Shown here: positions 1 to 64,000 of the stretch, piece after piece
Layout: each line of letters begins with the position of its first letter
How positions within the stretch are numbered: the stretch's first letter is position 1
From: Blastocatellia bacterium
GTDB taxonomy: Bacteria; Acidobacteriota; Blastocatellia; UBA7656
DNA length: 64,000 nucleotides
Assembly: GCA_963765495.1 (NCBI GenBank)
Contig: CAVXWP010000008.1
Span: forward strand, 544,001-608,000
Direction: 5' to 3'
Notes under the pieces: generated by a model
Told to the model about the DNA's origin: nothing
Seen by the model: only the letters and a program-made list of their open reading frames with translations
The model's database searches: none
Made by a program: the position numbers and the translations under genes

Positions 1-19
1 TTTCGATTGGGATAAAACT

Positions 20-994
20 ATGACGGAAGAATATTCTATAACCAGCGAGGAACGCGGCGGCACCGAGATTTACACCCTGCGGAACGGCGAGGTAGCTCAC
101 GCAATGATCGCCCCGGCATGGGGGAATAATTGCTTTGAATTCATGGCGGGGGAATCGGTCCTTGAGCCGGTCCCCTTCGATGAATTCAGCAGAAAGCCCG
201 GCAGTTATGGCGTCCCGATATTATTCCCTTTCCCAAACAGGGTCAGAGACGGTGCGTTCGAGTTCCGAGGCGAGACATACACAGCAGACCCGCCACGACA
301 TGGATTTGTGCGCGACAAAGCGTGGAATATCGTTGACTCCGGTGCTGCCTTAGAAGATGGCGCGTGGATCAGGTGCGGTCTTGATGCGAATGATTACCTG
401 GAAGAGATTCTGCAACGATTTCCCTTCCCGTTTTACATAGAGGTCACATACAGATTGAAGGGCACGACCCTGAGCATGGAAACCGTCATAGAAAACATTG
501 GTGAAACCGATCTGCCTTTCGGGTTTGGCATTCATCCGTATTTTCGACGTCCCGAGCGCGCGTCCCTCCAGGTTCCTGCTAAAAAGATTTGGGAGTTAAA
601 AGATTTTTTACCGACCGGAAACATCATCGAAGCCAAAGGCCGTTTGGACCTCAGGCAACCTTCGGATCTGGAAGGGCTGGAACTGGATGACATCTACACC
701 GATCTCATTTCGGAGGAAGATGGTCAGGTCGAGTGCAAATTGAGCGATATTGATTCCGGCAAGAGTACGATTGTTTCCTTTGATGGAAAGGGATTCCCTC
801 ACGTAGTCGCATACACGGCTCCGCCTCCAAGACATGCAGTTGCAATCGAGCCTTACACATGTCCTACGGACGCTTTCAATCTTTCCGCCCGAGGCGTCGA
901 GAGCGATCTGATAATTCTCTCACCCGGCGGGAAGCGAAATTTTCTGATTCGGATTTCGTCCTCAGAAACCTCGCCCCGGAAAGAGGCAGGTTAA
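20..994 (+). CDS. Aldose 1-epimerase family protein
   Basis: GVPILFPFPNRV, HGF, FGFGIHPYF and AVAIEPYT motifs typical of the aldose epimerase/galactose mutarotase-like family. Confidence 0.85.
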   Translation: MTEEYSITSEERGGTEIYTLRNGEVAHAMIAPAWGNNCFEFMAGESVLEPVPFDEFSRKPGSYGVPILFPFPNRVRDGAFEFRGETYTADPPRHGFVRDKAWNIVDSGAALEDGAWIRCGLDANDYLEEILQRFPFPFYIEVTYRLKGTTLSMETVIENIGETDLPFGFGIHPYFRRPERASLQVPAKKIWELKDFLPTGNIIEAKGRLDLRQPSDLEGLELDDIYTDLISEEDGQVECKLSDIDSGKSTIVSFDGKGFPHVVAYTAPPPRHAVAIEPYTCPTDAFNLSARGVESDLIILSPGGKRNFLIRISSSETSPRKEAG

Positions 995-996
995 GC

Positions 997-1566
997 ATGC
1001 CTTTTCTGAAACCGGATTTTTTCGCGCAGGATACACTGATTGTTGCTCGCGGGTTGATCGGGGCGACGCTCGTCTTTGGAAAGTGCGAAGGCAGGATTGT
1101 CGAGACCGAGGCATATACAACCGACGCCGCCTCGCACGCGCTGATGCGCAGGAACACGGGGGCGCTGATGAGAGAGACATTCGGGTATGTCTATATTCAT
1201 ATCAATTATGGCGTTCATTACTGCCTCAACCTCACAACGGATAGGACCGGCCCCGGAGCCGTCCTGATTCGCGCGGTCGAACCGCTTGCGGGTATCGAAA
1301 TTATGTCAGAAAGAAGAGGGACTTCGGACCCGAAAAAACTTGCGAGCGGGCCGGGTCGTCTGGGACAGGCTTTCGGAATTGATATGCGGCTGAACGGCTC
1401 AATGATAAACAGGGAGATCAGGATTAGGGCTCGCGTGAGCGAGTCGGAAATTTCCAAAAGCCCGAGGGTAGGTATTAGGCGGGCTACCGATCTTGAGTGG
1501 CGTTTTTTTGAACGTGACAATCCATTTGTGAGCGCCGCAAGATTTGCCGCGCAGAACGCGGGTTGA
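997..1566 (+). CDS. mpg: DNA-3-methyladenine glycosylase (AAG/Mpg type)
   Basis: GRIVETEAY, YGVHYCLN, AVLIRAVEP, GPGRL and PRVGI motifs; ATG at 997 just after the upstream stop. Confidence 0.9.
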   Translation: MPFLKPDFFAQDTLIVARGLIGATLVFGKCEGRIVETEAYTTDAASHALMRRNTGALMRETFGYVYIHINYGVHYCLNLTTDRTGPGAVLIRAVEPLAGIEIMSERRGTSDPKKLASGPGRLGQAFGIDMRLNGSMINREIRIRARVSESEISKSPRVGIRRATDLEWRFFERDNPFVSAARFAAQNAG

Positions 1567-1618
1567 GGCTCGATGAGGCGGTTGATACAATCAGCCCGGT
1601 TTTTTAGATGCGGGTACA

Positions 1619-2665
1619 ATGACCGAGAACATGCTTATGAAAAATGATCTGATATTGCGCGCGGCCAGAGGCGAGCCGGTCGAGAGGACACCCGTCTGGA
1701 TGATGCGCCAGGCAGGCAGGTATCTGCCCGAATACCGCGCCGTGCGGGCCGAAACCGATTTTTTGACTCTGTGTAAGACGCCTGAACTGGCCGTAGAGGT
1801 ATCGCTTCAGCCGCTGGATATTCTCGGCGTGGATGCCGTGATAATGTTCAGCGATATTTTGATTCCAGCCGAAGCCATGGGGCAGGAAGTCAGATTGACG
1901 GAGAAGAAAGGCCCGGAATTACCCGATCCCGTTCGAACTCAAAGACAGGTTGATGCTTTAGGGATCCCGGACCCGATTGAGAGGACCGGGTTTGTGATGG
2001 AGATAATCAAAACACTTCGAAAGGAACTCGATGGCCGCGTCCCCTTGATAGGTTTTGCCGGAGCGCCCTGGACGCTGGCGGCCTACATGGTTGAAGGCGG
2101 CGGATCGAAGAACTACTCGACCGTCAAACGCATGATGTATCAGGAACCGGCGCTGTTGCATTCGCTTCTAGCGAAGATCGCCGACACGACGATTCTTTAT
2201 CTAAACGCGCAGATCGAAGCAGGCGCGCAAATCATTCAGCTTTTCGACTCGTGGGCCGGAGAGCTTTCGCCTGATGACTACGAGCGATTTGCTTTGCCTT
2301 ACGAGACAAAGATTTTCGAATCGCTGAATCGAAAGGCGGCCCCCGCGATTCTATATATAAATGGATGCGGGACGCTGTTGGAATTGATGGCGCGATGTGG
2401 GGCCGATGTGTTGAGTATCGACTGGCGCGTCGGATTGAAAGAGGCGAGAGCGCGTACCGGCAACAAGGTGACATTGCAGGGCAATCTGGACCCGTGCGTT
2501 CTGCTTTCGAATCCTGAAACAGTAAGGGCTGGAGCGCAAAAGTTAATCGCGGAGGGCGGAGGTCACAGGCATATTTTGAATCTGGGTCATGGGATTCTGC
2601 CCATGACTCCCGTAGAAAACGCCCGCGCATTTATCGAAGCGGCCAAATCACCGACTACAAATTGA
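1619..2665 (+). CDS. hemE: Uroporphyrinogen decarboxylase
   Basis: PVWMMRQAGRYLPEY, FSDIL, IGFAGAPWT and NLGHG motifs. Confidence 0.97.
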   Translation: MTENMLMKNDLILRAARGEPVERTPVWMMRQAGRYLPEYRAVRAETDFLTLCKTPELAVEVSLQPLDILGVDAVIMFSDILIPAEAMGQEVRLTEKKGPELPDPVRTQRQVDALGIPDPIERTGFVMEIIKTLRKELDGRVPLIGFAGAPWTLAAYMVEGGGSKNYSTVKRMMYQEPALLHSLLAKIADTTILYLNAQIEAGAQIIQLFDSWAGELSPDDYERFALPYETKIFESLNRKAAPAILYINGCGTLLELMARCGADVLSIDWRVGLKEARARTGNKVTLQGNLDPCVLLSNPETVRAGAQKLIAEGGGHRHILNLGHGILPMTPVENARAFIEAAKSPTTN

Positions 2666-2672
2666 TTCAGGC

Positions 2673-3677
2673 ATGGACGATTCAGAAATCGAAAAAGATC
2701 GTATTGGGATATTGCTTTTCAACCTCGGCGGGCCTGAAAAGCTCGACGATGTGCGGCCTTTCTTGTACAACCTCTTCTCTGATCCCGACATTATAAGGCT
2801 GCCGGTAAAGGCTATGCAGAAGCCGCTCGCTTGGCTCATCTCGACTCAACGGTTCAAAAAATCAAGCGGTTATTACAGGCAGATTGGCGGCGGCTCGCCC
2901 CTTCGGAGGATAACCGACGAACAGGCCCGGGCGCTTGAGGCTGAGCTTGCCAGCCGTGGGATCGAAGCCCGCGCCTATGTCGGTATGCGGTACTGGAACC
3001 CTTTTACTGAAGAAGCAATCGAACAGATACGGCGAGACCGTGTTAACCGGCTGATCGTTCTGCCACTTTATCCGCAGTTTTCGCTTTCAACGACGGGATC
3101 GAGTCTCAATAGAATGAAGTCTATCCTCGAAGAGACAGAGCACGACATCCCAAGAATTTCCATCATAAGAAACTGGCACGAAAACCCGGAATATTTAGAG
3201 GCGCTCGCATTGACGGTCCGTGAGGAACTGGCCAATTTCCCTGATGACCGAGAGGCTGCCGTAAACATCGTTTTTAGCGCGCACAGCGTCCCGGTCAGCT
3301 ACATCAAAGAGGGCGACCCTTATCTGGATCAGACCAGAGAGACGGTCGAGCTTGTGATGGATCGGATAGGCAGAGAGCATCCCTACACGCTCTCTTTTCA
3401 AAGCAAGGTCGGACCCGTCAAATGGCTTGAGCCTTCGACCGATCAGACGCTGAGGAGGCTCGCCAGTGAGGGCGTATCGCGTGTATTGCTGGTCCCTGTG
3501 AGTTTTGTGTCCGAGCACATAGAGACTCTTTACGAACTGGACATACTTTACCGGGGCGTAGCCGAAGAGGTCGGGCTGACACATTACAGGCGCGCTCCCG
3601 CCTTGAATTGCCGCCCGGACTTTATCAGTGCTCTTGCCGATCTGGTGGAGGGCGAGATGGGGGTGCGCGATTCGTGA
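2673..3677 (+). CDS. hemH: Ferrochelatase
   Basis: NLGGP, GGGSPL, LPLYPQFS, FSAHSVP, FQSKVGP and SFVSEHIETLYELD motifs. Confidence 0.96.
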   Translation: MDDSEIEKDRIGILLFNLGGPEKLDDVRPFLYNLFSDPDIIRLPVKAMQKPLAWLISTQRFKKSSGYYRQIGGGSPLRRITDEQARALEAELASRGIEARAYVGMRYWNPFTEEAIEQIRRDRVNRLIVLPLYPQFSLSTTGSSLNRMKSILEETEHDIPRISIIRNWHENPEYLEALALTVREELANFPDDREAAVNIVFSAHSVPVSYIKEGDPYLDQTRETVELVMDRIGREHPYTLSFQSKVGPVKWLEPSTDQTLRRLASEGVSRVLLVPVSFVSEHIETLYELDILYRGVAEEVGLTHYRRAPALNCRPDFISALADLVEGEMGVRDS

Positions 3678-3691
3678 TTCGTGATTCGTGA
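3669..3691 (+). repeat. Heptamer tandem repeat (GATTCGT)x3
   Basis: gattcgt gattcgt gattcgt ga, overlapping the hemH stop codon. Confidence 0.7.
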
Positions 3692-3779
3692 AAAGAGGTA
3701 GAACAGGGTTTACAGAAAGATTGAGAATGAAATCCCTTCTAGGCTGTTAATAGCATTCAGGCACTCAACTCAAAAGTGT

Positions 3780-5204
3780 ATGACTGAAAATAATAGAGAC
3801 ATCATTGTTATTGGGGCGGGCATTTCGGGGCTTGCCTGCGCTTTCCGGCTGAAGAGTCTCGGAGTCGATGTCCTGTTATTGGAAATATCCGAGAAGGTCG
3901 GCGGGGTGATTCAAAGTGAGAGGATTGGCGATTTTTTGATCGAGCGTGGTCCCAACAGTTCTCAGGGGGCCGAAGAATTACTCTCGCTTGTTGAGGAGTT
4001 GGGAATCAATGATGAGATGGTCGAAGGTGATCCGAAAGCTCCTGCATACGTCTATTTCAGAAGGCGATTGCACCCGGTTCCTTCAAGCCCGGCGGCTTTT
4101 TTAGGGAGCCGGTTGTTAAGTCTGAGAGGGAAGCTGCGAATTTTGCTCGAACCATTTATCCCGGTGCGACGGTCGGAGACCGAAGAGAGTGTGTTTGCTT
4201 TTGCTCGCAGGCGAATCGGGCGGGAGGCGGCCGAACGGATGGTCGCGCCCTTTGTTTCGGGCATATATGCCGGGGATGCAGATCAGTTGAGCGTGAAGGC
4301 CGCATTCCCAAAACTATCAAACCTTGAAGCCGAGTACGGTGGCCTGATCCGTGGCACGATTGCCAAAGCACGCGAGGCGCGCAGCAAGAAGAAGTCCGTA
4401 AACGCGGTGCTTGATAAAGCCGCTCCTGCCAGGCGGAGGCTTATCTCGTTCAAGAATGGAATGCTTACTCTTCCACAAACGCTGGCATCACGGCTGGGTG
4501 AAGATTTGATCACGGGATGCACCCGGATATCGCTCTCAGCGATCAGCAGTCAGACGGCGAAGGGGATTAACTTTTCAGTCGCATTTGAACGCGGCGGTGT
4601 CTTTGAGAAGCTATCATGCAAGGAGGTAGTGATAGCTACGCCCTCGGGCGCGGCGGCAACCCTGATTCATCCGATATCGGAAGAGTTGTCCGAATTGCTA
4701 AAGGAGATAAAATACCCTCCCCTCTCGATTCTTTCCATCGCCTATGACTCTTCAAAGATAAAGACTCCGCTTAATGGGTTTGGATTTCTTGTTGCGCCCT
4801 CCGAAGGTTTGAATATATTGGGTTGCGTCTGGAACTCAAGCCTTTTTCCGGGGCGGGCTCCGAGCGGAAAGACGCTTTTGACGGTCTTTATAGGAGGGGC
4901 GCGTAATCCCGAATCTGCCCGTCGCGGTGATGATGAGCTTCTTTCAATGGCTCACAAAGAGTTACGGGATGTTCTTGGAATTTCCGGCGAGCCACAACTC
5001 GTTGCCGTTACGCGGTGGGAAAGGGCGATCCCACAGTACGGGCTGGGGCATCACTCACGCGTTCAACGTATTGAAGAGATTTTAAAAGATCTGAAAGGCT
5101 TACACCTCGCAGGGAACTATCTGCACGGAGTTTCAACGGGGGATTGTGTCAAAGAAGCTCTTGAGACCGCAGAAAAGCTGGCCAAATCCGTCAAATCAAA
5201 TTGA
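3780..5204 (+). CDS. hemY: Protoporphyrinogen/coproporphyrinogen oxidase (HemY type)
   Basis: IGAGISGL FAD motif, ERGPNS, SGIYAGD, AIPQY, GNYLHGVS; downstream of hemE-hemH. Confidence 0.93.
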   Translation: MTENNRDIIVIGAGISGLACAFRLKSLGVDVLLLEISEKVGGVIQSERIGDFLIERGPNSSQGAEELLSLVEELGINDEMVEGDPKAPAYVYFRRRLHPVPSSPAAFLGSRLLSLRGKLRILLEPFIPVRRSETEESVFAFARRRIGREAAERMVAPFVSGIYAGDADQLSVKAAFPKLSNLEAEYGGLIRGTIAKAREARSKKKSVNAVLDKAAPARRRLISFKNGMLTLPQTLASRLGEDLITGCTRISLSAISSQTAKGINFSVAFERGGVFEKLSCKEVVIATPSGAAATLIHPISEELSELLKEIKYPPLSILSIAYDSSKIKTPLNGFGFLVAPSEGLNILGCVWNSSLFPGRAPSGKTLLTVFIGGARNPESARRGDDELLSMAHKELRDVLGISGEPQLVAVTRWERAIPQYGLGHHSRVQRIEEILKDLKGLHLAGNYLHGVSTGDCVKEALETAEKLAKSVKSN

Positions 5205-5231
5205 TAAAACAGGACTTTTTCCTTCCTGGGA

Positions 5232-5460
5232 CCCAGAGCCATTGGGTTTTCCAAAATGTAGGATTGGAAAATAGAATAGGCCACGGATTATACGGATCAG
5301 ACGGATCAACACGGACTAGCTCAATAGGGTCTGATCCGCGCAAATCCGCCGCATCCGCGTCCGTCCCGGCCTATTTCAAGTATTCTAACCAGCATGTTGA
5401 AAATCATTATGAATATACGAATTCGAGTGTCAAACCTCATCATCTGAAGAGATTTGGTAT
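5232..5460. repeat. Palindromic MITE/REP-like element, family P, copy 1
   Basis: Core AATAGGCC..GGATC..GATCC..GGCCTATTTC; 5333-5460 matches 48107-48235 in inverted orientation; left flank resembles 23531-23580. Confidence 0.8.
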
Positions 5461-5511
5461 AATACAATTGTCGCCTGATGCCCGTAGAATAAAAGCCAAA
5501 TGGCTCTCTAA

Positions 5512-5628
5512 TTCGGGCCGCTCTTACAGGTCATGCCCTGGCCTGAAACCGCTAAATATACAGATGACGATCTGCGAAACATCTATGAATACCTGAGCGC
5601 GATTCCCCACGCCGAACCGGCTCAGTAG
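5512..5628 (+). pseudogene. C-terminal remnant of a cytochrome c-type protein
   Basis: Reads FGPLLQVMPWPETAKYTDDDLRNIYEYLSAIPHAEPAQ*; the MPWP..(T)DDDL.AIY.YL motif is typical of cytochrome c C-termini; no start, in-frame stop just upstream. Confidence 0.6.
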
Positions 5629-5774
5629 ACAAAAGGTATACCTGCTGAGATTTCAAACCTAAAATCCCAAATCTCAGATTGAGAAGCACCGATGGGGGCA
5701 AAGGAAAAATCAACGTGTATGGGAATCCGTCAGCCTTGCTCTCATCGGTGTAATTTTTCCGGTGAGTCCGAACC

Positions 5775-7070
5775 TCAGAAATCTGCCGCAGGTGTGTTTG
5801 CGTTATAGACTTCCACCCCGCCGACAAAAGTAGCGACGACTGCTCCCTGAAGGCTACGCCCGCCGAAGGGCGTGTTTCGGCTCCTGGATTTAAAGGTGGA
5901 TGGGTCTACCATATATTCACGAGTCGGGTCAAAGATGACAATATCAGCCTGTGATCCTCTGGCCAGTGAGCCGCATTGCAGGCCAAAGGCTCTCGCAGGA
6001 CCGCTTGTCAGCGTCTCTATTATCCGGGCCACGCCGATACCGCCATCCCGATGCAGGACCGTTAACGCTACGCCAAGGGCCGTTTCGAGTCCTATCACGC
6101 CAAACGGGGCGTGATCATATTCGAGCATCTTTTCATCCTGGTGATGCGGGGCATGATCGGTAGCGATTGCATCTATCGTTTTGTCGCGTATGCCTTCAAT
6201 GAGCGCCTGTCTATCCCGCTCTGATCGAAGCGGCGGGTTCATCTTCGTATTCGTGTCAAAGCCGGTGACCTCTTCATCGGTCAGCGCAAGATGATGGGGG
6301 GTGACCTCACAGGTAATGTGAACACCCCGCCTTTTGGCCTGCCGGACGATTTCGACCCCGCCTTCCGTAGAGATATGTGCGATATGAATGCGTGCTCCAG
6401 TCAACTCCGCAAGCAAAATATCACGAGCGACATGGCTCTCTTCGGCAGCGGCGGCCATCCCTTTGAGCCCAAGAATAGTTGAATACAGCCCCTCATTCAT
6501 TACGCCCCCGGCCGAGAGGGCAAGGTCCTGGCAATGATCTACGATCACAAGATCGTGATCTCGCGCGTATTCCATTGCGTGGCGCATCACCTGAGAATTC
6601 ATGACCGGGCGTCCATCATCAGAGACGGCTACGGCACCCGCCTCTTTCATCTCAGCCATTTCGGCCAGCTCTTCCCCCTTTGAACCGCGTGTAATTGCAC
6701 CAATCGGATAAACGCGGGCAAGACCGACTTCTCGCGCCTTATCAATAATGTAGCGGGTGATTGAGGAGTTATCGTTTACGGGGAGTGTATTCGGCATCGC
6801 GCAGATCGATGTGAATCCCCCGGCAACTGCGGCGGCGGCCCCGGTTGCGATTGTCTCTTTGTATTCCTGACCCGGCTCTCTCAAATGCACGTGAAGGTCA
6901 ATAAAGCCGGGCGAAACAATGAGGCCCGTCGCGTCAAAGACCTGTGCGTCTTTATATGAGAGGCTGGTTCCCAGTGAAGAGATGCGACCATTTTCAATCA
7001 GGAGGTCAGCCTGTTCATCCATTTCCTGAGAAGGGTCGATGACCCTCCCGCCCTTGATTAAAAGCATCAC
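5775..7070 (-). CDS. pyrC: Dihydroorotase
   Basis: [25 protein letters not shown] and KSRNTPF-like motifs. Confidence 0.96.
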
Positions 7071-8065
7071 TGCGACTCCCTGCCAATTAGGAGAAATAGT
7101 ATGGCCATTCGCACGGCCACCCCATTCGTTACCTGATCGAGAATGAGCGAATTAGCGCCGTCAACTACTTCAGAGCTTATCTCCACGCCGCGATTGACCG
7201 GGCCCGGATGCATCACAATGCAATCGGCGGCAGCCAGCCGCAGCCGGTTCATCGTCAAACCATAATGGATCGAATATTCCTTTAGCGACGGGAAGTATGC
7301 GTCAGACATGCGTTCGCGCTGGATTCTGAGCATCATAACGACATCCGCGCCTTCGATGGCCTCTTCGACCCTGTCACATACAATAAGCGAGCCCTCTCGA
7401 TTCTCTACGATCTTCTCGAATTGAACCGGCAGCATAGTGCGGGGACCGGCTACGCGGAGGTGCGCCCCAAGAGTAGTCAGAAGATGGACGTTTGATCGTG
7501 CGACCCGGCTGTGCATTATATCGCCTACGATGGCGACTTGAAGACCGGCGATCTTTCCTTTTCGCTCACGTATTGTCGAAGCATCGAGCAGCGCCTGCGT
7601 AGGGTGCTCGTGCGCGCCATCACCCGCGTTGATAATTGAGGCCGTCACCATCCGGGCCAGTTGATGAGGGACTCCGGGCGATGAATGGCGGATCACAATC
7701 ACATCGGGGGCCATCGCTTGCAGATTACAAGCCGTGTCTTTTAGCGTTTCTCCCTTTGATAATGAAGAGCCCGACGCGGAGATATTTATCGCATCGGCGG
7801 ACAGCCGTTTCGCGGCTATCTCGAAGGATGTGCGTGTGCGCGTAGAGGACTCAAAGAAAAAATTGATAACGGTTTTGCCGCGCAGGGTTGGGACCTTTTT
7901 GATCGAACGCGTGGAGACTTCTTTGAAAGTCTCGGCTGCATCGAGGATGGTATTTATCTCCTCGACGTTCAACCCCCTGATGCCTAACAGGTCTTTCCTA
8001 TTGAATGCCAACTTTGTCCGTTGTCTGATGTCCGTCGGGGGCGGTTGGCCGCGCGCAATAGACAA
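7067..8065 (-). CDS. pyrB: Aspartate carbamoyltransferase catalytic subunit
   Basis: [30 protein letters not shown]; exact start uncertain. Confidence 0.96.
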
Positions 8066-8096
8066 GAGGCGGCTCCTACCGGCTGACGGAGCAATT

Positions 8097-8642
8097 CTAT
8101 TCTGGTTCGACGACGATTACCTGTTCCGTTTCGTCATACTCTTCGAGCATGACTTTTACGATTTCCCGGTCAGTCGTTTGCAAAATCTTTCCAACGTAAT
8201 CGGCCTGGATTGGCAGTTCCCTGTGGCCGCGATCAATAAGGACGGCGAGTTCGACCCTGCGGGGCCGCCCGAAATCTATCAATTCATCCAGGGCCGCCCG
8301 TATCGTGCGACCGGTGTAGAGCACATCGTCAACCAGCACGATGGTGCAATCGCTTACATCCACGGGGATTTCGGTCCGGTTCACAACCGGGTTTGGGCCT
8401 ACGGTTGACAGGTCGTCACGATAGAGAGTGATATCGAGTTGCCCGGTCGGGGGGCGCTGCCCCTCAAGTTGTTCGATGCGGTCAGCAATTCTCTCGGCCA
8501 GAGGCACGCCCCGCCTTCGAATTCCAAGCAAGAGCAAATCTGCTGTTCCTACGTTTCGTTCTACGATTTGAGACGCCAGCCGCGAAAGTGCGCGCTTTAT
8601 CCCTACGGCATCCATGATCTGCTCTTTTAGCTTGAATTCCAT
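8097..8642 (-). CDS. pyrR: Bifunctional pyr operon regulator/uracil phosphoribosyltransferase
   Basis: [33 protein letters not shown]. Confidence 0.96.
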
Positions 8643-8774
8643 CCTTGAAGGCTCCTCTACCGACTTCAGGTCGCGCTGAATATAGCATGGCGTGGGGGCA
8701 CACTCAAGCCGGGGCTTTGCCGAATCGGGGTTAAATTGTAGGTTGCTGGCTGATGTCTTTCTCTAGCCTCGAAA

Positions 8775-10793
8775 TCATTTATTCTGTTTGATGTGAAACA
8801 CCTTATCGCCGATAGTGATGTCAGCCACACGGGCTGAGTCAAGGTTGTTTTTGCTTACGGTGAAGGAGACGGTCCCGTTGCCGATGCCGCAGCAGGCCGA
8901 GGTTAAAGTGATCCAGTCGGCCTTGAAACTGGTCTTCCATGCGCACTGCGCCCCGGTCGTAATCGTAATCGTCCCCGTTCCGCCAAGCGACGAGAAAGTC
9001 GCGCCGGTTGGAGAGATTGTATAAGCGCAGCTTGCGGGAGCCCGCCCTTCCTGCGTCACGGTAAATGTTCGGCTTGCGACCGTAATTGTCCCCTGTCGGG
9101 GGCTGGATGAAGTGTTGTCTCGGACAACATAATCGACCTTGCCGTTTCCGGTACCACCTCCCGAAATCAGGTTTATCCAGGGAGAATTGCTTACTGCCGT
9201 CCAGGTGAACCCGCTCGGGGCCGTAACATCTATCCTGCCCTGCCCGCCACGTGACGAAAATCCTTGCCCCGCAGGCGAGACCGTAGTCAGGACCGATTGG
9301 ACCGCAGCCAGGATGTTTATCCGACCATATCCGAAAACATTGTTTGGAAATCCGCTGCTGCTGCACGATGTAGAGTTGAGGTGAACGGCTGCGTTATTAA
9401 GAACCATCTCGATGGCATCTACATTGCCGCGCAGTGAAGGTTGAGCCGAAAGCAGGAGAGCCACAGCCCCGGCAACGTGCGGAGTAGCCATAGAAGTGCC
9501 GCTCAAAGAGACATAACCCGCTATGTTACTGCCGGAGCAAGACCTTGTGCTGGTCCCGGGCGCAGAGATGTCGGGTTTGGTTCGATTGCTGCCGTCGGCA
9601 AGCACAGGCCCGCGACTGCTGAAAGAAGCAATATTATCGGTCCCGGTGTTGAGCGCGCCGACCGAGTAAGAGGCGTCATAAATTGCGGGCGGGTCACTTA
9701 TGGTTGAGCACGACGGCCCCGAATTGGTCGCCGCCACGACCGTCATTATTCCTGCCGCCCGCTGAGCTTCGATGGCGGCCTGGATTGAATTTGCAGAACA
9801 ACCCTCGGAAGGCGGGCAGGACCACGAATTAGTAGTAACATCCGGGGCTTTTGTGGGATCGCCCTGCGCGGGTGTTCCCCCAACAGGATACGGCGCAAGG
9901 AAGAACTCGAAACATTCGATATATCTGGCCGGGGTGCCATCCCCCTGATCCATATTTCGGCAGCCGATCCATTTGGCTCCGGGAGCCATGCCTATTTGAT
10001 TTGTTCCGCCGTCGTCACCCGTGGCCGTTCCCATCGTGTGGGTCCCGTGTCCGCTGTCATCACACGGCTGTGTAGAGTTTGCCCCGCACGCCCCCCCTCC
10101 CGTATGAATGCTGTCGTGCCAGTTATAATTATGATCCGCCGTAGACCCGTTCCAGCCGCGATACTTGTTCTTTACCGCATTGTGAGTCCACAAATACCCC
10201 GTGTCAGCCCCGCCTATCACAATCCCCTGCCCCGTATAACCCAGAGCCCAGACCGAAGGCGCATTTGTGTAGCTGATACCCGGCTCAATCGACTCGGGAG
10301 CATTTCCATTCTCCGGCAACTGAATGGGGTCAGGTTGTTCCAGATTATTATGTATTGTAGGGTTGCCTTCGATGGCGACGACATCGGGCCGCGATGCCAG
10401 TTCTATTGCAACGTCCAGGGTTGCCTTAACCCAGATAAGATTGACGATATAGTAGGAGCGATGTTCGATGTTCCGCTTCGTGAGCCATTCAATGATAGGA
10501 CCCTGTGTGGCTTGCGCCATATTCCATAAGGAATCACGTACGAATCTCGCCTTCTCTGCCTTTGTAGACAGGTCCTCGGCTCGGCTCAAGTTAGCCTGTT
10601 CGGTGAGAACAACAAGAAATTCAATCTCTTTGCCGGATGCCCCTGAATCTCTTACCCATTGAGCTACTTTGCTCATCGTGGCCGCGTCTCGCTGAGGCAC
10701 CCAGTACCCTTCGGTCTTCATCGACGCAAACATCGAAAATACAAAGAGCAAGGCCGCAAAATACTGTATTCTGAAAATGGACCTTATACGCAT
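8775..10793 (-). CDS. Secreted S8 subtilisin-like protease with two C-terminal BACON domains
   Basis: Catalytic motifs DTG, HGTHTMG and SGTSMATPH; C-terminal WTAVSNSPWI..R.GTITV repeats; signal-peptide-like N-terminus. Confidence 0.9.
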   Translation of the reverse strand: MRIRSIFRIQYFAALLFVFSMFASMKTEGYWVPQRDAATMSKVAQWVRDSGASGKEIEFLVVLTEQANLSRAEDLSTKAEKARFVRDSLWNMAQATQGPIIEWLTKRNIEHRSYYIVNLIWVKATLDVAIELASRPDVVAIEGNPTIHNNLEQPDPIQLPENGNAPESIEPGISYTNAPSVWALGYTGQGIVIGGADTGYLWTHNAVKNKYRGWNGSTADHNYNWHDSIHTGGGACGANSTQPCDDSGHGTHTMGTATGDDGGTNQIGMAPGAKWIGCRNMDQGDGTPARYIECFEFFLAPYPVGGTPAQGDPTKAPDVTTNSWSCPPSEGCSANSIQAAIEAQRAAGIMTVVAATNSGPSCSTISDPPAIYDASYSVGALNTGTDNIASFSSRGPVLADGSNRTKPDISAPGTSTRSCSGSNIAGYVSLSGTSMATPHVAGAVALLLSAQPSLRGNVDAIEMVLNNAAVHLNSTSCSSSGFPNNVFGYGRINILAAVQSVLTTVSPAGQGFSSRGGQGRIDVTAPSGFTWTAVSNSPWINLISGGGTGNGKVDYVVRDNTSSSPRQGTITVASRTFTVTQEGRAPASCAYTISPTGATFSSLGGTGTITITTGAQCAWKTSFKADWITLTSACCGIGNGTVSFTVSKNNLDSARVADITIGDKVFHIKQNK

Positions 10794-10931
10794 GAATTCT
10801 CCTAATAATGAGTCGTTAGTAAGCATCCAGATATCGGCTCACCTGCACGAAGTAAATAACATAGGCAATCTCAGAGAGTCAATCAAATCGAACGTTCTGG
10901 AACCGTCATCACTCAACTCAGCACGGCCATT

Positions 10932-10971
10932 CAATCCTCAGATTGCTGAGGTCTCGGCAATCTGAGGATTG
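10932..10971. terminator. Strong hairpin downstream of ubiD
   Basis: caatcctcagattgctgag-gt-ctcggcaatctgaggattg, 19-bp arms with one mismatch. Confidence 0.6.
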
Positions 10972-11083
10972 CTCTATTAGAGGCTTTGCGGATTTTCCCA
11001 GTTTCGAGCATATATTTCTCGCCCCTACAATTGTCAGGCTATGTACGCAAAGAGTCCCAAAAGAATATGACCGCCCTGCAACA

Positions 11084-12532
<1,449 letters not shown>

Positions 12533-12950
12533 TTTTCCAACCCCTTTTTTATTAAGAATTCAGAGCGTAACACGTGGGTCATTGTAAGACAAATATTTGC
12601 TCTTGCACCCAAAGAGACAGGCGGACGTTGACTGAGAGGCGTTACATCCTGCTGGTTTCAAATGCTTTGATTGACGGGCGCATGGGGTTCCCTTCGGGGC
12701 AAATGTATTCAGAGGTGAGTTCTCTTTACGGATAAAATACCTGGGAGTTTAGGAAGTGTAACTATACTAGAAATTATATATTTAGATCTTGGAATATTTA
12801 TACTAAAGATTAAAGAAACAAGATATTTTAGGGTTTGGAAACAGAATGAAGAATCCTATTATGAAGCTTATAAGCATAAACTAATCATGGAGAATTAGTG
12901 GATCAGTTGACATGAACGTTGCCATCTCATCATGTTACACAAGTTACCAG

Positions 12951-12975
12951 CGCGCCGCTGAATTCGTAGTTAGGC
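12951..12975 (+). repeat. attC-like site, family A, right arm only
   Basis: CGCGCCGCTGAATTCGTAGTTAGGC. Confidence 0.75.
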
Positions 12976-13029
12976 TTTTATCGTTTCCCCAGTCGTCATT
13001 TCTTAGATTTACATATATAATCCTCCATT

Positions 13030-13233
13030 ATGAAACTTAAGGTTATCGTCCATCAGGCTGACGAAGGCGGTTTCTGGGCCGAGGTTCCTTCAATTCCTGG
13101 CTGTGCTACTCAAGCCGATTCATTTGAGGAACTTTTACAAAACATTTATGAAGCAGTTGAAGGCTGTCTCTCAGTTGATCTTTCTCCCTCACAACTTTCT
13201 GAGCAGGACCGTATTCTGGAAATCGCAGTATGA
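13030..13233 (+). CDS. hicB: HicB family antitoxin
   Basis: [30 protein letters not shown], HicB-like fold. Confidence 0.88.
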
Positions 13234-13436
13234 AGGCCATATCAGGCAAGGAGTTCATAAAGATTATTGAGCGAAGGGGCTGGACTTTGCTTAGAGTGCA
13301 AGGAAGCCACTACATTTACGGGAAGACAGGAAGTAACATCCGGCTTTCTATTCCAGTGCATGGGAATCAGGCTCTCAAGACGGGTTTGCTCAGACATTTC
13401 ATGAAAATGGCAGACATTTCAGAGGATGAATTGTAA
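13230..13436 (+). CDS. hicA: HicA family toxin
   Basis: [11 protein letters not shown] and IPVHGN..LKTG motifs; ATGA overlap with hicB. Confidence 0.88.
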
Positions 13437-13504
13437 GCTGCCGGCCTTACAAGATATATCAAAGGAGTTCGATGATAAGAGGGGAAATATGGCCCACGGA
13501 AGCA

Positions 13505-13589
13505 GCCTAACGGCTCATTCCAGCGGACGCGCATTCCAACGTTTCATTATCCCTTCGGCCACAGCGCGCCGCTGAATCCGTCGTTAGGC
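13505..13589 (+). repeat. attC site, family A, intact (85 bp)
   Basis: R'' GCCTAAC, 5-nt spacer, L'' ATTCCAGC, GGACGCGC...GCGCGCC, L' GCTGAAT, 5-nt spacer, R' GTTAGGC; unpaired C and A give bottom-strand extrahelical G and T. Confidence 0.92.
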
Positions 13590-13671
13590 GATCTTCGCAA
13601 TAGTATTCTTATCCTTAAAATTGTAAAATTCGGACGTTTCGTAAAATGCAAGGAAATCTGAGACAAATTAT

Positions 13672-14838
13672 ATGCCGTTTATTCAAGAGCCGCTTTATAT
13701 CGTCACCATTTTGCTTCTCCTGATCGCCGTTTCGGAATGGCTGGCGGAAAAGAGTTTTTTCAAACATATCGGCTCGGTTTTGATAATCATCATCGCCGCC
13801 GCCGTTTTGGCGAATATAGGCGTGATTCCTTCCAGCTATAACGCGCCGCCGCTTTACGACGGCATTTTTCAATACGCCGCGCCAATCGGAATTTTCTTTC
13901 TTCTGCTCGAAGTAAAATTGAAAGATTTGAAATTTGCTGGTTTTCCAATGCTCTTGATGTTTTTTATCGGCGCGGTTGCGACGATGATTGCAGTGATTGT
14001 CGGGTACAAAATCGTTTCGCCGCAGAATCATTTCAGCTCCGCTTATGCCGTGGCCGGAATGTACACGGGAACCTATACTGGCGGAAGCGCAAATTTGAAC
14101 GCCGTCGCGCTCAATTACGGCGTGAACAAGGACGGCGTTTTGTACGCGGCGGTCAACGCGGTTGACAATATTTTGACAACCGTCTGGATGATCTTGACAC
14201 TTCTTTTGCCCTCGCTCTTCCAGAAATTTTTCCCGCGAGAAAGAAACATCCCTCCCCAAATCGCAAATCTTTCCGATGAAGAAATTAGAGAGCGGATTAC
14301 GCAAAACACGAATGCAATCGGTTTGGCCGATATTGTGATTCTGCTCGCGCTCGGTTTCGGAACTCTTTTTGTTGCAACAAAAATCAATGCAAGCCTGCCG
14401 GGGCTTCCCTCGATAATAGTTTTAACGACGCTCGCGCTGATTCTTGCGCAAATTCCGTTTGTGCAAAGGCTTCAGGGGGGTAGAATTCTGGGCTATCTTT
14501 TGATAATGCTTTTTCTGGCGGTCATCGGCGCGCTTTGCGACATCAAGGCTCTTCGGAGCAGCGGCGATGTTGCCGGAACTCTGTTGATTTGGGTGACGAT
14601 TATCGTTTTTTTGCACGGAATGATTATTTTCACGGTTGGTGGTTTGCTGAAACAGGATTGGGATATGGTTTCGATTGCTTCAAACGCGAATATCGGCGGC
14701 GCGACGAGCGCGCCCGTCTGCGCGGTGAGTCTCGGTCGTCCCGATCTACAATTGCCCGGACTGCTCGTCGGAACGGTAGGCAACGCCGTCGGAACCTACA
14801 TGGGGATTCTGGTCGCCGAGTTATTGAAAAATAACTGA
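13672..14838 (+). CDS. DUF819 family membrane protein
   Basis: GTYTGGSANL, SNANIGG and GNAVGTYMG motifs; multiple transmembrane segments. Confidence 0.85.
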   Translation: MPFIQEPLYIVTILLLLIAVSEWLAEKSFFKHIGSVLIIIIAAAVLANIGVIPSSYNAPPLYDGIFQYAAPIGIFFLLLEVKLKDLKFAGFPMLLMFFIGAVATMIAVIVGYKIVSPQNHFSSAYAVAGMYTGTYTGGSANLNAVALNYGVNKDGVLYAAVNAVDNILTTVWMILTLLLPSLFQKFFPRERNIPPQIANLSDEEIRERITQNTNAIGLADIVILLALGFGTLFVATKINASLPGLPSIIVLTTLALILAQIPFVQRLQGGRILGYLLIMLFLAVIGALCDIKALRSSGDVAGTLLIWVTIIVFLHGMIIFTVGGLLKQDWDMVSIASNANIGGATSAPVCAVSLGRPDLQLPGLLVGTVGNAVGTYMGILVAELLKNN

Positions 14839-14963
14839 GCTTATTAGCAGCGATAGAGTTTCCGGCGCGCTCGTGGCATCCTTTGCAAATAGAACTTCGC
14901 GAAGTTTGATAGTTCAAAATACTGAATTGAAATTGATAAGGGTGAAACGCGGCTAGGGCAACC

Positions 14964-14982
14964 AGCTAACCGCTCATTCCGG
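14964..14982 (+). repeat. attC-like site, family A, left arm remnant
   Basis: AGCTAACCGCTCATTCC, followed by divergent sequence. Confidence 0.6.
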
Positions 14983-15392
14983 CCGTCATCTATTTGTATC
15001 GCATAAAAAAGCCGCGGGCATTGTTAAAAAGATCGGTCGCGCAAGCAATCTGCCGCCTCAACGACAGCCATTCTCAAACTAGATCGCTGTCCGATATCCC
15101 CAATCGCCTCGGCCGATTCAACGCCTCGCACCGCAACCGCACCTCGCTCGCATGGTTCGTGATCATTCAACTCTTCACACACTCCAAATCGACTCGCGGC
15201 AATCGCGGACATGCTGTCTCCACAAATCATTATCATAGCAAACGCTCTATCGGATTTTGTTCGGCAAATGCGGCTGAAGGATGTCGTTGGCAATTGCGAA
15301 TGCGGCGATATGACGATACTCTTATGCAGTGATATCACTGCCTCAAATAAAGATAGCCAGGTGGGCAGTGAAACACGATGATTAGTATGTAG

Positions 15393-17693
<2,301 letters not shown>

Positions 17694-17744
17694 TTTCAGG
17701 AGAAACGTCTTCGAGGCTTCTGACAGGGAGACGAAACACGATGG

Positions 17745-18072
17745 GGCTTTGTTGAATAAATCCGTCGCGCGAGCAAATTGCCTCCCCTGGGTTTGTCGCA
17801 GCGGCAGATGAAAGACTTCTCTCAGCAGCAGGCATCATTGGATGGCGGCGTCGTTGAATTTCAGAGGTCTGCCGCGTCGGTTTGGCGGCACCCAACAGAG
17901 CCATTGGTCGATGGCGGGTTGCGACCCAGAGTGTGAGGCTACCGCGATTGCAGAGAGCTGAGTTATCGTCTTGCCAGTTACGGATGCGGTATTGAGGTTT
18001 GGTGTTCTTTTTGGTCACTATCGAAAGATATCAAACACACTGCATCCGTAACCTGATTTATTCAACAACGCC
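17745..18072 (-). mobile_element. Internally deleted IS5-family (IS903 group) element, 328 bp
   Basis: 18-bp terminal inverted repeats GGCTTTGTTGAATAAATC / GATTTATTCAACAACGCC; transposase N-terminal remnant YRIRNWQDDNSALCNRGSLTLW. Confidence 0.85.
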
Positions 18073-18078
18073 TAACAC

Positions 18079-18104
18079 AGCTAACTGCCCATTCCAGCGG
18101 ACGC
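18079..18104 (+). repeat. attC-like site, family A, left arm
   Basis: AGCTAACTGCCCATTCCAGCGGACGC. Confidence 0.7.
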
Positions 18105-18195
18105 CTATACGACCTGGGCATAGAGAAGACGAGTAAATCGAAGTGAAACCGCTAACGCGGCCACGCAAGAACCTGCCAACAGCCTCTAAGCGCCG

Positions 18196-20418
18196 CTAGG
18201 GGGCGACCTCGAAGGGCGTCTCTTTGGTCAGCACGATTTTTGACTGTGGCTCTTTGACGAGAATACGAAGCGTGTAGAGGCCGGGCTTGAAATCAGGCGC
18301 TTTGAGGCGGCTGCCGAACTCAACCGCGTTGGGTTCCTTGTTCAAGATGAACGATGATAAGGGATGCCATGCGTCTTCCAGAACGATCTCCTCGTCTTGC
18401 AGAATCTGCCCCTGAATCATTACCCCGGCGGCATCCTCGTTGCCAAGCGCGGCTTTGTACGCTTTGCCGTAAAAGGTGATCATATCGCCACGTTGAAAAA
18501 CATTGATGCCGTTGTGAATGTCGGGTTGAATCAGGGTGATGTTGTGCGCGGCCCTGTTGCTGTTGCTTTCGCTCTGAGCCCTCGCGGTTGAGAGGCTGCC
18601 TAAGATCAGCTTTTTCGATTTCAGGTTGGGCACTTCCACCCACGCGGATGCTGTGCCCATCAAATCTGTCCGCGAGTCGCGCACGCCAACGCGAATCTGA
18701 TGCAGGCCCGGCTTCAAGGTGAGCCGCTTGACGTAACGAATAAGCTTGTCTTTGACCTGCTCCGGATGCTCGCCGGATAGACGAACCTGGATCACGTCCT
18801 GCACCATATCGGTGGTCGTGCCATCCGCATCCAGTATGCCGGTCAACATCAGCAAGTTGATCTCAGCGCCATTTTCCTGCTCTTTGTAGCCAAGTTTCTT
18901 GCCATTGATGAAGACAGTGAGCGACACCTGCATCTGATCAGTCGGCGTGTAGTAGAATTCGGCGTCTGCATCGACGTTGATGTCGGTGGTGACCAGCGGC
19001 TCGCCCATTGCTTTGATCAATGCTTCCGCCGGATCGACTACGGCCAATGGTTTTTCTTTGAACAGATCGCTAGCCAGATAACCGCTCTGAGTGCGGACGG
19101 TGTAATCCGGGTGGCCTTTGACGCGGACCTTGATGCTACGAAAGGTTTTCTTGTTATCGGCGTTTGCGGGGTAATAAGACAACTCATAATAAGAGCTGTT
19201 TTCATCCAGCGCCTTTCCCATCGCGCCGAGCAAATCATTGGTGGTCAGGAAAGCTTTGCCGCCGGTGCCTTTGGCGAGGGTTTCCATGCCGCTTTCCATC
19301 TCTCTTTCGCCCGCCGCGGAGTAAAGATGAAATTGCGAGATCACCTGCGGATCAGGCGGCAACTGAGTCCCGATGTCATACATGGCATTGCCCTTCAACC
19401 CTTTGGCGTTCACTGCGTAAATCACCACGCCGGAACGTGAGGCCCGGCTGATGGCCGCGCGCAAATCGTCCAAATCCACTGTGCCGCTGTTGTCGAGCGA
19501 AGTGAATCCATCCGTTGCAAACAGCACCAGCCGCTGGCCGGGCAGTTCGGCCAATCGCGCGGCGACGGCTTTGAGCGTGTCCAGCATCGCGCGCCGTCGA
19601 TAAGTCGCTTCAGCCATGATTTCCCCAGCCCTGGAAATCGTGATGTCTCTAACGAGACTCTCGAAATGCTTGTCATCCGGCAGATGTTCTTCCTGCCGGA
19701 CAACGCTCATCGCCACAGCGGTGGCATCAGAGTCCCGGGCTTGCACCCTGGAGGCCAGAAAGGCGGTATACATACTCGAATACGAGCCCGGTGAAGTGCC
19801 GAGCCGATTCACTGCCGCGCGCAGCACCCGTTTGTCCTGCGTGAACTGGCTGAACAATCCCAGTCCGCCGCCGGTCGAGACGACCGCCGCGAGGTCTTCG
19901 TCGCCTAATTGCTCATCGATGAACTTCAACAAATCGCGTTTCAACCACAGCAAGCTCGAAGTGGACATATGCAATGTATCGACAAACATTACGACGGTAC
20001 GCTTCGGCCGCGTTGTCGGGGTGGCCTGGCGTCGGGCTGCCGGCGAGGAGCCGGGCAGATCAGGGGCACGGCGTTCAACGCTCAAGCGCTCGGCGGAAAA
20101 GAAGCTGATCAACTGCCCGCGCCCGTTTTCGAGAATCTCGAAATCTTCTTTGTTGAGATCAGTGACGACCTTGCCCTGTTTGTCTGTGACCACGGCGCGG
20201 ATCTCCATGAGATCAGCTTTCAGGTGGATAGACTGGTCTTGCGGATCAGGCTTGCCTTGCGCCTTTTTCTGCCGCGCTGAGGCGTCGGGCACAGAAACCG
20301 CCAGTATAAGCAGAACCAGCAGACCGATGATGCGCAAACGGTTTCGGCGCGCGTGCGGGTCAATGAAAATGGGATCCTTGCGCTTTGATTGCTTCGATTC
20401 AGTGAAGATGCTCATCAA
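18196..20418 (-). CDS. VWA domain protein (acidobacterial VWFA-related type)
   Basis: VTDKQGKVVTDL.KEDFEI.ENG..Q.I motif, MIDAS-like FVDTLHMS, LAKGTGG, YELSYYP, VRTQSGY. Confidence 0.85.
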   Translation of the reverse strand: MMSIFTESKQSKRKDPIFIDPHARRNRLRIIGLLVLLILAVSVPDASARQKKAQGKPDPQDQSIHLKADLMEIRAVVTDKQGKVVTDLNKEDFEILENGRGQLISFFSAERLSVERRAPDLPGSSPAARRQATPTTRPKRTVVMFVDTLHMSTSSLLWLKRDLLKFIDEQLGDEDLAAVVSTGGGLGLFSQFTQDKRVLRAAVNRLGTSPGSYSSMYTAFLASRVQARDSDATAVAMSVVRQEEHLPDDKHFESLVRDITISRAGEIMAEATYRRRAMLDTLKAVAARLAELPGQRLVLFATDGFTSLDNSGTVDLDDLRAAISRASRSGVVIYAVNAKGLKGNAMYDIGTQLPPDPQVISQFHLYSAAGEREMESGMETLAKGTGGKAFLTTNDLLGAMGKALDENSSYYELSYYPANADNKKTFRSIKVRVKGHPDYTVRTQSGYLASDLFKEKPLAVVDPAEALIKAMGEPLVTTDINVDADAEFYYTPTDQMQVSLTVFINGKKLGYKEQENGAEINLLMLTGILDADGTTTDMVQDVIQVRLSGEHPEQVKDKLIRYVKRLTLKPGLHQIRVGVRDSRTDLMGTASAWVEVPNLKSKKLILGSLSTARAQSESNSNRAAHNITLIQPDIHNGINVFQRGDMITFYGKAYKAALGNEDAAGVMIQGQILQDEEIVLEDAWHPLSSFILNKEPNAVEFGSRLKAPDFKPGLYTLRILVKEPQSKIVLTKETPFEVAP

Positions 20419-21056
20419 TGCTAACCTTTCGGAGCCGCCATAAGATGCCCCGGTTTAGAGAATCAAATCCACGCCCGTCCGCACGATTACCTCAACAAAC
20501 ACCAGTGATCAAGCGTCTTCTTCCCATATCAGGTTGGGCACGAGCAATGGATTGACATAGGAAGCAGAAGGCGGAGACCGCTCACGCAGCTAGTTGTTCC
20601 CCATCCGTTGAGCTTGATCTAGCCTAATGAAAAACATCGCAGCAGGCAAGTATATTCCTAAGCGCGTAAGGATTACAGTTCACAATAGAAATCAATGATT
20701 TACAGGAAGCGGAAGTAACGGTCGTTTCTGTAACACGACACGCCGAGCCTACAACTTTCCGGTTACTCCGTTCGCCGGATTCAGGCCTCCAGGGGAATGA
20801 GACGCCTCCTTCAGCAGTGGAGGCCCCATTCCAAAAGTGGATGCTGCTTGGGAATCTATTTGAAAAATTCGAGAACACGAATTTCAGATTGGAGATCCGC
20901 TGAATCTGATCTAACTGCTTCTTCCAGCGGATGCGCTTTCCAATTTCCCGTGTTACATCAACTGCCGGATTGGTGCTAAACTCGTCTTTAGCACGCTTCC
21001 CGGCATGACTTTCGTATGAAGCCACCCTACTAGAAGGATTGAAGGAGTGATGGCAA

Positions 21057-21953
21057 ATGAAAAACCTACTGTTCTTGCTCGTCTTATTCTTTTTCGCCAA
21101 TACGGTTTTCGCTCAGGAAGGCGGCAATCGAATTTACGGAAATAGTGGAAACCCCAACCAGCAGCGCCGCCAACCGTCAACTAATACAGGCAATTTATTG
21201 GCTAACCGCCCTAACGCATATTCAATCGAAGCGAGCGTATTACTGAATATGAAACCAGATGCCTTTGTGGCGGTTTTTGGTATCAATGAAGAGGCAAACG
21301 CTTCGGCTGAAAGCAACGAGCGAATCAATACGAAAATCAACGAATTCACAAGAGCCATAAGTTCCCTCGGCATCTCTCAAAACGATACTTTCGTTGATTT
21401 CATCACACAGAATCGTGTCTATGATTATACGGTGGAAGGCACAAAAGCGACGGAAACATTTTCAGGGTTTGAAACTAAGAAAACGATAGCCGTGCGCTAC
21501 AAAAGGCGAGACCTGTTTGAGAAAATTCTAACGGCGGCAGCAAATGTGCAAATATTCGACCTGATTAAAGTTGATTATATCGTTAGTAATTTCGACGCGG
21601 TTCACGACCGTTTGTTTGAAGAAGGTGTAAAAATCATCAAGGCCAAAGAAGCAAAATACACTAAATCTTTTGGCGTAAAACTCGAACCCTTCGGTTTAGC
21701 AAACGAAAAGTATGATGCATTTTATCCGTCGGAGAGTTACGAACGTTATCAAGCCTACGAAACGGGTGAGGCTTACACTGGTTACAACAATTCAAGTAAA
21801 GTTATCCAGCGCAAGAGCTTTACCTTCTTCTATCAGCCGCTTGACGGGAACCGTTTCGACCTTGTGATAAATGAGCTTGGCATTGAGCCGGTCGTGCAAT
21901 TTACTCTTTATTTGCGAATGGACTACAATACGGAAGGACCCAAAGAAAAATAA
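21057..21953 (+). CDS. SIMPL (DUF541) domain secreted protein
   Basis: Signal peptide; ASVLLNMKPD.FVAVFG and DFITQNRVYDY pattern. Confidence 0.65.
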   Translation: MKNLLFLLVLFFFANTVFAQEGGNRIYGNSGNPNQQRRQPSTNTGNLLANRPNAYSIEASVLLNMKPDAFVAVFGINEEANASAESNERINTKINEFTRAISSLGISQNDTFVDFITQNRVYDYTVEGTKATETFSGFETKKTIAVRYKRRDLFEKILTAAANVQIFDLIKVDYIVSNFDAVHDRLFEEGVKIIKAKEAKYTKSFGVKLEPFGLANEKYDAFYPSESYERYQAYETGEAYTGYNNSSKVIQRKSFTFFYQPLDGNRFDLVINELGIEPVVQFTLYLRMDYNTEGPKEK

Positions 21954-21991
21954 TTTCACAGGAAGCTCTACCTGTCTCCCTGGCGGCAAAT

Positions 21992-22058
21992 GCGGACGCA
22001 CATTCCAACGCATTCTTTTCCACCAGCTACCTGCGCGCCGCTGAATTCGTAGTTCGAT
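21992..22058 (+). repeat. attC-like site, family A, left end degenerate
   Basis: GCGGACGCACATTCCAAC...GCGCGCCGCTGAATTCGTAGTTCGAT. Confidence 0.8.
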
Positions 22059-22084
22059 GGCCACGAGTGACTTTAGGAGTTGAG

Positions 22085-22621
22085 ATGCAATTGGCAAAGG
22101 CTTACTTCCATCTTGTAACGTTGGTCATGCTACTCACACTTGCCAGCACCTCCATCGTGGCGCAATGCCCTTTTGCACCGGATGGTTACTTCGTATTCGC
22201 AGGACCTGCCCCCAAAGGGTTCAATGATGTCGCATTGATAGCCCTCTGGGACTACCGGCGAAAGCGTGGCACCGAGTTGTCACCCGGTGTCTACCTCACG
22301 GACGCAAATGCGTTTGCGCTCGAGGAGTCGACCATTACGACAGGACCGAACGGACTGGGTTTCACGTGGGTGTTCAGTACATTTGAAAGCAACGGGGTTC
22401 GCTACGTCTTCGATGGACGGTTTCAGGATGTGTGCAATTTCGCCGATCCAAGCATCGGCAAGGCTGGGCGAGTTCTTCTCGAGGGGCGCTTAGAGAGGCG
22501 TGAGCACAATGTGACGATAGCGGCGGCTGATGCCAAGTTCGTCTTCTACGCGCGACTTCCTCCGAAGCTCAGGCGGTTGGCGCGATTTGCTGGCAGCCAC
22601 AAAGGCAAGCCGCTGAACTAG
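22085..22621 (+). CDS. Hypothetical secreted protein (gene cassette)
   Basis: AGGAG RBS, signal peptide, bounded directly by attC sites. Confidence 0.7.
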   Translation: MQLAKAYFHLVTLVMLLTLASTSIVAQCPFAPDGYFVFAGPAPKGFNDVALIALWDYRRKRGTELSPGVYLTDANAFALEESTITTGPNGLGFTWVFSTFESNGVRYVFDGRFQDVCNFADPSIGKAGRVLLEGRLERREHNVTIAAADAKFVFYARLPPKLRRLARFAGSHKGKPLN

Positions 22622-22703
22622 CGGTTGCAGCGGAGACGGCGCAATCGATGCTGTTCGTTCATCCAGGGGGTTCGCGCCAGCCCGCTGAACCTCATCGTTA
22701 TGC
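22612..22703 (+). repeat. attC site, non-family-A type (92 bp)
   Basis: GCTGAAC-N5-GTTGCAGCGG...CCGCTGAAC-CTCATC-GTTATGC, overlapping the gene end. Confidence 0.8.
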
Positions 22704-22878
22704 TGCTCGATTTTCCAGCAATTCTTTGTCTGGATGGCACACGAATTATTTCGCTTTTCCCTATGGATTCATGTTCCCAATTGATTATCATTGCGATTCT
22801 ATATAGAATCAGAACCCGTTAGAAATCCTTATTTTCTGGTTAGTGACTGATCCAATTTATGCAATGGTTGAAGGAGTG

Positions 22879-23376
22879 ATGACTTTGAAAAAGCCAAGCC
22901 TGATATTCATTTCTACATTGCTTGTTATCTTTTGCTGGGGCGCGAGCCTGGGGAGACAGCCCGCTGCAACTCCAGACCCCAAGACGGTGACTTCTGTGCT
23001 TGGCACTTGGAAAGGGGAGTCAACCTGTGTCGGCAATCGACCAGCTTGTAAAAATGAGGTCGTCGTTTATCGCTTTGAGGCTATTCCCGGCAAGGTTGGC
23101 GTTATTTTGCAACTGGCCGACAAGATCATCGAGGGTAAGCGTGACCCGATGGGCAAATTGGAGTTTCAATACGACGAGGCGAGAGGTGAGTTGTCGTGCG
23201 AGTTCATGATTCGACAGACGCAAGGCCTTTGGCAGTTCAAGGTGAGTGGAGACACGATGGAAGGGTCATTGATCCTGCTGCCGGACAGGGAGTTGATGCG
23301 ACATGTGATGGTGAAGCGGGTCAAGGATGATGAGGTACCTGCGGCACCGCCGAGAAAGGCGTACGAGAGTGTGTAG
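22879..23376 (+). CDS. Hypothetical secreted beta-barrel-like protein (gene cassette)
   Basis: AAGGAG RBS, signal peptide, GTWKGESTC motif. Confidence 0.7.
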   Translation: MTLKKPSLIFISTLLVIFCWGASLGRQPAATPDPKTVTSVLGTWKGESTCVGNRPACKNEVVVYRFEAIPGKVGVILQLADKIIEGKRDPMGKLEFQYDEARGELSCEFMIRQTQGLWQFKVSGDTMEGSLILLPDRELMRHVMVKRVKDDEVPAAPPRKAYESV

Positions 23377-23400
23377 GGTTCCACATATATGCAGAGCCGC

Positions 23401-23485
23401 GCCTAACTGCTCATTCCAGTGGACGCGCTTCCCACCTTCTCATGTTCCATCCGACCACAGCGCGCCTCTGAACTCGTCGCCAGGC
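23401..23485 (+). repeat. attC site, family A, R' mutated (GCC instead of GTT)
   Basis: GCCTAACTGCTCATTCCAGTGGACGCGC...GCGCGCCTCTGAACTCGTCGCCAGGC. Confidence 0.85.
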
Positions 23486-23530
23486 TCTCGCAGATGTCCT
23501 GATATTCTTGGAATGGATGAAACAATGAGC

Positions 23531-23657
23531 CCCGGTGCCATTCAGTTTTCAGGATGTAGAACTGGAAAATAGAAATAGGCCGGGACGGACGCGGATTGGC
23601 TCATACAGGGTTTGATCCGCATAGATCCGTCCGATCCGCGCCCGCCCCGGCCTACTC
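23531..23657. repeat. Palindromic element, family P, copy 2
   Basis: GAAATAGGCCGGGACGGACGCGGAT...ATCCGCGCCCGCCCCGGCCTACTC. Confidence 0.8.
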
Positions 23658-23761
23658 GCCTTTTCATTCGAATCAACCTTCAAGTTTTTTTGTCGCATAC
23701 GGCGCGCAAGTTAAAACTGTACGGCCATGATGAGCTCTCCAATTGATTTATAAAAGGTTTA

Positions 23762-23862
23762 TTAATGAAGCTCCTCGCAGCAAGCTGCGAGGTATCGCGC
23801 AAGAGGGGAGGAAATGGAGCCGCAGCAAGCTGCGGGGAATTGCCTGACCCTCCTCAGATTAA
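23762..23862. repeat. Twin-hairpin REP-like / IS200-IS605-end-like element
   Basis: Two hairpins, CCTCGCAGCAAGCTGCGAGG and CCGCAGCAAGCTGCGG, bounded by TTAA. Confidence 0.65.
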
Positions 23863-23939
23863 AATCAGAATTTTTAGAACGCTCGTAGCCAATAGCGCTC
23901 TATTGTGAAACTACCAATATGGAAATCGCACCGGGATAT

Positions 23940-24003
23940 ACCACGAAACACACTAAATACACGAATAATTCTTCTATTTCGTGTGCTTCGTGTATTTCGT
24001 GGT
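23940..24003. repeat. Imperfect palindrome built from ACACGAA units
   Basis: ACCACGAAACACACTAAATACACGAA...TTCGTGTGCTTCGTGTATTTCGTGGT. Confidence 0.7.
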
Positions 24004-24077
24004 TCACTTCTTGTTAAGACAGAATTTCTAAACCGAGAATTGCTGATATTCCAATTCCTCCGGTATCAGAGGCTTGC

Positions 24078-25067
24078 ATGAGTAATACCATCTATACCGG
24101 CAGTAACGCCGCCACTCGGCCTCCCGGCTTCGGTGGTCGTAAGACAGGATTCTCACATGACGGAGAATTAAGCGGCAACCTGGAAAGTAATCCGCATAAT
24201 CAGGTGCACGTCGATGTAGGTGGCATCAATACGGATCAAACGGTCTGGGGACTGATGAGTGATCCAGGACTAGCTGCACTTGACCCGATCTTCTATTTAC
24301 ACCATTCAAACATTGACCGGATGTGGGCAGCCTGGAATGCGAATGGAAACAGCAACCCGACTAATCCAAACTGGCTTAACGGACCCGCATCCATCGGGGA
24401 GCGGGAATTCGTAATGCCACTTCCGGACGGCAGTTCCTGGGTGTATACTCCAGGCGATGTAAATAGTCTCGATCAGTTGGATTATACTTATGATGATCTG
24501 ACTGTGACTGTTTCGCTCCAACCCTCCAACAGGCTTGGCCAAAGGTTGAGGAGATTGGGAGCGGCGCCAGCAGCGGGGAGCATAACGCCGGGAGTTAATA
24601 TGGACAGCGAAGTTAATGCGGAACTCTTCGGAGCCCACGATGGAGATCTTCGGATAAAGAGCTCGGGAGCTCGCGCAACTGTCAAGCTTGATTCCAGCGT
24701 CCGGAAGAACGTGTCTGCGAGTCTCGCGGCAGCTTCTGATGCGAGACCGCCTGATCGGGTATACCTCCAGCTTGAAAATGTCCGAGGAAACATAGACGCA
24801 TTTAAACTCAACGTCTCTGTCAACCAACAGCGTGCAGGAACTGTTGCACTTTTCGGACTTCGGAGGGCTAGCTTAAAGGACGGCGGGCACGGCGGCCAGG
24901 GGCTCACCTTCGTATTGGACATCACGGATATCATCGACAATCTGTTCCTTAACAATGCTCTCGATGCGGATTCGCTCGATGTGAGGATTGAGCCCAATCA
25001 TGCTGTTCCGGATAGTGCGGCGCTCACGGTCGGGCGAGTCAGCATCTACCGCCAAGGGGAGCAATGA
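24078..25067 (+). pseudogene. Tyrosinase/catechol oxidase, 5'-truncated
   Basis: CuB site present (PHNQVH, DPIFYLHHSNIDRMW); CuA N-terminal half absent. Confidence 0.8.
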
Positions 25068-25207
25068 TAATAAGTACCCGAGAGCGTGCACGGGTTACTA
25101 TCCCGATACTGCTCATAAGCCTGGTAACGTGGATGATGCTTCTGGTAAATCCCGGAAGCATCATGACCATTGCCCACTGTCCGGTAACAGACTCGGGAGC
25201 ATCACTA
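25064..25207 (+). pseudogene. DUF2182 membrane protein, 5' part (interrupted)
   Basis: ATGA-coupled to tyrosinase; reads MIISTRERARVTIPILLISLVTWMMLLVNPGSIMTIAHCPVTDSGASL and continues in frame at 32881 once the insert is removed. Confidence 0.85.
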
Positions 25208-26591
25208 GTGGAGCCTTTCAAAAGTATTCCACCTTGCTAAACCGTCAGCGGTCGCCCCTTGTAAGTCCACTTGAACGGTTTCGCCAGTGTCTGATTGAAG
25301 TAGTCGATGAACTCCAGAATTCTCTGGCGCAGTTCGTCGGTTGATTTGAACGAGGCGCGTTTGAGTAGACGACGTACCAGAATGCTGAACCACATCTCAA
25401 TCTGATTGAGCCACGAGCAATGCTTCGGCGTGTAAACAAACCGAATGCGGTGTTGGCTGCGACTCAGAAACTCGGCGCGACTGCTCATTGACTTCAGGAT
25501 TCCGGATTTGCCTTTCTCGCCCAGATCATCTGGGTAACCGATCTGGGCGGCGACCCAGGCGACCAGTGATTCCGATTGATGGGTGTTGAGTTGATCAGAG
25601 ATAAATATCCATTGATCATTGGGAGCCGTGGCAACGGTCTGGGCGATATGGGCGACGAAGTCGGCTTCCGTCCGCGTCGCACCCAGACTGGGCGCAAGTG
25701 GTTTTCCGGTCGCCACCTCGAAGTTGGCGATCAAGCATTGTGTGCCATGCCGAATGTATTCGTACTCCTGGCGCTCGATCTGGCCAGCCTGATCGGCCAA
25801 GCCGGGCTGCATCAGCTTTGTCGGTGCGGCGCGTTCCAGCGCCTGAATGCCAGTCTTTTCGTCCGTGCTCATCAGATGAATGCCTTGTTCGTGCAGTCGC
25901 GGCGCTTGCTCGTAAAGATCGCACACGGTTTTGACTTGTTCGCCGAACGCTTCCGAGTCACGCTCTGGGGCGTTAAGCCAGTATTCACTCCGATGCGGTT
26001 TTAAATCGGTCTGATTTTAAAAAACGCCCGACACTCGACGCCGAGATGCTTGCAACGATCTGGCGTTTGACGACTTCATCGGCTAACTCCGACGGCGTCC
26101 AATGACTGATCGGGCGGGCACTTTTAGCTGTCGCTTCACAGGCGACGGCGACGATCTGCACGATCTGTTCGGCGGTGAAGGTCGGCGGCGTTCCACGACG
26201 CGGCAGATCGCTTAGGCTGGCGACGATCAGTTCGCGCATCTGCTTGTCGCTTTGGTTGGCGACTTCGGCCTGCTGTAGTTTGGGCAGCAGAGCAAGCCAG
26301 CGATTGCGCCACTTACGTACCACGGCGCGATCCATTTGGTGCTGACGGGCGAGTTCGTTATTACCGACGCCAGTGGCCATCGCCAACATCATCAAGGCAC
26401 GAACGACCAGCCGGTATTCTGTGCTGCGTTGCCTGGCGATTTCTTCAACTATCTTTCGCGATCTCTCTGAGAGATCAATCTTCGGGGAAGTTTGGTTTGG
26501 CATCTGTCGCTCCCAGCCCTTGATGTAGATTGCTTCAGATGCTGATTCTACCATTCAAAGAACAAGGTGGAGAATTTCAGAAAGGCTCCAC
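25208..26591 (-). mobile_element. IS630-family insertion sequence, copy 1
   Basis: Terminal inverted repeats GTGGAGCCTTTC..CCACCTTG / CAAGGTGG..GAAAGGCTCCAC, TA flanks, HTH orfA (25985-26554) and DDE orfB (DEKTGIQ, DQLNTH, WLNQIEMWFS). Confidence 0.95.
25237..26554 (-). CDS. IS630 transposase, split in two ORFs (probable programmed frameshift)
   Basis: orfA/orfB overlap region contains TTTTTTAAAA on the minus strand near 26015-26024; same in both copies. Confidence 0.85.
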
Positions 26592-26593
26592 TA

Positions 26594-26894
26594 GTGGTCT
26601 GACCCTGCCATTCGATTTCGGGATGTACACTCGGCGCACAGGTTGAGGTTTAAACGTCTCTGAGTGCAACTGTTGTCTGAGTCGTTGAAGATTTTCTTCA
26701 AGCTTCTCATCGAAGTGGCGCATGTTTATGCCGTCACAGCCTGCGGTGATACTGCCCACATTTTGCTTAACATAATCGTGAGCCAGTTGCAGCCAGTCCT
26801 TGTCATAGAGAAGGTGGTATAAGTCAAAGAAGCGGTGCTCTTTGTCTTGCTCCGCCCATAAGCTAAGTTTCCTTTGCATTTCACCGACATTCAT
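26594..26894 (-). pseudogene. ltrA: Group II intron reverse transcriptase/maturase, N-terminal fragment
   Basis: RFFDLYHLLY, TAGCDG, FKPQPVRRVYIPKSNGRVRPL (RT0-RT1 region). Confidence 0.92.
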
Positions 26895-27545
26895 AGAGAT
26901 TCCTCAGTGTTGACATTCGGTTAATCTTGCGCCGGAATCCCGACAAACTGCGGCCCTTCGCCCTGTGGCTGGCTTTCCCAATCTCTGACTACTATGACCG
27001 CTCCGACTCTCGCCACCGGCATTGGTGGACTGCTCACCTTCACATCCGGTGGTGAGGCTCCCACGTTCACCAGATTGGACTCGGCAAAACTTAGGCGGGG
27101 ATTATCAACACAACCCATCCCGCGCTCTGCGGTATCCCGACCAGATGCAGGGTAAGTCAGGTGACCTGCATCAACCATTGGGCTGGCCTATATGCGTGAC
27201 CAGTTTGGGTAACCCCTCTGAGCCATGACTACATTGGGATTTGGCCGCTGCCCCGTAAATCCATTGGCCCTTGATGTGATCTCCATCCAACGGCTATGTA
27301 AGATATTACGTAACAGGGAAGGCATTTTCCGTAGGTTGAAACTCCCTTGGTTTGAACTCGCCGTATTGCCTCTGAGTCAAGCCTGTCATCTTGGCGGCTT
27401 GCATCGCGCCGCAACAGTACCTTTTAGGAGCAGCTATCTCACCGCTGCTTTGCATCGGGCAGAGGCTTCGCTCCAAAGACTCACCGCCTACCTGTATAGA
27501 CGGTGGGATTTTCCATCCATTCCAATCTGGCGCTTCGTGGCGCAC
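26594..27545 (-). mobile_element. Group II intron, 3'-truncated
   Basis: 5' GTGCG at 27545, ~650-nt RNA leader, then an RT ORF cut by IS630. Confidence 0.85.
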
Positions 27546-28065
27546 CATGGCTTTTCCTTTCTAAAAATTCTGTTTTATGAAGGCAGGCTGGAGGGGTCAT
27601 ACTTGCCTAATTGGATGAGTACCATCGAGGCATGACATTGCAGGTCATTCAACTGGAAGCAACCCACAATCCTACATATACAGGTCAGCTTCATTCTGTT
27701 ATGCAAATCTATGACGCGGATCACAGTTGAGCGTGATATAGGGCACTAAGAAGGTAACCTTATTTTGATAGCTGCAATTTAACAACTACCCGAAGTCTTT
27801 TGCTACAGAAGATGGTTGAGCAATCACGCCGCCGAGCCACCTCTATTGATTATCAATTGCATCCAGCGGGGCGCGCGAAGCTCGATCATAGATTCTTATG
27901 CTGTCATTGTTTAGGGGCGGCAATAAAGATGCTTTCCTGATTTGTTCCTGCGGCTATTGAATCGAAGGTTGAAAAGTGGTAATTATTGCGCCGTCGCCTC
28001 CAATGTCAGACAATCTTGGCGAGGGTTTGATTTGTTCCCCTCCGATCAACTAGAGGCGCTAACTT

Positions 28066-28373
28066 ATGCAACAAGTAGATCAAATTACAGTTATCAACAA
28101 AGGCGCTTTGTCATGAAGTTCAGAGTTGAGTGGAGCAACGGCGGTGTTTCCGGCTGGACTGATGAGTACCCGGTTGACAAATCAGCTTCGCTAAACCTGA
28201 ATAACTTCGCAATCCCCGACGGAGATGAGGTCAAAGTAGAAGTTAAAGCGGAAGCAGGAGAACATAAGCATACACACGAGTCGGTAACATTCAAGCGGGA
28301 TAGCGGCAGTAACGCTACCTACGTTGCTAAAGGGACTACCTTTGATATTCATGTTGATCTAAAAGAAGACTAA
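28066..28373 (+). pseudogene. Small beta-sandwich protein with a 1-nt frameshift (cytolysin domain-4-like)
   Basis: RBS and ATG at 28066 give MQQVDQITVINKGA; restoring one T near 28108 continues FVMKFRVEWSNGGVSGWTDEYPV... Confidence 0.55.
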
Positions 28374-28623
28374 AGTACATCGTTTACAGGCGCTTGCTGC
28401 AATTGTCAATGTTTCCCGCTGGGCTCCTGCGCTGATACTACCTGATCGCGTCGAGCACTTATTACGGACTGCGCTCGCCTCGAGATGCGGGGCAAGGAAC
28501 TCCCGAGGCCCGCGCTGGGCTCGTCGGGCGGCAGGGCGGCTATCGAAGAAGCTCAAATAACGGGTTGAGAGATGGTGCTAATATCCACGATTAAACGCAT
28601 GGCTACCTTCTGAGGAACGAGAT

Positions 28624-30708
28624 ATGACTGCTGAATTGGAAGATCTGCGAAAGACTGCTGAGAAATTATCTGTTTTGTTGAGGGTGATGAGAATTTTCTC
28701 ACAAGAACTCGATCGCGATTACTTGCTCCCGTTGATACTAAAAGAGATTACTCTGGCGATGGATGCCGATAGAAGCACTCTCTTCTTGCTAGATGAAGAA
28801 TCAGGGGAACTCTGGTCCAAAGTGGCTCAAGGAACAGGTGTTACAGAGATTCGCTTCTCGAAGAATCTGGGTATCGCTGGTTACGTAGCTACTATGGGCG
28901 AGACGGTTAATATCCCAGATGCTTACCAAGACCCGCGCTTCAACCCGGATGTAGACCGCAAGACTGGTTACCGCACCAAGACTCTACTATGTACTCCAAT
29001 TAGGGACGAGCGAGGAAAGATCATAGGTGTCGTCCAGGTCATTAACAAAAGCGGCGGACTCTTCACAGAGAATGATGAAGATTTGCTTCAGGCACTAGGC
29101 GCTCAGGCAGCCATCGCTTTGGAGAACGCTAGGCTGACTGCTCAACTTACAGACAGGATCGAGCGCACCGAATCTCTTTTAGATTTAATGCACTCTTTTA
29201 CATCCGAGCTTGAGCGTGACAGATTGCTGCCGGTCATTATGGAGAAAACCACCAAAGCCATGAAGGCGGACAGGAGCACGCTGTTCCTTATCGACCGGAA
29301 GACTGACGAACTCTTTTCCCGCGTGGCACAGGGTGAAAGCACCAACGAGATTCGCTTCCCCCTCAATCGCGGTATCGCGGGCTATGTAGCTACTACCGGT
29401 GAGACACTCAATATTAAGGATGCCTATAGCGATCCACGGTTCAACCCCGATGTAGATCGCAAGAGTGGCTATCATACCTCAACAATCCTTTGCATGCCGA
29501 TTAAGAACTCAGAGGGAGAAATTCTAGGAGCGGTACAGGTGCTGAACAAAAAAGGAGGATTCTTCACTACTGGAGACGAAGAATTTCTTGGCGCACTGGC
29601 CTCTCAGGCGGCAATCGCACTCGACAACTCGAACCTCTTTGAAGAGGTGGTCAACATCAAGAATTACAACGAACGCATCCTGAGAGACATGGCTACGGGC
29701 GTTCTAACCCTAGACGAATGCGGTCGTCTCAGCATGGTGAACCCGGCAGCCGAAAGAATGTTTTCTATCGAAAGGAAATCTGCCTTGGGCCTTCGTTACG
29801 ACCAGGCTTTGTACGAAGCGGGAAACCGCGATTTTATCAATGCCATAGCGGAAGTGCAGGCTAAAGGGGAAAAGTACTCCGGCTATGACGTGAAATACCT
29901 GTTGCCTGACGATCAAGGCAGTGTCAACTTCAATATCAATATCGTTCCTCTCAAAAATCGCAAAGGACAATCCATGGGCCAAGTCTTAGTCTTAGAAGAC
30001 ATCACTCAAGAACAGCGCATGATGTCCACACTCTCGCGGTACGTTGGCAGGGGGGTAGCCGAACAACTCGTCAAGAACAAAGACAGTCTCAGGCTGGGCG
30101 GCGTAAGGACTAAGGTGACGATCCTGTTTTCCGATATCCGAGGATTTACGACTCTCACCGAAGGCTTTGCCGCCGAAGAAATCGTAGAACTTCTAAACAA
30201 CTATTTCTCCCGGATGGTGCGCGTCATTTTTGATCAAGGAGGAACGCTCGACAAGTTCATCGGAGACGCGGTCATGGCGGTCTTTGGCGCGCCGGTCCGG
30301 CACGAAGACGGCCCAATTCGAGCGGTCAAGGCAGCGCTGGATATGAGGAAGGAACTGGCTGTTTTCAATGCGAGCCGACGTGCAAAAGGTTTGATCGAAA
30401 TCGAGAACGGTATCGGCATCGGTTATGGCGATACCATATCAGGCAATATAGGTTCGGAGCAACGAATGGATTATACTGTCATCGGAGATTCCGTAAATCT
30501 ATCATCGCGGCTGGAGTCTCTAAGTAAGGACTACCCGCAGAAGATTGTTATAAGCGAATCGGTATATGAAGATATCAAAGACCAAGTTGAATGTGTCCCC
30601 TTAGCAGTAGTCAAAGTTAAAGGCAAAACTCAAGAGACGAGGATTTATGGCATAAACGACGAGGCTGTTGTGGGATCTTCTCCGGATTTGCCCCCGAAGG
30701 CTGGATAA
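28624..30708 (+). CDS. Class III adenylate/guanylate cyclase with GAF-GAF-PAS sensor (CyaB-like)
   Basis: Two GAF repeats (GIAGYVAT.GE..NI.DAY.DPRFN..VD), PAS domain, ILFSDIRGFT, DKFIGDAVMA, YTVIGDSVNLSSRLE. Confidence 0.93.
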   Translation: MTAELEDLRKTAEKLSVLLRVMRIFSQELDRDYLLPLILKEITLAMDADRSTLFLLDEESGELWSKVAQGTGVTEIRFSKNLGIAGYVATMGETVNIPDAYQDPRFNPDVDRKTGYRTKTLLCTPIRDERGKIIGVVQVINKSGGLFTENDEDLLQALGAQAAIALENARLTAQLTDRIERTESLLDLMHSFTSELERDRLLPVIMEKTTKAMKADRSTLFLIDRKTDELFSRVAQGESTNEIRFPLNRGIAGYVATTGETLNIKDAYSDPRFNPDVDRKSGYHTSTILCMPIKNSEGEILGAVQVLNKKGGFFTTGDEEFLGALASQAAIALDNSNLFEEVVNIKNYNERILRDMATGVLTLDECGRLSMVNPAAERMFSIERKSALGLRYDQALYEAGNRDFINAIAEVQAKGEKYSGYDVKYLLPDDQGSVNFNINIVPLKNRKGQSMGQVLVLEDITQEQRMMSTLSRYVGRGVAEQLVKNKDSLRLGGVRTKVTILFSDIRGFTTLTEGFAAEEIVELLNNYFSRMVRVIFDQGGTLDKFIGDAVMAVFGAPVRHEDGPIRAVKAALDMRKELAVFNASRRAKGLIEIENGIGIGYGDTISGNIGSEQRMDYTVIGDSVNLSSRLESLSKDYPQKIVISESVYEDIKDQVECVPLAVVKVKGKTQETRIYGINDEAVVGSSPDLPPKAG

Positions 30709-30810
30709 AGGCTTTTTTAACCAACTCTCTACTCTTCAGGGGAAGGTTCCGCTTGTGACTAAAGTGTAAGAAGTCACTCCTTTATTGCCGTAAAGGAACT
30801 GACTGTGCGA

Positions 30811-30849
30811 ACAGAAGCCTGGTAACATAAGGGTTACCGGGCTTTCTGT
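30811..30849. terminator. Hairpin between convergent genes
   Basis: acagaagcctggtaac-ataagg-gttaccgggctttctgt. Confidence 0.55.
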
Positions 30850-30920
30850 ATGTCAATGGATGGATTCTCTTCCAAGCAGGTCGAACAATTGCTGCTTAGC
30901 TCATCTCTGCATAAGCGTCA

Positions 30921-31181
30921 TCAAACGTCATACAATAATCTCAGCAGCACATCCACAGGGCAGGGGTTCAGCAGAGAGCAAAAGCAAGCCAGGTTATAGC
31001 CTCGTAGCGGCTCAAGCCATCGCGGATCTATGGCGAGCTGCTGGTCAACATCGGCCTCGTGAAGCGTCAGGCAATTCTCAGCAGTCACACCGTTTTTACC
31101 TATGCGATGACGGTTGCCCCATTTACAGCGGTTTGCAAACGAGTGAGTAGAGTTTTTCATTTTTTCAATGTTCATCAGCAA
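30921..31181 (-). CDS. DUF4326-like protein, possibly degenerate
   Basis: KWGN and LRGYNLACFC..C.VDVLL motifs. Confidence 0.6.
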   Translation of the reverse strand: MLMNIEKMKNSTHSFANRCKWGNRHRIGKNGVTAENCLTLHEADVDQQLAIDPRWLEPLRGYNLACFCSLLNPCPVDVLLRLLYDV

Positions 31182-31497
31182 CCCTCAGACGACTTTGTCT
31201 ATTCGTTCGATTGCAAACCGCTGTAGTTGGGGCGATGCGAGCGCCCCAACTAAATCTATGCTGCGCGCTGGCCAAGTTCTTGACGCTCGTAATCAGAGCA
31301 ATTCGATACTCGCGGTGCATTCGTTCGATCTCGTCTGTAAGCCTCGACTGCGTAATCGGTTCAGATTCCCTCTTGATCGTCTGTTGCCATTATCTTGATA
31401 TAGGGGGTTCAAATGCATCCGAGCGATCTGCGGCTTGCCCAATTGCCGCACTGATAGAGAGACTAACCACTTTCCGTTTAAGCCCTGTTTCGCCCTA

Positions 31498-32881
31498 GTG
31501 GAGCCTTTCAAAAGTATTCCACCTTGCTAAACCGTCAGCGGTCGCCCCTTGTAAGTCCACTTGAACGGTTTCGCCAGTGTCTGATTGAAGTAGTCGATGA
31601 ACTCCAGAATTCTCTGGCGCAGTTCGTCGGTTGATTTGAACGAGGCGCGTTTGAGTAGACGACGTACCAGAATGCTGAACCACATCTCAATCTGATTGAG
31701 CCACGAGCAATGCTTCGGCGTGTAAACAAACCGAATGCGGTGTTGGCTGCGACTCAGAAACTCGGCGCGACTGCTCATTGACTTCAGGATTCCGGATTTG
31801 CCTTTCTCGCCCAGATCATCTGGGTAACCGATCTGGGCGGCGACCCAGGCGACCAGTGATTCCGATTGATGGGTGTTGAGTTGATCAGAGATAAATATCC
31901 ATTGATCATTGGGAGCCGTGGCAACGGTCTGGGCGATATGGGCGACGAAGTCGGCTTCCGTCCGCGTCGCACCCAGACTGGGCGCAAGTGGTTTTCCGGT
32001 CGCCACCTCGAAGTTGGCGATCAAGCATTGTGTGCCATGCCGAATGTATTCGTACTCCTGGCGCTCGATCTGGCCAGCCTGATCGGCCAAGCCGGGCTGC
32101 ATCAGCTTTGTCGGTGCGGCGCGTTCCAGCGCCTGAATGCCAGTCTTTTCGTCCGTGCTCATCAGATGAATGCCTTGTTCGTGCAGTCGCGGCGCTTGCT
32201 CGTAAAGATCGCACACGGTTTTGACTTGTTCGCCGAACGCTTCCGAGTCACGCTCTGGGGCGTTAAGCCAGTATTCACTCCGATGCGGTTTTAAATCGGT
32301 CTGATTTTAAAAAACGCCCGACACTCGACGCCGAGATGCTTGCAACGATCTGGCGTTTGACGACTTCATCGGCTAACTCCGACGGCGTCCAATGACTGAT
32401 CGGGCGGGCACTTTTAGCTGTCGCTTCACAGGCGACGGCGACGATCTGCACGATCTGTTCGGCGGTGAAGGTCGGCGGCGTTCCACGACGCGGCAGATCG
32501 CTTAGGCTGGCGACGATCAGTTCGCGCATCTGCTTGTCGCTTTGGTTGGCGACTTCGGCCTGCTGTAGTTTGGGCAGCAGAGCAAGCCAGCGATTGCGCC
32601 ACTTACGTACCACGGCGCGATCCATTTGGTGCTGACGGGCGAGTTCGTTATTACCGACGCCAGTGGCCATCGCCAACATCATCAAGGCACGAACGACCAG
32701 CCGGTATTCTGTGCTGCGTTGCCTGGCGATTTCTTCAACTATCTTTCGCGATCTCTCTGAGAGATCAATCTTCGGGGAAGTTTGGTTTGGCATCTGTCGC
32801 TCCCAGCCCTTGATGTAGATTGCTTCAGATGCTGATTCTACCATTCAAAGAACAAGGTGGAGAATTTCAGAAAGGCTCCAC
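31498..32881 (-). mobile_element. IS630-family insertion sequence, copy 2
   Basis: Same inverted repeats and identical translated ORFs as copy 1, offset 6290 bp, same orientation. Confidence 0.95.
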
Positions 32882-33540
32882 TAGTTTCATTTCAGATGCT
32901 GCTGGAGATGAACCCAATCTCTTCTCTGATAATGGGCTGGGCGGTGATGCTGGTCGCGATGATGTCGCCGACGTTGATTACACCGTTTAACCACATCTTC
33001 AACTGCAGCTTCAAGCGTCGCCGTGCTCGGTCCGTGACTCTATTCGTATTCGGTTATGCTGCGATTTGGATGGCGGCGGGCGGCGTGCTGATTGCAGCAA
33101 CGCTTATGCTGAAACTGCTTGCGCCGCAATCATATCTGCCGGCGGTCGGAGTGGGGATTATTGCCATCGTGTGGCAGTGTTCGCCCATAAAACAGCGTTG
33201 TCTTAATCGCAGCCATAATCATAGTGCACTGGCAGCGTTTGGCGGCGCCGCAGATCGGGACGCCCTACGTTTCGGGATTACGCACGGGGTTTGGTGCGTC
33301 GGATCCTGTTGGGCATTGATGCTACTCCCTATGCTACTGCTACAAGGGCATGTTGCTGCGATGGCTGTTGTAACCTGCTTGATGATCAGCGAACGTCTGG
33401 AACGACCATGACCGCTGAGTTGGCGTCTGCGGTTTCCCAGCAAGCTTATGCGGATTGTGATCGCCCAGACTCGGATACGATTGCAAAGTTTGCCGTCAGG
33501 TATTAGACCATCTCTGGCAGTGTTGCGAAAATTATTTTAG
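32881..33540 (+). pseudogene. DUF2182 membrane protein, 3' part
   Basis: WAVMLVAMM.P, WQCSPIKQRCL, GVWCVGSCWALM; premature TGA at 33409-33411 with reading continuing to TAG at 33540. Confidence 0.85.
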
Positions 33541-33596
33541 AGTGCAAAAGCTAACACTCTTCTCTTCCTTACGCGGCGATCTTAACGCGGTATTGG

Positions 33597-33679
33597 GCCT
33601 TACCGCTCATTCCAACGGACGCGCTCCAATGTTTCGTGTTCTATCAACTACAAGAGCACCGCTGAATGCGTAGGTAGGC
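33597..33679 (+). repeat. attC site, family A, degenerate
   Basis: GCCTTACCGCTCATTCCAACGGACGCGC...CCGCTGAATGCGTAGGTAGGC. Confidence 0.82.
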
Positions 33680-33879
33680 CCGAGCGATGCCCCCCAAAAC
33701 GCTGATGTTGAGAATTCAGAGCAAATTTGATTCTTTCAAGCAAATTGACCGAGATCAATGTATTATCTGGAATATCCTTCGTAGAATCATTCTTCTTAAG
33801 CTCAGATACTTAGGAGTTGCGCTCTTAGTGATCACCAGTTGTTTGAAAAACCTTTTCAATTCTAAGGAAGGAGAACACC

Positions 33880-34848
33880 ATGAACCGAATATCTTCCTGG
33901 GTAGTAGAAGTTCGCCTTGCATCAATTTTTCGAGGCTGCATCATTCTTGGTCTGGTCCTCAGTTCAGGCCTGGCCCGAGGTCAGTCATTGTCGTTCAACA
34001 ACCATGTTCATCTGACGAATGATTCGCCAGAACCTCAGAATGCCCCTATGCCGCATCTTTCTTCAGGGGCGCAAGAAGCGGCTAGAGAGATTGGAGTTGT
34101 TCAACTATTGGAACATCTCTATCGCCTGCCTGAGTCGCAACGTTGCGCAGGACCTTCAGCGACTCTGGAGGCGTTTATGTTGAGGCAAGAGATAACTGAA
34201 GCAGTGCTCGCTACATCGCTTGATGTAGACAGGGTCTCTGCTGAAATCGACGATGAAATAGCTCAGATCACCGCTATTCGCAATGACCTCAAATCACGCC
34301 GGGATCGCGCACTTAAAATCGACAATATTGCTGACATAATCACCAATGGTGGTATAGGTTTAATTGGTTCCTTTCTCGCGCTCAGGGAGAGCACAGCAAA
34401 GAGCGGCGACCTTGTTAGTGCCTTTGCTGGTGGGGCTTCGACCCTCCTCTCTATCATCGGTATTCGCAAGGAGCGCGGTGGGGAAACATCATTTGATGCC
34501 AGAACTAACATGCTTGCCAAACTCTTTGATCGCCCATTGAAGCGACACAGCGATTTTCCAGAAGGGGTCTGGAGTTATCTCAACACCCAGCCACCTTCTG
34601 AGCAAGGAAAGGGGGCGCGGATAGCAGAGTTGAAAACCGAATGGATCAAAGCCGATCTGATAGATAACACTCCCAAGGGTCAGAGAAAGATCGATCTGTT
34701 GACCGATAGTGGTAATCAGCCAGCCAAATTGTCGATAGATTTGCTAAAGGACCGTATAACAATGCTCGCAGACTTACGATCACAAATTTTCCTGATGAAG
34801 CACGATCTGAGCAAGCTTATACAGGGTATCAGGTGCCCTAGCGAGTGA
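33880..34848 (+). CDS. Hypothetical secreted coiled-coil/membrane-associated protein
   Basis: RBS, signal-like N-terminus, helical body with a Gly-rich hydrophobic hairpin. Confidence 0.7.
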   Translation: MNRISSWVVEVRLASIFRGCIILGLVLSSGLARGQSLSFNNHVHLTNDSPEPQNAPMPHLSSGAQEAAREIGVVQLLEHLYRLPESQRCAGPSATLEAFMLRQEITEAVLATSLDVDRVSAEIDDEIAQITAIRNDLKSRRDRALKIDNIADIITNGGIGLIGSFLALRESTAKSGDLVSAFAGGASTLLSIIGIRKERGGETSFDARTNMLAKLFDRPLKRHSDFPEGVWSYLNTQPPSEQGKGARIAELKTEWIKADLIDNTPKGQRKIDLLTDSGNQPAKLSIDLLKDRITMLADLRSQIFLMKHDLSKLIQGIRCPSE

Positions 34849-35067
34849 GGGACTCCTGCAAATGATTGTATGCTTTTTAGGTCTTTAAGTGCAGTGGCGA
34901 TTCGATATCTAGCATTGATTTTCTCTGGTTACCAGGCTTTGATAAAAAGGCCATCTGGTCAATCGCAAACAAGTACAGCGGTAGATTGAAATGTCTTTGG
35001 CATATTTTTCATATGTTAGTGGTAGCTTTTTGATATCTACCTAAAATTCAAAAGGAGTCACATTATC

Positions 35068-35577
35068 ATGATCTCTAAAATGCAGTTACTAAACCAGTTG
35101 CACAGCCTACGTCATACGGGCTTCGCCACCAAACTTGAACAACACGCAACAACACACGGTTTCCCGACATCATTCTTCTTTGCGATTGCAAGTCGTGAAA
35201 CAAACTGTCTCAATATACTGGGGGATCCTCAGCACGGCGAATTTCACGGTGTAGGAATAATTCAAATTGATACTCAACATCCGATCGCACGTCAGGCGCG
35301 CGACAGCGGCTCTTGGCGGACCAATCCGGATCCACTTATTGAGTTTGGCGCCCGGTTGCTAGAGGACAATATCAAGCGGACAGCGGTGAGATTCCCTAAT
35401 CTCAATCAGCAGCAGCAATTAAAGATTGCCTCAAGCGGGTACAATTGTGGTATCACAAGTGCAATTGATGGCGCACTTCATGGAGACAGTGATCTTCATA
35501 CGACAGGACATAACTATGGTCGAGATGTCATCACGAGAATGACTATCTTTGAAGAACTGATCGCTGAGGAGAATTAG
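35068..35577 (+). CDS. Goose-type lysozyme-like (GH23) muramidase
   Basis: AIASRET (catalytic Glu), GIIQID, GYNCG, DLHTTGHNYGRDV..R. Confidence 0.75.
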   Translation: MISKMQLLNQLHSLRHTGFATKLEQHATTHGFPTSFFFAIASRETNCLNILGDPQHGEFHGVGIIQIDTQHPIARQARDSGSWRTNPDPLIEFGARLLEDNIKRTAVRFPNLNQQQQLKIASSGYNCGITSAIDGALHGDSDLHTTGHNYGRDVITRMTIFEELIAEEN

Positions 35578-35807
35578 GAGTAGACTTTATCAAAGTCAGC
35601 CTCGGGCTTCATTCACTTGCTTTGGACGTCATTTCTCAAGTTACGCCTCTCGTTATTCAGCACAGAGACCGGGCTCCTGCGAAAGATCAACTCAAGAAAC
35701 TCCCCGGGAGGCCTCGACTCTGTTCGTATTGTTCCAGATGAATGCTTGGTGCGAGGGCTTGCTTGTAATATCGACCACACCATCACAACCACTTGCCAAA
35801 GACCGAA

Positions 35808-35892
35808 GGCTAACCGCTCATTCCAGCGGACGCGCATTCCACTTCCAACTTATCCCTTAGCTACCGGCGCGTCGCTGAATTCGGAGTTAGGC
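35808..35892 (+). repeat. attC site, family A, near intact (85 bp)
   Basis: GGCTAACCGCTCATTCCAGCGGACGCGC...GCGCGTCGCTGAATTCGGAGTTAGGC. Confidence 0.9.
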
Positions 35893-36063
35893 TACTCTGA
35901 GATGTGCTTCCGAATTTTAGACTTGTCATTTCATTCAATCTTATGAGCGTATTTGACATTTTGACAAACATAGCATAGAAAAGAACCTCACACGTAACTC
36001 ACTTTTTGACTTTGTAAAAATGAAGGTTTAAATTAGTCTGATATTTCTTCAGGAGAATCCATT

Positions 36064-36606
36064 ATGAACAAAATTGGCTCAAATTCTGACCTGGCTAAAT
36101 ACATGCATCGCCGGAACTTTCTAAAGACCGTAGTGTTGGGTGGAGGCGCCAGCCTCTTCTCATTTACCTGGGGCTCTAGTACTTCTCTAAGTGCCGGCCA
36201 AACTGACGCCCTGTTACTTTCCTGCATGGATTACCGGTTAGTTGATTACACGTTGCACTACATGGTTGGGCGAGGTCTAAGAGACAAATATGACCACGTG
36301 GTTCTAGCAGGAGCTTCCTTGGGAGCGATTACCGACAAGTACCCTGAATGGAACAAAACCTTCTGGGATCACCTCGGTCTAGCAATAAAGCTACACAGTA
36401 TACACAAAGTAATGGTTTTGGATCATCGAGACTGTGGTGCGTATAAACTCATTTTGGGGGAAGAATGCTGCAATAATCGGGAAAGAGAAACAAAAGCACA
36501 TAGGACGCAGCTTCAGAGTTTGGGGAAAAGTATAAGCAAGAAATATTCAGACCTTGAGGTAGAGTTACTATTAATGGATCTGAATGGAGTGGTAGAAAAA
36601 ATCTAA
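36064..36606 (+). CDS. Beta-class carbonic anhydrase-like protein with Tat signal
   Basis: RRNFLK, CMDYR and HRDCGAY zinc ligand motifs. Confidence 0.8.
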   Translation: MNKIGSNSDLAKYMHRRNFLKTVVLGGGASLFSFTWGSSTSLSAGQTDALLLSCMDYRLVDYTLHYMVGRGLRDKYDHVVLAGASLGAITDKYPEWNKTFWDHLGLAIKLHSIHKVMVLDHRDCGAYKLILGEECCNNRERETKAHRTQLQSLGKSISKKYSDLEVELLLMDLNGVVEKI

Positions 36607-36650
36607 AGAGAAGCACAATGTCAGCGGGGAGATCTTCAAGAGGTGACTTA

Positions 36651-36736
36651 GCCTTGCTGCTCATTCCCGCGGACGCGCATTCCAATGCTTCAGTTTCCCA
36701 TTACCTACAGCGGGCCGCTTTGTGCCTCAATTTGGC
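36651..36736 (+). repeat. attC site, family A, degenerate
   Basis: GCCTTGCTGCTCATTCCCGCGGACGCGCATTCCAA...AGCGGGCCGCT. Confidence 0.75.
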
Positions 36737-36896
36737 TCTCTCGGAAGTAGCCAAAACATTGGTTTGGTAACTACCATTCAAATCCATACTCCATGCTCGT
36801 TTTACCATCTTCAATTGAATCTAAAGTCTATTCCTCGTAAGCTTCCTCTTGCTTCCCTTTTCCTCTTCATTCTGAGTCAATCATTTTGGAGGTTTT

Positions 36897-37376
36897 ATGA
36901 ACGATCTTAATCAAGTTGCTCCTGCCTTCCTTGAAATGGCACATCGTATTGTCTGGTGCAGCGCGGCTACGGTGGATGCCAATGGTAGACCTCGCTCTCG
37001 CATCCTTCACCCGATCTGGCAGTGGGATGGCTCTTCACTCGTCGGCTGGGTAGCAACTTCTCCTACTCCTCTCAAACGTGCTCACCTCAGTTACAGTCCT
37101 TATATGTCGTTAAACTATTGGGCTTCCTCCCATGATACTTGTGTTGCTGAATGTCGAGCAACCTGGGCTTTCGACGAACAGACGCGCAGGATGGTATGGA
37201 ATCTCTTTTCCCACACCCCAGAGCCTGTGGGGTATGACCCGGCGATCATTCCTGGATGGGAGAACCCGACCTCGGAAACATTTGTTGCCCTGCGATTAGA
37301 GCCCTGGCGGCTGCGGGTGTTTCCCGGCAGTGTATTGATGGGACAAGGAGGAAATGTGCTAAGGTGGCAAGCCTAA
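36897..37376 (+). CDS. Pyridoxamine 5'-phosphate oxidase family protein
   Basis: ATVDANGRPRSRILHP motif. Confidence 0.8.
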   Translation: MNDLNQVAPAFLEMAHRIVWCSAATVDANGRPRSRILHPIWQWDGSSLVGWVATSPTPLKRAHLSYSPYMSLNYWASSHDTCVAECRATWAFDEQTRRMVWNLFSHTPEPVGYDPAIIPGWENPTSETFVALRLEPWRLRVFPGSVLMGQGGNVLRWQA

Positions 37377-37507
37377 GAGCAATGCCCCAAATGCCCCACA
37401 AGCAAGTCCATTGGATTGATCTGTTGAACATAGCGCGAATACTTGGAAATTAAGCACAGTGACTCGCAGTGGAGGGGTTAACGAAGATCATAAAATGGAG
37501 ATTTATT

Positions 37508-38446
37508 ATGTACTATAATCGCCGCCGGTTTTTGACCAGCACGACAAGCCTTCTGTTTTCGACATCGATATTAGTTCCCCCCATCTTCCAGGAGAAAAAA
37601 GGAACGCGGCTTATCTTGCTTGGCACAAAGGGCGGGCCAACTGTTGGCGGTGAACTCCGTAAGAATCCCGCGACGCTGCTATTGATCAACGGCACGCCGT
37701 ACGTCGTTGACTGCGGATATGGCGTCTCGCGGCAACTCATCGCTGCTGGTGTGCCTCTTAACAAGCTGCGCTATATCTTTATTACCCATCATCACTCCGA
37801 TCATACCCTGGAGTATGGAACTCTAGTCTATAACGCGTGGGCTACGGATTTACCGTTCCGTGTGGAAGCCTTTGGGCCGCCTGGGTTGGAGGAGATGACG
37901 CAAACTTTCTTCAACTACATGAAATTTGACATTGATACTCGGATAACAGACGAGGGTAAACCCGACCTGCGCAAGTTTGTTTTAGCTCACGATTTCGATA
38001 GGCCCGGTGTAGTGATGCAAAACGATGATGTAAGGGTAAGCGCGGGTCTAGTACGACACCCGCCAATCAAACAATCTTATGCGTATAGGTTCGACGCTAA
38101 GGATCGTTCGGTGGTCATATCTGGTGATACAACCTATTCGCCGGAGCTTGCCGACTTCGCCAAAGATGCCGATGTGCTCGTACACGAAGTGATGTATTTG
38201 CCAGGTATCGAAAGTCTGATGAAGCGCGTGCCGAACGCGGCACAGTTGCGAGAGCATCTATTGGCGAGCCATAGCAGCCCTGAAGATGTCGGTAAGGTAG
38301 CTGCTCAGGCTAGGGTTAAGACGGTTGTGCTCTCTCACTTTGTTCCTGGTAATGATCCATCGATCACAGATGAGCAGTGGGCGAAAGGAGTACGTAAGCA
38401 TTTCAGAGGTCAAATCATCGTTGGCAAAGATTTGATGGAAATTTAG
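37508..38446 (+). CDS. MBL-fold metallohydrolase (RNase Z/arylsulfatase-like), Tat signal
   Basis: RRRFL, LLGTKGGP, THHHSDH, SGDT, LVHE, LSH. Confidence 0.85.
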   Translation: MYYNRRRFLTSTTSLLFSTSILVPPIFQEKKGTRLILLGTKGGPTVGGELRKNPATLLLINGTPYVVDCGYGVSRQLIAAGVPLNKLRYIFITHHHSDHTLEYGTLVYNAWATDLPFRVEAFGPPGLEEMTQTFFNYMKFDIDTRITDEGKPDLRKFVLAHDFDRPGVVMQNDDVRVSAGLVRHPPIKQSYAYRFDAKDRSVVISGDTTYSPELADFAKDADVLVHEVMYLPGIESLMKRVPNAAQLREHLLASHSSPEDVGKVAAQARVKTVVLSHFVPGNDPSITDEQWAKGVRKHFRGQIIVGKDLMEI

Positions 38447-38509
38447 ATCAGGTCCCGTACCGTGAAGAAATACAATAAACGGATCAGGTATTAGCTGATC
38501 ACTATAGCG

Positions 38510-39205
38510 ATGAATAGATTGATTTTCAGTGAAGCTATTGATTCCAGCGCGCCAGTTGTCGGAAATCATGATTTAAGCCGTGTCCTAATTGTAGAAGGCA
38601 CTTCGGGTATTGGCAAATCAACCCTGATCGATCTGCTTGTGCGTCGTTTTATTGACGAAAGACCTGCTCGCAAACTCCGAACATTTTTGCACCTTACCCA
38701 AGCCCATACTTATGGTCCTTTGGCAGTAGATGAGGATCAAAATACTCTGACCAAAGATCAAAACCTCCGCCACCTTGATAATGTTGTTTCGATTCTCGAA
38801 TGGCATGTGTTAGCCCTTACAGCCGAAACAAAGGTAAAATTTTTTGCCGTTGTTGACACGCTCCACCTTACCCATTGCCACCGGCCGGGCCTACTAAATT
38901 GGGAAGACGTTTCGGGGCTTGATTCTCGATTGGCTAGTTTAGGCGCAAGACTTTTGTACCTACAGGCAAATTCACAAACTATATGGGAGCGAGGGATCAT
39001 TCCTCGCCGTGATCAAGAGTTCATATTGGGGTATGCGAATCCTAAATTTGGTAACACATTGGAAGAGATTCACCAATACTTCGTAGCTGAGCAGGAGCGG
39101 ATGCGACAACTTCTTTCAGGTACAAGTATGAAGTATCTTGAAATGGATGCAGATGTTGACCTGAGTTCGAGAGTAGAAGAGGCCTACGAGTTCTGGCAAT
39201 CTTAA
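38510..39205 (+). CDS. P-loop NTPase / nucleotide-kinase-like protein
   Basis: LIVEGTSGIGKST Walker A motif. Confidence 0.65.
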   Translation: MNRLIFSEAIDSSAPVVGNHDLSRVLIVEGTSGIGKSTLIDLLVRRFIDERPARKLRTFLHLTQAHTYGPLAVDEDQNTLTKDQNLRHLDNVVSILEWHVLALTAETKVKFFAVVDTLHLTHCHRPGLLNWEDVSGLDSRLASLGARLLYLQANSQTIWERGIIPRRDQEFILGYANPKFGNTLEEIHQYFVAEQERMRQLLSGTSMKYLEMDADVDLSSRVEEAYEFWQS

Positions 39206-39457
39206 CAGGACCAAAGGAAGTTGGTCGCCGAGCAGACGGCACCGGCATTGCGACAGGGCCGGCTGAAGGCTATGAGGGGCTGCTTCTATATACCGCAAAC
39301 GGGTATGTATCTGTCTTGGTGCTCGTTCTGAGAGACCGAAACGGGATGGAGGGTAGCGCTAACCGCGAAGAACTACTTGCCTACCATCTCAAAACTCGAC
39401 TCGCCAGGCTTAAACCACTGTGAGGTTCCCGCTAAACATGATAATGTGATTCCTACA

Positions 39458-40195
39458 ATGTTTAAATATTTGCGGCACGTAAGATCTGTCTATTTTAGGT
39501 GCACCTGGGAGATCCGGGTTGTATCAAGTGTCGCGGCGTGCTTATGCGTGCTTGCGGTAGCGGGTACTCTCGCAAGTCTGTTCCCTTTACCCGTCTGCGC
39601 ACAGCAGACTGCACCATCGACACCGGTCGTGGTCCAACCTGGTGCGCCGGGGAAACCGACGCGGACTCTTCCCCCGACGACGAGAGCTAAACTCCCGCCA
39701 GCCTCCCCGGCAGATGTGCAGTTCATGCAAGGTATGATTATGCATCACGCTCAGGCAGTTGAGATGACCGCTCTGATCGAATCGCATACCGAGAACAAGA
39801 ACCTGAGGTCGCTAGGTGCGCGAATCAGCAGATCGCAGTCGGACGAGATAAAGTTTATGAAACGGTGGCTGGCTTCCCGTGGACAGCCAGTTTCACTGGC
39901 GATGCCTGACATGCCACACATGCATATGTCGCACGGGTCGATGATGCTTATGCCCGGGATGCTTACCACGGAGCAGATGGAAGCACTCAGGAAAGCAGGA
40001 GGCGAAGAGTTCGACCGTCTGTTTCTAACAGGCATGATTCAGCACCACGGAGGCGCTTTGACAATGGTGAAAGACTTGTTCAACACCGCGGGCGCAGGAC
40101 AGGACGCTGAATTGTTCAACTTCGCAACTGATGTGGATAGCGGACAGCGCGCCGAAATCCGAATCATGGAACGCATGCTAAAGAAAAACCCTTAG
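39458..40195 (+). CDS. DUF305 domain protein
   Basis: DVQFMQGMIMHHAQAVEM, FLTGMIQHHGGA; start uncertain. Confidence 0.88.
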   Translation: MFKYLRHVRSVYFRCTWEIRVVSSVAACLCVLAVAGTLASLFPLPVCAQQTAPSTPVVVQPGAPGKPTRTLPPTTRAKLPPASPADVQFMQGMIMHHAQAVEMTALIESHTENKNLRSLGARISRSQSDEIKFMKRWLASRGQPVSLAMPDMPHMHMSHGSMMLMPGMLTTEQMEALRKAGGEEFDRLFLTGMIQHHGGALTMVKDLFNTAGAGQDAELFNFATDVDSGQRAEIRIMERMLKKNP

Positions 40196-40205
40196 AGGAT
40201 AAGCG

Positions 40206-42224
40206 ATGAATCGAATACATAAGATGGCCTTCCGTTTACTCGTAGCCTCCCTAGTTTTGTTCTGTTTTGTCGGCCAGATGCAGGCCCAAACGCCTTCGCC
40301 TCAGGAGTCATCGAAGCCGGCAGAAGCTAAACCCGATCAAAAGAAAGCAGAAGAAGATCCGTTTGCGCCTGAGCCTGCGCCACCGCTTCCCGCCGGAATG
40401 ACCGGCTCAGATACCAACGACCCGCGAGCCAAGCTGAAACCGGGATTATTCGACGCAGGAGAAGCATCGCTGGGCATGAAGCACCTCCTGCTCCTCAAAA
40501 AACCAGGTCCGTTTCAACTCGACTTTGATCCTGATAATCCAAGAGTTCAGAAGACCTTAGGTCTGCTCGGCGTTGCCGAGCCCGCGAAGATGCCCAAGTC
40601 GCTGCAATTGGTTATTGCTCAACTGGCGTTTGCAAACTCGGACCTCGCCTTCCAGGGACACTACCTGTTCCAGGGTAATTTTTATGGCGTCAATATCTAT
40701 GACATCTCCAATCCCGATAAAGCCCAGTTGTTGACTTCGATGATTTGTCCGGGTGGACAGGGGGATGTGTCGGTTTACAAGAATTTGATGTTTATGTCGG
40801 TCGAGCAGCCAAATGGCCGCCTCGATTGCGGCGCACAGGGATTTCCACCTGCACCTCCGCAGCCCCCCGGCCAGGAGAAAAAGCCAACTATCCCCGCACC
40901 GCAAAAAGACCGATTCCGCGGCGTGAGGATTTTCGATATATCCGACATTAGAAGCCCTAAGCAGGTAGCTGCAGTGCAAACTTGTCGCGGCTCGCACACG
41001 CATACGCTGGTCGTCGATCCGAAGGATAAGAACAACGTCTACATCTATGTATCGGGCACTTCGTTCGTGCGTCAAAATGAAGAGTTGGCCGGGTGCTCGG
41101 GTGAAGCACCGGATAAAGACCCGAACACGTCGCTGTTTCGCATTGATGTGATCAAAGTGCCGCTGGCTGCGCCGCAGGATGCACGAGTGGTGTCCAGTCC
41201 TCGTGTGTTTATCGACCCCCGTACAGGCGCAATCAACGGCTTGAACAACGGAGGCACCCACGGCAAAGACGGCGAGGAGAAGGCAACCGACACCAATCAG
41301 TGCCACGACATCACTGTCTATTCAGCGATTGGGTTGGCCGCGGGGGCCTGCTCCGGAAATGGAATCGTGCTGGACATAAAAGATCCCGTGCATCCAAAAC
41401 GTCTGGACGCCGTGAACGATCCGAACTACTCATATTGGCACTCGGCCTCGTTTTCGAACGATGGTAAGAAGATCGTGTTCACCGATGAGTGGGGAGGCGG
41501 ACTGGGCGCCCGTTGCCGCGCCAACGATCCTAACAAATGGGGCGCTGATGCGGTGTTTCATTTGAAGGACAACAAGCTGAGTTTCGCAAGTTACTACAAG
41601 TTGCCGGCAGCACAGGGCGACACCGAGAATTGTGTTGCACATAACGGTTCTCTCATTCCAGTTCCCGGCCGGGATATAGAAGTGCAAGCCTGGTACCAGG
41701 GTGGCATCTCTGTTATGGACTTTACCGACGCGGACCATCCGGTTGAAATTGCCTATTTCGATCGTGGGCCAATCGATCCACATATGCTCGTACTGGGAGG
41801 CGACTGGTCTGCCTACTGGTACAACGGCCACATCTATGCTTCAGAGATCGCTCGCGGGCTGGACATTTTTGACCTAACCCCAACTGAGTTTTTGACTCAG
41901 AATGAGATCGATGCTGCGAAAACGGTGCGAGTGGCCGAGTTCAACGTGCAGAACCAGCAAAGGATCGAGTGGCCGGCTCAGTTGGTTGTAGCCAAGGCAT
42001 ATCTGGATCAGTTGGAGCGATCACAGGCCCTGCCAGAGAAGCAAATCGCCGCCGTGCGGATGGAGATTCAAAGCGCAGAGAATTCAAATCTGGATCGACC
42101 AGCACTCGCAAAACTTCGGGGCTTGGCGCGATCGCTGAAAGAAAGCGCTGGAATGACCAAGAATACAGTAGACGCGAAGCGATTGCAGGCCCTGGCGGAA
42201 ATCCTACAGCGGCCCGCAAAGTGA
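40206..42224 (+). CDS. LVIVD-repeat beta-propeller secreted protein
   Basis: NSDLAF, CPGGQGDVSV, CRGSHTHT, CHDIT, CVAHNG; commonly paired with DUF305. Confidence 0.82.
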   Translation: MNRIHKMAFRLLVASLVLFCFVGQMQAQTPSPQESSKPAEAKPDQKKAEEDPFAPEPAPPLPAGMTGSDTNDPRAKLKPGLFDAGEASLGMKHLLLLKKPGPFQLDFDPDNPRVQKTLGLLGVAEPAKMPKSLQLVIAQLAFANSDLAFQGHYLFQGNFYGVNIYDISNPDKAQLLTSMICPGGQGDVSVYKNLMFMSVEQPNGRLDCGAQGFPPAPPQPPGQEKKPTIPAPQKDRFRGVRIFDISDIRSPKQVAAVQTCRGSHTHTLVVDPKDKNNVYIYVSGTSFVRQNEELAGCSGEAPDKDPNTSLFRIDVIKVPLAAPQDARVVSSPRVFIDPRTGAINGLNNGGTHGKDGEEKATDTNQCHDITVYSAIGLAAGACSGNGIVLDIKDPVHPKRLDAVNDPNYSYWHSASFSNDGKKIVFTDEWGGGLGARCRANDPNKWGADAVFHLKDNKLSFASYYKLPAAQGDTENCVAHNGSLIPVPGRDIEVQAWYQGGISVMDFTDADHPVEIAYFDRGPIDPHMLVLGGDWSAYWYNGHIYASEIARGLDIFDLTPTEFLTQNEIDAAKTVRVAEFNVQNQQRIEWPAQLVVAKAYLDQLERSQALPEKQIAAVRMEIQSAENSNLDRPALAKLRGLARSLKESAGMTKNTVDAKRLQALAEILQRPAK

Positions 42225-42315
42225 GCCGCAGGCAGAAGATGCCGCATCAGGATGACTTCGTGGTGTTGCGCGCGTTCGGAGTCATCCTTAGATAAACCTG
42301 GGTGGCACTATGAGT

Positions 42316-42398
42316 AGCCAACAAAGCTGTCTTCTCCCACGAGTTTGCACCCTCCCAAATGATAATAGCTTGACTTCCTGATGAATTCGTCGTTAGGC
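42316..42398 (+). repeat. attC-like site, family A, right arm conserved
   Basis: TGAATTCGTCGTTAGGC, with AGCCAAC at the expected distance upstream. Confidence 0.65.
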
Positions 42399-42476
42399 TC
42401 CCTTCCCTGATTACTCGCGGTCAGGTAAATCCAATCAAGCACGTCATCGCCATTTTTCAGATCAACAGGGGAGAAT

Positions 42477-43262
42477 ATGAGCCCCGTTTATTCTTGGAGG
42501 AGCATGACTTCAATAGATAGTAATAACTCAATCAACTTCACAGCGAGACTTGCCGGGTTCCTTTATCTCTTAATGTCCCCTTTCGCTTTCTTCACCTTAT
42601 TTGTACACTTCAATCTTTTTGTGCCCCACAATGCCTCAGCTACAGCCAATAATATTTTGGCTTCTCAATCGCTATTTCGTAGCGGTATTGTTAGCTGGCT
42701 TATATGCCAGACAATCTTTATTTTGTTGCTCCTACCTTTATTTAACTTGTTCAAACCTGTTAACACAAACCTTGCCTTGCTAATGGTCATATTTGCTCTC
42801 ATCAGCGTTCCTATCTCATTTATTAACGAGCTCAACCAATTTGCTGCCCTGATACTTTTGAACAACGCTTACTTTTCTAGCGCATTCGAAGTAGATCAGT
42901 TGCATGCCCAAGTGATGTTCTTTCTCCAGTTGCACGAACACGGTTTTCATATCGTCCATATATTTTGGGGCCTTTGGTTGTTTCCGCTTGGTTATTTGAT
43001 ATTTAAGTCTGGCTTCCTTCCCAAAATTCTTGGCATATTGTTGATAATTGGAGGATTGGGCTATCTTATAGATTTTATTACCTTCGTAGTTTTTCCCAAC
43101 TTCGATGCAACAATCACTCAGTTTACATTTATTGGAGAATTCTTACTTCCCTTGTGGCTATTGATTAAGGGGGTAAACGTAGAGCAGTGGGAAAGATGGA
43201 CACTTGAATATAGACCATCCAGAAGAGATAGAGAGTTTGATGCTTTGGCCAATACTGAGTAA
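42477..43262 (+). CDS. DUF4386 membrane protein
   Basis: ARLAGFLYL, IFWGLWLFPLGYLIFKSGFLPK.LG, WLLIKG. Confidence 0.85.
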   Translation: MSPVYSWRSMTSIDSNNSINFTARLAGFLYLLMSPFAFFTLFVHFNLFVPHNASATANNILASQSLFRSGIVSWLICQTIFILLLLPLFNLFKPVNTNLALLMVIFALISVPISFINELNQFAALILLNNAYFSSAFEVDQLHAQVMFFLQLHEHGFHIVHIFWGLWLFPLGYLIFKSGFLPKILGILLIIGGLGYLIDFITFVVFPNFDATITQFTFIGEFLLPLWLLIKGVNVEQWERWTLEYRPSRRDREFDALANTE

Positions 43263-43263
43263 A

Positions 43264-43290
43264 GGCGCGACGCTGAATTCGGCGTTAGGC
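43264..43290 (+). repeat. attC-like site, family A, right arm
   Basis: GGCGCGACGCTGAATTCGGCGTTAGGC. Confidence 0.75.
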
Positions 43291-43377
43291 TCGCTGATTG
43301 CCATTTATTAACATCTGATTTACAGTATCGCTGTGATCGCAAATCGAAATAATTCCAATCAGTCACTATTTGATCTC

Positions 43378-43425
43378 TAATCCGCGCTAATCCGCCTGAT
43401 CCGAGTCATCCGCGGCCTATTTCAA
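43378..43425. repeat. Palindromic element, family P, half copy
   Basis: TAATCCGCGCTAATCCGCCTGATCCG..CGCGGCCTATTTCAA. Confidence 0.65.
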
Positions 43426-43595
43426 TTCACCGTGCATTCAATTTAACCTGGCAAAACGCCTGACGCATGTTGCCCGCAATTCAAAAACTGAATGACCCTG
43501 AATCAACCTCTTGGTTGAAGGACATTTCGAAGCGCGCTCAACCGGGGGGTTAGATGCGTCTGGAAAATATTGGATAGTTAAAATATGATTTTGAA

Positions 43596-44393
43596 ATGAC
43601 AACTATAGGAACTGTAGAAAGTTTATGGCGTTATCCGGTTAAAAGTATGCGCGGCCAGGAAATTCCCGAAGTTTTTATGGGATTTTCGGGAATCTATGGC
43701 GACCGATGCTACGCTTTCAAAAATTCTGCTGCTCGCAAAGGCTTTCCTTATTTGAACGCAAATGTGCAGCAACAAATGCTGCTTTATCGTCCGCAATTCC
43801 GTCACCCGGAACGAGCATCAAAACCGCCGAATTTGGCTGAAGCGGATAGCATCGCGCCCGGCGTCACTCCTGCAAATGGTGATGCGGAGGATATGGCATT
43901 AGACATTGTTACGCCCTCAGGTGAACTCATTTCCGTTGATGATCCAGCACTTATAAAACTACTTGGCGCAGGAATCAGCGAAAAGAATCAACTAACACTC
44001 GTGCGATCAGACCGAGCTTTAACTGATTGCCGTCCGGTTTCAGTAATCAGCGTGTCAACCGTTCGGCAGGTTGAATCGGAATTGGGTATGCCGATTGATA
44101 AGCGGCGTTTTCGGGCAAACATCTATTTCAATTTCGCGTCTGAGAGCGGCGGATTTGCCGAAGATAATTTTGTCGGTCGCCGTCTGCGTATCGGTTCAAA
44201 GGCGATAATAATGGTTCTTGAGCGTGACCCGCGCTGTAAGATGATTTCGCTCGACCCGGACACCGGTGAACACAACCCTGAAATTTTACGGATGGTCGCC
44301 CAAGCCCACGGTAATTTAGCCGGTGTTTACTGTGCTGTGTTGGTCGAAGGCATATTGAAAAAAGGGGACTTAATCGAACTGATCGCCGATTGA
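43596..44393 (+). CDS. MOSC domain protein (gene cassette)
   Basis: LWRYPVKSM, GDR, RRFRANI, RCKM. Confidence 0.9.
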   Translation: MTTIGTVESLWRYPVKSMRGQEIPEVFMGFSGIYGDRCYAFKNSAARKGFPYLNANVQQQMLLYRPQFRHPERASKPPNLAEADSIAPGVTPANGDAEDMALDIVTPSGELISVDDPALIKLLGAGISEKNQLTLVRSDRALTDCRPVSVISVSTVRQVESELGMPIDKRRFRANIYFNFASESGGFAEDNFVGRRLRIGSKAIIMVLERDPRCKMISLDPDTGEHNPEILRMVAQAHGNLAGVYCAVLVEGILKKGDLIELIAD

Positions 44394-44451
44394 TTTTTCG
44401 ATTATCGTTTGTGGCTTTCTTTTGACAGTATTTGAATGTAAACAGAGGCAC

Positions 44452-44562
44452 ATCTAACAATTCATTCAACCCCACCGCCCTCAGATTGCCATTCATAAAC
44501 ATTCTTTGGGTTCATTCATGTTGCCGCTTGCGGCGGGCGGCGGGTTAATACGGGTGTTAGGC
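44452..44562 (+). repeat. attC site, non-family-A type (111 bp)
   Basis: ATCTAAC-AATTC-ATTCAACCC..CCGCCC...GGGCGGCGGGTTAAT-ACGGGT-GTTAGGC; ATCTAAC is the exact complement of GTTAGAT at 43549. Confidence 0.88.
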
Positions 44563-44590
44563 ATCCAGGGTTCGCTACCGAGGTAGAGTA

Positions 44591-45076
44591 ATGGAAACAA
44601 AATGGCTCCCGGTATGGCCGAAGAAGAAATTGCTAATCATAGTGCCCATACTTCCCATACTGATCCTCACTGCGTTTCTTCTCTCAGGCCCTGTCCTTTT
44701 ACAGACTTACTTATTTGCTGATCTATTTGGCAACTTATCCGACCCTCCCCTGATAATTATGAGCCCTCTCAGGAATAAAGACCCCGAAATGATAGCCAAT
44801 TCTTTTCTTAACCAACTCCAGACCCTCGAACCATCAACTATACTCCGCTCTGTCATCAAGAATGATGCGGACTTTGAGCATATATGTCTTATGGAAAAAG
44901 AACATCGTTTGAAGACCTGGTCTGACTACACCCGCGAAGACAGAGGTGATGAAGTCGTTCTGACGTACTGGCCGCTTCGTGAGAGTTACCTTGATGGATT
45001 TGCCCCTCCCATTATTATCAAAGTGGGCAAAGTTGGGAATGATCTAAGAGTGATTTTCTACAATGCATTATATTGA
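44591..45076 (+). CDS. Hypothetical membrane-anchored protein (promoterless cassette)
   Basis: Starts 29 bp after one attC and ends 7 bp before the next. Confidence 0.75.
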   Translation: METKWLPVWPKKKLLIIVPILPILILTAFLLSGPVLLQTYLFADLFGNLSDPPLIIMSPLRNKDPEMIANSFLNQLQTLEPSTILRSVIKNDADFEHICLMEKEHRLKTWSDYTREDRGDEVVLTYWPLRESYLDGFAPPIIIKVGKVGNDLRVIFYNALY

Positions 45077-45083
45077 AGAACCC

Positions 45084-45168
45084 TCCTAACCACTCATGCC
45101 AGCGGACGCGCTTTCCAACATTTCGTGTTCCACCAGTTCCCTGCGCGCAGATGAATCCGTCGTTAGGC
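45084..45168 (+). repeat. attC site, family A (85 bp)
   Basis: TCCTAACCACTCATGCCAGCGGACGCGC...GCGCGCAGATGAATCCGTCGTTAGGC. Confidence 0.88.
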
Positions 45169-45500
45169 TTTCTTCCATTTGTGCCAAGGTTCTGGCTTAT
45201 TTACACTTGATCTGCATACTCAACATCAAGATAGCCTCTTCAATTCTCGATGGGTCTGCAATCTGCCTTCTTATAGTCAGATTGCCTCTGGCTTGACTAT
45301 ATAAGCGACCAGTCCTCCTACCTCCGCTCGCTCCGCCTGAGCCTTGACCTTTCCTTGCAGTGTCTCAAGTGTTGCTTTTGCTCGGCGACGGTCCATACAG
45401 TAATCAATATCCCTTTAATTCATGTGATTTTTCCTGATGACTGCAACCTATTGCTCACCTGTAGCACTGACTGGGTGGTTCATCTCATATAGGGGGAATT

Positions 45501-48107
45501 ATGGAGACTTTCTGGCAGGACCTGCGTTATGGCTTGAGGATTTTGCTAAAACAGAAAGGAGTAACGGCGACCGCCTTGCTCTCATTGGCGCTCGGCATTG
45601 GCGCAAACACGGCTCTCTTCAGCATAGTTGATGCGATGCTGTTGAAAACGCTCCCCGTTAAAGAACCGGAGCGGCTGGTGCTTTTCCGATCTGTCTCCCC
45701 ACACGAATTTAGTCCCGGCAGCTATGGTGGCTATTGGGACCTCGATCCGGCGACAGGGCAAAATGTTATGACATCCTTCCCTTACCAAAGCTACTCGCGG
45801 ATGCGCGAGCAGCAGAGCGTGCTGTCGGACCTCTTCGCTTTTGGAGATGTCAGTCTGAATGTGAACGCCGACGGGCAGGCCGACGTAGCCAAAGGGCAGG
45901 CTGTATCAGGCAACTATTACGCCGGGCTGGGTGTCTAGGCGATACTTGGCCGTACACTTACCGATGAAGATGATCGGGCAGGAGCCAGTCCTGTTGCCGT
46001 ACTCAGCTACCGTTACTGGCAAAGTCGCTTCGGCGGCGACGTTGCGGTAATAGGCAAACAGGTCAACTTGAACAATGTCGCCTTCACGATCATCGGAGTC
46101 ACGCCGCCGGGCTTTGAAGGAACAATGCAAGTCGGCTCGACCGAGGACGTAACGATCCCTATTGCATGGGAGCCGCAACTCTATGTAGACCCCAAAAGTT
46201 CGCGGATGTACGGTGCGGGCCAATGGTGGTTGCGACTGATGGGGAGATTGAAACCGGGAGCGACGCCCGAACAGGCAAAGGCCCAGTTGGAAAATGCGTT
46301 TCAACAATCCGTCATCGAGCATCGAGGCGCACGGCAGGCCCAGGCGCGAGCTTCAGGCGGGAATCCAATCAATGATTTAGACTCAAAGGATTATCCGAGC
46401 CTCTTTCTCGACCCCGGCGGGCGGGGCGAAATGAATGAGCGGCGGCATTACGCGCCATCGCTTTATCTATTGCTCGGCGTTGTCGCGCTGGTGCTGCTGA
46501 TTGCGTGTGCGAACGTGGCAAACCTTTTACTGTCACGGTCGGCGGCGCGACACAAAGAGATCGGCCTTCGGCTGGCACTTGGCGCGAGTCGCTGGCGGCT
46601 GGTTCGACAGATGTTGACGGAAAGCGTGCTACTGGCAAGTCTGGGCGGGGCAATCGGTATTGCCTTCGCGGTCTGGATCAAGGACGGATTGCTGGCTGTG
46701 AGTGATTGGGGCGGAAGAGGGATGAGCGCACTGGAGCCACAACTCGACTGGCGCGTGCTGGGGTTCACTATGGGGCTGTCGTTGTTGACGGGGATTATCT
46801 TTGGTCTCGTGCCAGCGTGGCGTCTAACAAATGTAGATTTAACTTTAGCGATCAAAGGGAGCGGACGAGTTTCGAGCCTGGCATCGCGTTCGTTGCTGAG
46901 TCGTGGGCTGGTAGTTTCACAAGTGGCGCTATCATTACTGCTTATGGTTGGCGCGGGGCTGTTTGTGCGGACACTGCTCAATCTGAAACGTGTGGACCCG
47001 GGCTTCAATACACACAATCTGCTGTTGTTCACCGTCCGGCCAGGATTGCTTGGCTACAAGGACGAAAGAGTGACGCAAATATTTGAGCAATTAGCCGAAC
47101 ACATCGAAGCACAGCCGGGCGTACAAAAGGTTACCTTTTCTGGTGTTCCATTACTTGCAAGGATTCAAAGCACACGTAGCGTCTATTTGCGTAACGCGCT
47201 GACTGCCGTGCCCGATGCAGAAGGGAAAATCAAACCAAGCGGGCAGTGCAAAATTAATCACTTGCGCGGAAATTTTCTGGAAGTGATGGATATTCCACTC
47301 CTAGCCGGACGTGCGCTGAACGCGCGCGACGACGCGAGTGCGCCAGAAGTAGTGATCGTCAACCAGACCTTCGCCAGCCAGTTTTTCCCCAATGAAAACC
47401 CCATTGGCAAACGCTTCACCTTCAATTCTAGTAAACCCGACGAATTCGAGATTGTTGGCCTCGCCAGGGATGCAAAATACACGAAGCAACGGGACGAGAT
47501 TTCCCCAACTGCTTATGTGCCGTGGCAGCAATGGCTAAGCGCAATGGAAGGTAAAGCAACTTTTGAGGTACGCACCGCAGGTGAGCCTACCAGCGTTATT
47601 ACAGCGATTCGCCAAGCCGTGCGCGAGGTAGATAGCGATCTGTCGCTTGCTGACGTTCGCACCCAGATCGAACAAGCCGATCAGACGCTGGCAATGGAAC
47701 GATTGTTAGCCAAGTTGATGACGTTGTTCGGGTTGCTCTCTCAGCAACTCGCTGCGATAGGGTTGTTCGGGATAATGGCGTATTCGGTTTCGCAACGCAC
47801 GCGCGAAATTGGGATTCGCATGGCAGTCGGGGCAAATCGCGGCGACGTATTAAAGATGGTTTTGCGGCAGGGGATGACACTTGCCTTTCTAGGCCTCGTG
47901 TTGGGGTTGACTTGTGCGTATGTGTTGACAAAGTATCTGGAAAGCTGGATGAATCTATCGCAGATGTTTTATGGTGTACCTCTTTTCGATCCGTTAACCT
48001 ATAGCCTGATTACCGTATTGCTTATGCTAGTGGCGATGCTGGCCTGTTTGATACCAGCATGGCGAGCAGCGAAAGTTGACCCTAATGTGGCGCTTCGCTA
48101 CGAGTAA
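45501..48107 (+). pseudogene. ADOP/MacB-type duplicated ABC permease with an in-frame amber stop
   Basis: [47 protein letters not shown]; a single TAG at 45936-45938 (GLGV*AILGR). Confidence 0.88.
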
Positions 48108-48245
48108 TACCAAATCTATTCAGAAGATGAGGTTTGACACTCGAATTCGTAAATTCATAAAGATTTTCAACATGCTGGTTAGAATACTTGAAATAGGCCG
48201 GGACGGACGCGGATCAGACGGATTTTCGCGGATTAAACCTATCCA
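48107..48245. repeat. Palindromic element, family P, inverted partial copy
   Basis: Near-identical reverse complement of 5333-5460. Confidence 0.85.
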
Positions 48246-48367
48246 ACCTGCAACGATAGATCGAAGCTGCCTATGTTGCGATCGACAATAGAGCAGATAC
48301 AGCGCAACAAACAATCCAGTTCGATTGTGTCCGATGGAGGGAATCCTGGTCCCGCCCAGAGCTATCC

Positions 48368-49081
48368 CTAGGCTCCGGCGAGTGTGACCCCTTGCGCATT
48401 TGCATGGGGTGAGTAATGCCGTTCCTTGAACCCCTTGGCCATCAGCCATAGTGCCACTGCCACGTGGATCGGAGCCAAAGGCATCGCCAACTCTGTCACA
48501 GTGTGATAACCCAAAAACCCCAGTAATGTGACCCCTATGAACTGAAGCAATATCCCAATCAGTCCAAGAACAGCCAATACACGCGGAATCAGAGCGAAGC
48601 GCCACAGCACCATGTAGAACAGAAAAATCCAACCGCCGAAGCCAAGCAGTTGCGAATAATGAGCCCACCGCCGTGTCACGGCGACCGCTGCTCCAAGGGC
48701 TTGGGAAAGCCCTGCATCCGAAGCGCCTGCCTTTGTGTACTCCTGGCTCACAGATAACATAGACATCACAGTGACGTTATGGACAGCGTCCAGCGTACAA
48801 CTGACCACGCACACAGCCAGAAACCAGAGCGCCATCGTCTCGCTGTACTGCTGAACGACCGGCCAGGCTGCAATGGCGATGCCGACTGTAAGCACGCCGC
48901 CAACGAACGAGAGAAACACAGCCGCGCGTATCTGAAAAGAACTCTCCGCCGCAGTTGAAAGGAAGGCAGGGGACCCCGTCATCAAGGGCCGCAGCAAGAC
49001 GAAGGGCAGCGTTAGTCCCGCAGCCAACTGTAACAACAACAAGATGCCGGTAGTTTGGCCGATTCTCTTGGCAGTTCTCAT
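48368..49081 (-). CDS. DUF4386 membrane protein
   Basis: LIPRVLAVLG, WLMAKGF; multiple transmembrane segments. Confidence 0.75.
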   Translation of the reverse strand: MRTAKRIGQTTGILLLLQLAAGLTLPFVLLRPLMTGSPAFLSTAAESSFQIRAAVFLSFVGGVLTVGIAIAAWPVVQQYSETMALWFLAVCVVSCTLDAVHNVTVMSMLSVSQEYTKAGASDAGLSQALGAAVAVTRRWAHYSQLLGFGGWIFLFYMVLWRFALIPRVLAVLGLIGILLQFIGVTLLGFLGYHTVTELAMPLAPIHVAVALWLMAKGFKERHYSPHANAQGVTLAGA

Positions 49082-49486
49082 TCTTACCTCCTAAGAATGG
49101 CTAGTTGCCGGGATCGCACATGTGCCGGTTGAGCACTTAACTGTACGGAAGAGTGATCGGAAAGTTCAGCGAAGCTTTCTGGTGCAGCCTAAACCTTAGG
49201 CGATTCGTAGATAAACATTGCCCACTGCATAGCTTGTCATTACCCAAATTTATTCGTTTATGGGTGGTGAAGTTGCAACAGCTTTAATTGCCGCATTTGG
49301 AGCGATGTCAATCGAGAGCCAAATAGCTTGGGTTTTGAACCTGACCCATGCTAAATCCTTTAGATTCGCATCGAATTCTCCCAAGTGAAAAGATTTGGGT
49401 AATGACAAGGTTTGCCGAGATGCCTGGCAGGCCCGCTATAGTACTGAAAAACAATCCCATTCAGTCTTATTTGACAAGGATTGACC

Positions 49487-49572
49487 GCCTGACTGCTCAT
49501 TTTAGCGGACCTTACATGCCAACGATTCAATATCCCGCTGCTACTAGGGCGTCGCTGAATTCGTCGTTTGAC
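49487..49572 (+). repeat. attC site, family A, degenerate
   Basis: GCCTGACTGCTCATTTTAGCGGAC...GCGTCGCTGAATTCGTCGTTTGAC. Confidence 0.8.
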
Positions 49573-49710
49573 GCCTGTGACACTCGCCGTCTTCAAGTTT
49601 TCATTTGCAGGGTTATGCGCTTTCGAACGTAGAGGAACTCTCACCCTACACAGCGTCCACGAAAGTGATCAATGCAGGCCATTCCATTCCTGGCCGTAAC
49701 CGTCTTAGGC

Positions 49711-50949
49711 TCAATCTTCCATATCCGCTAAGCGACAAATGAATCCCCATCCACCGCCGAGTTCGCTCACCGCCAACATCAGTTCATTGCTCCCCTTCTT
49801 CAACTGGAGGTAGACAGCATCGTTCTCCGGGTTAACGATGCCAAGGAACCCGGGGTCGCGAAAGTTCTGGGCGCTTCGGCCACGGTAGAGAATCTTGCCA
49901 TTCAGGAACACGCTGACGTCGTCGCTATAACCGATGTAGAGCTTTTTCACCTGGTCCCGGTCGGAATCAATTATGGTCCGGGCATAGATGGCTTTCATCC
50001 CCGGCTGGGGTTCCAATCGCTTCGAAAAGTCGTTTGCAAATGAGACTCTCAGGTGCGGGGCCTCACGATATCGATATATGACCACAAAGCCGGGCGGTTC
50101 TGCCTCCACCTCCTGCCAACTTCTTACATCGCTATCGGAGGGTGGGAGCGGACGTTCAAGATTACACGCGAGCCCATCGTATGAGGGGGATAAGGTCCAC
50201 TTAACCAGGGTGCCCGGAGGTATCGGCGGCAGGTGTCGCGACCAGGGCGCATCGGGCGTCGTCCGTATTTCGAAATTCGAGAAATAGGTTGCTCCCGTCA
50301 GGACCGTCATGGCCACCTGACCTTTCTGAACACCGCTTTTCAGATCATTCATTACAAGCACGGGCTTATCCATCTTCTCTACATAGAACCTTGCCTGCGC
50401 CCCCACCACCTCCAGACGCAGGTGGAACCAGACATCTTTGGGGATATCGACCGCGCCGGTGAAGCCTGGCCCATTATAGATTTGCCAGTTAAGGCCGGTG
50501 TTGAGAACCGGCGTATACTGTATGGCATCGGGAAGCCCGGATTTGTGCTGGCGGAGATAGATCCATTCCGAGTTGGCGCCGTCATTGGCGATCCGAAACT
50601 GAATGCCGAAGAACCCGCGGATTGCAGGGGTCGCGACATCCACATCGACAACGCCGTCTCGCATTTCAAAGTCCTTCAAAACCGCCGCTCCACCATCGAT
50701 CAACAAGCATTTTCGTCCTCGATATTCAGCTGCCTTCGCTTGTCCTTCTAGATCCCAGCGCTGGGAATCTGCGGGAACGGAGAGCGTCTGAGGCGTCTGG
50801 GAATGGGCAATAGACTCAGACAGCACCCTGGGCGTCGCTGAAGAGGTCTTTAGAGCGACAGAAAAATTGAGACCTATCAGCGCCACAACCAACCACGCTC
50901 TGACCGAAGCAGAACCCAATAGGCAAAGTGCTTTACTTCGCGTCATCAT
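49711..50949 (-). CDS. Secreted protein with DUF1080/ConA-like and carbohydrate-binding-like beta domains
   Basis: Signal peptide, GIQFR..WFHLRLEV, GYSDDVSVFLNG..L.KG.N.L motifs. Confidence 0.6.
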   Translation of the reverse strand: MMTRSKALCLLGSASVRAWLVVALIGLNFSVALKTSSATPRVLSESIAHSQTPQTLSVPADSQRWDLEGQAKAAEYRGRKCLLIDGGAAVLKDFEMRDGVVDVDVATPAIRGFFGIQFRIANDGANSEWIYLRQHKSGLPDAIQYTPVLNTGLNWQIYNGPGFTGAVDIPKDVWFHLRLEVVGAQARFYVEKMDKPVLVMNDLKSGVQKGQVAMTVLTGATYFSNFEIRTTPDAPWSRHLPPIPPGTLVKWTLSPSYDGLACNLERPLPPSDSDVRSWQEVEAEPPGFVVIYRYREAPHLRVSFANDFSKRLEPQPGMKAIYARTIIDSDRDQVKKLYIGYSDDVSVFLNGKILYRGRSAQNFRDPGFLGIVNPENDAVYLQLKKGSNELMLAVSELGGGWGFICRLADMED

Positions 50950-51335
50950 TTCAAATTTATATCCTTCCGTTGAGAATCGAGAGAGAACAAGATAACCACA
51001 ACCAACACTTGCAAATTTTGTTTTCAAAACGACAATGGCGCAAGCCAACGATACCACATTTGGAGCCACTCATCGGCGTTGAAACATAATGTATTCCTTT
51101 GATCGAAAACACCGTTTTGTGACTAAACGGCCCGATGTTGTGACGAACCGGAGGCTTCCTTGATAGCGGGACATGATATATGGGTATGTATGGAAAGCAA
51201 TTCAGGTTTTTCTGTAGGTTGCTCATCTCAATTGAATTCCAATCCAATTGATCGTAGAATCCCTTCTCTTTTGGGACGGTATTTCTCAAATTGGCTGAAG
51301 TGTTATTCGCAGTCTTCATATAGTGAGGTATCACG

Positions 51336-51746
51336 ATGAATAACAGGAAGAAAGATTTGAAAGAACAGTATAAACTAACACCCACATCCATGGGCATCTA
51401 CCAAATTCGCAACCTCACAAATGGCAGAATTTTCGTTGGGGCCGCCCTTAATCTACCCGGTATTCTCACCAGCAATAAGCTTCAATTAAGATCGGGAAAC
51501 CACCCGAATAAGAGGCTCCAAGCCGAGTGGAATGAATTCGGCAGCGAATGCTTTGCATTTGAAGTACTGGATGAACTGACAGCAACACAAGGAGCGGGCC
51601 ATGACTACCGAGGAGATCTAGCCTTCTTAGAGGAGTTATGGCTGGAAAAATTGCAGCCTTACAGTGATCGGGGTTATAACGAAAAGAGGAGAGGCCGAGA
51701 AGAGAGGCTGAGAGAGATGGCGCAAAGGAGGTTGGGTAAACAATGA
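51336..51746 (+). CDS. GIY-YIG nuclease family protein
   Basis: MGIYQIRN..NGRIFVG, H.N..LQ.EW..G..F.FEVL. Confidence 0.85.
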   Translation: MNNRKKDLKEQYKLTPTSMGIYQIRNLTNGRIFVGAALNLPGILTSNKLQLRSGNHPNKRLQAEWNEFGSECFAFEVLDELTATQGAGHDYRGDLAFLEELWLEKLQPYSDRGYNEKRRGREERLREMAQRRLGKQ

Positions 51747-51786
51747 GAAGCATTTCACAGGTTGCGTAATGTGTCGCGCAAACCGA

Positions 51787-51887
51787 GTCTGGTTGCTCAG
51801 TCCAACCGACGCGCATGCCAGATTCTCGTGTTCCATCTATTGAAACGCATAGGGGGCCGCAGCACGCCACTGAATCCGGCATTTCTC
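51787..51887 (+). repeat. attC-like site, family A, highly degenerate
   Basis: TGCTCAGTCCAACCGACGCGCATGCC...GCACGCCACTGAATCCGGC. Confidence 0.6.
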
Positions 51888-51954
51888 ACCATAACCTGCA
51901 CAGTTGAACTCTCTACTCAATCAATCATAGTATGTCGATAGGTGGAAATTGCTT

Positions 51955-52449
51955 ATGTTTTGTCCAGGGTGTGGCACTCAAAACGATCTTAACCATAGAT
52001 ATTGCCGACAGTGTGGACAGGCTCTCTCCGATGTTCATCTTGCTGTCATCGGGAACACCGATCAATCGCTTGAAAGGCTGAAAAACAGTCAAGAGTGGAT
52101 AAATGCCGGCAGTGGCACGATTGTCGTTTTTACATTGATTGGGGTAGCTTTAACCATTTTAGGCTTTTCTATCAATGAGCCTGTGCTGATCAACATTGCC
52201 TTAATCAACATGATACTTGGTTCGATTATAGGGATTCCTTTGGTCTATCTTGGCAGGGTTAACCTGAAGCGGGCTGCCCGCTTATTATCGAAACGAGAAG
52301 GGGAAGCCAATCATTCAAGCCTTAACCAAAAGCAAGAACCAGAGACCCTGTTAACATCGGGGCTTGACTCAGAATCGAATAGGATGCTGAATCCTGTCTC
52401 GGTAACTGAGCATACTACGCAAAATTTGCAGGATCGCGAACCTACATAG
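51955..52449 (+). CDS. Zinc-ribbon membrane protein
   Basis: MFCPGCG..YCRQCG, two transmembrane segments, SVTEHTT tail. Confidence 0.8.
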   Translation: MFCPGCGTQNDLNHRYCRQCGQALSDVHLAVIGNTDQSLERLKNSQEWINAGSGTIVVFTLIGVALTILGFSINEPVLINIALINMILGSIIGIPLVYLGRVNLKRAARLLSKREGEANHSSLNQKQEPETLLTSGLDSESNRMLNPVSVTEHTTQNLQDREPT

Positions 52450-52502
52450 TTCTGTGATCAATTCTCTTCTGAGTCATAACCCTGTACCCGAAATACACCC
52501 AT

Positions 52503-52931
52503 TTATGATTCCAGCTTCGCATCCATAGTTATTTTTGCATTCAACAGCCGCGATATTGGACATCCTTGCTTCGCATTGTTGGCTGCCGTTTCAAAAGCCT
52601 CAGGGCTTGCTCCGGGAACATTTGCTTTCACATCCAGATGGACTTCGGTGATGGTAAAACCTGCCTCTGTCTTGTCCAAAGTTACGGTGGCTGTCGTGTT
52701 GATACTATCTGCAACCAGCCCCGCCTGACCCAGTTGCCCCGAAAGAGCCATCGAAAAACAGCCGGCGTGGGCTGCTCCGATTAACTCTTCGGGGTTTGTG
52801 CCAATCCCATCCTCAAATCTGGTGCTGAAGGAATACTGAGTGCTGGAAAGTACCCCGCTATCAGTAGATATAGCCCCTTTTCCGCTCTTGAGATCACCCT
52901 GCCAAACCGCAGAAGCTTTTCGTTTCATCAT
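52503..52931 (-). CDS. osmC: OsmC family peroxiredoxin
   Basis: GTNPEELIGAAHAGCFSMALS, AKQGCPISR. Confidence 0.93.
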   Translation of the reverse strand: MMKRKASAVWQGDLKSGKGAISTDSGVLSSTQYSFSTRFEDGIGTNPEELIGAAHAGCFSMALSGQLGQAGLVADSINTTATVTLDKTEAGFTITEVHLDVKANVPGASPEAFETAANNAKQGCPISRLLNAKITMDAKLES

Positions 52932-53141
52932 ACCCTCCTAAAAATAAAATAACTGCCGACAAGAAAGCATATCATCCAAAAGCCTATTGAGGCGAAGTGA
53001 TACGGAGAGTAGGATAATATGTCGTCTCGTCAATTTGTAATATGACATCCCGAGTTTTGTCGCATTTCGTCTTGGCGTAAGAACAGCTTCCCTCACGGGT
53101 TTAACATCAATCGGGTTATTTATTTCGCAGGGTTGGGAATT

Positions 53142-54215
53142 ATGGCTATAGAAGAACACTTGAATATTTTGAAGCAGGGCGTTGTGGCATGGAATCAATG
53201 GATCAAGACAAACAGGGGGATACGGCCCGATCTTCGTGATGCTGATCTCAGTGGCCTCAATCTTTCCAGCATCAATCTTAAGGAAGCCTGGCTAAAGGGT
53301 GCGAATCTCACAAAAGCCAATCTACAGAAAGCCAAACTTGACAACGCCTACATGAGGAACGCAAATCTCAGCCGTGCGAACCTCACAGAAGCGTCTCTTT
53401 CAGGGACCAATTTGAGACACGCCATATTACAGAAGGCAAAACTCAGACGTGCCTATCTTAGAAGGGTAGACTTCAGTTACGCTGATTTGAGTGGCGCAGA
53501 CCTGAGCGAATCAGTTCTTGAGTATTCCAGATTCGTAGACACCAATCTGAAGAATGCGAATATCAAGTCCTGTTTCATCTATGGAGCCTCGGTTTGGAAT
53601 ATACAGGGCATCCCCAAAGACCAATCCAACCTGATTATTACTCCACGCCCGTTGAAGAGCGCCGCACGCAATGAGCCAACGATCAAAGTAGATAATCTCG
53701 AACTGGCTCAATTCATCTATCTGCTTTTGAATTATGGAAAGCTTCGTGATGTTTTGAATTCCATTACGAAAAAAGGGGTACTGATTCTGGGACGTTTCGG
53801 AGGAGGCGGGCTTGATGTTTTGCATTCGATTGCTTCTAAGTTGAGAGAGATGGAGTATCTGCCGATCATCTTTGACTTTGATAGACCGGAGGACAGAAAT
53901 TATACGGAAACGATCAAGACACTGGTGGGGTTATCTCGATTTGTCATCGTTGATCTAAGCGGCCCCTCAGTCCCACAGGAACTCTACGCAACGGTTCCTC
54001 ATTTTAAGGTGCCGTTTATACCTATAATTGAAAAAGGCAGACATCCATATTCATTATTCATAGAACTCTTTGAGAATGACCATGTCTTACGGCCGATAAT
54101 TGAGTTTGAAAGCATAAAGGACCTGGTTGAGTTAATACCATCTAAAATCATTGCTCCTGCGGAAGAGAAACAGAAGGCGAGACAGAAACTCTTAAGCGAA
54201 TTGTTCGATTCGTAA
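53142..54215 (+). CDS. Pentapeptide-repeat protein with a C-terminal alpha/beta domain
   Basis: EHL.ILKQGV..WN.W, A(N/D)L repeats, VLILGRF...SRFVIVDLS.PSVPQEL. Confidence 0.85.
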   Translation: MAIEEHLNILKQGVVAWNQWIKTNRGIRPDLRDADLSGLNLSSINLKEAWLKGANLTKANLQKAKLDNAYMRNANLSRANLTEASLSGTNLRHAILQKAKLRRAYLRRVDFSYADLSGADLSESVLEYSRFVDTNLKNANIKSCFIYGASVWNIQGIPKDQSNLIITPRPLKSAARNEPTIKVDNLELAQFIYLLLNYGKLRDVLNSITKKGVLILGRFGGGGLDVLHSIASKLREMEYLPIIFDFDRPEDRNYTETIKTLVGLSRFVIVDLSGPSVPQELYATVPHFKVPFIPIIEKGRHPYSLFIELFENDHVLRPIIEFESIKDLVELIPSKIIAPAEEKQKARQKLLSELFDS

Positions 54216-54271
54216 TTGAACTCTTTGCAGGAAAGCAGAAAATCCCATCCATCTCGATTCGAAAGGAGAGC

Positions 54272-54745
54272 ATGGTGATAAATTCCCGCTCACAAAAAAA
54301 GATAGACGATTCTCATTTCGTCCCCTACTCCTAAGAGTTTTATGATGTCATCGGAGATGCCCCAAGTTTCTTCAAGGTCATTGATACGAATGCCCATGAA
54401 GGGCATGTATACGTCAAAGATGAGGATGCCCTCTACTTTACGACAGTCCCGCAAAATACAAGTATTCCTCTTTCGGGATTCAAAGAGGTGGCTATAAAGT
54501 GGTAAGTCCCGGGATTCCCGACGGCATGAAACTGGACTCGGCGGGCCGCGTCTACAGTTCATCGGCAAGCGGGCTGTTAGTATATAATGCCTCCGGCGAT
54601 TTGGTTGGAGAGATACTGGCACCGGGAGTAGCCAATTTCACATTTGGCGGTCCTGAAAACTAATGTCATCTACATGATGGCCGATACGGTGATATGGGCA
54701 GCAGAAATCAAGGCCGTCGGCGCAACTCGGCCACAAACTGCTTAA
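54272..54745 (+). pseudogene. SMP-30/gluconolactonase, internally deleted with stops
   Basis: Fragments AHEGHVYVKDEDALYFT and PDGMKLDSAGRVY..ANFTFGG, separated by stops and frameshifts. Confidence 0.8.
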
Positions 54746-54807
54746 CCGCTTTTTCGGGCAGATGCTTATATAGAAGAAGCGGGCCGCTGATTTTGTTCTC
54801 AGTCGGC
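54740..54807 (+). repeat. attC-like site, family A, highly degenerate
   Basis: GCTTAACCGCTTTTTC overlapping the pseudogene stop, then AGCGGGCCGCTGA. Confidence 0.5.
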
Positions 54808-54895
54808 TCACTGCCGGATGCCAAAGTAATGGTATATGGATAGCCACGCGGAATAAGTCACGACGCAAACGCCTTAAGAGTGAATACGGGTAACG

Positions 54896-56116
54896 ATGGA
54901 AACAAGAATTTATCTTGGCGATTGCCTGGAAAAAGCTAGAGAGTTGCCCGCCGATAGCGTGGACCTGATCTATCTCGATCCTCCATTCTTCACTCAAAGG
55001 ATACATAAACTCGGCACAAGAGATCGGGAAAGGGAGTTCCAGTTCAGTGACCTATGGACATCCGAAGACGACTATGGAGAGTTTCTCCACTCAAGATTAG
55101 AGGAATTTTATCGAATACTGGCTTCGACCGGCTCTGTTTTCTTTCATTGCGATCACAATGCATCGCATATCGCGCGTCACATTCTTGATAAGATATTCGG
55201 AAAGGAGATGTTTCGGGCCGAAATCATCTGGCATTACAAAAGGTGGTCCAATTCACAAAAAAATCTTTTGCCGTCTCATCAGAACATCTATTTTTACTCC
55301 AAATCGCCCGCCTACAAATTTAATCAGATTCTTCAAGAATATTCCTCCTCGACAAATGTAGACCAGTTGCTTCAAAAAAGAAGCAGAGACAAATTTGGAA
55401 AGTCAGTTTATGCAAAAGATCACAACGGCAAGCCAATCACAAACGGTCTTAAGAAGGGTGTGCCGCTTGGTGATGTCTGGGATATCCCGCTTCTCAACCC
55501 TAAAGCAAAAGAGCGAACCGGATATCCAACTCAGAAACCAGTGCTCTTGCTCGAAAGAATCATTCAAATCTCAACAGACCAGAATGACTGGGTCCTCGAT
55601 CCGTTTTGTGGGAGCGGCACTACTCTTGTTGCCTCACAATTCTTGAAACGCAATTCAATCGGTATAGATATTTCCCCCGAAGCGATTGAAGTCACGAATT
55701 CGCGGATCAGAAATCCCACAAGGACCGATTCTCATCTGCTCAATAAAGGGAGAGATGCTTTTCAGAATGTTGACCGTGAGGCGCTTGAATACCTAAAGGG
55801 GCTTGATGTAATTCCTGTTCAGCGCAATAGCGGGATTGATGCCCTCCTGAGATCTGAATTTGCTGGAGGGCCTGTTCCAATTCGCGTCCAGCGAGCGGGG
55901 GAATCGCTTATGGAAGCAGGCTACGCGCTTTATAAAGCGGCAAGAAGCAAGAACGCTTCGGCTATGATTCTCATTGTGATAAAGCACCAACCGGGAATTG
56001 AAAACATTGATTCCCTGCCCCCGGGCGTCTTCGTCGTTGATTCCACAAGCAACGCTGTTGAAAAACTTTTGATAAAGCTACGCCGAGAACTACGAGCGGC
56101 AGGCGTTGAAGACTGA
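54896..56116 (+). CDS. Site-specific DNA methyltransferase (N6A/N4C, beta class)
   Basis: DLIYLDPPF, YPTQKP, VLDPFCGSGTT. Confidence 0.92.
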   Translation: METRIYLGDCLEKARELPADSVDLIYLDPPFFTQRIHKLGTRDREREFQFSDLWTSEDDYGEFLHSRLEEFYRILASTGSVFFHCDHNASHIARHILDKIFGKEMFRAEIIWHYKRWSNSQKNLLPSHQNIYFYSKSPAYKFNQILQEYSSSTNVDQLLQKRSRDKFGKSVYAKDHNGKPITNGLKKGVPLGDVWDIPLLNPKAKERTGYPTQKPVLLLERIIQISTDQNDWVLDPFCGSGTTLVASQFLKRNSIGIDISPEAIEVTNSRIRNPTRTDSHLLNKGRDAFQNVDREALEYLKGLDVIPVQRNSGIDALLRSEFAGGPVPIRVQRAGESLMEAGYALYKAARSKNASAMILIVIKHQPGIENIDSLPPGVFVVDSTSNAVEKLLIKLRRELRAAGVED

Positions 56117-56335
56117 AGCGATGACAGACTAAAACTGAGGTTGGTTGCACCCGGCAGGCTACATTGATAGAATCTTTACAGGCTGGCGCAGTAAAACCAG
56201 CGGACATTCCATCCTCTGTAGCGTTCAGCCATCCTCGTGAGTTTCTAAACCGACCGAAAATGGATCCTGCAAAGTGACTCCCGAGGTATCATACGAACCG
56301 TCTGGGTCCGGGTAAATAAGAAGGGAGTTTTAGTT

Positions 56336-57370
56336 ATGTTATACCGCAAAGAATTCTCAATGCGAATCATTGCCGTGCTGGTCGCCTTGATGATTTTTGC
56401 CGGGCCTGCATCTGCACTTGGCGCTGACAGCAATGATAAAGAGACCAAACCGCTTAAAGAGAAAGAGAACCCTCTTCTCATCGGCAAGCGGCAAATTAAT
56501 AAAGGCAGCATAAATTTTTACTCGCTCGAAAAGGAGCGAAAACTGGGCCAGGAACTTGCCTCGGAGGTTGATCGAACTGCCAAATTCATCACAGATCCCG
56601 TGATCACCGAGTACATAAATCGAGTGGGCCAGAACATTGCCCTGCATTCGGACGGGCAGATGCCTTTTACAATCAAGGTTATAGACTCATCTGATGTAAA
56701 TGCGTTTGCGCTGCCGGGTGGATTCCTCTATGTCAACACCGGGCTGATACTTGCCGCAGACAGTGAAGCCGAGATTGCCGGGGTGATGGCCCACGAAATA
56801 GCTCATGTAACCGCGCGGCACGGCGTAGAGCAGGCATCTAAAGGGAGGCTATTACAGTTCCTCTCGATCCCCTTGATTTTTGTAGGCGGTCCCGTAGGCG
56901 TGATTGTGCAGAACGCAGCCAATATTCTTGTGCCTCTGACATTTTTGAAATTCAGTCGGGGGGCCGAAGAGGAGGCGGATCGTCTCGGTCTGCAATACCT
57001 CTGGGCATCGGGCTACGACCCAACGGAGATGCTGAATTTCTTTGAGAAACTAAAGTCCAGAGAAAAAGATGATCCCGGCACTCTGGCAAAAGTTTTCAGC
57101 ACACATCCGACAACAAAAAAGCGACTGGAGAAGGCCCGCAGCCTTCTGGCCCGCTTCCCGGAGCGTGATGAATACACCATCTCCACATCAGAATTCAGTC
57201 GGGTAAAAGACAGGCTCCTCCATTTGACCAACCAGCGGGTGCTCGATGGAAGCGGTCGAGGGCCAACGCTTAAGCGAAAGCCCCCCACACTAAAACGTGG
57301 CGATTCCGGCTCCGATGATTCGGTGAAAAATCCGCCTACATTGAAGCGCAAGCCCGATAGCGGCAATTGA
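56336..57370 (+). CDS. M48 family metalloprotease
   Basis: NAFALPGG, HEIAH, EEEADRLG, STHP; three PTLKR tail repeats. Confidence 0.92.
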   Translation: MLYRKEFSMRIIAVLVALMIFAGPASALGADSNDKETKPLKEKENPLLIGKRQINKGSINFYSLEKERKLGQELASEVDRTAKFITDPVITEYINRVGQNIALHSDGQMPFTIKVIDSSDVNAFALPGGFLYVNTGLILAADSEAEIAGVMAHEIAHVTARHGVEQASKGRLLQFLSIPLIFVGGPVGVIVQNAANILVPLTFLKFSRGAEEEADRLGLQYLWASGYDPTEMLNFFEKLKSREKDDPGTLAKVFSTHPTTKKRLEKARSLLARFPERDEYTISTSEFSRVKDRLLHLTNQRVLDGSGRGPTLKRKPPTLKRGDSGSDDSVKNPPTLKRKPDSGN

Positions 57371-57440
57371 TACGATACGCCCCCGCCAGATCGGTGGCCG
57401 GTTGATTCGGTTCCTTTATGCTTAGGACACTGATCGCCGC

Positions 57441-58373
57441 TCACCGGCCACTGCTTTCATCTGGCGAACAGGTTTGAATGAAACTTCGCAAGGCTTCCAG
57501 ATAAGACTTTCCACCGACCAGATACGTAGAATTGTGAGGCGCATTCTTCACTTCATAAAAACGTTTTGGTTCAGGCGCGGCTTCGAAGAGTTTCCGCCCA
57601 AGCGCATAAGGAACCACCTCGTCGGCCGGACTGTGGACGAAAAGCTTTGGACATCGGACGGCTGTGATCTTATCAATGGAATTCATCTTCGAGTGAAGCA
57701 ATATACTCGGAAAGAAAGGCAGGATGGTCCGAGCCATATCGGCTGCGGACGTAAAGCTCGATTGCACGATCAAACCGGCGGGGCTTACTTTTCCGGCAAG
57801 GTCTATCGCTGGAACCCCGCCGAGCGACTTCCCAAAGATGATTATTTTATTCGAGCTTATGCCCCGCTCACTTACCAGGAAATTCCATGCGGCGCGGGCA
57901 TCCAGATACAGGCCCTTCTCCGAAGGAGCGCCTTCGCTTTTGCCGTAGCCGCGATAATCGATGATGAAAATCTGTGCAGGTAAAGCCATCAACACTCTTA
58001 TCATTTCGTAACGGTAGGTCAGGTTTCCCGCATTTCCGTGGAGAAAAAGCAAGACCATTTTTGAAGGCAATTCAATAAGCGCGCCGCCTTCGCTCTTAAG
58101 AGGCGTACAGTACCAGCCGTGTAGCGATACCCCGTCTTCGGTGGTAATAAAACAATCCTCTATTTTGGGAATTATGTCGCCATCGCGCAAAGGTATTCGG
58201 CTTGTGTCCCAGAGGCCATCAGGATACTTTGTCGGGAAAAAGATAAATCGGTCTTCCAACAGCATCAAGGCTATCACCAGACCCGCGCAAAGCAAAAGTG
58301 ATAATCGCGCGATCCGCCAGCCGAAATTGGTGTTGTGGCAGAGATTCTTTAGAAACTTCTTCACTCGCCCCAC
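57441..58373 (-). CDS. Alpha/beta hydrolase (ABHD13/Bem46-like)
   Basis: HGNAGN, DYRGYGKSEG.PSE.G, GKSLGG, DEVVP, HN. Confidence 0.9.
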   Translation of the reverse strand: MGRVKKFLKNLCHNTNFGWRIARLSLLLCAGLVIALMLLEDRFIFFPTKYPDGLWDTSRIPLRDGDIIPKIEDCFITTEDGVSLHGWYCTPLKSEGGALIELPSKMVLLFLHGNAGNLTYRYEMIRVLMALPAQIFIIDYRGYGKSEGAPSEKGLYLDARAAWNFLVSERGISSNKIIIFGKSLGGVPAIDLAGKVSPAGLIVQSSFTSAADMARTILPFFPSILLHSKMNSIDKITAVRCPKLFVHSPADEVVPYALGRKLFEAAPEPKRFYEVKNAPHNSTYLVGGKSYLEALRSFIQTCSPDESSGR

Positions 58374-58574
58374 CTCTTCCAGTCTTTAACGCCCGATCAG
58401 TTTTTGAGTTGCGACCAATTGGCGAAAAAAATTAATCGCCTACGCTTGGTTAGCCAGAACACGCTTCCGATCTTTACAATCCTTGACCAGCATCAGGGCA
58501 ATATGGTACGCATGGCTATTCAATATTATGTGGGTTGATTCGAATCTTTACTTTAGCACCGGGAGGATCTCAAA

Positions 58575-60269
58575 ATGCGACGTAAGCTTTACATCTCAGG
58601 GCTTTTGCTTCTAATGACCGGGGGCCTCTTGTTTGCCCCGATCTATTCGACCGGAGCAACTGATTCAAATAATTCTCAGGGCAAGTCCGGCTCTTCACCC
58701 TCGCCAAAGCCGGCTTCTTCTTTACCACTTACGGTGAGCGTAAGGATGGTGGGACCGGATCAGGCCGCTATGGATGAGGCAAGAGATAGAGCCGTCAATG
58801 CCCCGTCAGTGCAGAGATATTTGATCGGGAACAAGTATCGCATAGTAGGATTCGAGTTGATAAACCCAGAATTCAAAGGCAAAGGCGATCCGCCGCCGCC
58901 TGAGCTATTCCGCGAAACCATCTATGATTACACCAATAGCAGGACGATCATTGTCGATGGTAGTTTCAAGAAGGCCGATCTTTCGGTCGCTTTGACAAAT
59001 GATCAACCGCTGCCAAGCGAAGAAGAATTTCAGGCCGCTATAGAGATCGCAAAAAGAGACCCGCAGATCGGTGCCGCAATACGCGACGGCAAGCTGGTTC
59101 CCTACCACTCGATGCCGCCGATAATTGAAACAGCGGGTTCCGGCGACCATACAGGGCGAACACTCACAGTCGGATTGAGACCCACGACTCCTGATTTTAA
59201 CAACGAGATAATCGCCGTAAATATGCTCAAGGAAACAGTAGTCAGATTTTCAAAGGGCAGCCCCGACCTATCGCTTGCTGCTCCGACCGCTTGCGGCGTA
59301 CCGAGCGCCGGGCAAACCTCAACTGGCAGGGGCGTGGCGGGAACCTATGAGGTAGTTATAAATCAAGGCCAGACGGAAATCTGGCGATTTACGGCCACGC
59401 GGCCTTCGGCTTCTTCCGGGACACGCGCATCGGGGATCGAATTGAATAATGTGACCTACAAAGGCAAAAAGGTTCTCAATCGCGCTCACGCGCCGATCCT
59501 CAATGTCCAGTATACTCCGAGTTTATGCGGACCCTACCGCGACTGGCAATATCAGGAAGGTATGCTTGTTGCCAACGGTACGGATGTCGCGCCGGGGTTC
59601 CGTCTCTGCGACACTCCTCCTCAGACGATTCTCGACAACGGCACCGACACCGGCAATTTCCTCGGTGTCGCGGTTTATATCTCAGGGCCGGAAGTGCAAC
59701 TGATAAGCGAGATGCAGGCAGGGTGGTATCGCTACATCAGCGAGTGGCGTTTTCACCAAGACGGCACAATCCGCCCCCGCTTCGGATTTGACGGCGTGAC
59801 CAATTCCTGCATTTGCAACATACACCACCATCATGTGTACTGGAGATTCGATTTCGACATAGATACATCGGCAAACAACATCGTCTATGAAGACAACCTC
59901 CGCTCCTGGCCCAATCCTCTGACTACGGAAATCAAGCGAATAAGAGACACTTCGTGGGTTCGCAGGTGGTATATCCAAAATGTCGCTTCGGGGGACACAT
60001 ATGCCATTGTGCCGGGGGACGGGGACGGGAAGGCCGATACATACGCTCGCGGCGATGTATGGGTGCTTCAATATCACAGCAATGAACTCGATGACGGGCA
60101 CAATTCTACAAGCTCTAACACCGAGGCCGATCTGGATCAGTTCGTAACCGGCGAATCGGTGCAGAATCAGGACATCGTCGTCTGGTACGCCGCGCATTTT
60201 ATCCACGACGAACTGGGTGGCACGGCTATTCACATAGTCGGCCCCGATCTTATAAAGGTCGCCTGGTAA
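58575..60269 (+). CDS. Secreted copper amine oxidase-like protein
   Basis: GWYRY..W.F..DGTI, HHHHVYWRFDFDID, QDIVVWY..H. Confidence 0.6.
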   Translation: MRRKLYISGLLLLMTGGLLFAPIYSTGATDSNNSQGKSGSSPSPKPASSLPLTVSVRMVGPDQAAMDEARDRAVNAPSVQRYLIGNKYRIVGFELINPEFKGKGDPPPPELFRETIYDYTNSRTIIVDGSFKKADLSVALTNDQPLPSEEEFQAAIEIAKRDPQIGAAIRDGKLVPYHSMPPIIETAGSGDHTGRTLTVGLRPTTPDFNNEIIAVNMLKETVVRFSKGSPDLSLAAPTACGVPSAGQTSTGRGVAGTYEVVINQGQTEIWRFTATRPSASSGTRASGIELNNVTYKGKKVLNRAHAPILNVQYTPSLCGPYRDWQYQEGMLVANGTDVAPGFRLCDTPPQTILDNGTDTGNFLGVAVYISGPEVQLISEMQAGWYRYISEWRFHQDGTIRPRFGFDGVTNSCICNIHHHHVYWRFDFDIDTSANNIVYEDNLRSWPNPLTTEIKRIRDTSWVRRWYIQNVASGDTYAIVPGDGDGKADTYARGDVWVLQYHSNELDDGHNSTSSNTEADLDQFVTGESVQNQDIVVWYAAHFIHDELGGTAIHIVGPDLIKVAW

Positions 60270-60295
60270 GATTGCGACATTCTCCTTTCGACCCT

Positions 60296-60335
60296 GAAAG
60301 AGCATTGAGCCGCAACTCAATGCTCTTTCTTTTTC
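60296..60335 (+). terminator. Rho-independent terminator
   Basis: gaaagagcattgag-ccgcaa-ctcaatgctctttc followed by a T-rich tract. Confidence 0.85.
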
Positions 60336-60408
60336 TGCCTTTCATAGCCCTCCTTCATACTCGCCGACTGTGCAGATTGAGCGATTCGTATGCTATAAAG
60401 TAAGAAGA

Positions 60409-60894
60409 GTGGGAAAGATCATCGAACAGATAGAAATGCTTGAAGAGCGCGAGCGATTGCGCAGGTCGGGCAAGCAACTCGTTTTCACAAACGGCTGTTT
60501 TGACCTCCTGCATTCAGGGCACGTCCGCTATCTGAAGCACGCACGCTCGCTCGGTGATGCGCTTGTGGTAGCGCTCAACAGCGACGCTTCTGTCCGCGCG
60601 CTCAAGGGACCGGGACGCCCAATCCTCGATGAGAATGAACGGGCCGAAGTAATGGCGGCGCTCGAAGCGGTAGACTATGTAATAGTCTTTGACGAAGAGA
60701 CCCCGCAGCAGGTGATTGCGCGCTTGCTGCCCGATGTGCTCGTCAAAGGGGGTGACTGGGCCCTGGACGAGATCATAGGTCGGCGGGAAGTCGAAGCCGA
60801 AGGTGGAATGGTCCTTTCCCTCCCCTATATAGAAGGATCGTCCACGACCGGCATCATCGAAAGGATTCTTAACAGCAGGCAGAAAGAGCGATGA
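60409..60894 (+). CDS. rfaE2: D-glycero-beta-D-manno-heptose 1-phosphate adenylyltransferase
   Basis: [37 protein letters not shown]. Confidence 0.93.
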
Positions 60895-62804
60895 AGAACA
60901 TCATAGTCGGAACCGCCGGCCATATAGATCACGGGAAAACAGCGCTCGTAAAGGCGCTGACGGGCATTGACGCCGACCGGCTCAAAGAAGAAAAACAGCG
61001 CGGAATAACCATAGACATAGGTTTTGCCGACCTCTCGATTGGCGATTTCCGTTTCGGTTTCGTAGATGTTCCGGGCCACGAACGCTTTGTAAAGAATATG
61101 CTTGCCGGCGCTCACGGGATTGATCTTGTGATGCTTGTCGTCGGAGCAGACGAATCAATAATGCCGCAAACCCGCGAGCATTTCGATATTTGCAGACTGC
61201 TCGAAGTGAAATCGGGTCTGGTCGCGCTTACAAAAGCCGATCTTGTCGATGAGGAATTGCTTGAACTCGCTCGCGCAGAGGTTGAGGATTTCGTAAGAGG
61301 CTCGTTTCTCGAAGAGGCTCAAATCATCGCGGTCAGTTCACGCACGGGTCAGGGGATTGAAGAACTAAAAAACGCTCTGGTAGAGATCGCCTCGTCGATT
61401 TCGCCAAAGACCGCAACGGCGGTCCCGCGCCTCCCCGTTGATCGAGATTTTTCCATAAAAGGATTTGGCACCGTTGTCACCGGATCGCTCATCGCAGGCG
61501 CTCTTAAAGTCGGGGATGAACTCGAAGTCCTCCCCGAAGGCGTGCGAACGCGAATCCGAAACCTGCAAGTCCACGGTGAAAATACCGACCGCGCACTCGC
61601 CGGGCAACGCACAGCCGTAAACCTCCAGGGTGTAGGCGTTGAACAGGTCCCGCGCGGGAGCGTGCTTGCCCCTGCCGGACGCCTTCGCCCCACATCCATG
61701 ATAGATGCGCGGCTTCACCTGCTCGCAAGCGCCCCGCGCCCGCTCACAAACCGGGCACGAGTGCGACTCCACCACGGCACGGCGGAGGTCATGGCCCGCG
61801 TCGTCATCCTTGCCGATGCGGATCAGTCCAATGCCCTTGAGCCGGGAGACAATCGCATAGTGCAACTCAGACTCGAAGGGCAGATAGTTGCCCTGCCTAC
61901 CGACCGTTTCATCATAAGGAGCTATTCCCCACAGGTGACTATCGGGGGCGGCATCATAATAGACGCTTTGCCGGAAAAGCATCGCATACGCGACCGGGAG
62001 GCCCGCGACCGGCTTTGTGCCCTCGAAAAGAGTTCCCCAACAGACCGCGCTGCCAATTTCATAGAGATGGCAGGCGCTCGCGCAATGAGCGGGGCCGAAA
62101 TTGCAGCCCGAACCGGCGCGACCGACGAACAGATCGCGGACTTTGCAAACGAACTTATAAAAAGCGGGCAAGCAATCGAAGTATCCAATTCGCCCCTGAT
62201 TCTGATCTCCTCAACAACATACAAGATGCTGGCCGACCGCGTAGTCACCTTGCTTTCCGAACATCACAAGCGAGAGCCGCTCGCGCTCGGGCTTGGGCGC
62301 GAGGAAGTACGCGAGCGCGTTTCAGTCAATCTGATGCCGGAGGTCTTCCGCACAGTTATTACCCGCCTGTCGGATGAAAAAAGAGTAACGGCAGAACGCG
62401 ATCTTCTGCGGCTGTCATCGCACAGCCCTGCTCTCAGTCGCGAACACGAAGCCGCAAAACAGGCCCTGGAAGCCGCTTTCAAGGCGTCCGGCCTTCAGGC
62501 GGAGTCTCTGGATGATACGGCGGCGAGACTCAAGATACCCCTTGATAAGGCTCGAAAACTTTACAACCTGCTTTCATCCGAGGCCAAAGTCTTGCGGATT
62601 GGCGATCTGGTCTATCACACGGATTCAATCGAGGATTTGAAAGCAAGATTGCGAGCGCAAAAGGAGATCAATTCAAGGATGGATGTAGCGGTCTTCAAAA
62701 ACATAACTGGTGGTCTTACGCGAAAGTACGCCATTCCGCTACTCGAATATCTGGACCGCGAGCGCATCACTCGCCGCATCGGCAACGAGCGGGAAATACT
62801 CTGA
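60891..62804 (+). CDS. selB: Selenocysteine-specific elongation factor
   Basis: [24 protein letters not shown]-terminal [13 protein letters not shown]. Confidence 0.96.
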
Positions 62805-62823
62805 TGCCGAGATGTTACACATC

Positions 62824-63957
62824 TCACGCGGTCTGATTCAGATGCGCGTCTTTTACCGGCGAGAGTTCTCGCGCGAGCTTTTCCCATTCTTCGAGCGGGA
62901 CGCTGCAAAAGGCTTCGACAATTTGTGGATCAAACTGTTTACCTGCGCCGGTCTTAAGCTCGTCACAGGCTTCCTGGAAGCTCCGAGGTTTGTCGTAGAG
63001 CCGATCCGAAGTGATCGCATCAACCGCATCTGCCACGGCGAATACCCGAGCCTTCAAATCTATGTCAGTGCCCGAGAGCCCCGCCGGATAGCCGCCCCCG
63101 TCCCATCGCTCGTGATGTTGCGCCACTACGGGAAGCGCCTCGCTCAGATAGGGGATCCCTTCGATAATCTTTGCGCCTTTCAGAGGGTGTTTCTTCATCT
63201 CTTGCCACTCGTCGGCGGTAAGCCCCATGGGTTTGAGCAAGATGCGGTCTTCGACACCTATCTTTCCTATATCATGAAAGAGCGCGCCGAGCGCCAGCGC
63301 CTTCATCTGTTCATCATCCATTCCGAGATGGCTGGCAAGCTTCAGGCTGTAGGCCACGACCCTGTCTGAGTGTCCCCGGGTTTCGATATTTCGAGTCTCA
63401 AGCACCGTCGCAAGCGCGCTAATCGTCGAGTGATAAACCGATTCGAGATCAGAGAGCGCTTTGCTCAGGCTTTGATTCAGGTTTTCAAGTTCGGAAACAT
63501 AGGCGGCCATGCGCCGCTCATTATGTTGCGCGGTGCGGGCTATTATGTGATGGCTTAACGCGCGTTTTACGCTCAACTCTACGTGTTCCGGGTCAAAGGG
63601 TTTGATTATGTAATCGAACGCCCCCATCCTCATCGCTTTGATCGCGCTCTGTATCCCCGTGACGCCACTGACTACAATGACGGGGGTAGTTGGCGACAGG
63701 GAGGCAACACCGCTTATTATCGAATACCCATCGATGTTTGGCATCATTAGATCGGCCAGCACCACTGAATAATGACGCTTCCTGATCTTTTCCATCGCCT
63801 GCTCACCGGCATAAGCCGCATCGCAACTATAAAATTGCGAAAGGAAGGCAGCCAGCATGTCGCAAGTGTCGCGGTTATCATCAATAATCAGGACTGCGGC
63901 CCTGTCCGGGTCTGATCTCTTTTCCTGTAGTGATTTTTGATCAATAGATTGGGCCAT
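62824..63957 (-). CDS. Response regulator with HD-GYP phosphodiesterase domain
   Basis: N-terminal REC domain, HDIGK, HHERWDGGGYP. Confidence 0.93.
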   Translation of the reverse strand: MAQSIDQKSLQEKRSDPDRAAVLIIDDNRDTCDMLAAFLSQFYSCDAAYAGEQAMEKIRKRHYSVVLADLMMPNIDGYSIISGVASLSPTTPVIVVSGVTGIQSAIKAMRMGAFDYIIKPFDPEHVELSVKRALSHHIIARTAQHNERRMAAYVSELENLNQSLSKALSDLESVYHSTISALATVLETRNIETRGHSDRVVAYSLKLASHLGMDDEQMKALALGALFHDIGKIGVEDRILLKPMGLTADEWQEMKKHPLKGAKIIEGIPYLSEALPVVAQHHERWDGGGYPAGLSGTDIDLKARVFAVADAVDAITSDRLYDKPRSFQEACDELKTGAGKQFDPQIVEAFCSVPLEEWEKLARELSPVKDAHLNQTA

Positions 63958-64000
63958 AATACTCCATCAATCGGACTGGCGTCCTTATCAGCGTTCAGGG

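What the first reader, a model, noticed from the sequence alone, without database searches (positions are those of the whole stretch)
12951..54807. ~42-kb integrase-less integron-like cassette array built on one 85-bp attC family
Seen: about 15 co-oriented copies or remnants of one repeat, at 12951, 13505, 14964, 18079, 21992, 23401, 33597, 35808, 36651, 42316, 43264, 45084, 49487, 51787 and 54740. Two unrelated attC sites lie at 22612 and 44452. All fall inside the accessory island and none in the housekeeping flanks. The 13505 copy has the full architecture: R'' GCCTAAC, L'' ATTCCAGC with one extra base, a second extra A, L' GCTGAAT, R' GTTAGGC. Established: this is the IntI substrate, and homogeneous attC families (like Vibrio VCRs) mark sedentary chromosomal integrons. 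No tyrosine recombinase is in the window. Inference: a lineage-specific sedentary integron or CALIN in a probable acidobacterium, where I know of little characterisation of such arrays. This structure explains the island and is invisible in the ORF track.
Basis: partly seen in the sequence, partly recalled or inferred. Interest (0 to 1): 0.88.

Follow-up and report, generated by a model that had tools for sequence, protein, structure and literature searches.

The report
Eroded integron cassette array without integrase
A 42-kb stretch of a soil acidobacterium's chromosome is a chain of integron gene cassettes whose recombination sites are genuine but mostly decayed and whose integrase is missing: a known kind of element, seen here in a little-studied phylum.

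Summary
The repeat is real and is an attC site. My own covariance model finds 10 strong copies, all on the + strand and all between 12.9 and 54.8 kb. A second model, trained only on 43 attC sites next to integron integrases in other genomes, finds 7 window sites. Copy 13505 folds as a textbook attC bottom strand. Thirteen of 18 sites start within 250 nt after a + strand ORF stop. No tyrosine recombinase is in the window, so it meets the definition of a CALIN. The host is a Blastocatellia acidobacterium.

- The arms of the site are not lineage-specific. They are the arms of integrase-linked attC sites in Rhodanobacteraceae and Lysobacterales. Only the 31-nt loop is private to this array.
- The array is eroding. 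Only 6 of 18 sites keep both conserved triplets, there are four to five half-sites, no compensatory changes, and insertions of IS630 and a group II intron remnant.

Verdict: a new member of a known kind, of moderate interest.

The parts
12909..12975 (+). attC remnant, right part only (loop remnant, L' GCTGAAT, R' GTTAGGC). It marks the left end of the array and abuts an AT-rich gap and the housekeeping gene ubiD.
   Evidence: family D1; 12893-12976, E 0.23
13030..13436 (+). Cassette 1: HicB-like antitoxin (13030-13233) and HicA toxin (13230-13436).
   Evidence: Pfam
13505..13590 (+). Best-preserved attC: R'' GCCTAAC, 5-nt unpaired spacer, L'' with an extra base, a second extra base, 31-nt loop, L' GCTGAAT, R' GTTAGGC.
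   Evidence: -20.5 kcal/mol, z -3.25, 0 of 200 shuffles as good; 101.6 bits; 60.9 bits, E 2.4e-15
13672..14838 (+). Cassette gene, DUF819 membrane protein. Its closest named relatives are from Pyrinomonadaceae (72-78% identity).
14964..14992 (+). attC left half only (R'' AGCTAAC plus L'').
   Evidence: D5; 11.7 bits, E 1.7
15432..17693 (+). Catalase-peroxidase KatG in a 3.1-kb inter-site segment with G+C 0.586.
18079..18104 (+). attC left half only. It ends in GCGGACGC, the same 8 nt with which the 21992 right part begins.
   Evidence: (D5)
18196..20418 (-). Acidobacteria-type VWA domain protein (TIGR03436), in the reverse orientation.
20909..20994 (+). Full-length but degraded attC (R' reads TTTAGCA).
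   Evidence: 73.2 bits; E 0.81
21057..21953 (+). Cassette gene, SIMPL/DUF541.
21978..22061 (+). attC lacking R'' and L''. The inner stem, loop, L' and the GTT triplet are kept.
   Evidence: 42.2 bits, E 3.2e-8; not in the training set
22612..22712 (+). Candidate attC of another type (R'' GCTGAAC, R' GTTATGC, bulged stem). It is not confirmed by either model.
   Evidence: z -0.84; E 7.5
23401..23486 (+). Family attC with a mutated R' (GCCAGGC).
   Evidence: 91.9 bits; E 2.7e-9
24078..25067 (+). Tyrosinase C-terminal part plus DUF7868. It probably formed one cassette with the PpoB2 chaperone before the IS insertions.
25205..26595 (-). IS630-family element, copy 1 (1391 bp).
   Evidence: (100% identical to copy 2)
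26577..26894 (-). Group II intron reverse transcriptase/maturase fragment (first 68 of 353 profile positions), cut by IS630 copy 1.
31495..32885 (-). IS630-family element, copy 2.
32857..33411 (+). PpoB2 copper chaperone.
33597..33682 (+). Family attC with both R boxes mutated (GCCTTAC and GGTAGGC).
   Evidence: 84 bits; E 2e-5
35808..35893 (+). Well-preserved family attC (AAC and GTT both kept).
   Evidence: 90.1 bits; 57.8 bits, E 2e-14
36651..36736 (+). Family attC with R'' mutated and R' lost.
   Evidence: 71.4 bits
36897..42224 (+). Five co-oriented genes with no recognisable attC between them: an unknown gene, an MBL-fold hydrolase, an unknown gene, DUF305/CopM-like, and a 672-aa protein with a weak sub-threshold match to the choice-of-anchor B family (43.1 bits, cut-off 100).
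   Evidence: 5579-bp segment
42316..42406 (+). Site with R'' AGCCAAC and family L'/R', but a non-family left arm. It is weak.
   Evidence: 42368-42399, E 5.7
43264..43295 (+). attC right half only. It starts 1 nt after the stop of the DUF4386 gene (42477-43262).
44452..44570 (+). attC of a different, longer type. The model trained on integrase-linked sites recognises it.
   Evidence: 44452-44563, 33.6 bits, E 4.3e-7
45084..45169 (+). Family attC (AAC and GTT both kept).
   Evidence: 88.1 bits; E 1e-7
45501..48107 (+). ADOP-family duplicated permease (TIGR03434) split into two ORFs. It is probably a pseudogene.
49487..49572 (+). Family attC with R'' GCCTGAC and R' GTTTGAC.
   Evidence: 77.4 bits; E 4.1e-6
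51787..51888 (+). Family attC with an insertion and with both R boxes lost.
   Evidence: 33.3 bits, E 5.5e-6; not in the training set
54424..54660 (+). Fragment of an SMP-30/gluconolactonase-like gene (a pseudogene) in the last segment.
54740..54832 (+). Weak last remnant (R'' GCTTAAC, L'-like GCTGATT). It marks the right end of the array.
   Evidence: (9.2 bits, E 5.8)

Best explanation
This is a chromosomal integron cassette array with no integrase in reach, that is, a CALIN. It sits in a Blastocatellia acidobacterium and is in an advanced state of erosion.

Each unit is, or was, a gene or small gene group followed by an attC site. If an integron integrase is supplied, the bottom strand of an attC folds into a hairpin with two extrahelical bases and an unpaired central spacer. 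The integrase cuts between the A and C of AAC on the bottom strand (G|TT on the top strand). Two attC sites recombine to excise a cassette circle, which can then enter an attI site.

In this array that machinery is gone from the neighbourhood. The leftmost site is itself truncated and abuts housekeeping genes, so the integrase and attI end was lost by deletion or separated by a rearrangement. Since then most sites have drifted without selection for pairing, and IS630 copies and a group II intron remnant have been inserted. The genes now behave as an ordinary accessory island of stress-related and unknown functions.

A few sites (13505, 35808, 45084, 44452) still look usable by an integrase acting in trans.

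Shown: the attC identity, the co-orientation, the position at gene ends, the absence of an integrase from the window, and the decay.
Inferred: the order of events, and any residual activity.
For: - Canonical anatomy. The bottom strand of 13505 folds into an R-box helix, a 5-nt unpaired spacer on each side, and a 14-bp stem with single T and G bulges on the 3' arm. The energy is -20.5 kcal/mol against -13.6 +/- 2.1 for shuffles, and 0 of 200 shuffles fold as well. These are the three unpaired features named for attC sites in PMC5027507 (passages read).
- Own model R2. It gives 10 hits at E <= 5.5e-6, all on the + strand and all inside 12.9-54.8 kb.
- Independent model R3. It was built only from 43 attC sites in 11 loci of other genomes that carry an integron integrase (TIGR02249 at 480-486 bits against a cut-off of 265 for 5 of 5 tested; profile hits in 11 of 69 loci; canonical divergent geometry in all 11). 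It finds 7 window sites at E <= 2e-5, all on the + strand.
- Position. Thirteen of 18 sites start within 250 nt after a + strand ORF stop, against 19.5% expected (p 1.8e-6). None of 18 lies inside a listed gene, although listed genes cover 76% of the island. Of the listed ORFs, 31 are on the + strand and 12 on the - strand.
- No integrase.
- Erosion. In the window, 78.6% of pair cells are paired and 0 of 21 pairs show a change on both sides. In the integrase-linked sites, 90.7% are paired, with 47 compensated cells in 9 pairs, and 0 of 500 shuffles reach this. Only 6 of 18 sites keep both AAC and GTT. There are half-sites at 12909, 14964, 18079 and 43264, and a fifth site at 21978 that lacks R''/L''. 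Two identical 1391-bp IS630 copies are present.
- Host and cargo are acidobacterial. All 19 organism-bearing names among the 120 listed SelB relatives read Blastocatellia (15) or Acidobacteriota (4), at 69-74% identity. Among the 120 listed DUF819 relatives, the closest named ones (3 of 7 that bear an organism) are Pyrinomonadaceae at 72-78%; the other 4 named ones are Chitinophagaceae at 67-69%. TIGR03436 and TIGR03434, both families typical of Acidobacteria, occur in the array.
- A HicAB toxin-antitoxin pair forms the first cassette. That such pairs are typical of chromosomal arrays is recalled knowledge.
Against: - IntegronFinder's generic attC model was not available, and Rfam holds no attC family (0 hits). 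The model test therefore rests on two models made here.
- Of the 7 family copies folded, only 13505 is clearly more stable than shuffles in the attC shape. The other z-scores are -0.65, -0.91, -0.10, -0.10 and +1.16, plus -2.12 for 20909 in a shape that is not the attC shape.
- Several inter-site segments are far larger than usual cassettes: 10.1, 5.6, 4.3 and 3.1 kb. Five of 18 sites do not follow a + strand ORF within 250 nt.
- Gaps above 4 kb mean IntegronFinder's default clustering would report several small CALINs rather than one array.
- Only 64 kb of a contig of 943,533 bp was seen. An integrase may lie elsewhere, and the sites might still be used.
- No relative's locus could be compared, so loss of the integrase is inferred from the truncated left end alone.
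Confidence: 0.85

Rival explanations
1. The array is a detached but still working part of a sedentary chromosomal integron. The integrase lies elsewhere in the genome, and cassettes from this array are still excised and reshuffled in trans.
For: Only 64 kb of a 943,533-bp contig was seen. Four family sites (13505, 35808, 42316, 45084) and two sites of other types (22612, 44452) keep both conserved triplets. Copies 13505 and 35808 score as high as genuine integrase-linked sites with model R3 (60.9 and 57.8 bits). Cury et al. found half of all CALINs in replicons that also encode IntI (PMC4889954, passage read).
Against: Most sites are broken. Twelve of 18 lack AAC, GTT or a whole arm. There are no compensatory changes, whereas integrase-linked arrays show 47 compensated cells. 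IS and intron debris and at least three pseudogene-like cargo genes point to long inactivity.
Confidence: 0.2
2. The array was imported recently from a Xanthomonadales (Rhodanobacteraceae) integron by horizontal transfer, which would explain the shared attC arms.
For: The left-arm pattern occurs in 69 stretches of the species-representative genomes. Forty of these are titled Rhodanobacteraceae, Rhodanobacter, Frateuria or Lysobacterales, and only 2 are Acidobacteriota (titles counted by hand). The arms are nearly identical over about 33 nt.
Against: The island's G+C is 0.507 and the flanks are at 0.53, whereas the median of the 69 loci is 0.608. The window shares no cassette with the loci: blastn finds only two attC arms, and tblastx gives only weak MOSC and SelB-flank hits. 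The 31-nt loop motif is absent from all 69 loci. The cargo includes Acidobacteria-type families, and the DUF819 gene is closest to Pyrinomonadaceae. L' is GCTGAAT here but GCTAAAT in most of the other arrays.
Confidence: 0.05
3. The repeat is a REP-like, MITE-like or terminator-like intergenic element that has nothing to do with integrons.
For: It is an intergenic imperfect palindrome. The window does carry another palindromic repeat family that behaves like a REP element and also occurs in the housekeeping flank (families D6-D8).
Against: All copies are on one strand and none is in the flanks. The asymmetric bulges and the RYYYAAC/GTTRRRY ends are those of attC sites. The same arms lie in arrays directly beside integron integrases in 11 loci. 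A model trained on those sites recognises the window sites.
Confidence: 0.03

Closest known systems
[quoted passage not shown] 2016, PMC4889954)
   Same: It has two or more co-oriented attC sites with no intI nearby and no intI pseudogene within 10 kb. The cargo is mostly unknown and not antibiotic resistance. IS elements are present.
   Different: With up to 18 sites it is in the large tail: only 6.6% of CALINs had more than 10 sites (passage read). Several gaps exceed the 4-kb clustering rule. Many sites are half-sites or mutated.
Chromosomal integrons of Rhodanobacteraceae and Lysobacterales (order Xanthomonadales), with 59-nt and 91-nt attC sites
   Same: The R'', spacer, L'' and inner stem are nearly identical, as are the matching 3' arm and R'. 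The bulges are in the same positions.
   Different: Those arrays sit beside intI (11 of 69 loci), have G+C around 0.61, have a 3-5-nt loop or a different long inner stem, use L' GCTAAAT and have a 6-nt 3' spacer. The window has a private 31-nt loop, L' GCTGAAT, a 5-nt spacer, no intI and acidobacterial cargo. Whether these are the 'Xanthomonadales-like' clade of Ghaly et al. 2021 was not tested.
Vibrio superintegron with VCR repeats
   Same: It is a long chromosomal array built on one homogeneous attC family with a conserved loop. It holds toxin-antitoxin cassettes and mostly unknown cargo (recalled knowledge).
   Different: Vibrio arrays have an adjacent working intI/attI and well-kept, highly identical sites. 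Here the mean column identity is 76% and the integrase is absent.
Xanthomonas integrons with inactivated intI (Colombi et al. 2025, PMC12444791)
   Same: An ancestral platform lost its activity, leaving stable 'frozen' cassette arrays and CALINs at fixed chromosomal places (abstract and passages read).
   Different: In Xanthomonas the intI remnant usually stays downstream of ilvD. Here no remnant is detectable, and the left end of the array is a truncated attC.

Membership tests
attC site (integron cassette recombination site) | Inverse core R'' RYYYAAC and core R' GTTRRRY at the two ends, complementary to each other | tested here: met
   13505 has GCCTAAC and GTTAGGC. Six of 18 sites keep both AAC and GTT. 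The others are mutated or are halves.
attC site (integron cassette recombination site) | Imperfect inner repeats L''/L' with extrahelical bases on one arm only, an unpaired central spacer and a variable terminal structure | tested here: met
   In the fold of the 13505 bottom strand, T and G bulges lie on the 3' arm, 5 nt are unpaired on each side and there is a 31-nt loop. The feature names come from PMC5027507.
attC site (integron cassette recombination site) | Recognised by a covariance model of genuine attC sites | tested here: met
   The IntegronFinder model was not available. The surrogate R3, built from 43 integrase-linked sites of other genomes, finds 7 window sites at E <= 2e-5. Rfam has no attC family.
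attC site (integron cassette recombination site) | Recombined by an integron integrase as a folded bottom strand | not testable with these tools
   This needs a suicide-conjugation or excision assay.
CALIN | At least two attC sites on one strand less than 4 kb apart, with no intI nearby | tested here: met
   Sites. No intI within 12.9 kb to the left or 9.2 kb to the right. With the 4-kb rule the array would split at the 10.1-, 5.6- and 4.3-kb gaps.
Complete integron or sedentary chromosomal integron | An intI gene with the IntI-specific domain next to the array, divergent from the cassettes | tested here: not met
   Nothing was found in six frames or by Pfam. Where intI is expected, left of 12909, lies ubiD.
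Complete integron or sedentary chromosomal integron | An attI site and a Pc promoter at the head of the array | not testable with these tools
   attI sequences are not known for this lineage. The first site is a truncated attC, not an attI.
Complete integron or sedentary chromosomal integron | More than 19 attC sites, or presence in all genomes of the species (criterion of Cury et al. 2016) | tested here: inconclusive
   There are 18 sites at most, 10 of them model-significant. No conspecific genomes were available.
REP or MITE-type dispersed repeat | Copies in both orientations, spread over core and accessory regions, unrelated to gene ends | tested here: not met
   No significant hit on the - strand, none in the flanks, and 13 of 18 sites lie just after + strand ORF stops. 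Only the window was tested.

The most novel reading that the evidence does not exclude
The array is the fossil of a native Blastocatellia integron. Its cassettes were made in that lineage, as shown by acidobacterial genes, host-like G+C and a private 31-nt loop. Yet they carry recombination arms that are the same sequence as those of Xanthomonadales integrons.

That would mean one attC 'dialect', and by implication one integrase clade and one cassette pool, is shared across phyla in soil. It would also supply the non-Xanthomonadales carrier that Ghaly et al. 2021 said they lacked to decide whether their Xanthomonadales-like attC clade is a taxonomic or an environmental group.
Probability: 0.35. 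Interest if true: 0.55.

Novelty: new member of a known kind. Interest (0 to 1): 0.36.

Why it matters
The finding explains a 42-kb accessory island that an ORF-based annotation would show only as unrelated genes.

It adds a large, well-documented cassette array from Blastocatellia. I found no specific description of integrons in that class: the search returned 1 paper with three of four terms, and it concerns beta-lactamases. Integrons as such are reported for the phylum (PMC8618304).

It gives a clear picture of what an integron array looks like after the integrase is lost: half-sites, uncompensated stem mutations, and IS and intron debris.

The shared arms with Xanthomonadales integrons, set beside native cargo and a private loop, bear on two open questions: how attC sites are generated, and whether attC types follow environment or descent.

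No resistance or virulence concern arises from the cargo seen here.

Tried and rejected
- Rfam at gathering thresholds over the whole window gave 0 hits. Rfam at E <= 1 over 26400-28700, searched for group II intron RNA, also gave 0 hits.
- Model R1 was built with a structure string one column out of register. I noticed this and did not use it. R2 replaced it.
Cluster sizes and accession names of window proteins are therefore unknown.
- The genome-contig scan did not return the window's own genome. The rest of the genome, any intI in it, and the genome-wide spread of the repeat stayed unchecked.
- blastn and tblastx of the window against the 69 loci found no shared cassettes.
- A search for terminal inverted repeats around the 3.9-kb segment that separates the 18079 and 21992 half-sites found nothing convincing.
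- PADLOC on 36 island proteins gave only a type II methyltransferase, cyclase-domain similarity to PycC, and reverse-transcriptase and homing-endonuclease domains. No complete defence system was seen.
- The pentapeptide-repeat protein (53133-54215) matches Qnr and other pentapeptide models far below their cut-offs. I do not call it a resistance gene.
- Supplementary tables of Ghaly et al. 2021, which list the Acidobacteria genomes and attC sites used for their model, are closed. They could show that this attC type is already catalogued.
- Structure prediction, fold search, complex prediction and the protein atlas were not used, because no claim here depends on them.

Full report
**1. What is in the sequence**

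A repeat of 86 nt recurs on the + strand between 12.9 and 54.8 kb (repeat families D1, D2, D4 and D5; printed copies).

Covariance model R2 was built from eight full copies (alignment A2; model). Run over the whole window with filters off, it gives ten hits at E <= 5.5e-6: 13505, 23401, 35808, 45084, 33597, 49487, 20909, 36651, 21978 and 51787. All are on the + strand. Two (21978 and 51787) were not in the training set.

The next hits are:
- the palindromic echo of 13505 on the - strand (E 0.057);
- the right-part remnant at 12893-12976 (E 0.23);
- 42368 and 54740 (E 5.7 and 5.8), which are no better than a handful of chance hits in the flanks at E 1.6-9.5.

Half-sites are seen by reading: left halves at 14964 and 18079, and right halves at 12909-12975 and 43264. 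The site at 21978, already counted among the ten hits, also lacks its R'' and L''.

The 23-nt left-arm pattern has 6 matches at up to 2 mismatches, against 0.00 expected from shuffles.

One copy (20909) was missed, and two copies (42316, 54740) are weak.

**2. The repeat is an attC site**

The bottom strand of 13505 folds into:
- a terminal helix made by GCCTAAC and GTTAGGC;
- an unpaired spacer of 5 nt on each side;
- a 14-bp stem interrupted by a single T and a single G on the 3' arm only;
- a 31-nt loop.

The energy is -20.5 kcal/mol against -13.6 +/- 2.1 for 200 shuffles, none of which folds as well. These are the extrahelical bases, unpaired central spacer and variable terminal structure that define attC sites (PMC5027507, passages read).

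On the eight-copy alignment, 78.6% of pair cells are paired. When the 3' partners are slid by 1-3 columns, only 25-42% are paired.

No generic attC model was on hand and Rfam has none (0 hits), so I made an independent test.
- R2 finds 173 sites in them at E <= 0.001.
- Eleven of the 69 stretches encode an integron integrase (profile hits). Five of five tested reach 480-486 bits on TIGR02249, whose cut-off is 265.
- In all eleven, the integrase lies at the R'' side of the array and diverges from it.
- Model R3, built only from the 43 sites of those eleven loci, finds seven window sites at E <= 2e-5: 13505, 35808, 23401, 45084, 44452, 49487 and 33597. All are on the + strand and all inside the island.
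The other, 22612, scores only E 7.5, and its fold is not better than shuffles. It remains a candidate.

**3. The sites sit where cassette sites should**

- Thirteen of 18 sites start within 250 nt downstream of a + strand ORF stop. Only 19.5% of island positions do so (binomial p 1.8e-6).
- None of the 18 starts inside a listed gene, although listed genes cover 76% of the island.
- There are 31 listed ORFs on the + strand and 12 on the - strand.
- The first cassette is a HicB/HicA pair.
- Other cargo:
  - DUF819;
  - KatG;
  - an Acidobacteria-type VWA protein;
  - SIMPL;
  - a tyrosinase fragment with the PpoB2 copper chaperone;
  - a beta-carbonic-anhydrase-like protein;
  - an MBL-fold hydrolase;
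  - DUF305/CopM-like;
  - two DUF4386 proteins;
  - a MOSC protein;
  - an ADOP permease split in two;
  - a GIY-YIG domain protein;
  - OsmC;
  - a pentapeptide-repeat protein;
  - many ORFs without any family.
- The annotated part leans towards oxidative and copper stress.
- PADLOC shows no complete defence system.

**4. No integrase**

- Pfam finds no tyrosine recombinase in 65 main ORFs, nor in 230 further stop-to-stop frames of 72 aa or more.
- A profile of nine integron integrases taken from the fetched loci, run without filters over all six-frame segments of 25 aa or more, gives nothing better than E 2.5. tblastn gives nothing better than E 0.15.
- By the geometry seen in all eleven complete integrons, intI should lie left of 12.9 kb. 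That region instead holds ubiD, a subtilase, pyrR, pyrB, pyrC and haem synthesis genes.
- The leftmost site is itself only a right part, preceded by an AT-rich gap without ORFs. This looks like a breakpoint inside an attC.
- The array therefore meets the definition of a CALIN (PMC4889954, passages read).
- Under IntegronFinder's 4-kb rule it would be reported as several CALINs, because three gaps are 10.1, 5.6 and 4.3 kb.

**5. The array is eroding**

- Only 6 of 18 sites keep both the AAC of R'' and the GTT of R': 13505, 22612, 35808, 42316, 44452 and 45084. Among the ten family copies with two arms, four do.
- Of the seven family copies folded, only 13505 is clearly more stable than shuffles in the attC shape.
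- No pair shows a change on both sides, so every departure from the consensus breaks a pair.
- In the 43 integrase-linked sites, 90.7% of cells pair, and 47 cells in 9 pairs are compensated. None of 500 shuffles reaches this.
- Two 1391-bp IS630-family copies, 100% identical, bracket 4.9 kb between the tyrosinase fragment and its chaperone.
- A group II intron reverse-transcriptase fragment is cut by one of these copies.
- An ADOP permease is split, and an SMP-30-like gene survives only as a fragment.
- I infer relaxed selection on the sites after the integrase was lost or moved away. The order of events is not shown.

**6. Host and origin**

- The window's SelB is 100% identical to a protein on a 943,533-bp contig. 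Its next relatives are 69-76% identical.
- All 19 organism-bearing names among the 120 listed rows read Blastocatellia bacterium (15) or Acidobacteriota bacterium (4).
- The DUF819 cassette protein is closest, among named hits, to Pyrinomonadaceae (72-78%), followed by Chitinophagaceae (67-69%).
- The island has G+C 0.507 and the flanks 0.53.

The attC arms, however, are not private to this lineage.
- Of the 69 stretches with the left-arm pattern, by title:
  - 40 are Rhodanobacteraceae, Rhodanobacter, Frateuria or Lysobacterales;
  - 24 are other or unclassified Proteobacteria;
  - 5 are from other phyla: Pyrinomonadaceae, Terriglobales, Gemmataceae, Saccharimonadales and Melainabacteria.

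  These counts are by hand. Most are MAGs, so mis-binning is possible.
- Their 59-nt and 91-nt sites share R'', spacer, L'', inner stem and 3' arm with the window's sites almost base for base.
- What differs:
  - the window has a loop of about 31 nt, whose motif is found in 7 window copies and in none of the 69 loci;
  - L' is GCTGAAT rather than GCTAAAT;
  - the 3' spacer is one base shorter.
- The loci have a median G+C of 0.608 and share no cassettes with the window.
- Recent import from Xanthomonadales is therefore unlikely. A shared site type with local cargo is the better reading.

**7. What is already known**

- CALINs are common. Cury et al. counted 279 in complete genomes, of which 6.6% had more than 10 sites. 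The proposed origins include loss of intI and rearrangements (PMC4889954).
- Integrons have been detected in Acidobacteriota (PMC8618304, passage read).
- An Acidobacteria attC model exists among 11 taxon models (PMC8352920, passages read).
- The same paper found 'Xanthomonadales-like' attC sites almost only in Xanthomonadales (935 of 941). It stated that, lacking other carriers, it could not tell a taxonomic group from an environmental one. I could not test whether the arm type seen here is that clade, because the supplements are closed.
- Xanthomonas offers a precedent for arrays frozen after intI inactivation (PMC12444791, abstract and passages).
- Searches for integron work on Blastocatellia or Pyrinomonadaceae returned one paper, on beta-lactamases. 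I saw only the listing.

**8. Verdict**

This is an integrase-less attC cassette array in a Blastocatellia chromosome.

It is a new member of a known kind, with two features worth recording:
- its advanced decay;
- recombination arms shared with integrase-linked arrays of Xanthomonadales, alongside native cargo and a private loop.

Still open: whether an integrase exists elsewhere in the genome, whether the array is conserved in relatives, and whether any site still recombines.

Noticed in passing
window 5275-5379, 23546-23660, 43376-43425, 48164-48235: A second repeat family, unrelated to attC. It consists of palindromic units of about 50-100 nt rich in CGGAT/GGCC motifs (families D6-D8, which are reverse complements of one another). 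One copy lies in the housekeeping flank after the hemY-like gene, so it looks like a genome-wide REP-like or terminator-like element.
   Followed up: no
window 25205-26595 and 31495-32885: Two directly oriented, 100% identical 1391-bp IS630-family copies bracket 4.9 kb. That segment carries a GAF-GAF-PAS adenylate/guanylate cyclase (28624-30708) and small unknown ORFs. The whole structure looks like a composite transposon inserted between a tyrosinase fragment and its PpoB2 chaperone.
   Followed up: partly
window 26577-26894 (-), up to about 27545: A group II intron reverse transcriptase/maturase fragment (first 68 of 353 profile positions) is truncated by IS630 copy 1. A GTGCG motif on the - strand at 27545-27541 could be the intron's 5' end; that this motif is the 5' consensus is recalled knowledge. 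Rfam found no intron RNA at E <= 1. Some group II introns are known to target attC sites (recalled), but no attC remnant was seen beside this one.
   Followed up: partly
window 18079-18104 and 21992-22061: The left half-site at 18079 ends in GCGGACGC, and the right part at 21992 starts with the same 8 nt. Joined, they would make one complete family attC. The 3.9 kb between them holds a VWA gene on the - strand, the degraded attC at 20909 and the SIMPL gene, and may be an insertion with an 8-bp duplication. No terminal inverted repeats were found.
   Followed up: partly
window 20895-20915: An L'-like CCGCTGAAT lies directly upstream of the R'' of the 20909 site, as if the stump of another attC were fused to it.
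   Followed up: no
window 45501-45938 and 46068-48107: An ADOP-family duplicated permease (TIGR03434) is split into two ORFs that cover profile positions 1-124 and 169-803. It is probably a broken gene.
   Followed up: no
window 24078-25067: The 'tyrosinase' ORF matches only the last quarter of the Pfam tyrosinase model (positions 158-213 of 214), plus DUF7868. The copper-binding N-terminal part seems to be missing, and a REP-like repeat lies just upstream.
   Followed up: no
window 54896-56116: A type II N4/N6 DNA methyltransferase with no visible restriction partner sits at the right edge of the island. This stretch has the fourth-lowest G+C among the 2-kb windows (0.456). It may belong to the accessory region rather than the core.
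   Followed up: no
locus L036 (Pyrinomonadaceae MAG) 704-791 (-): This is the only other Blastocatellia-related hit. It is an 88-nt attC with the same arms and L' GCTGAAT as the window, but a different loop. Two weak further sites lie on the same strand (4207-4307 and 1865-1966). The locus G+C is 0.514, like the window's.
   Followed up: partly
window 13672-14838: The search with the DUF819 ORF did not list a 100% self-match (best hit 90%), unlike the SelB search. The deposited gene model may use another start codon.
   Followed up: no
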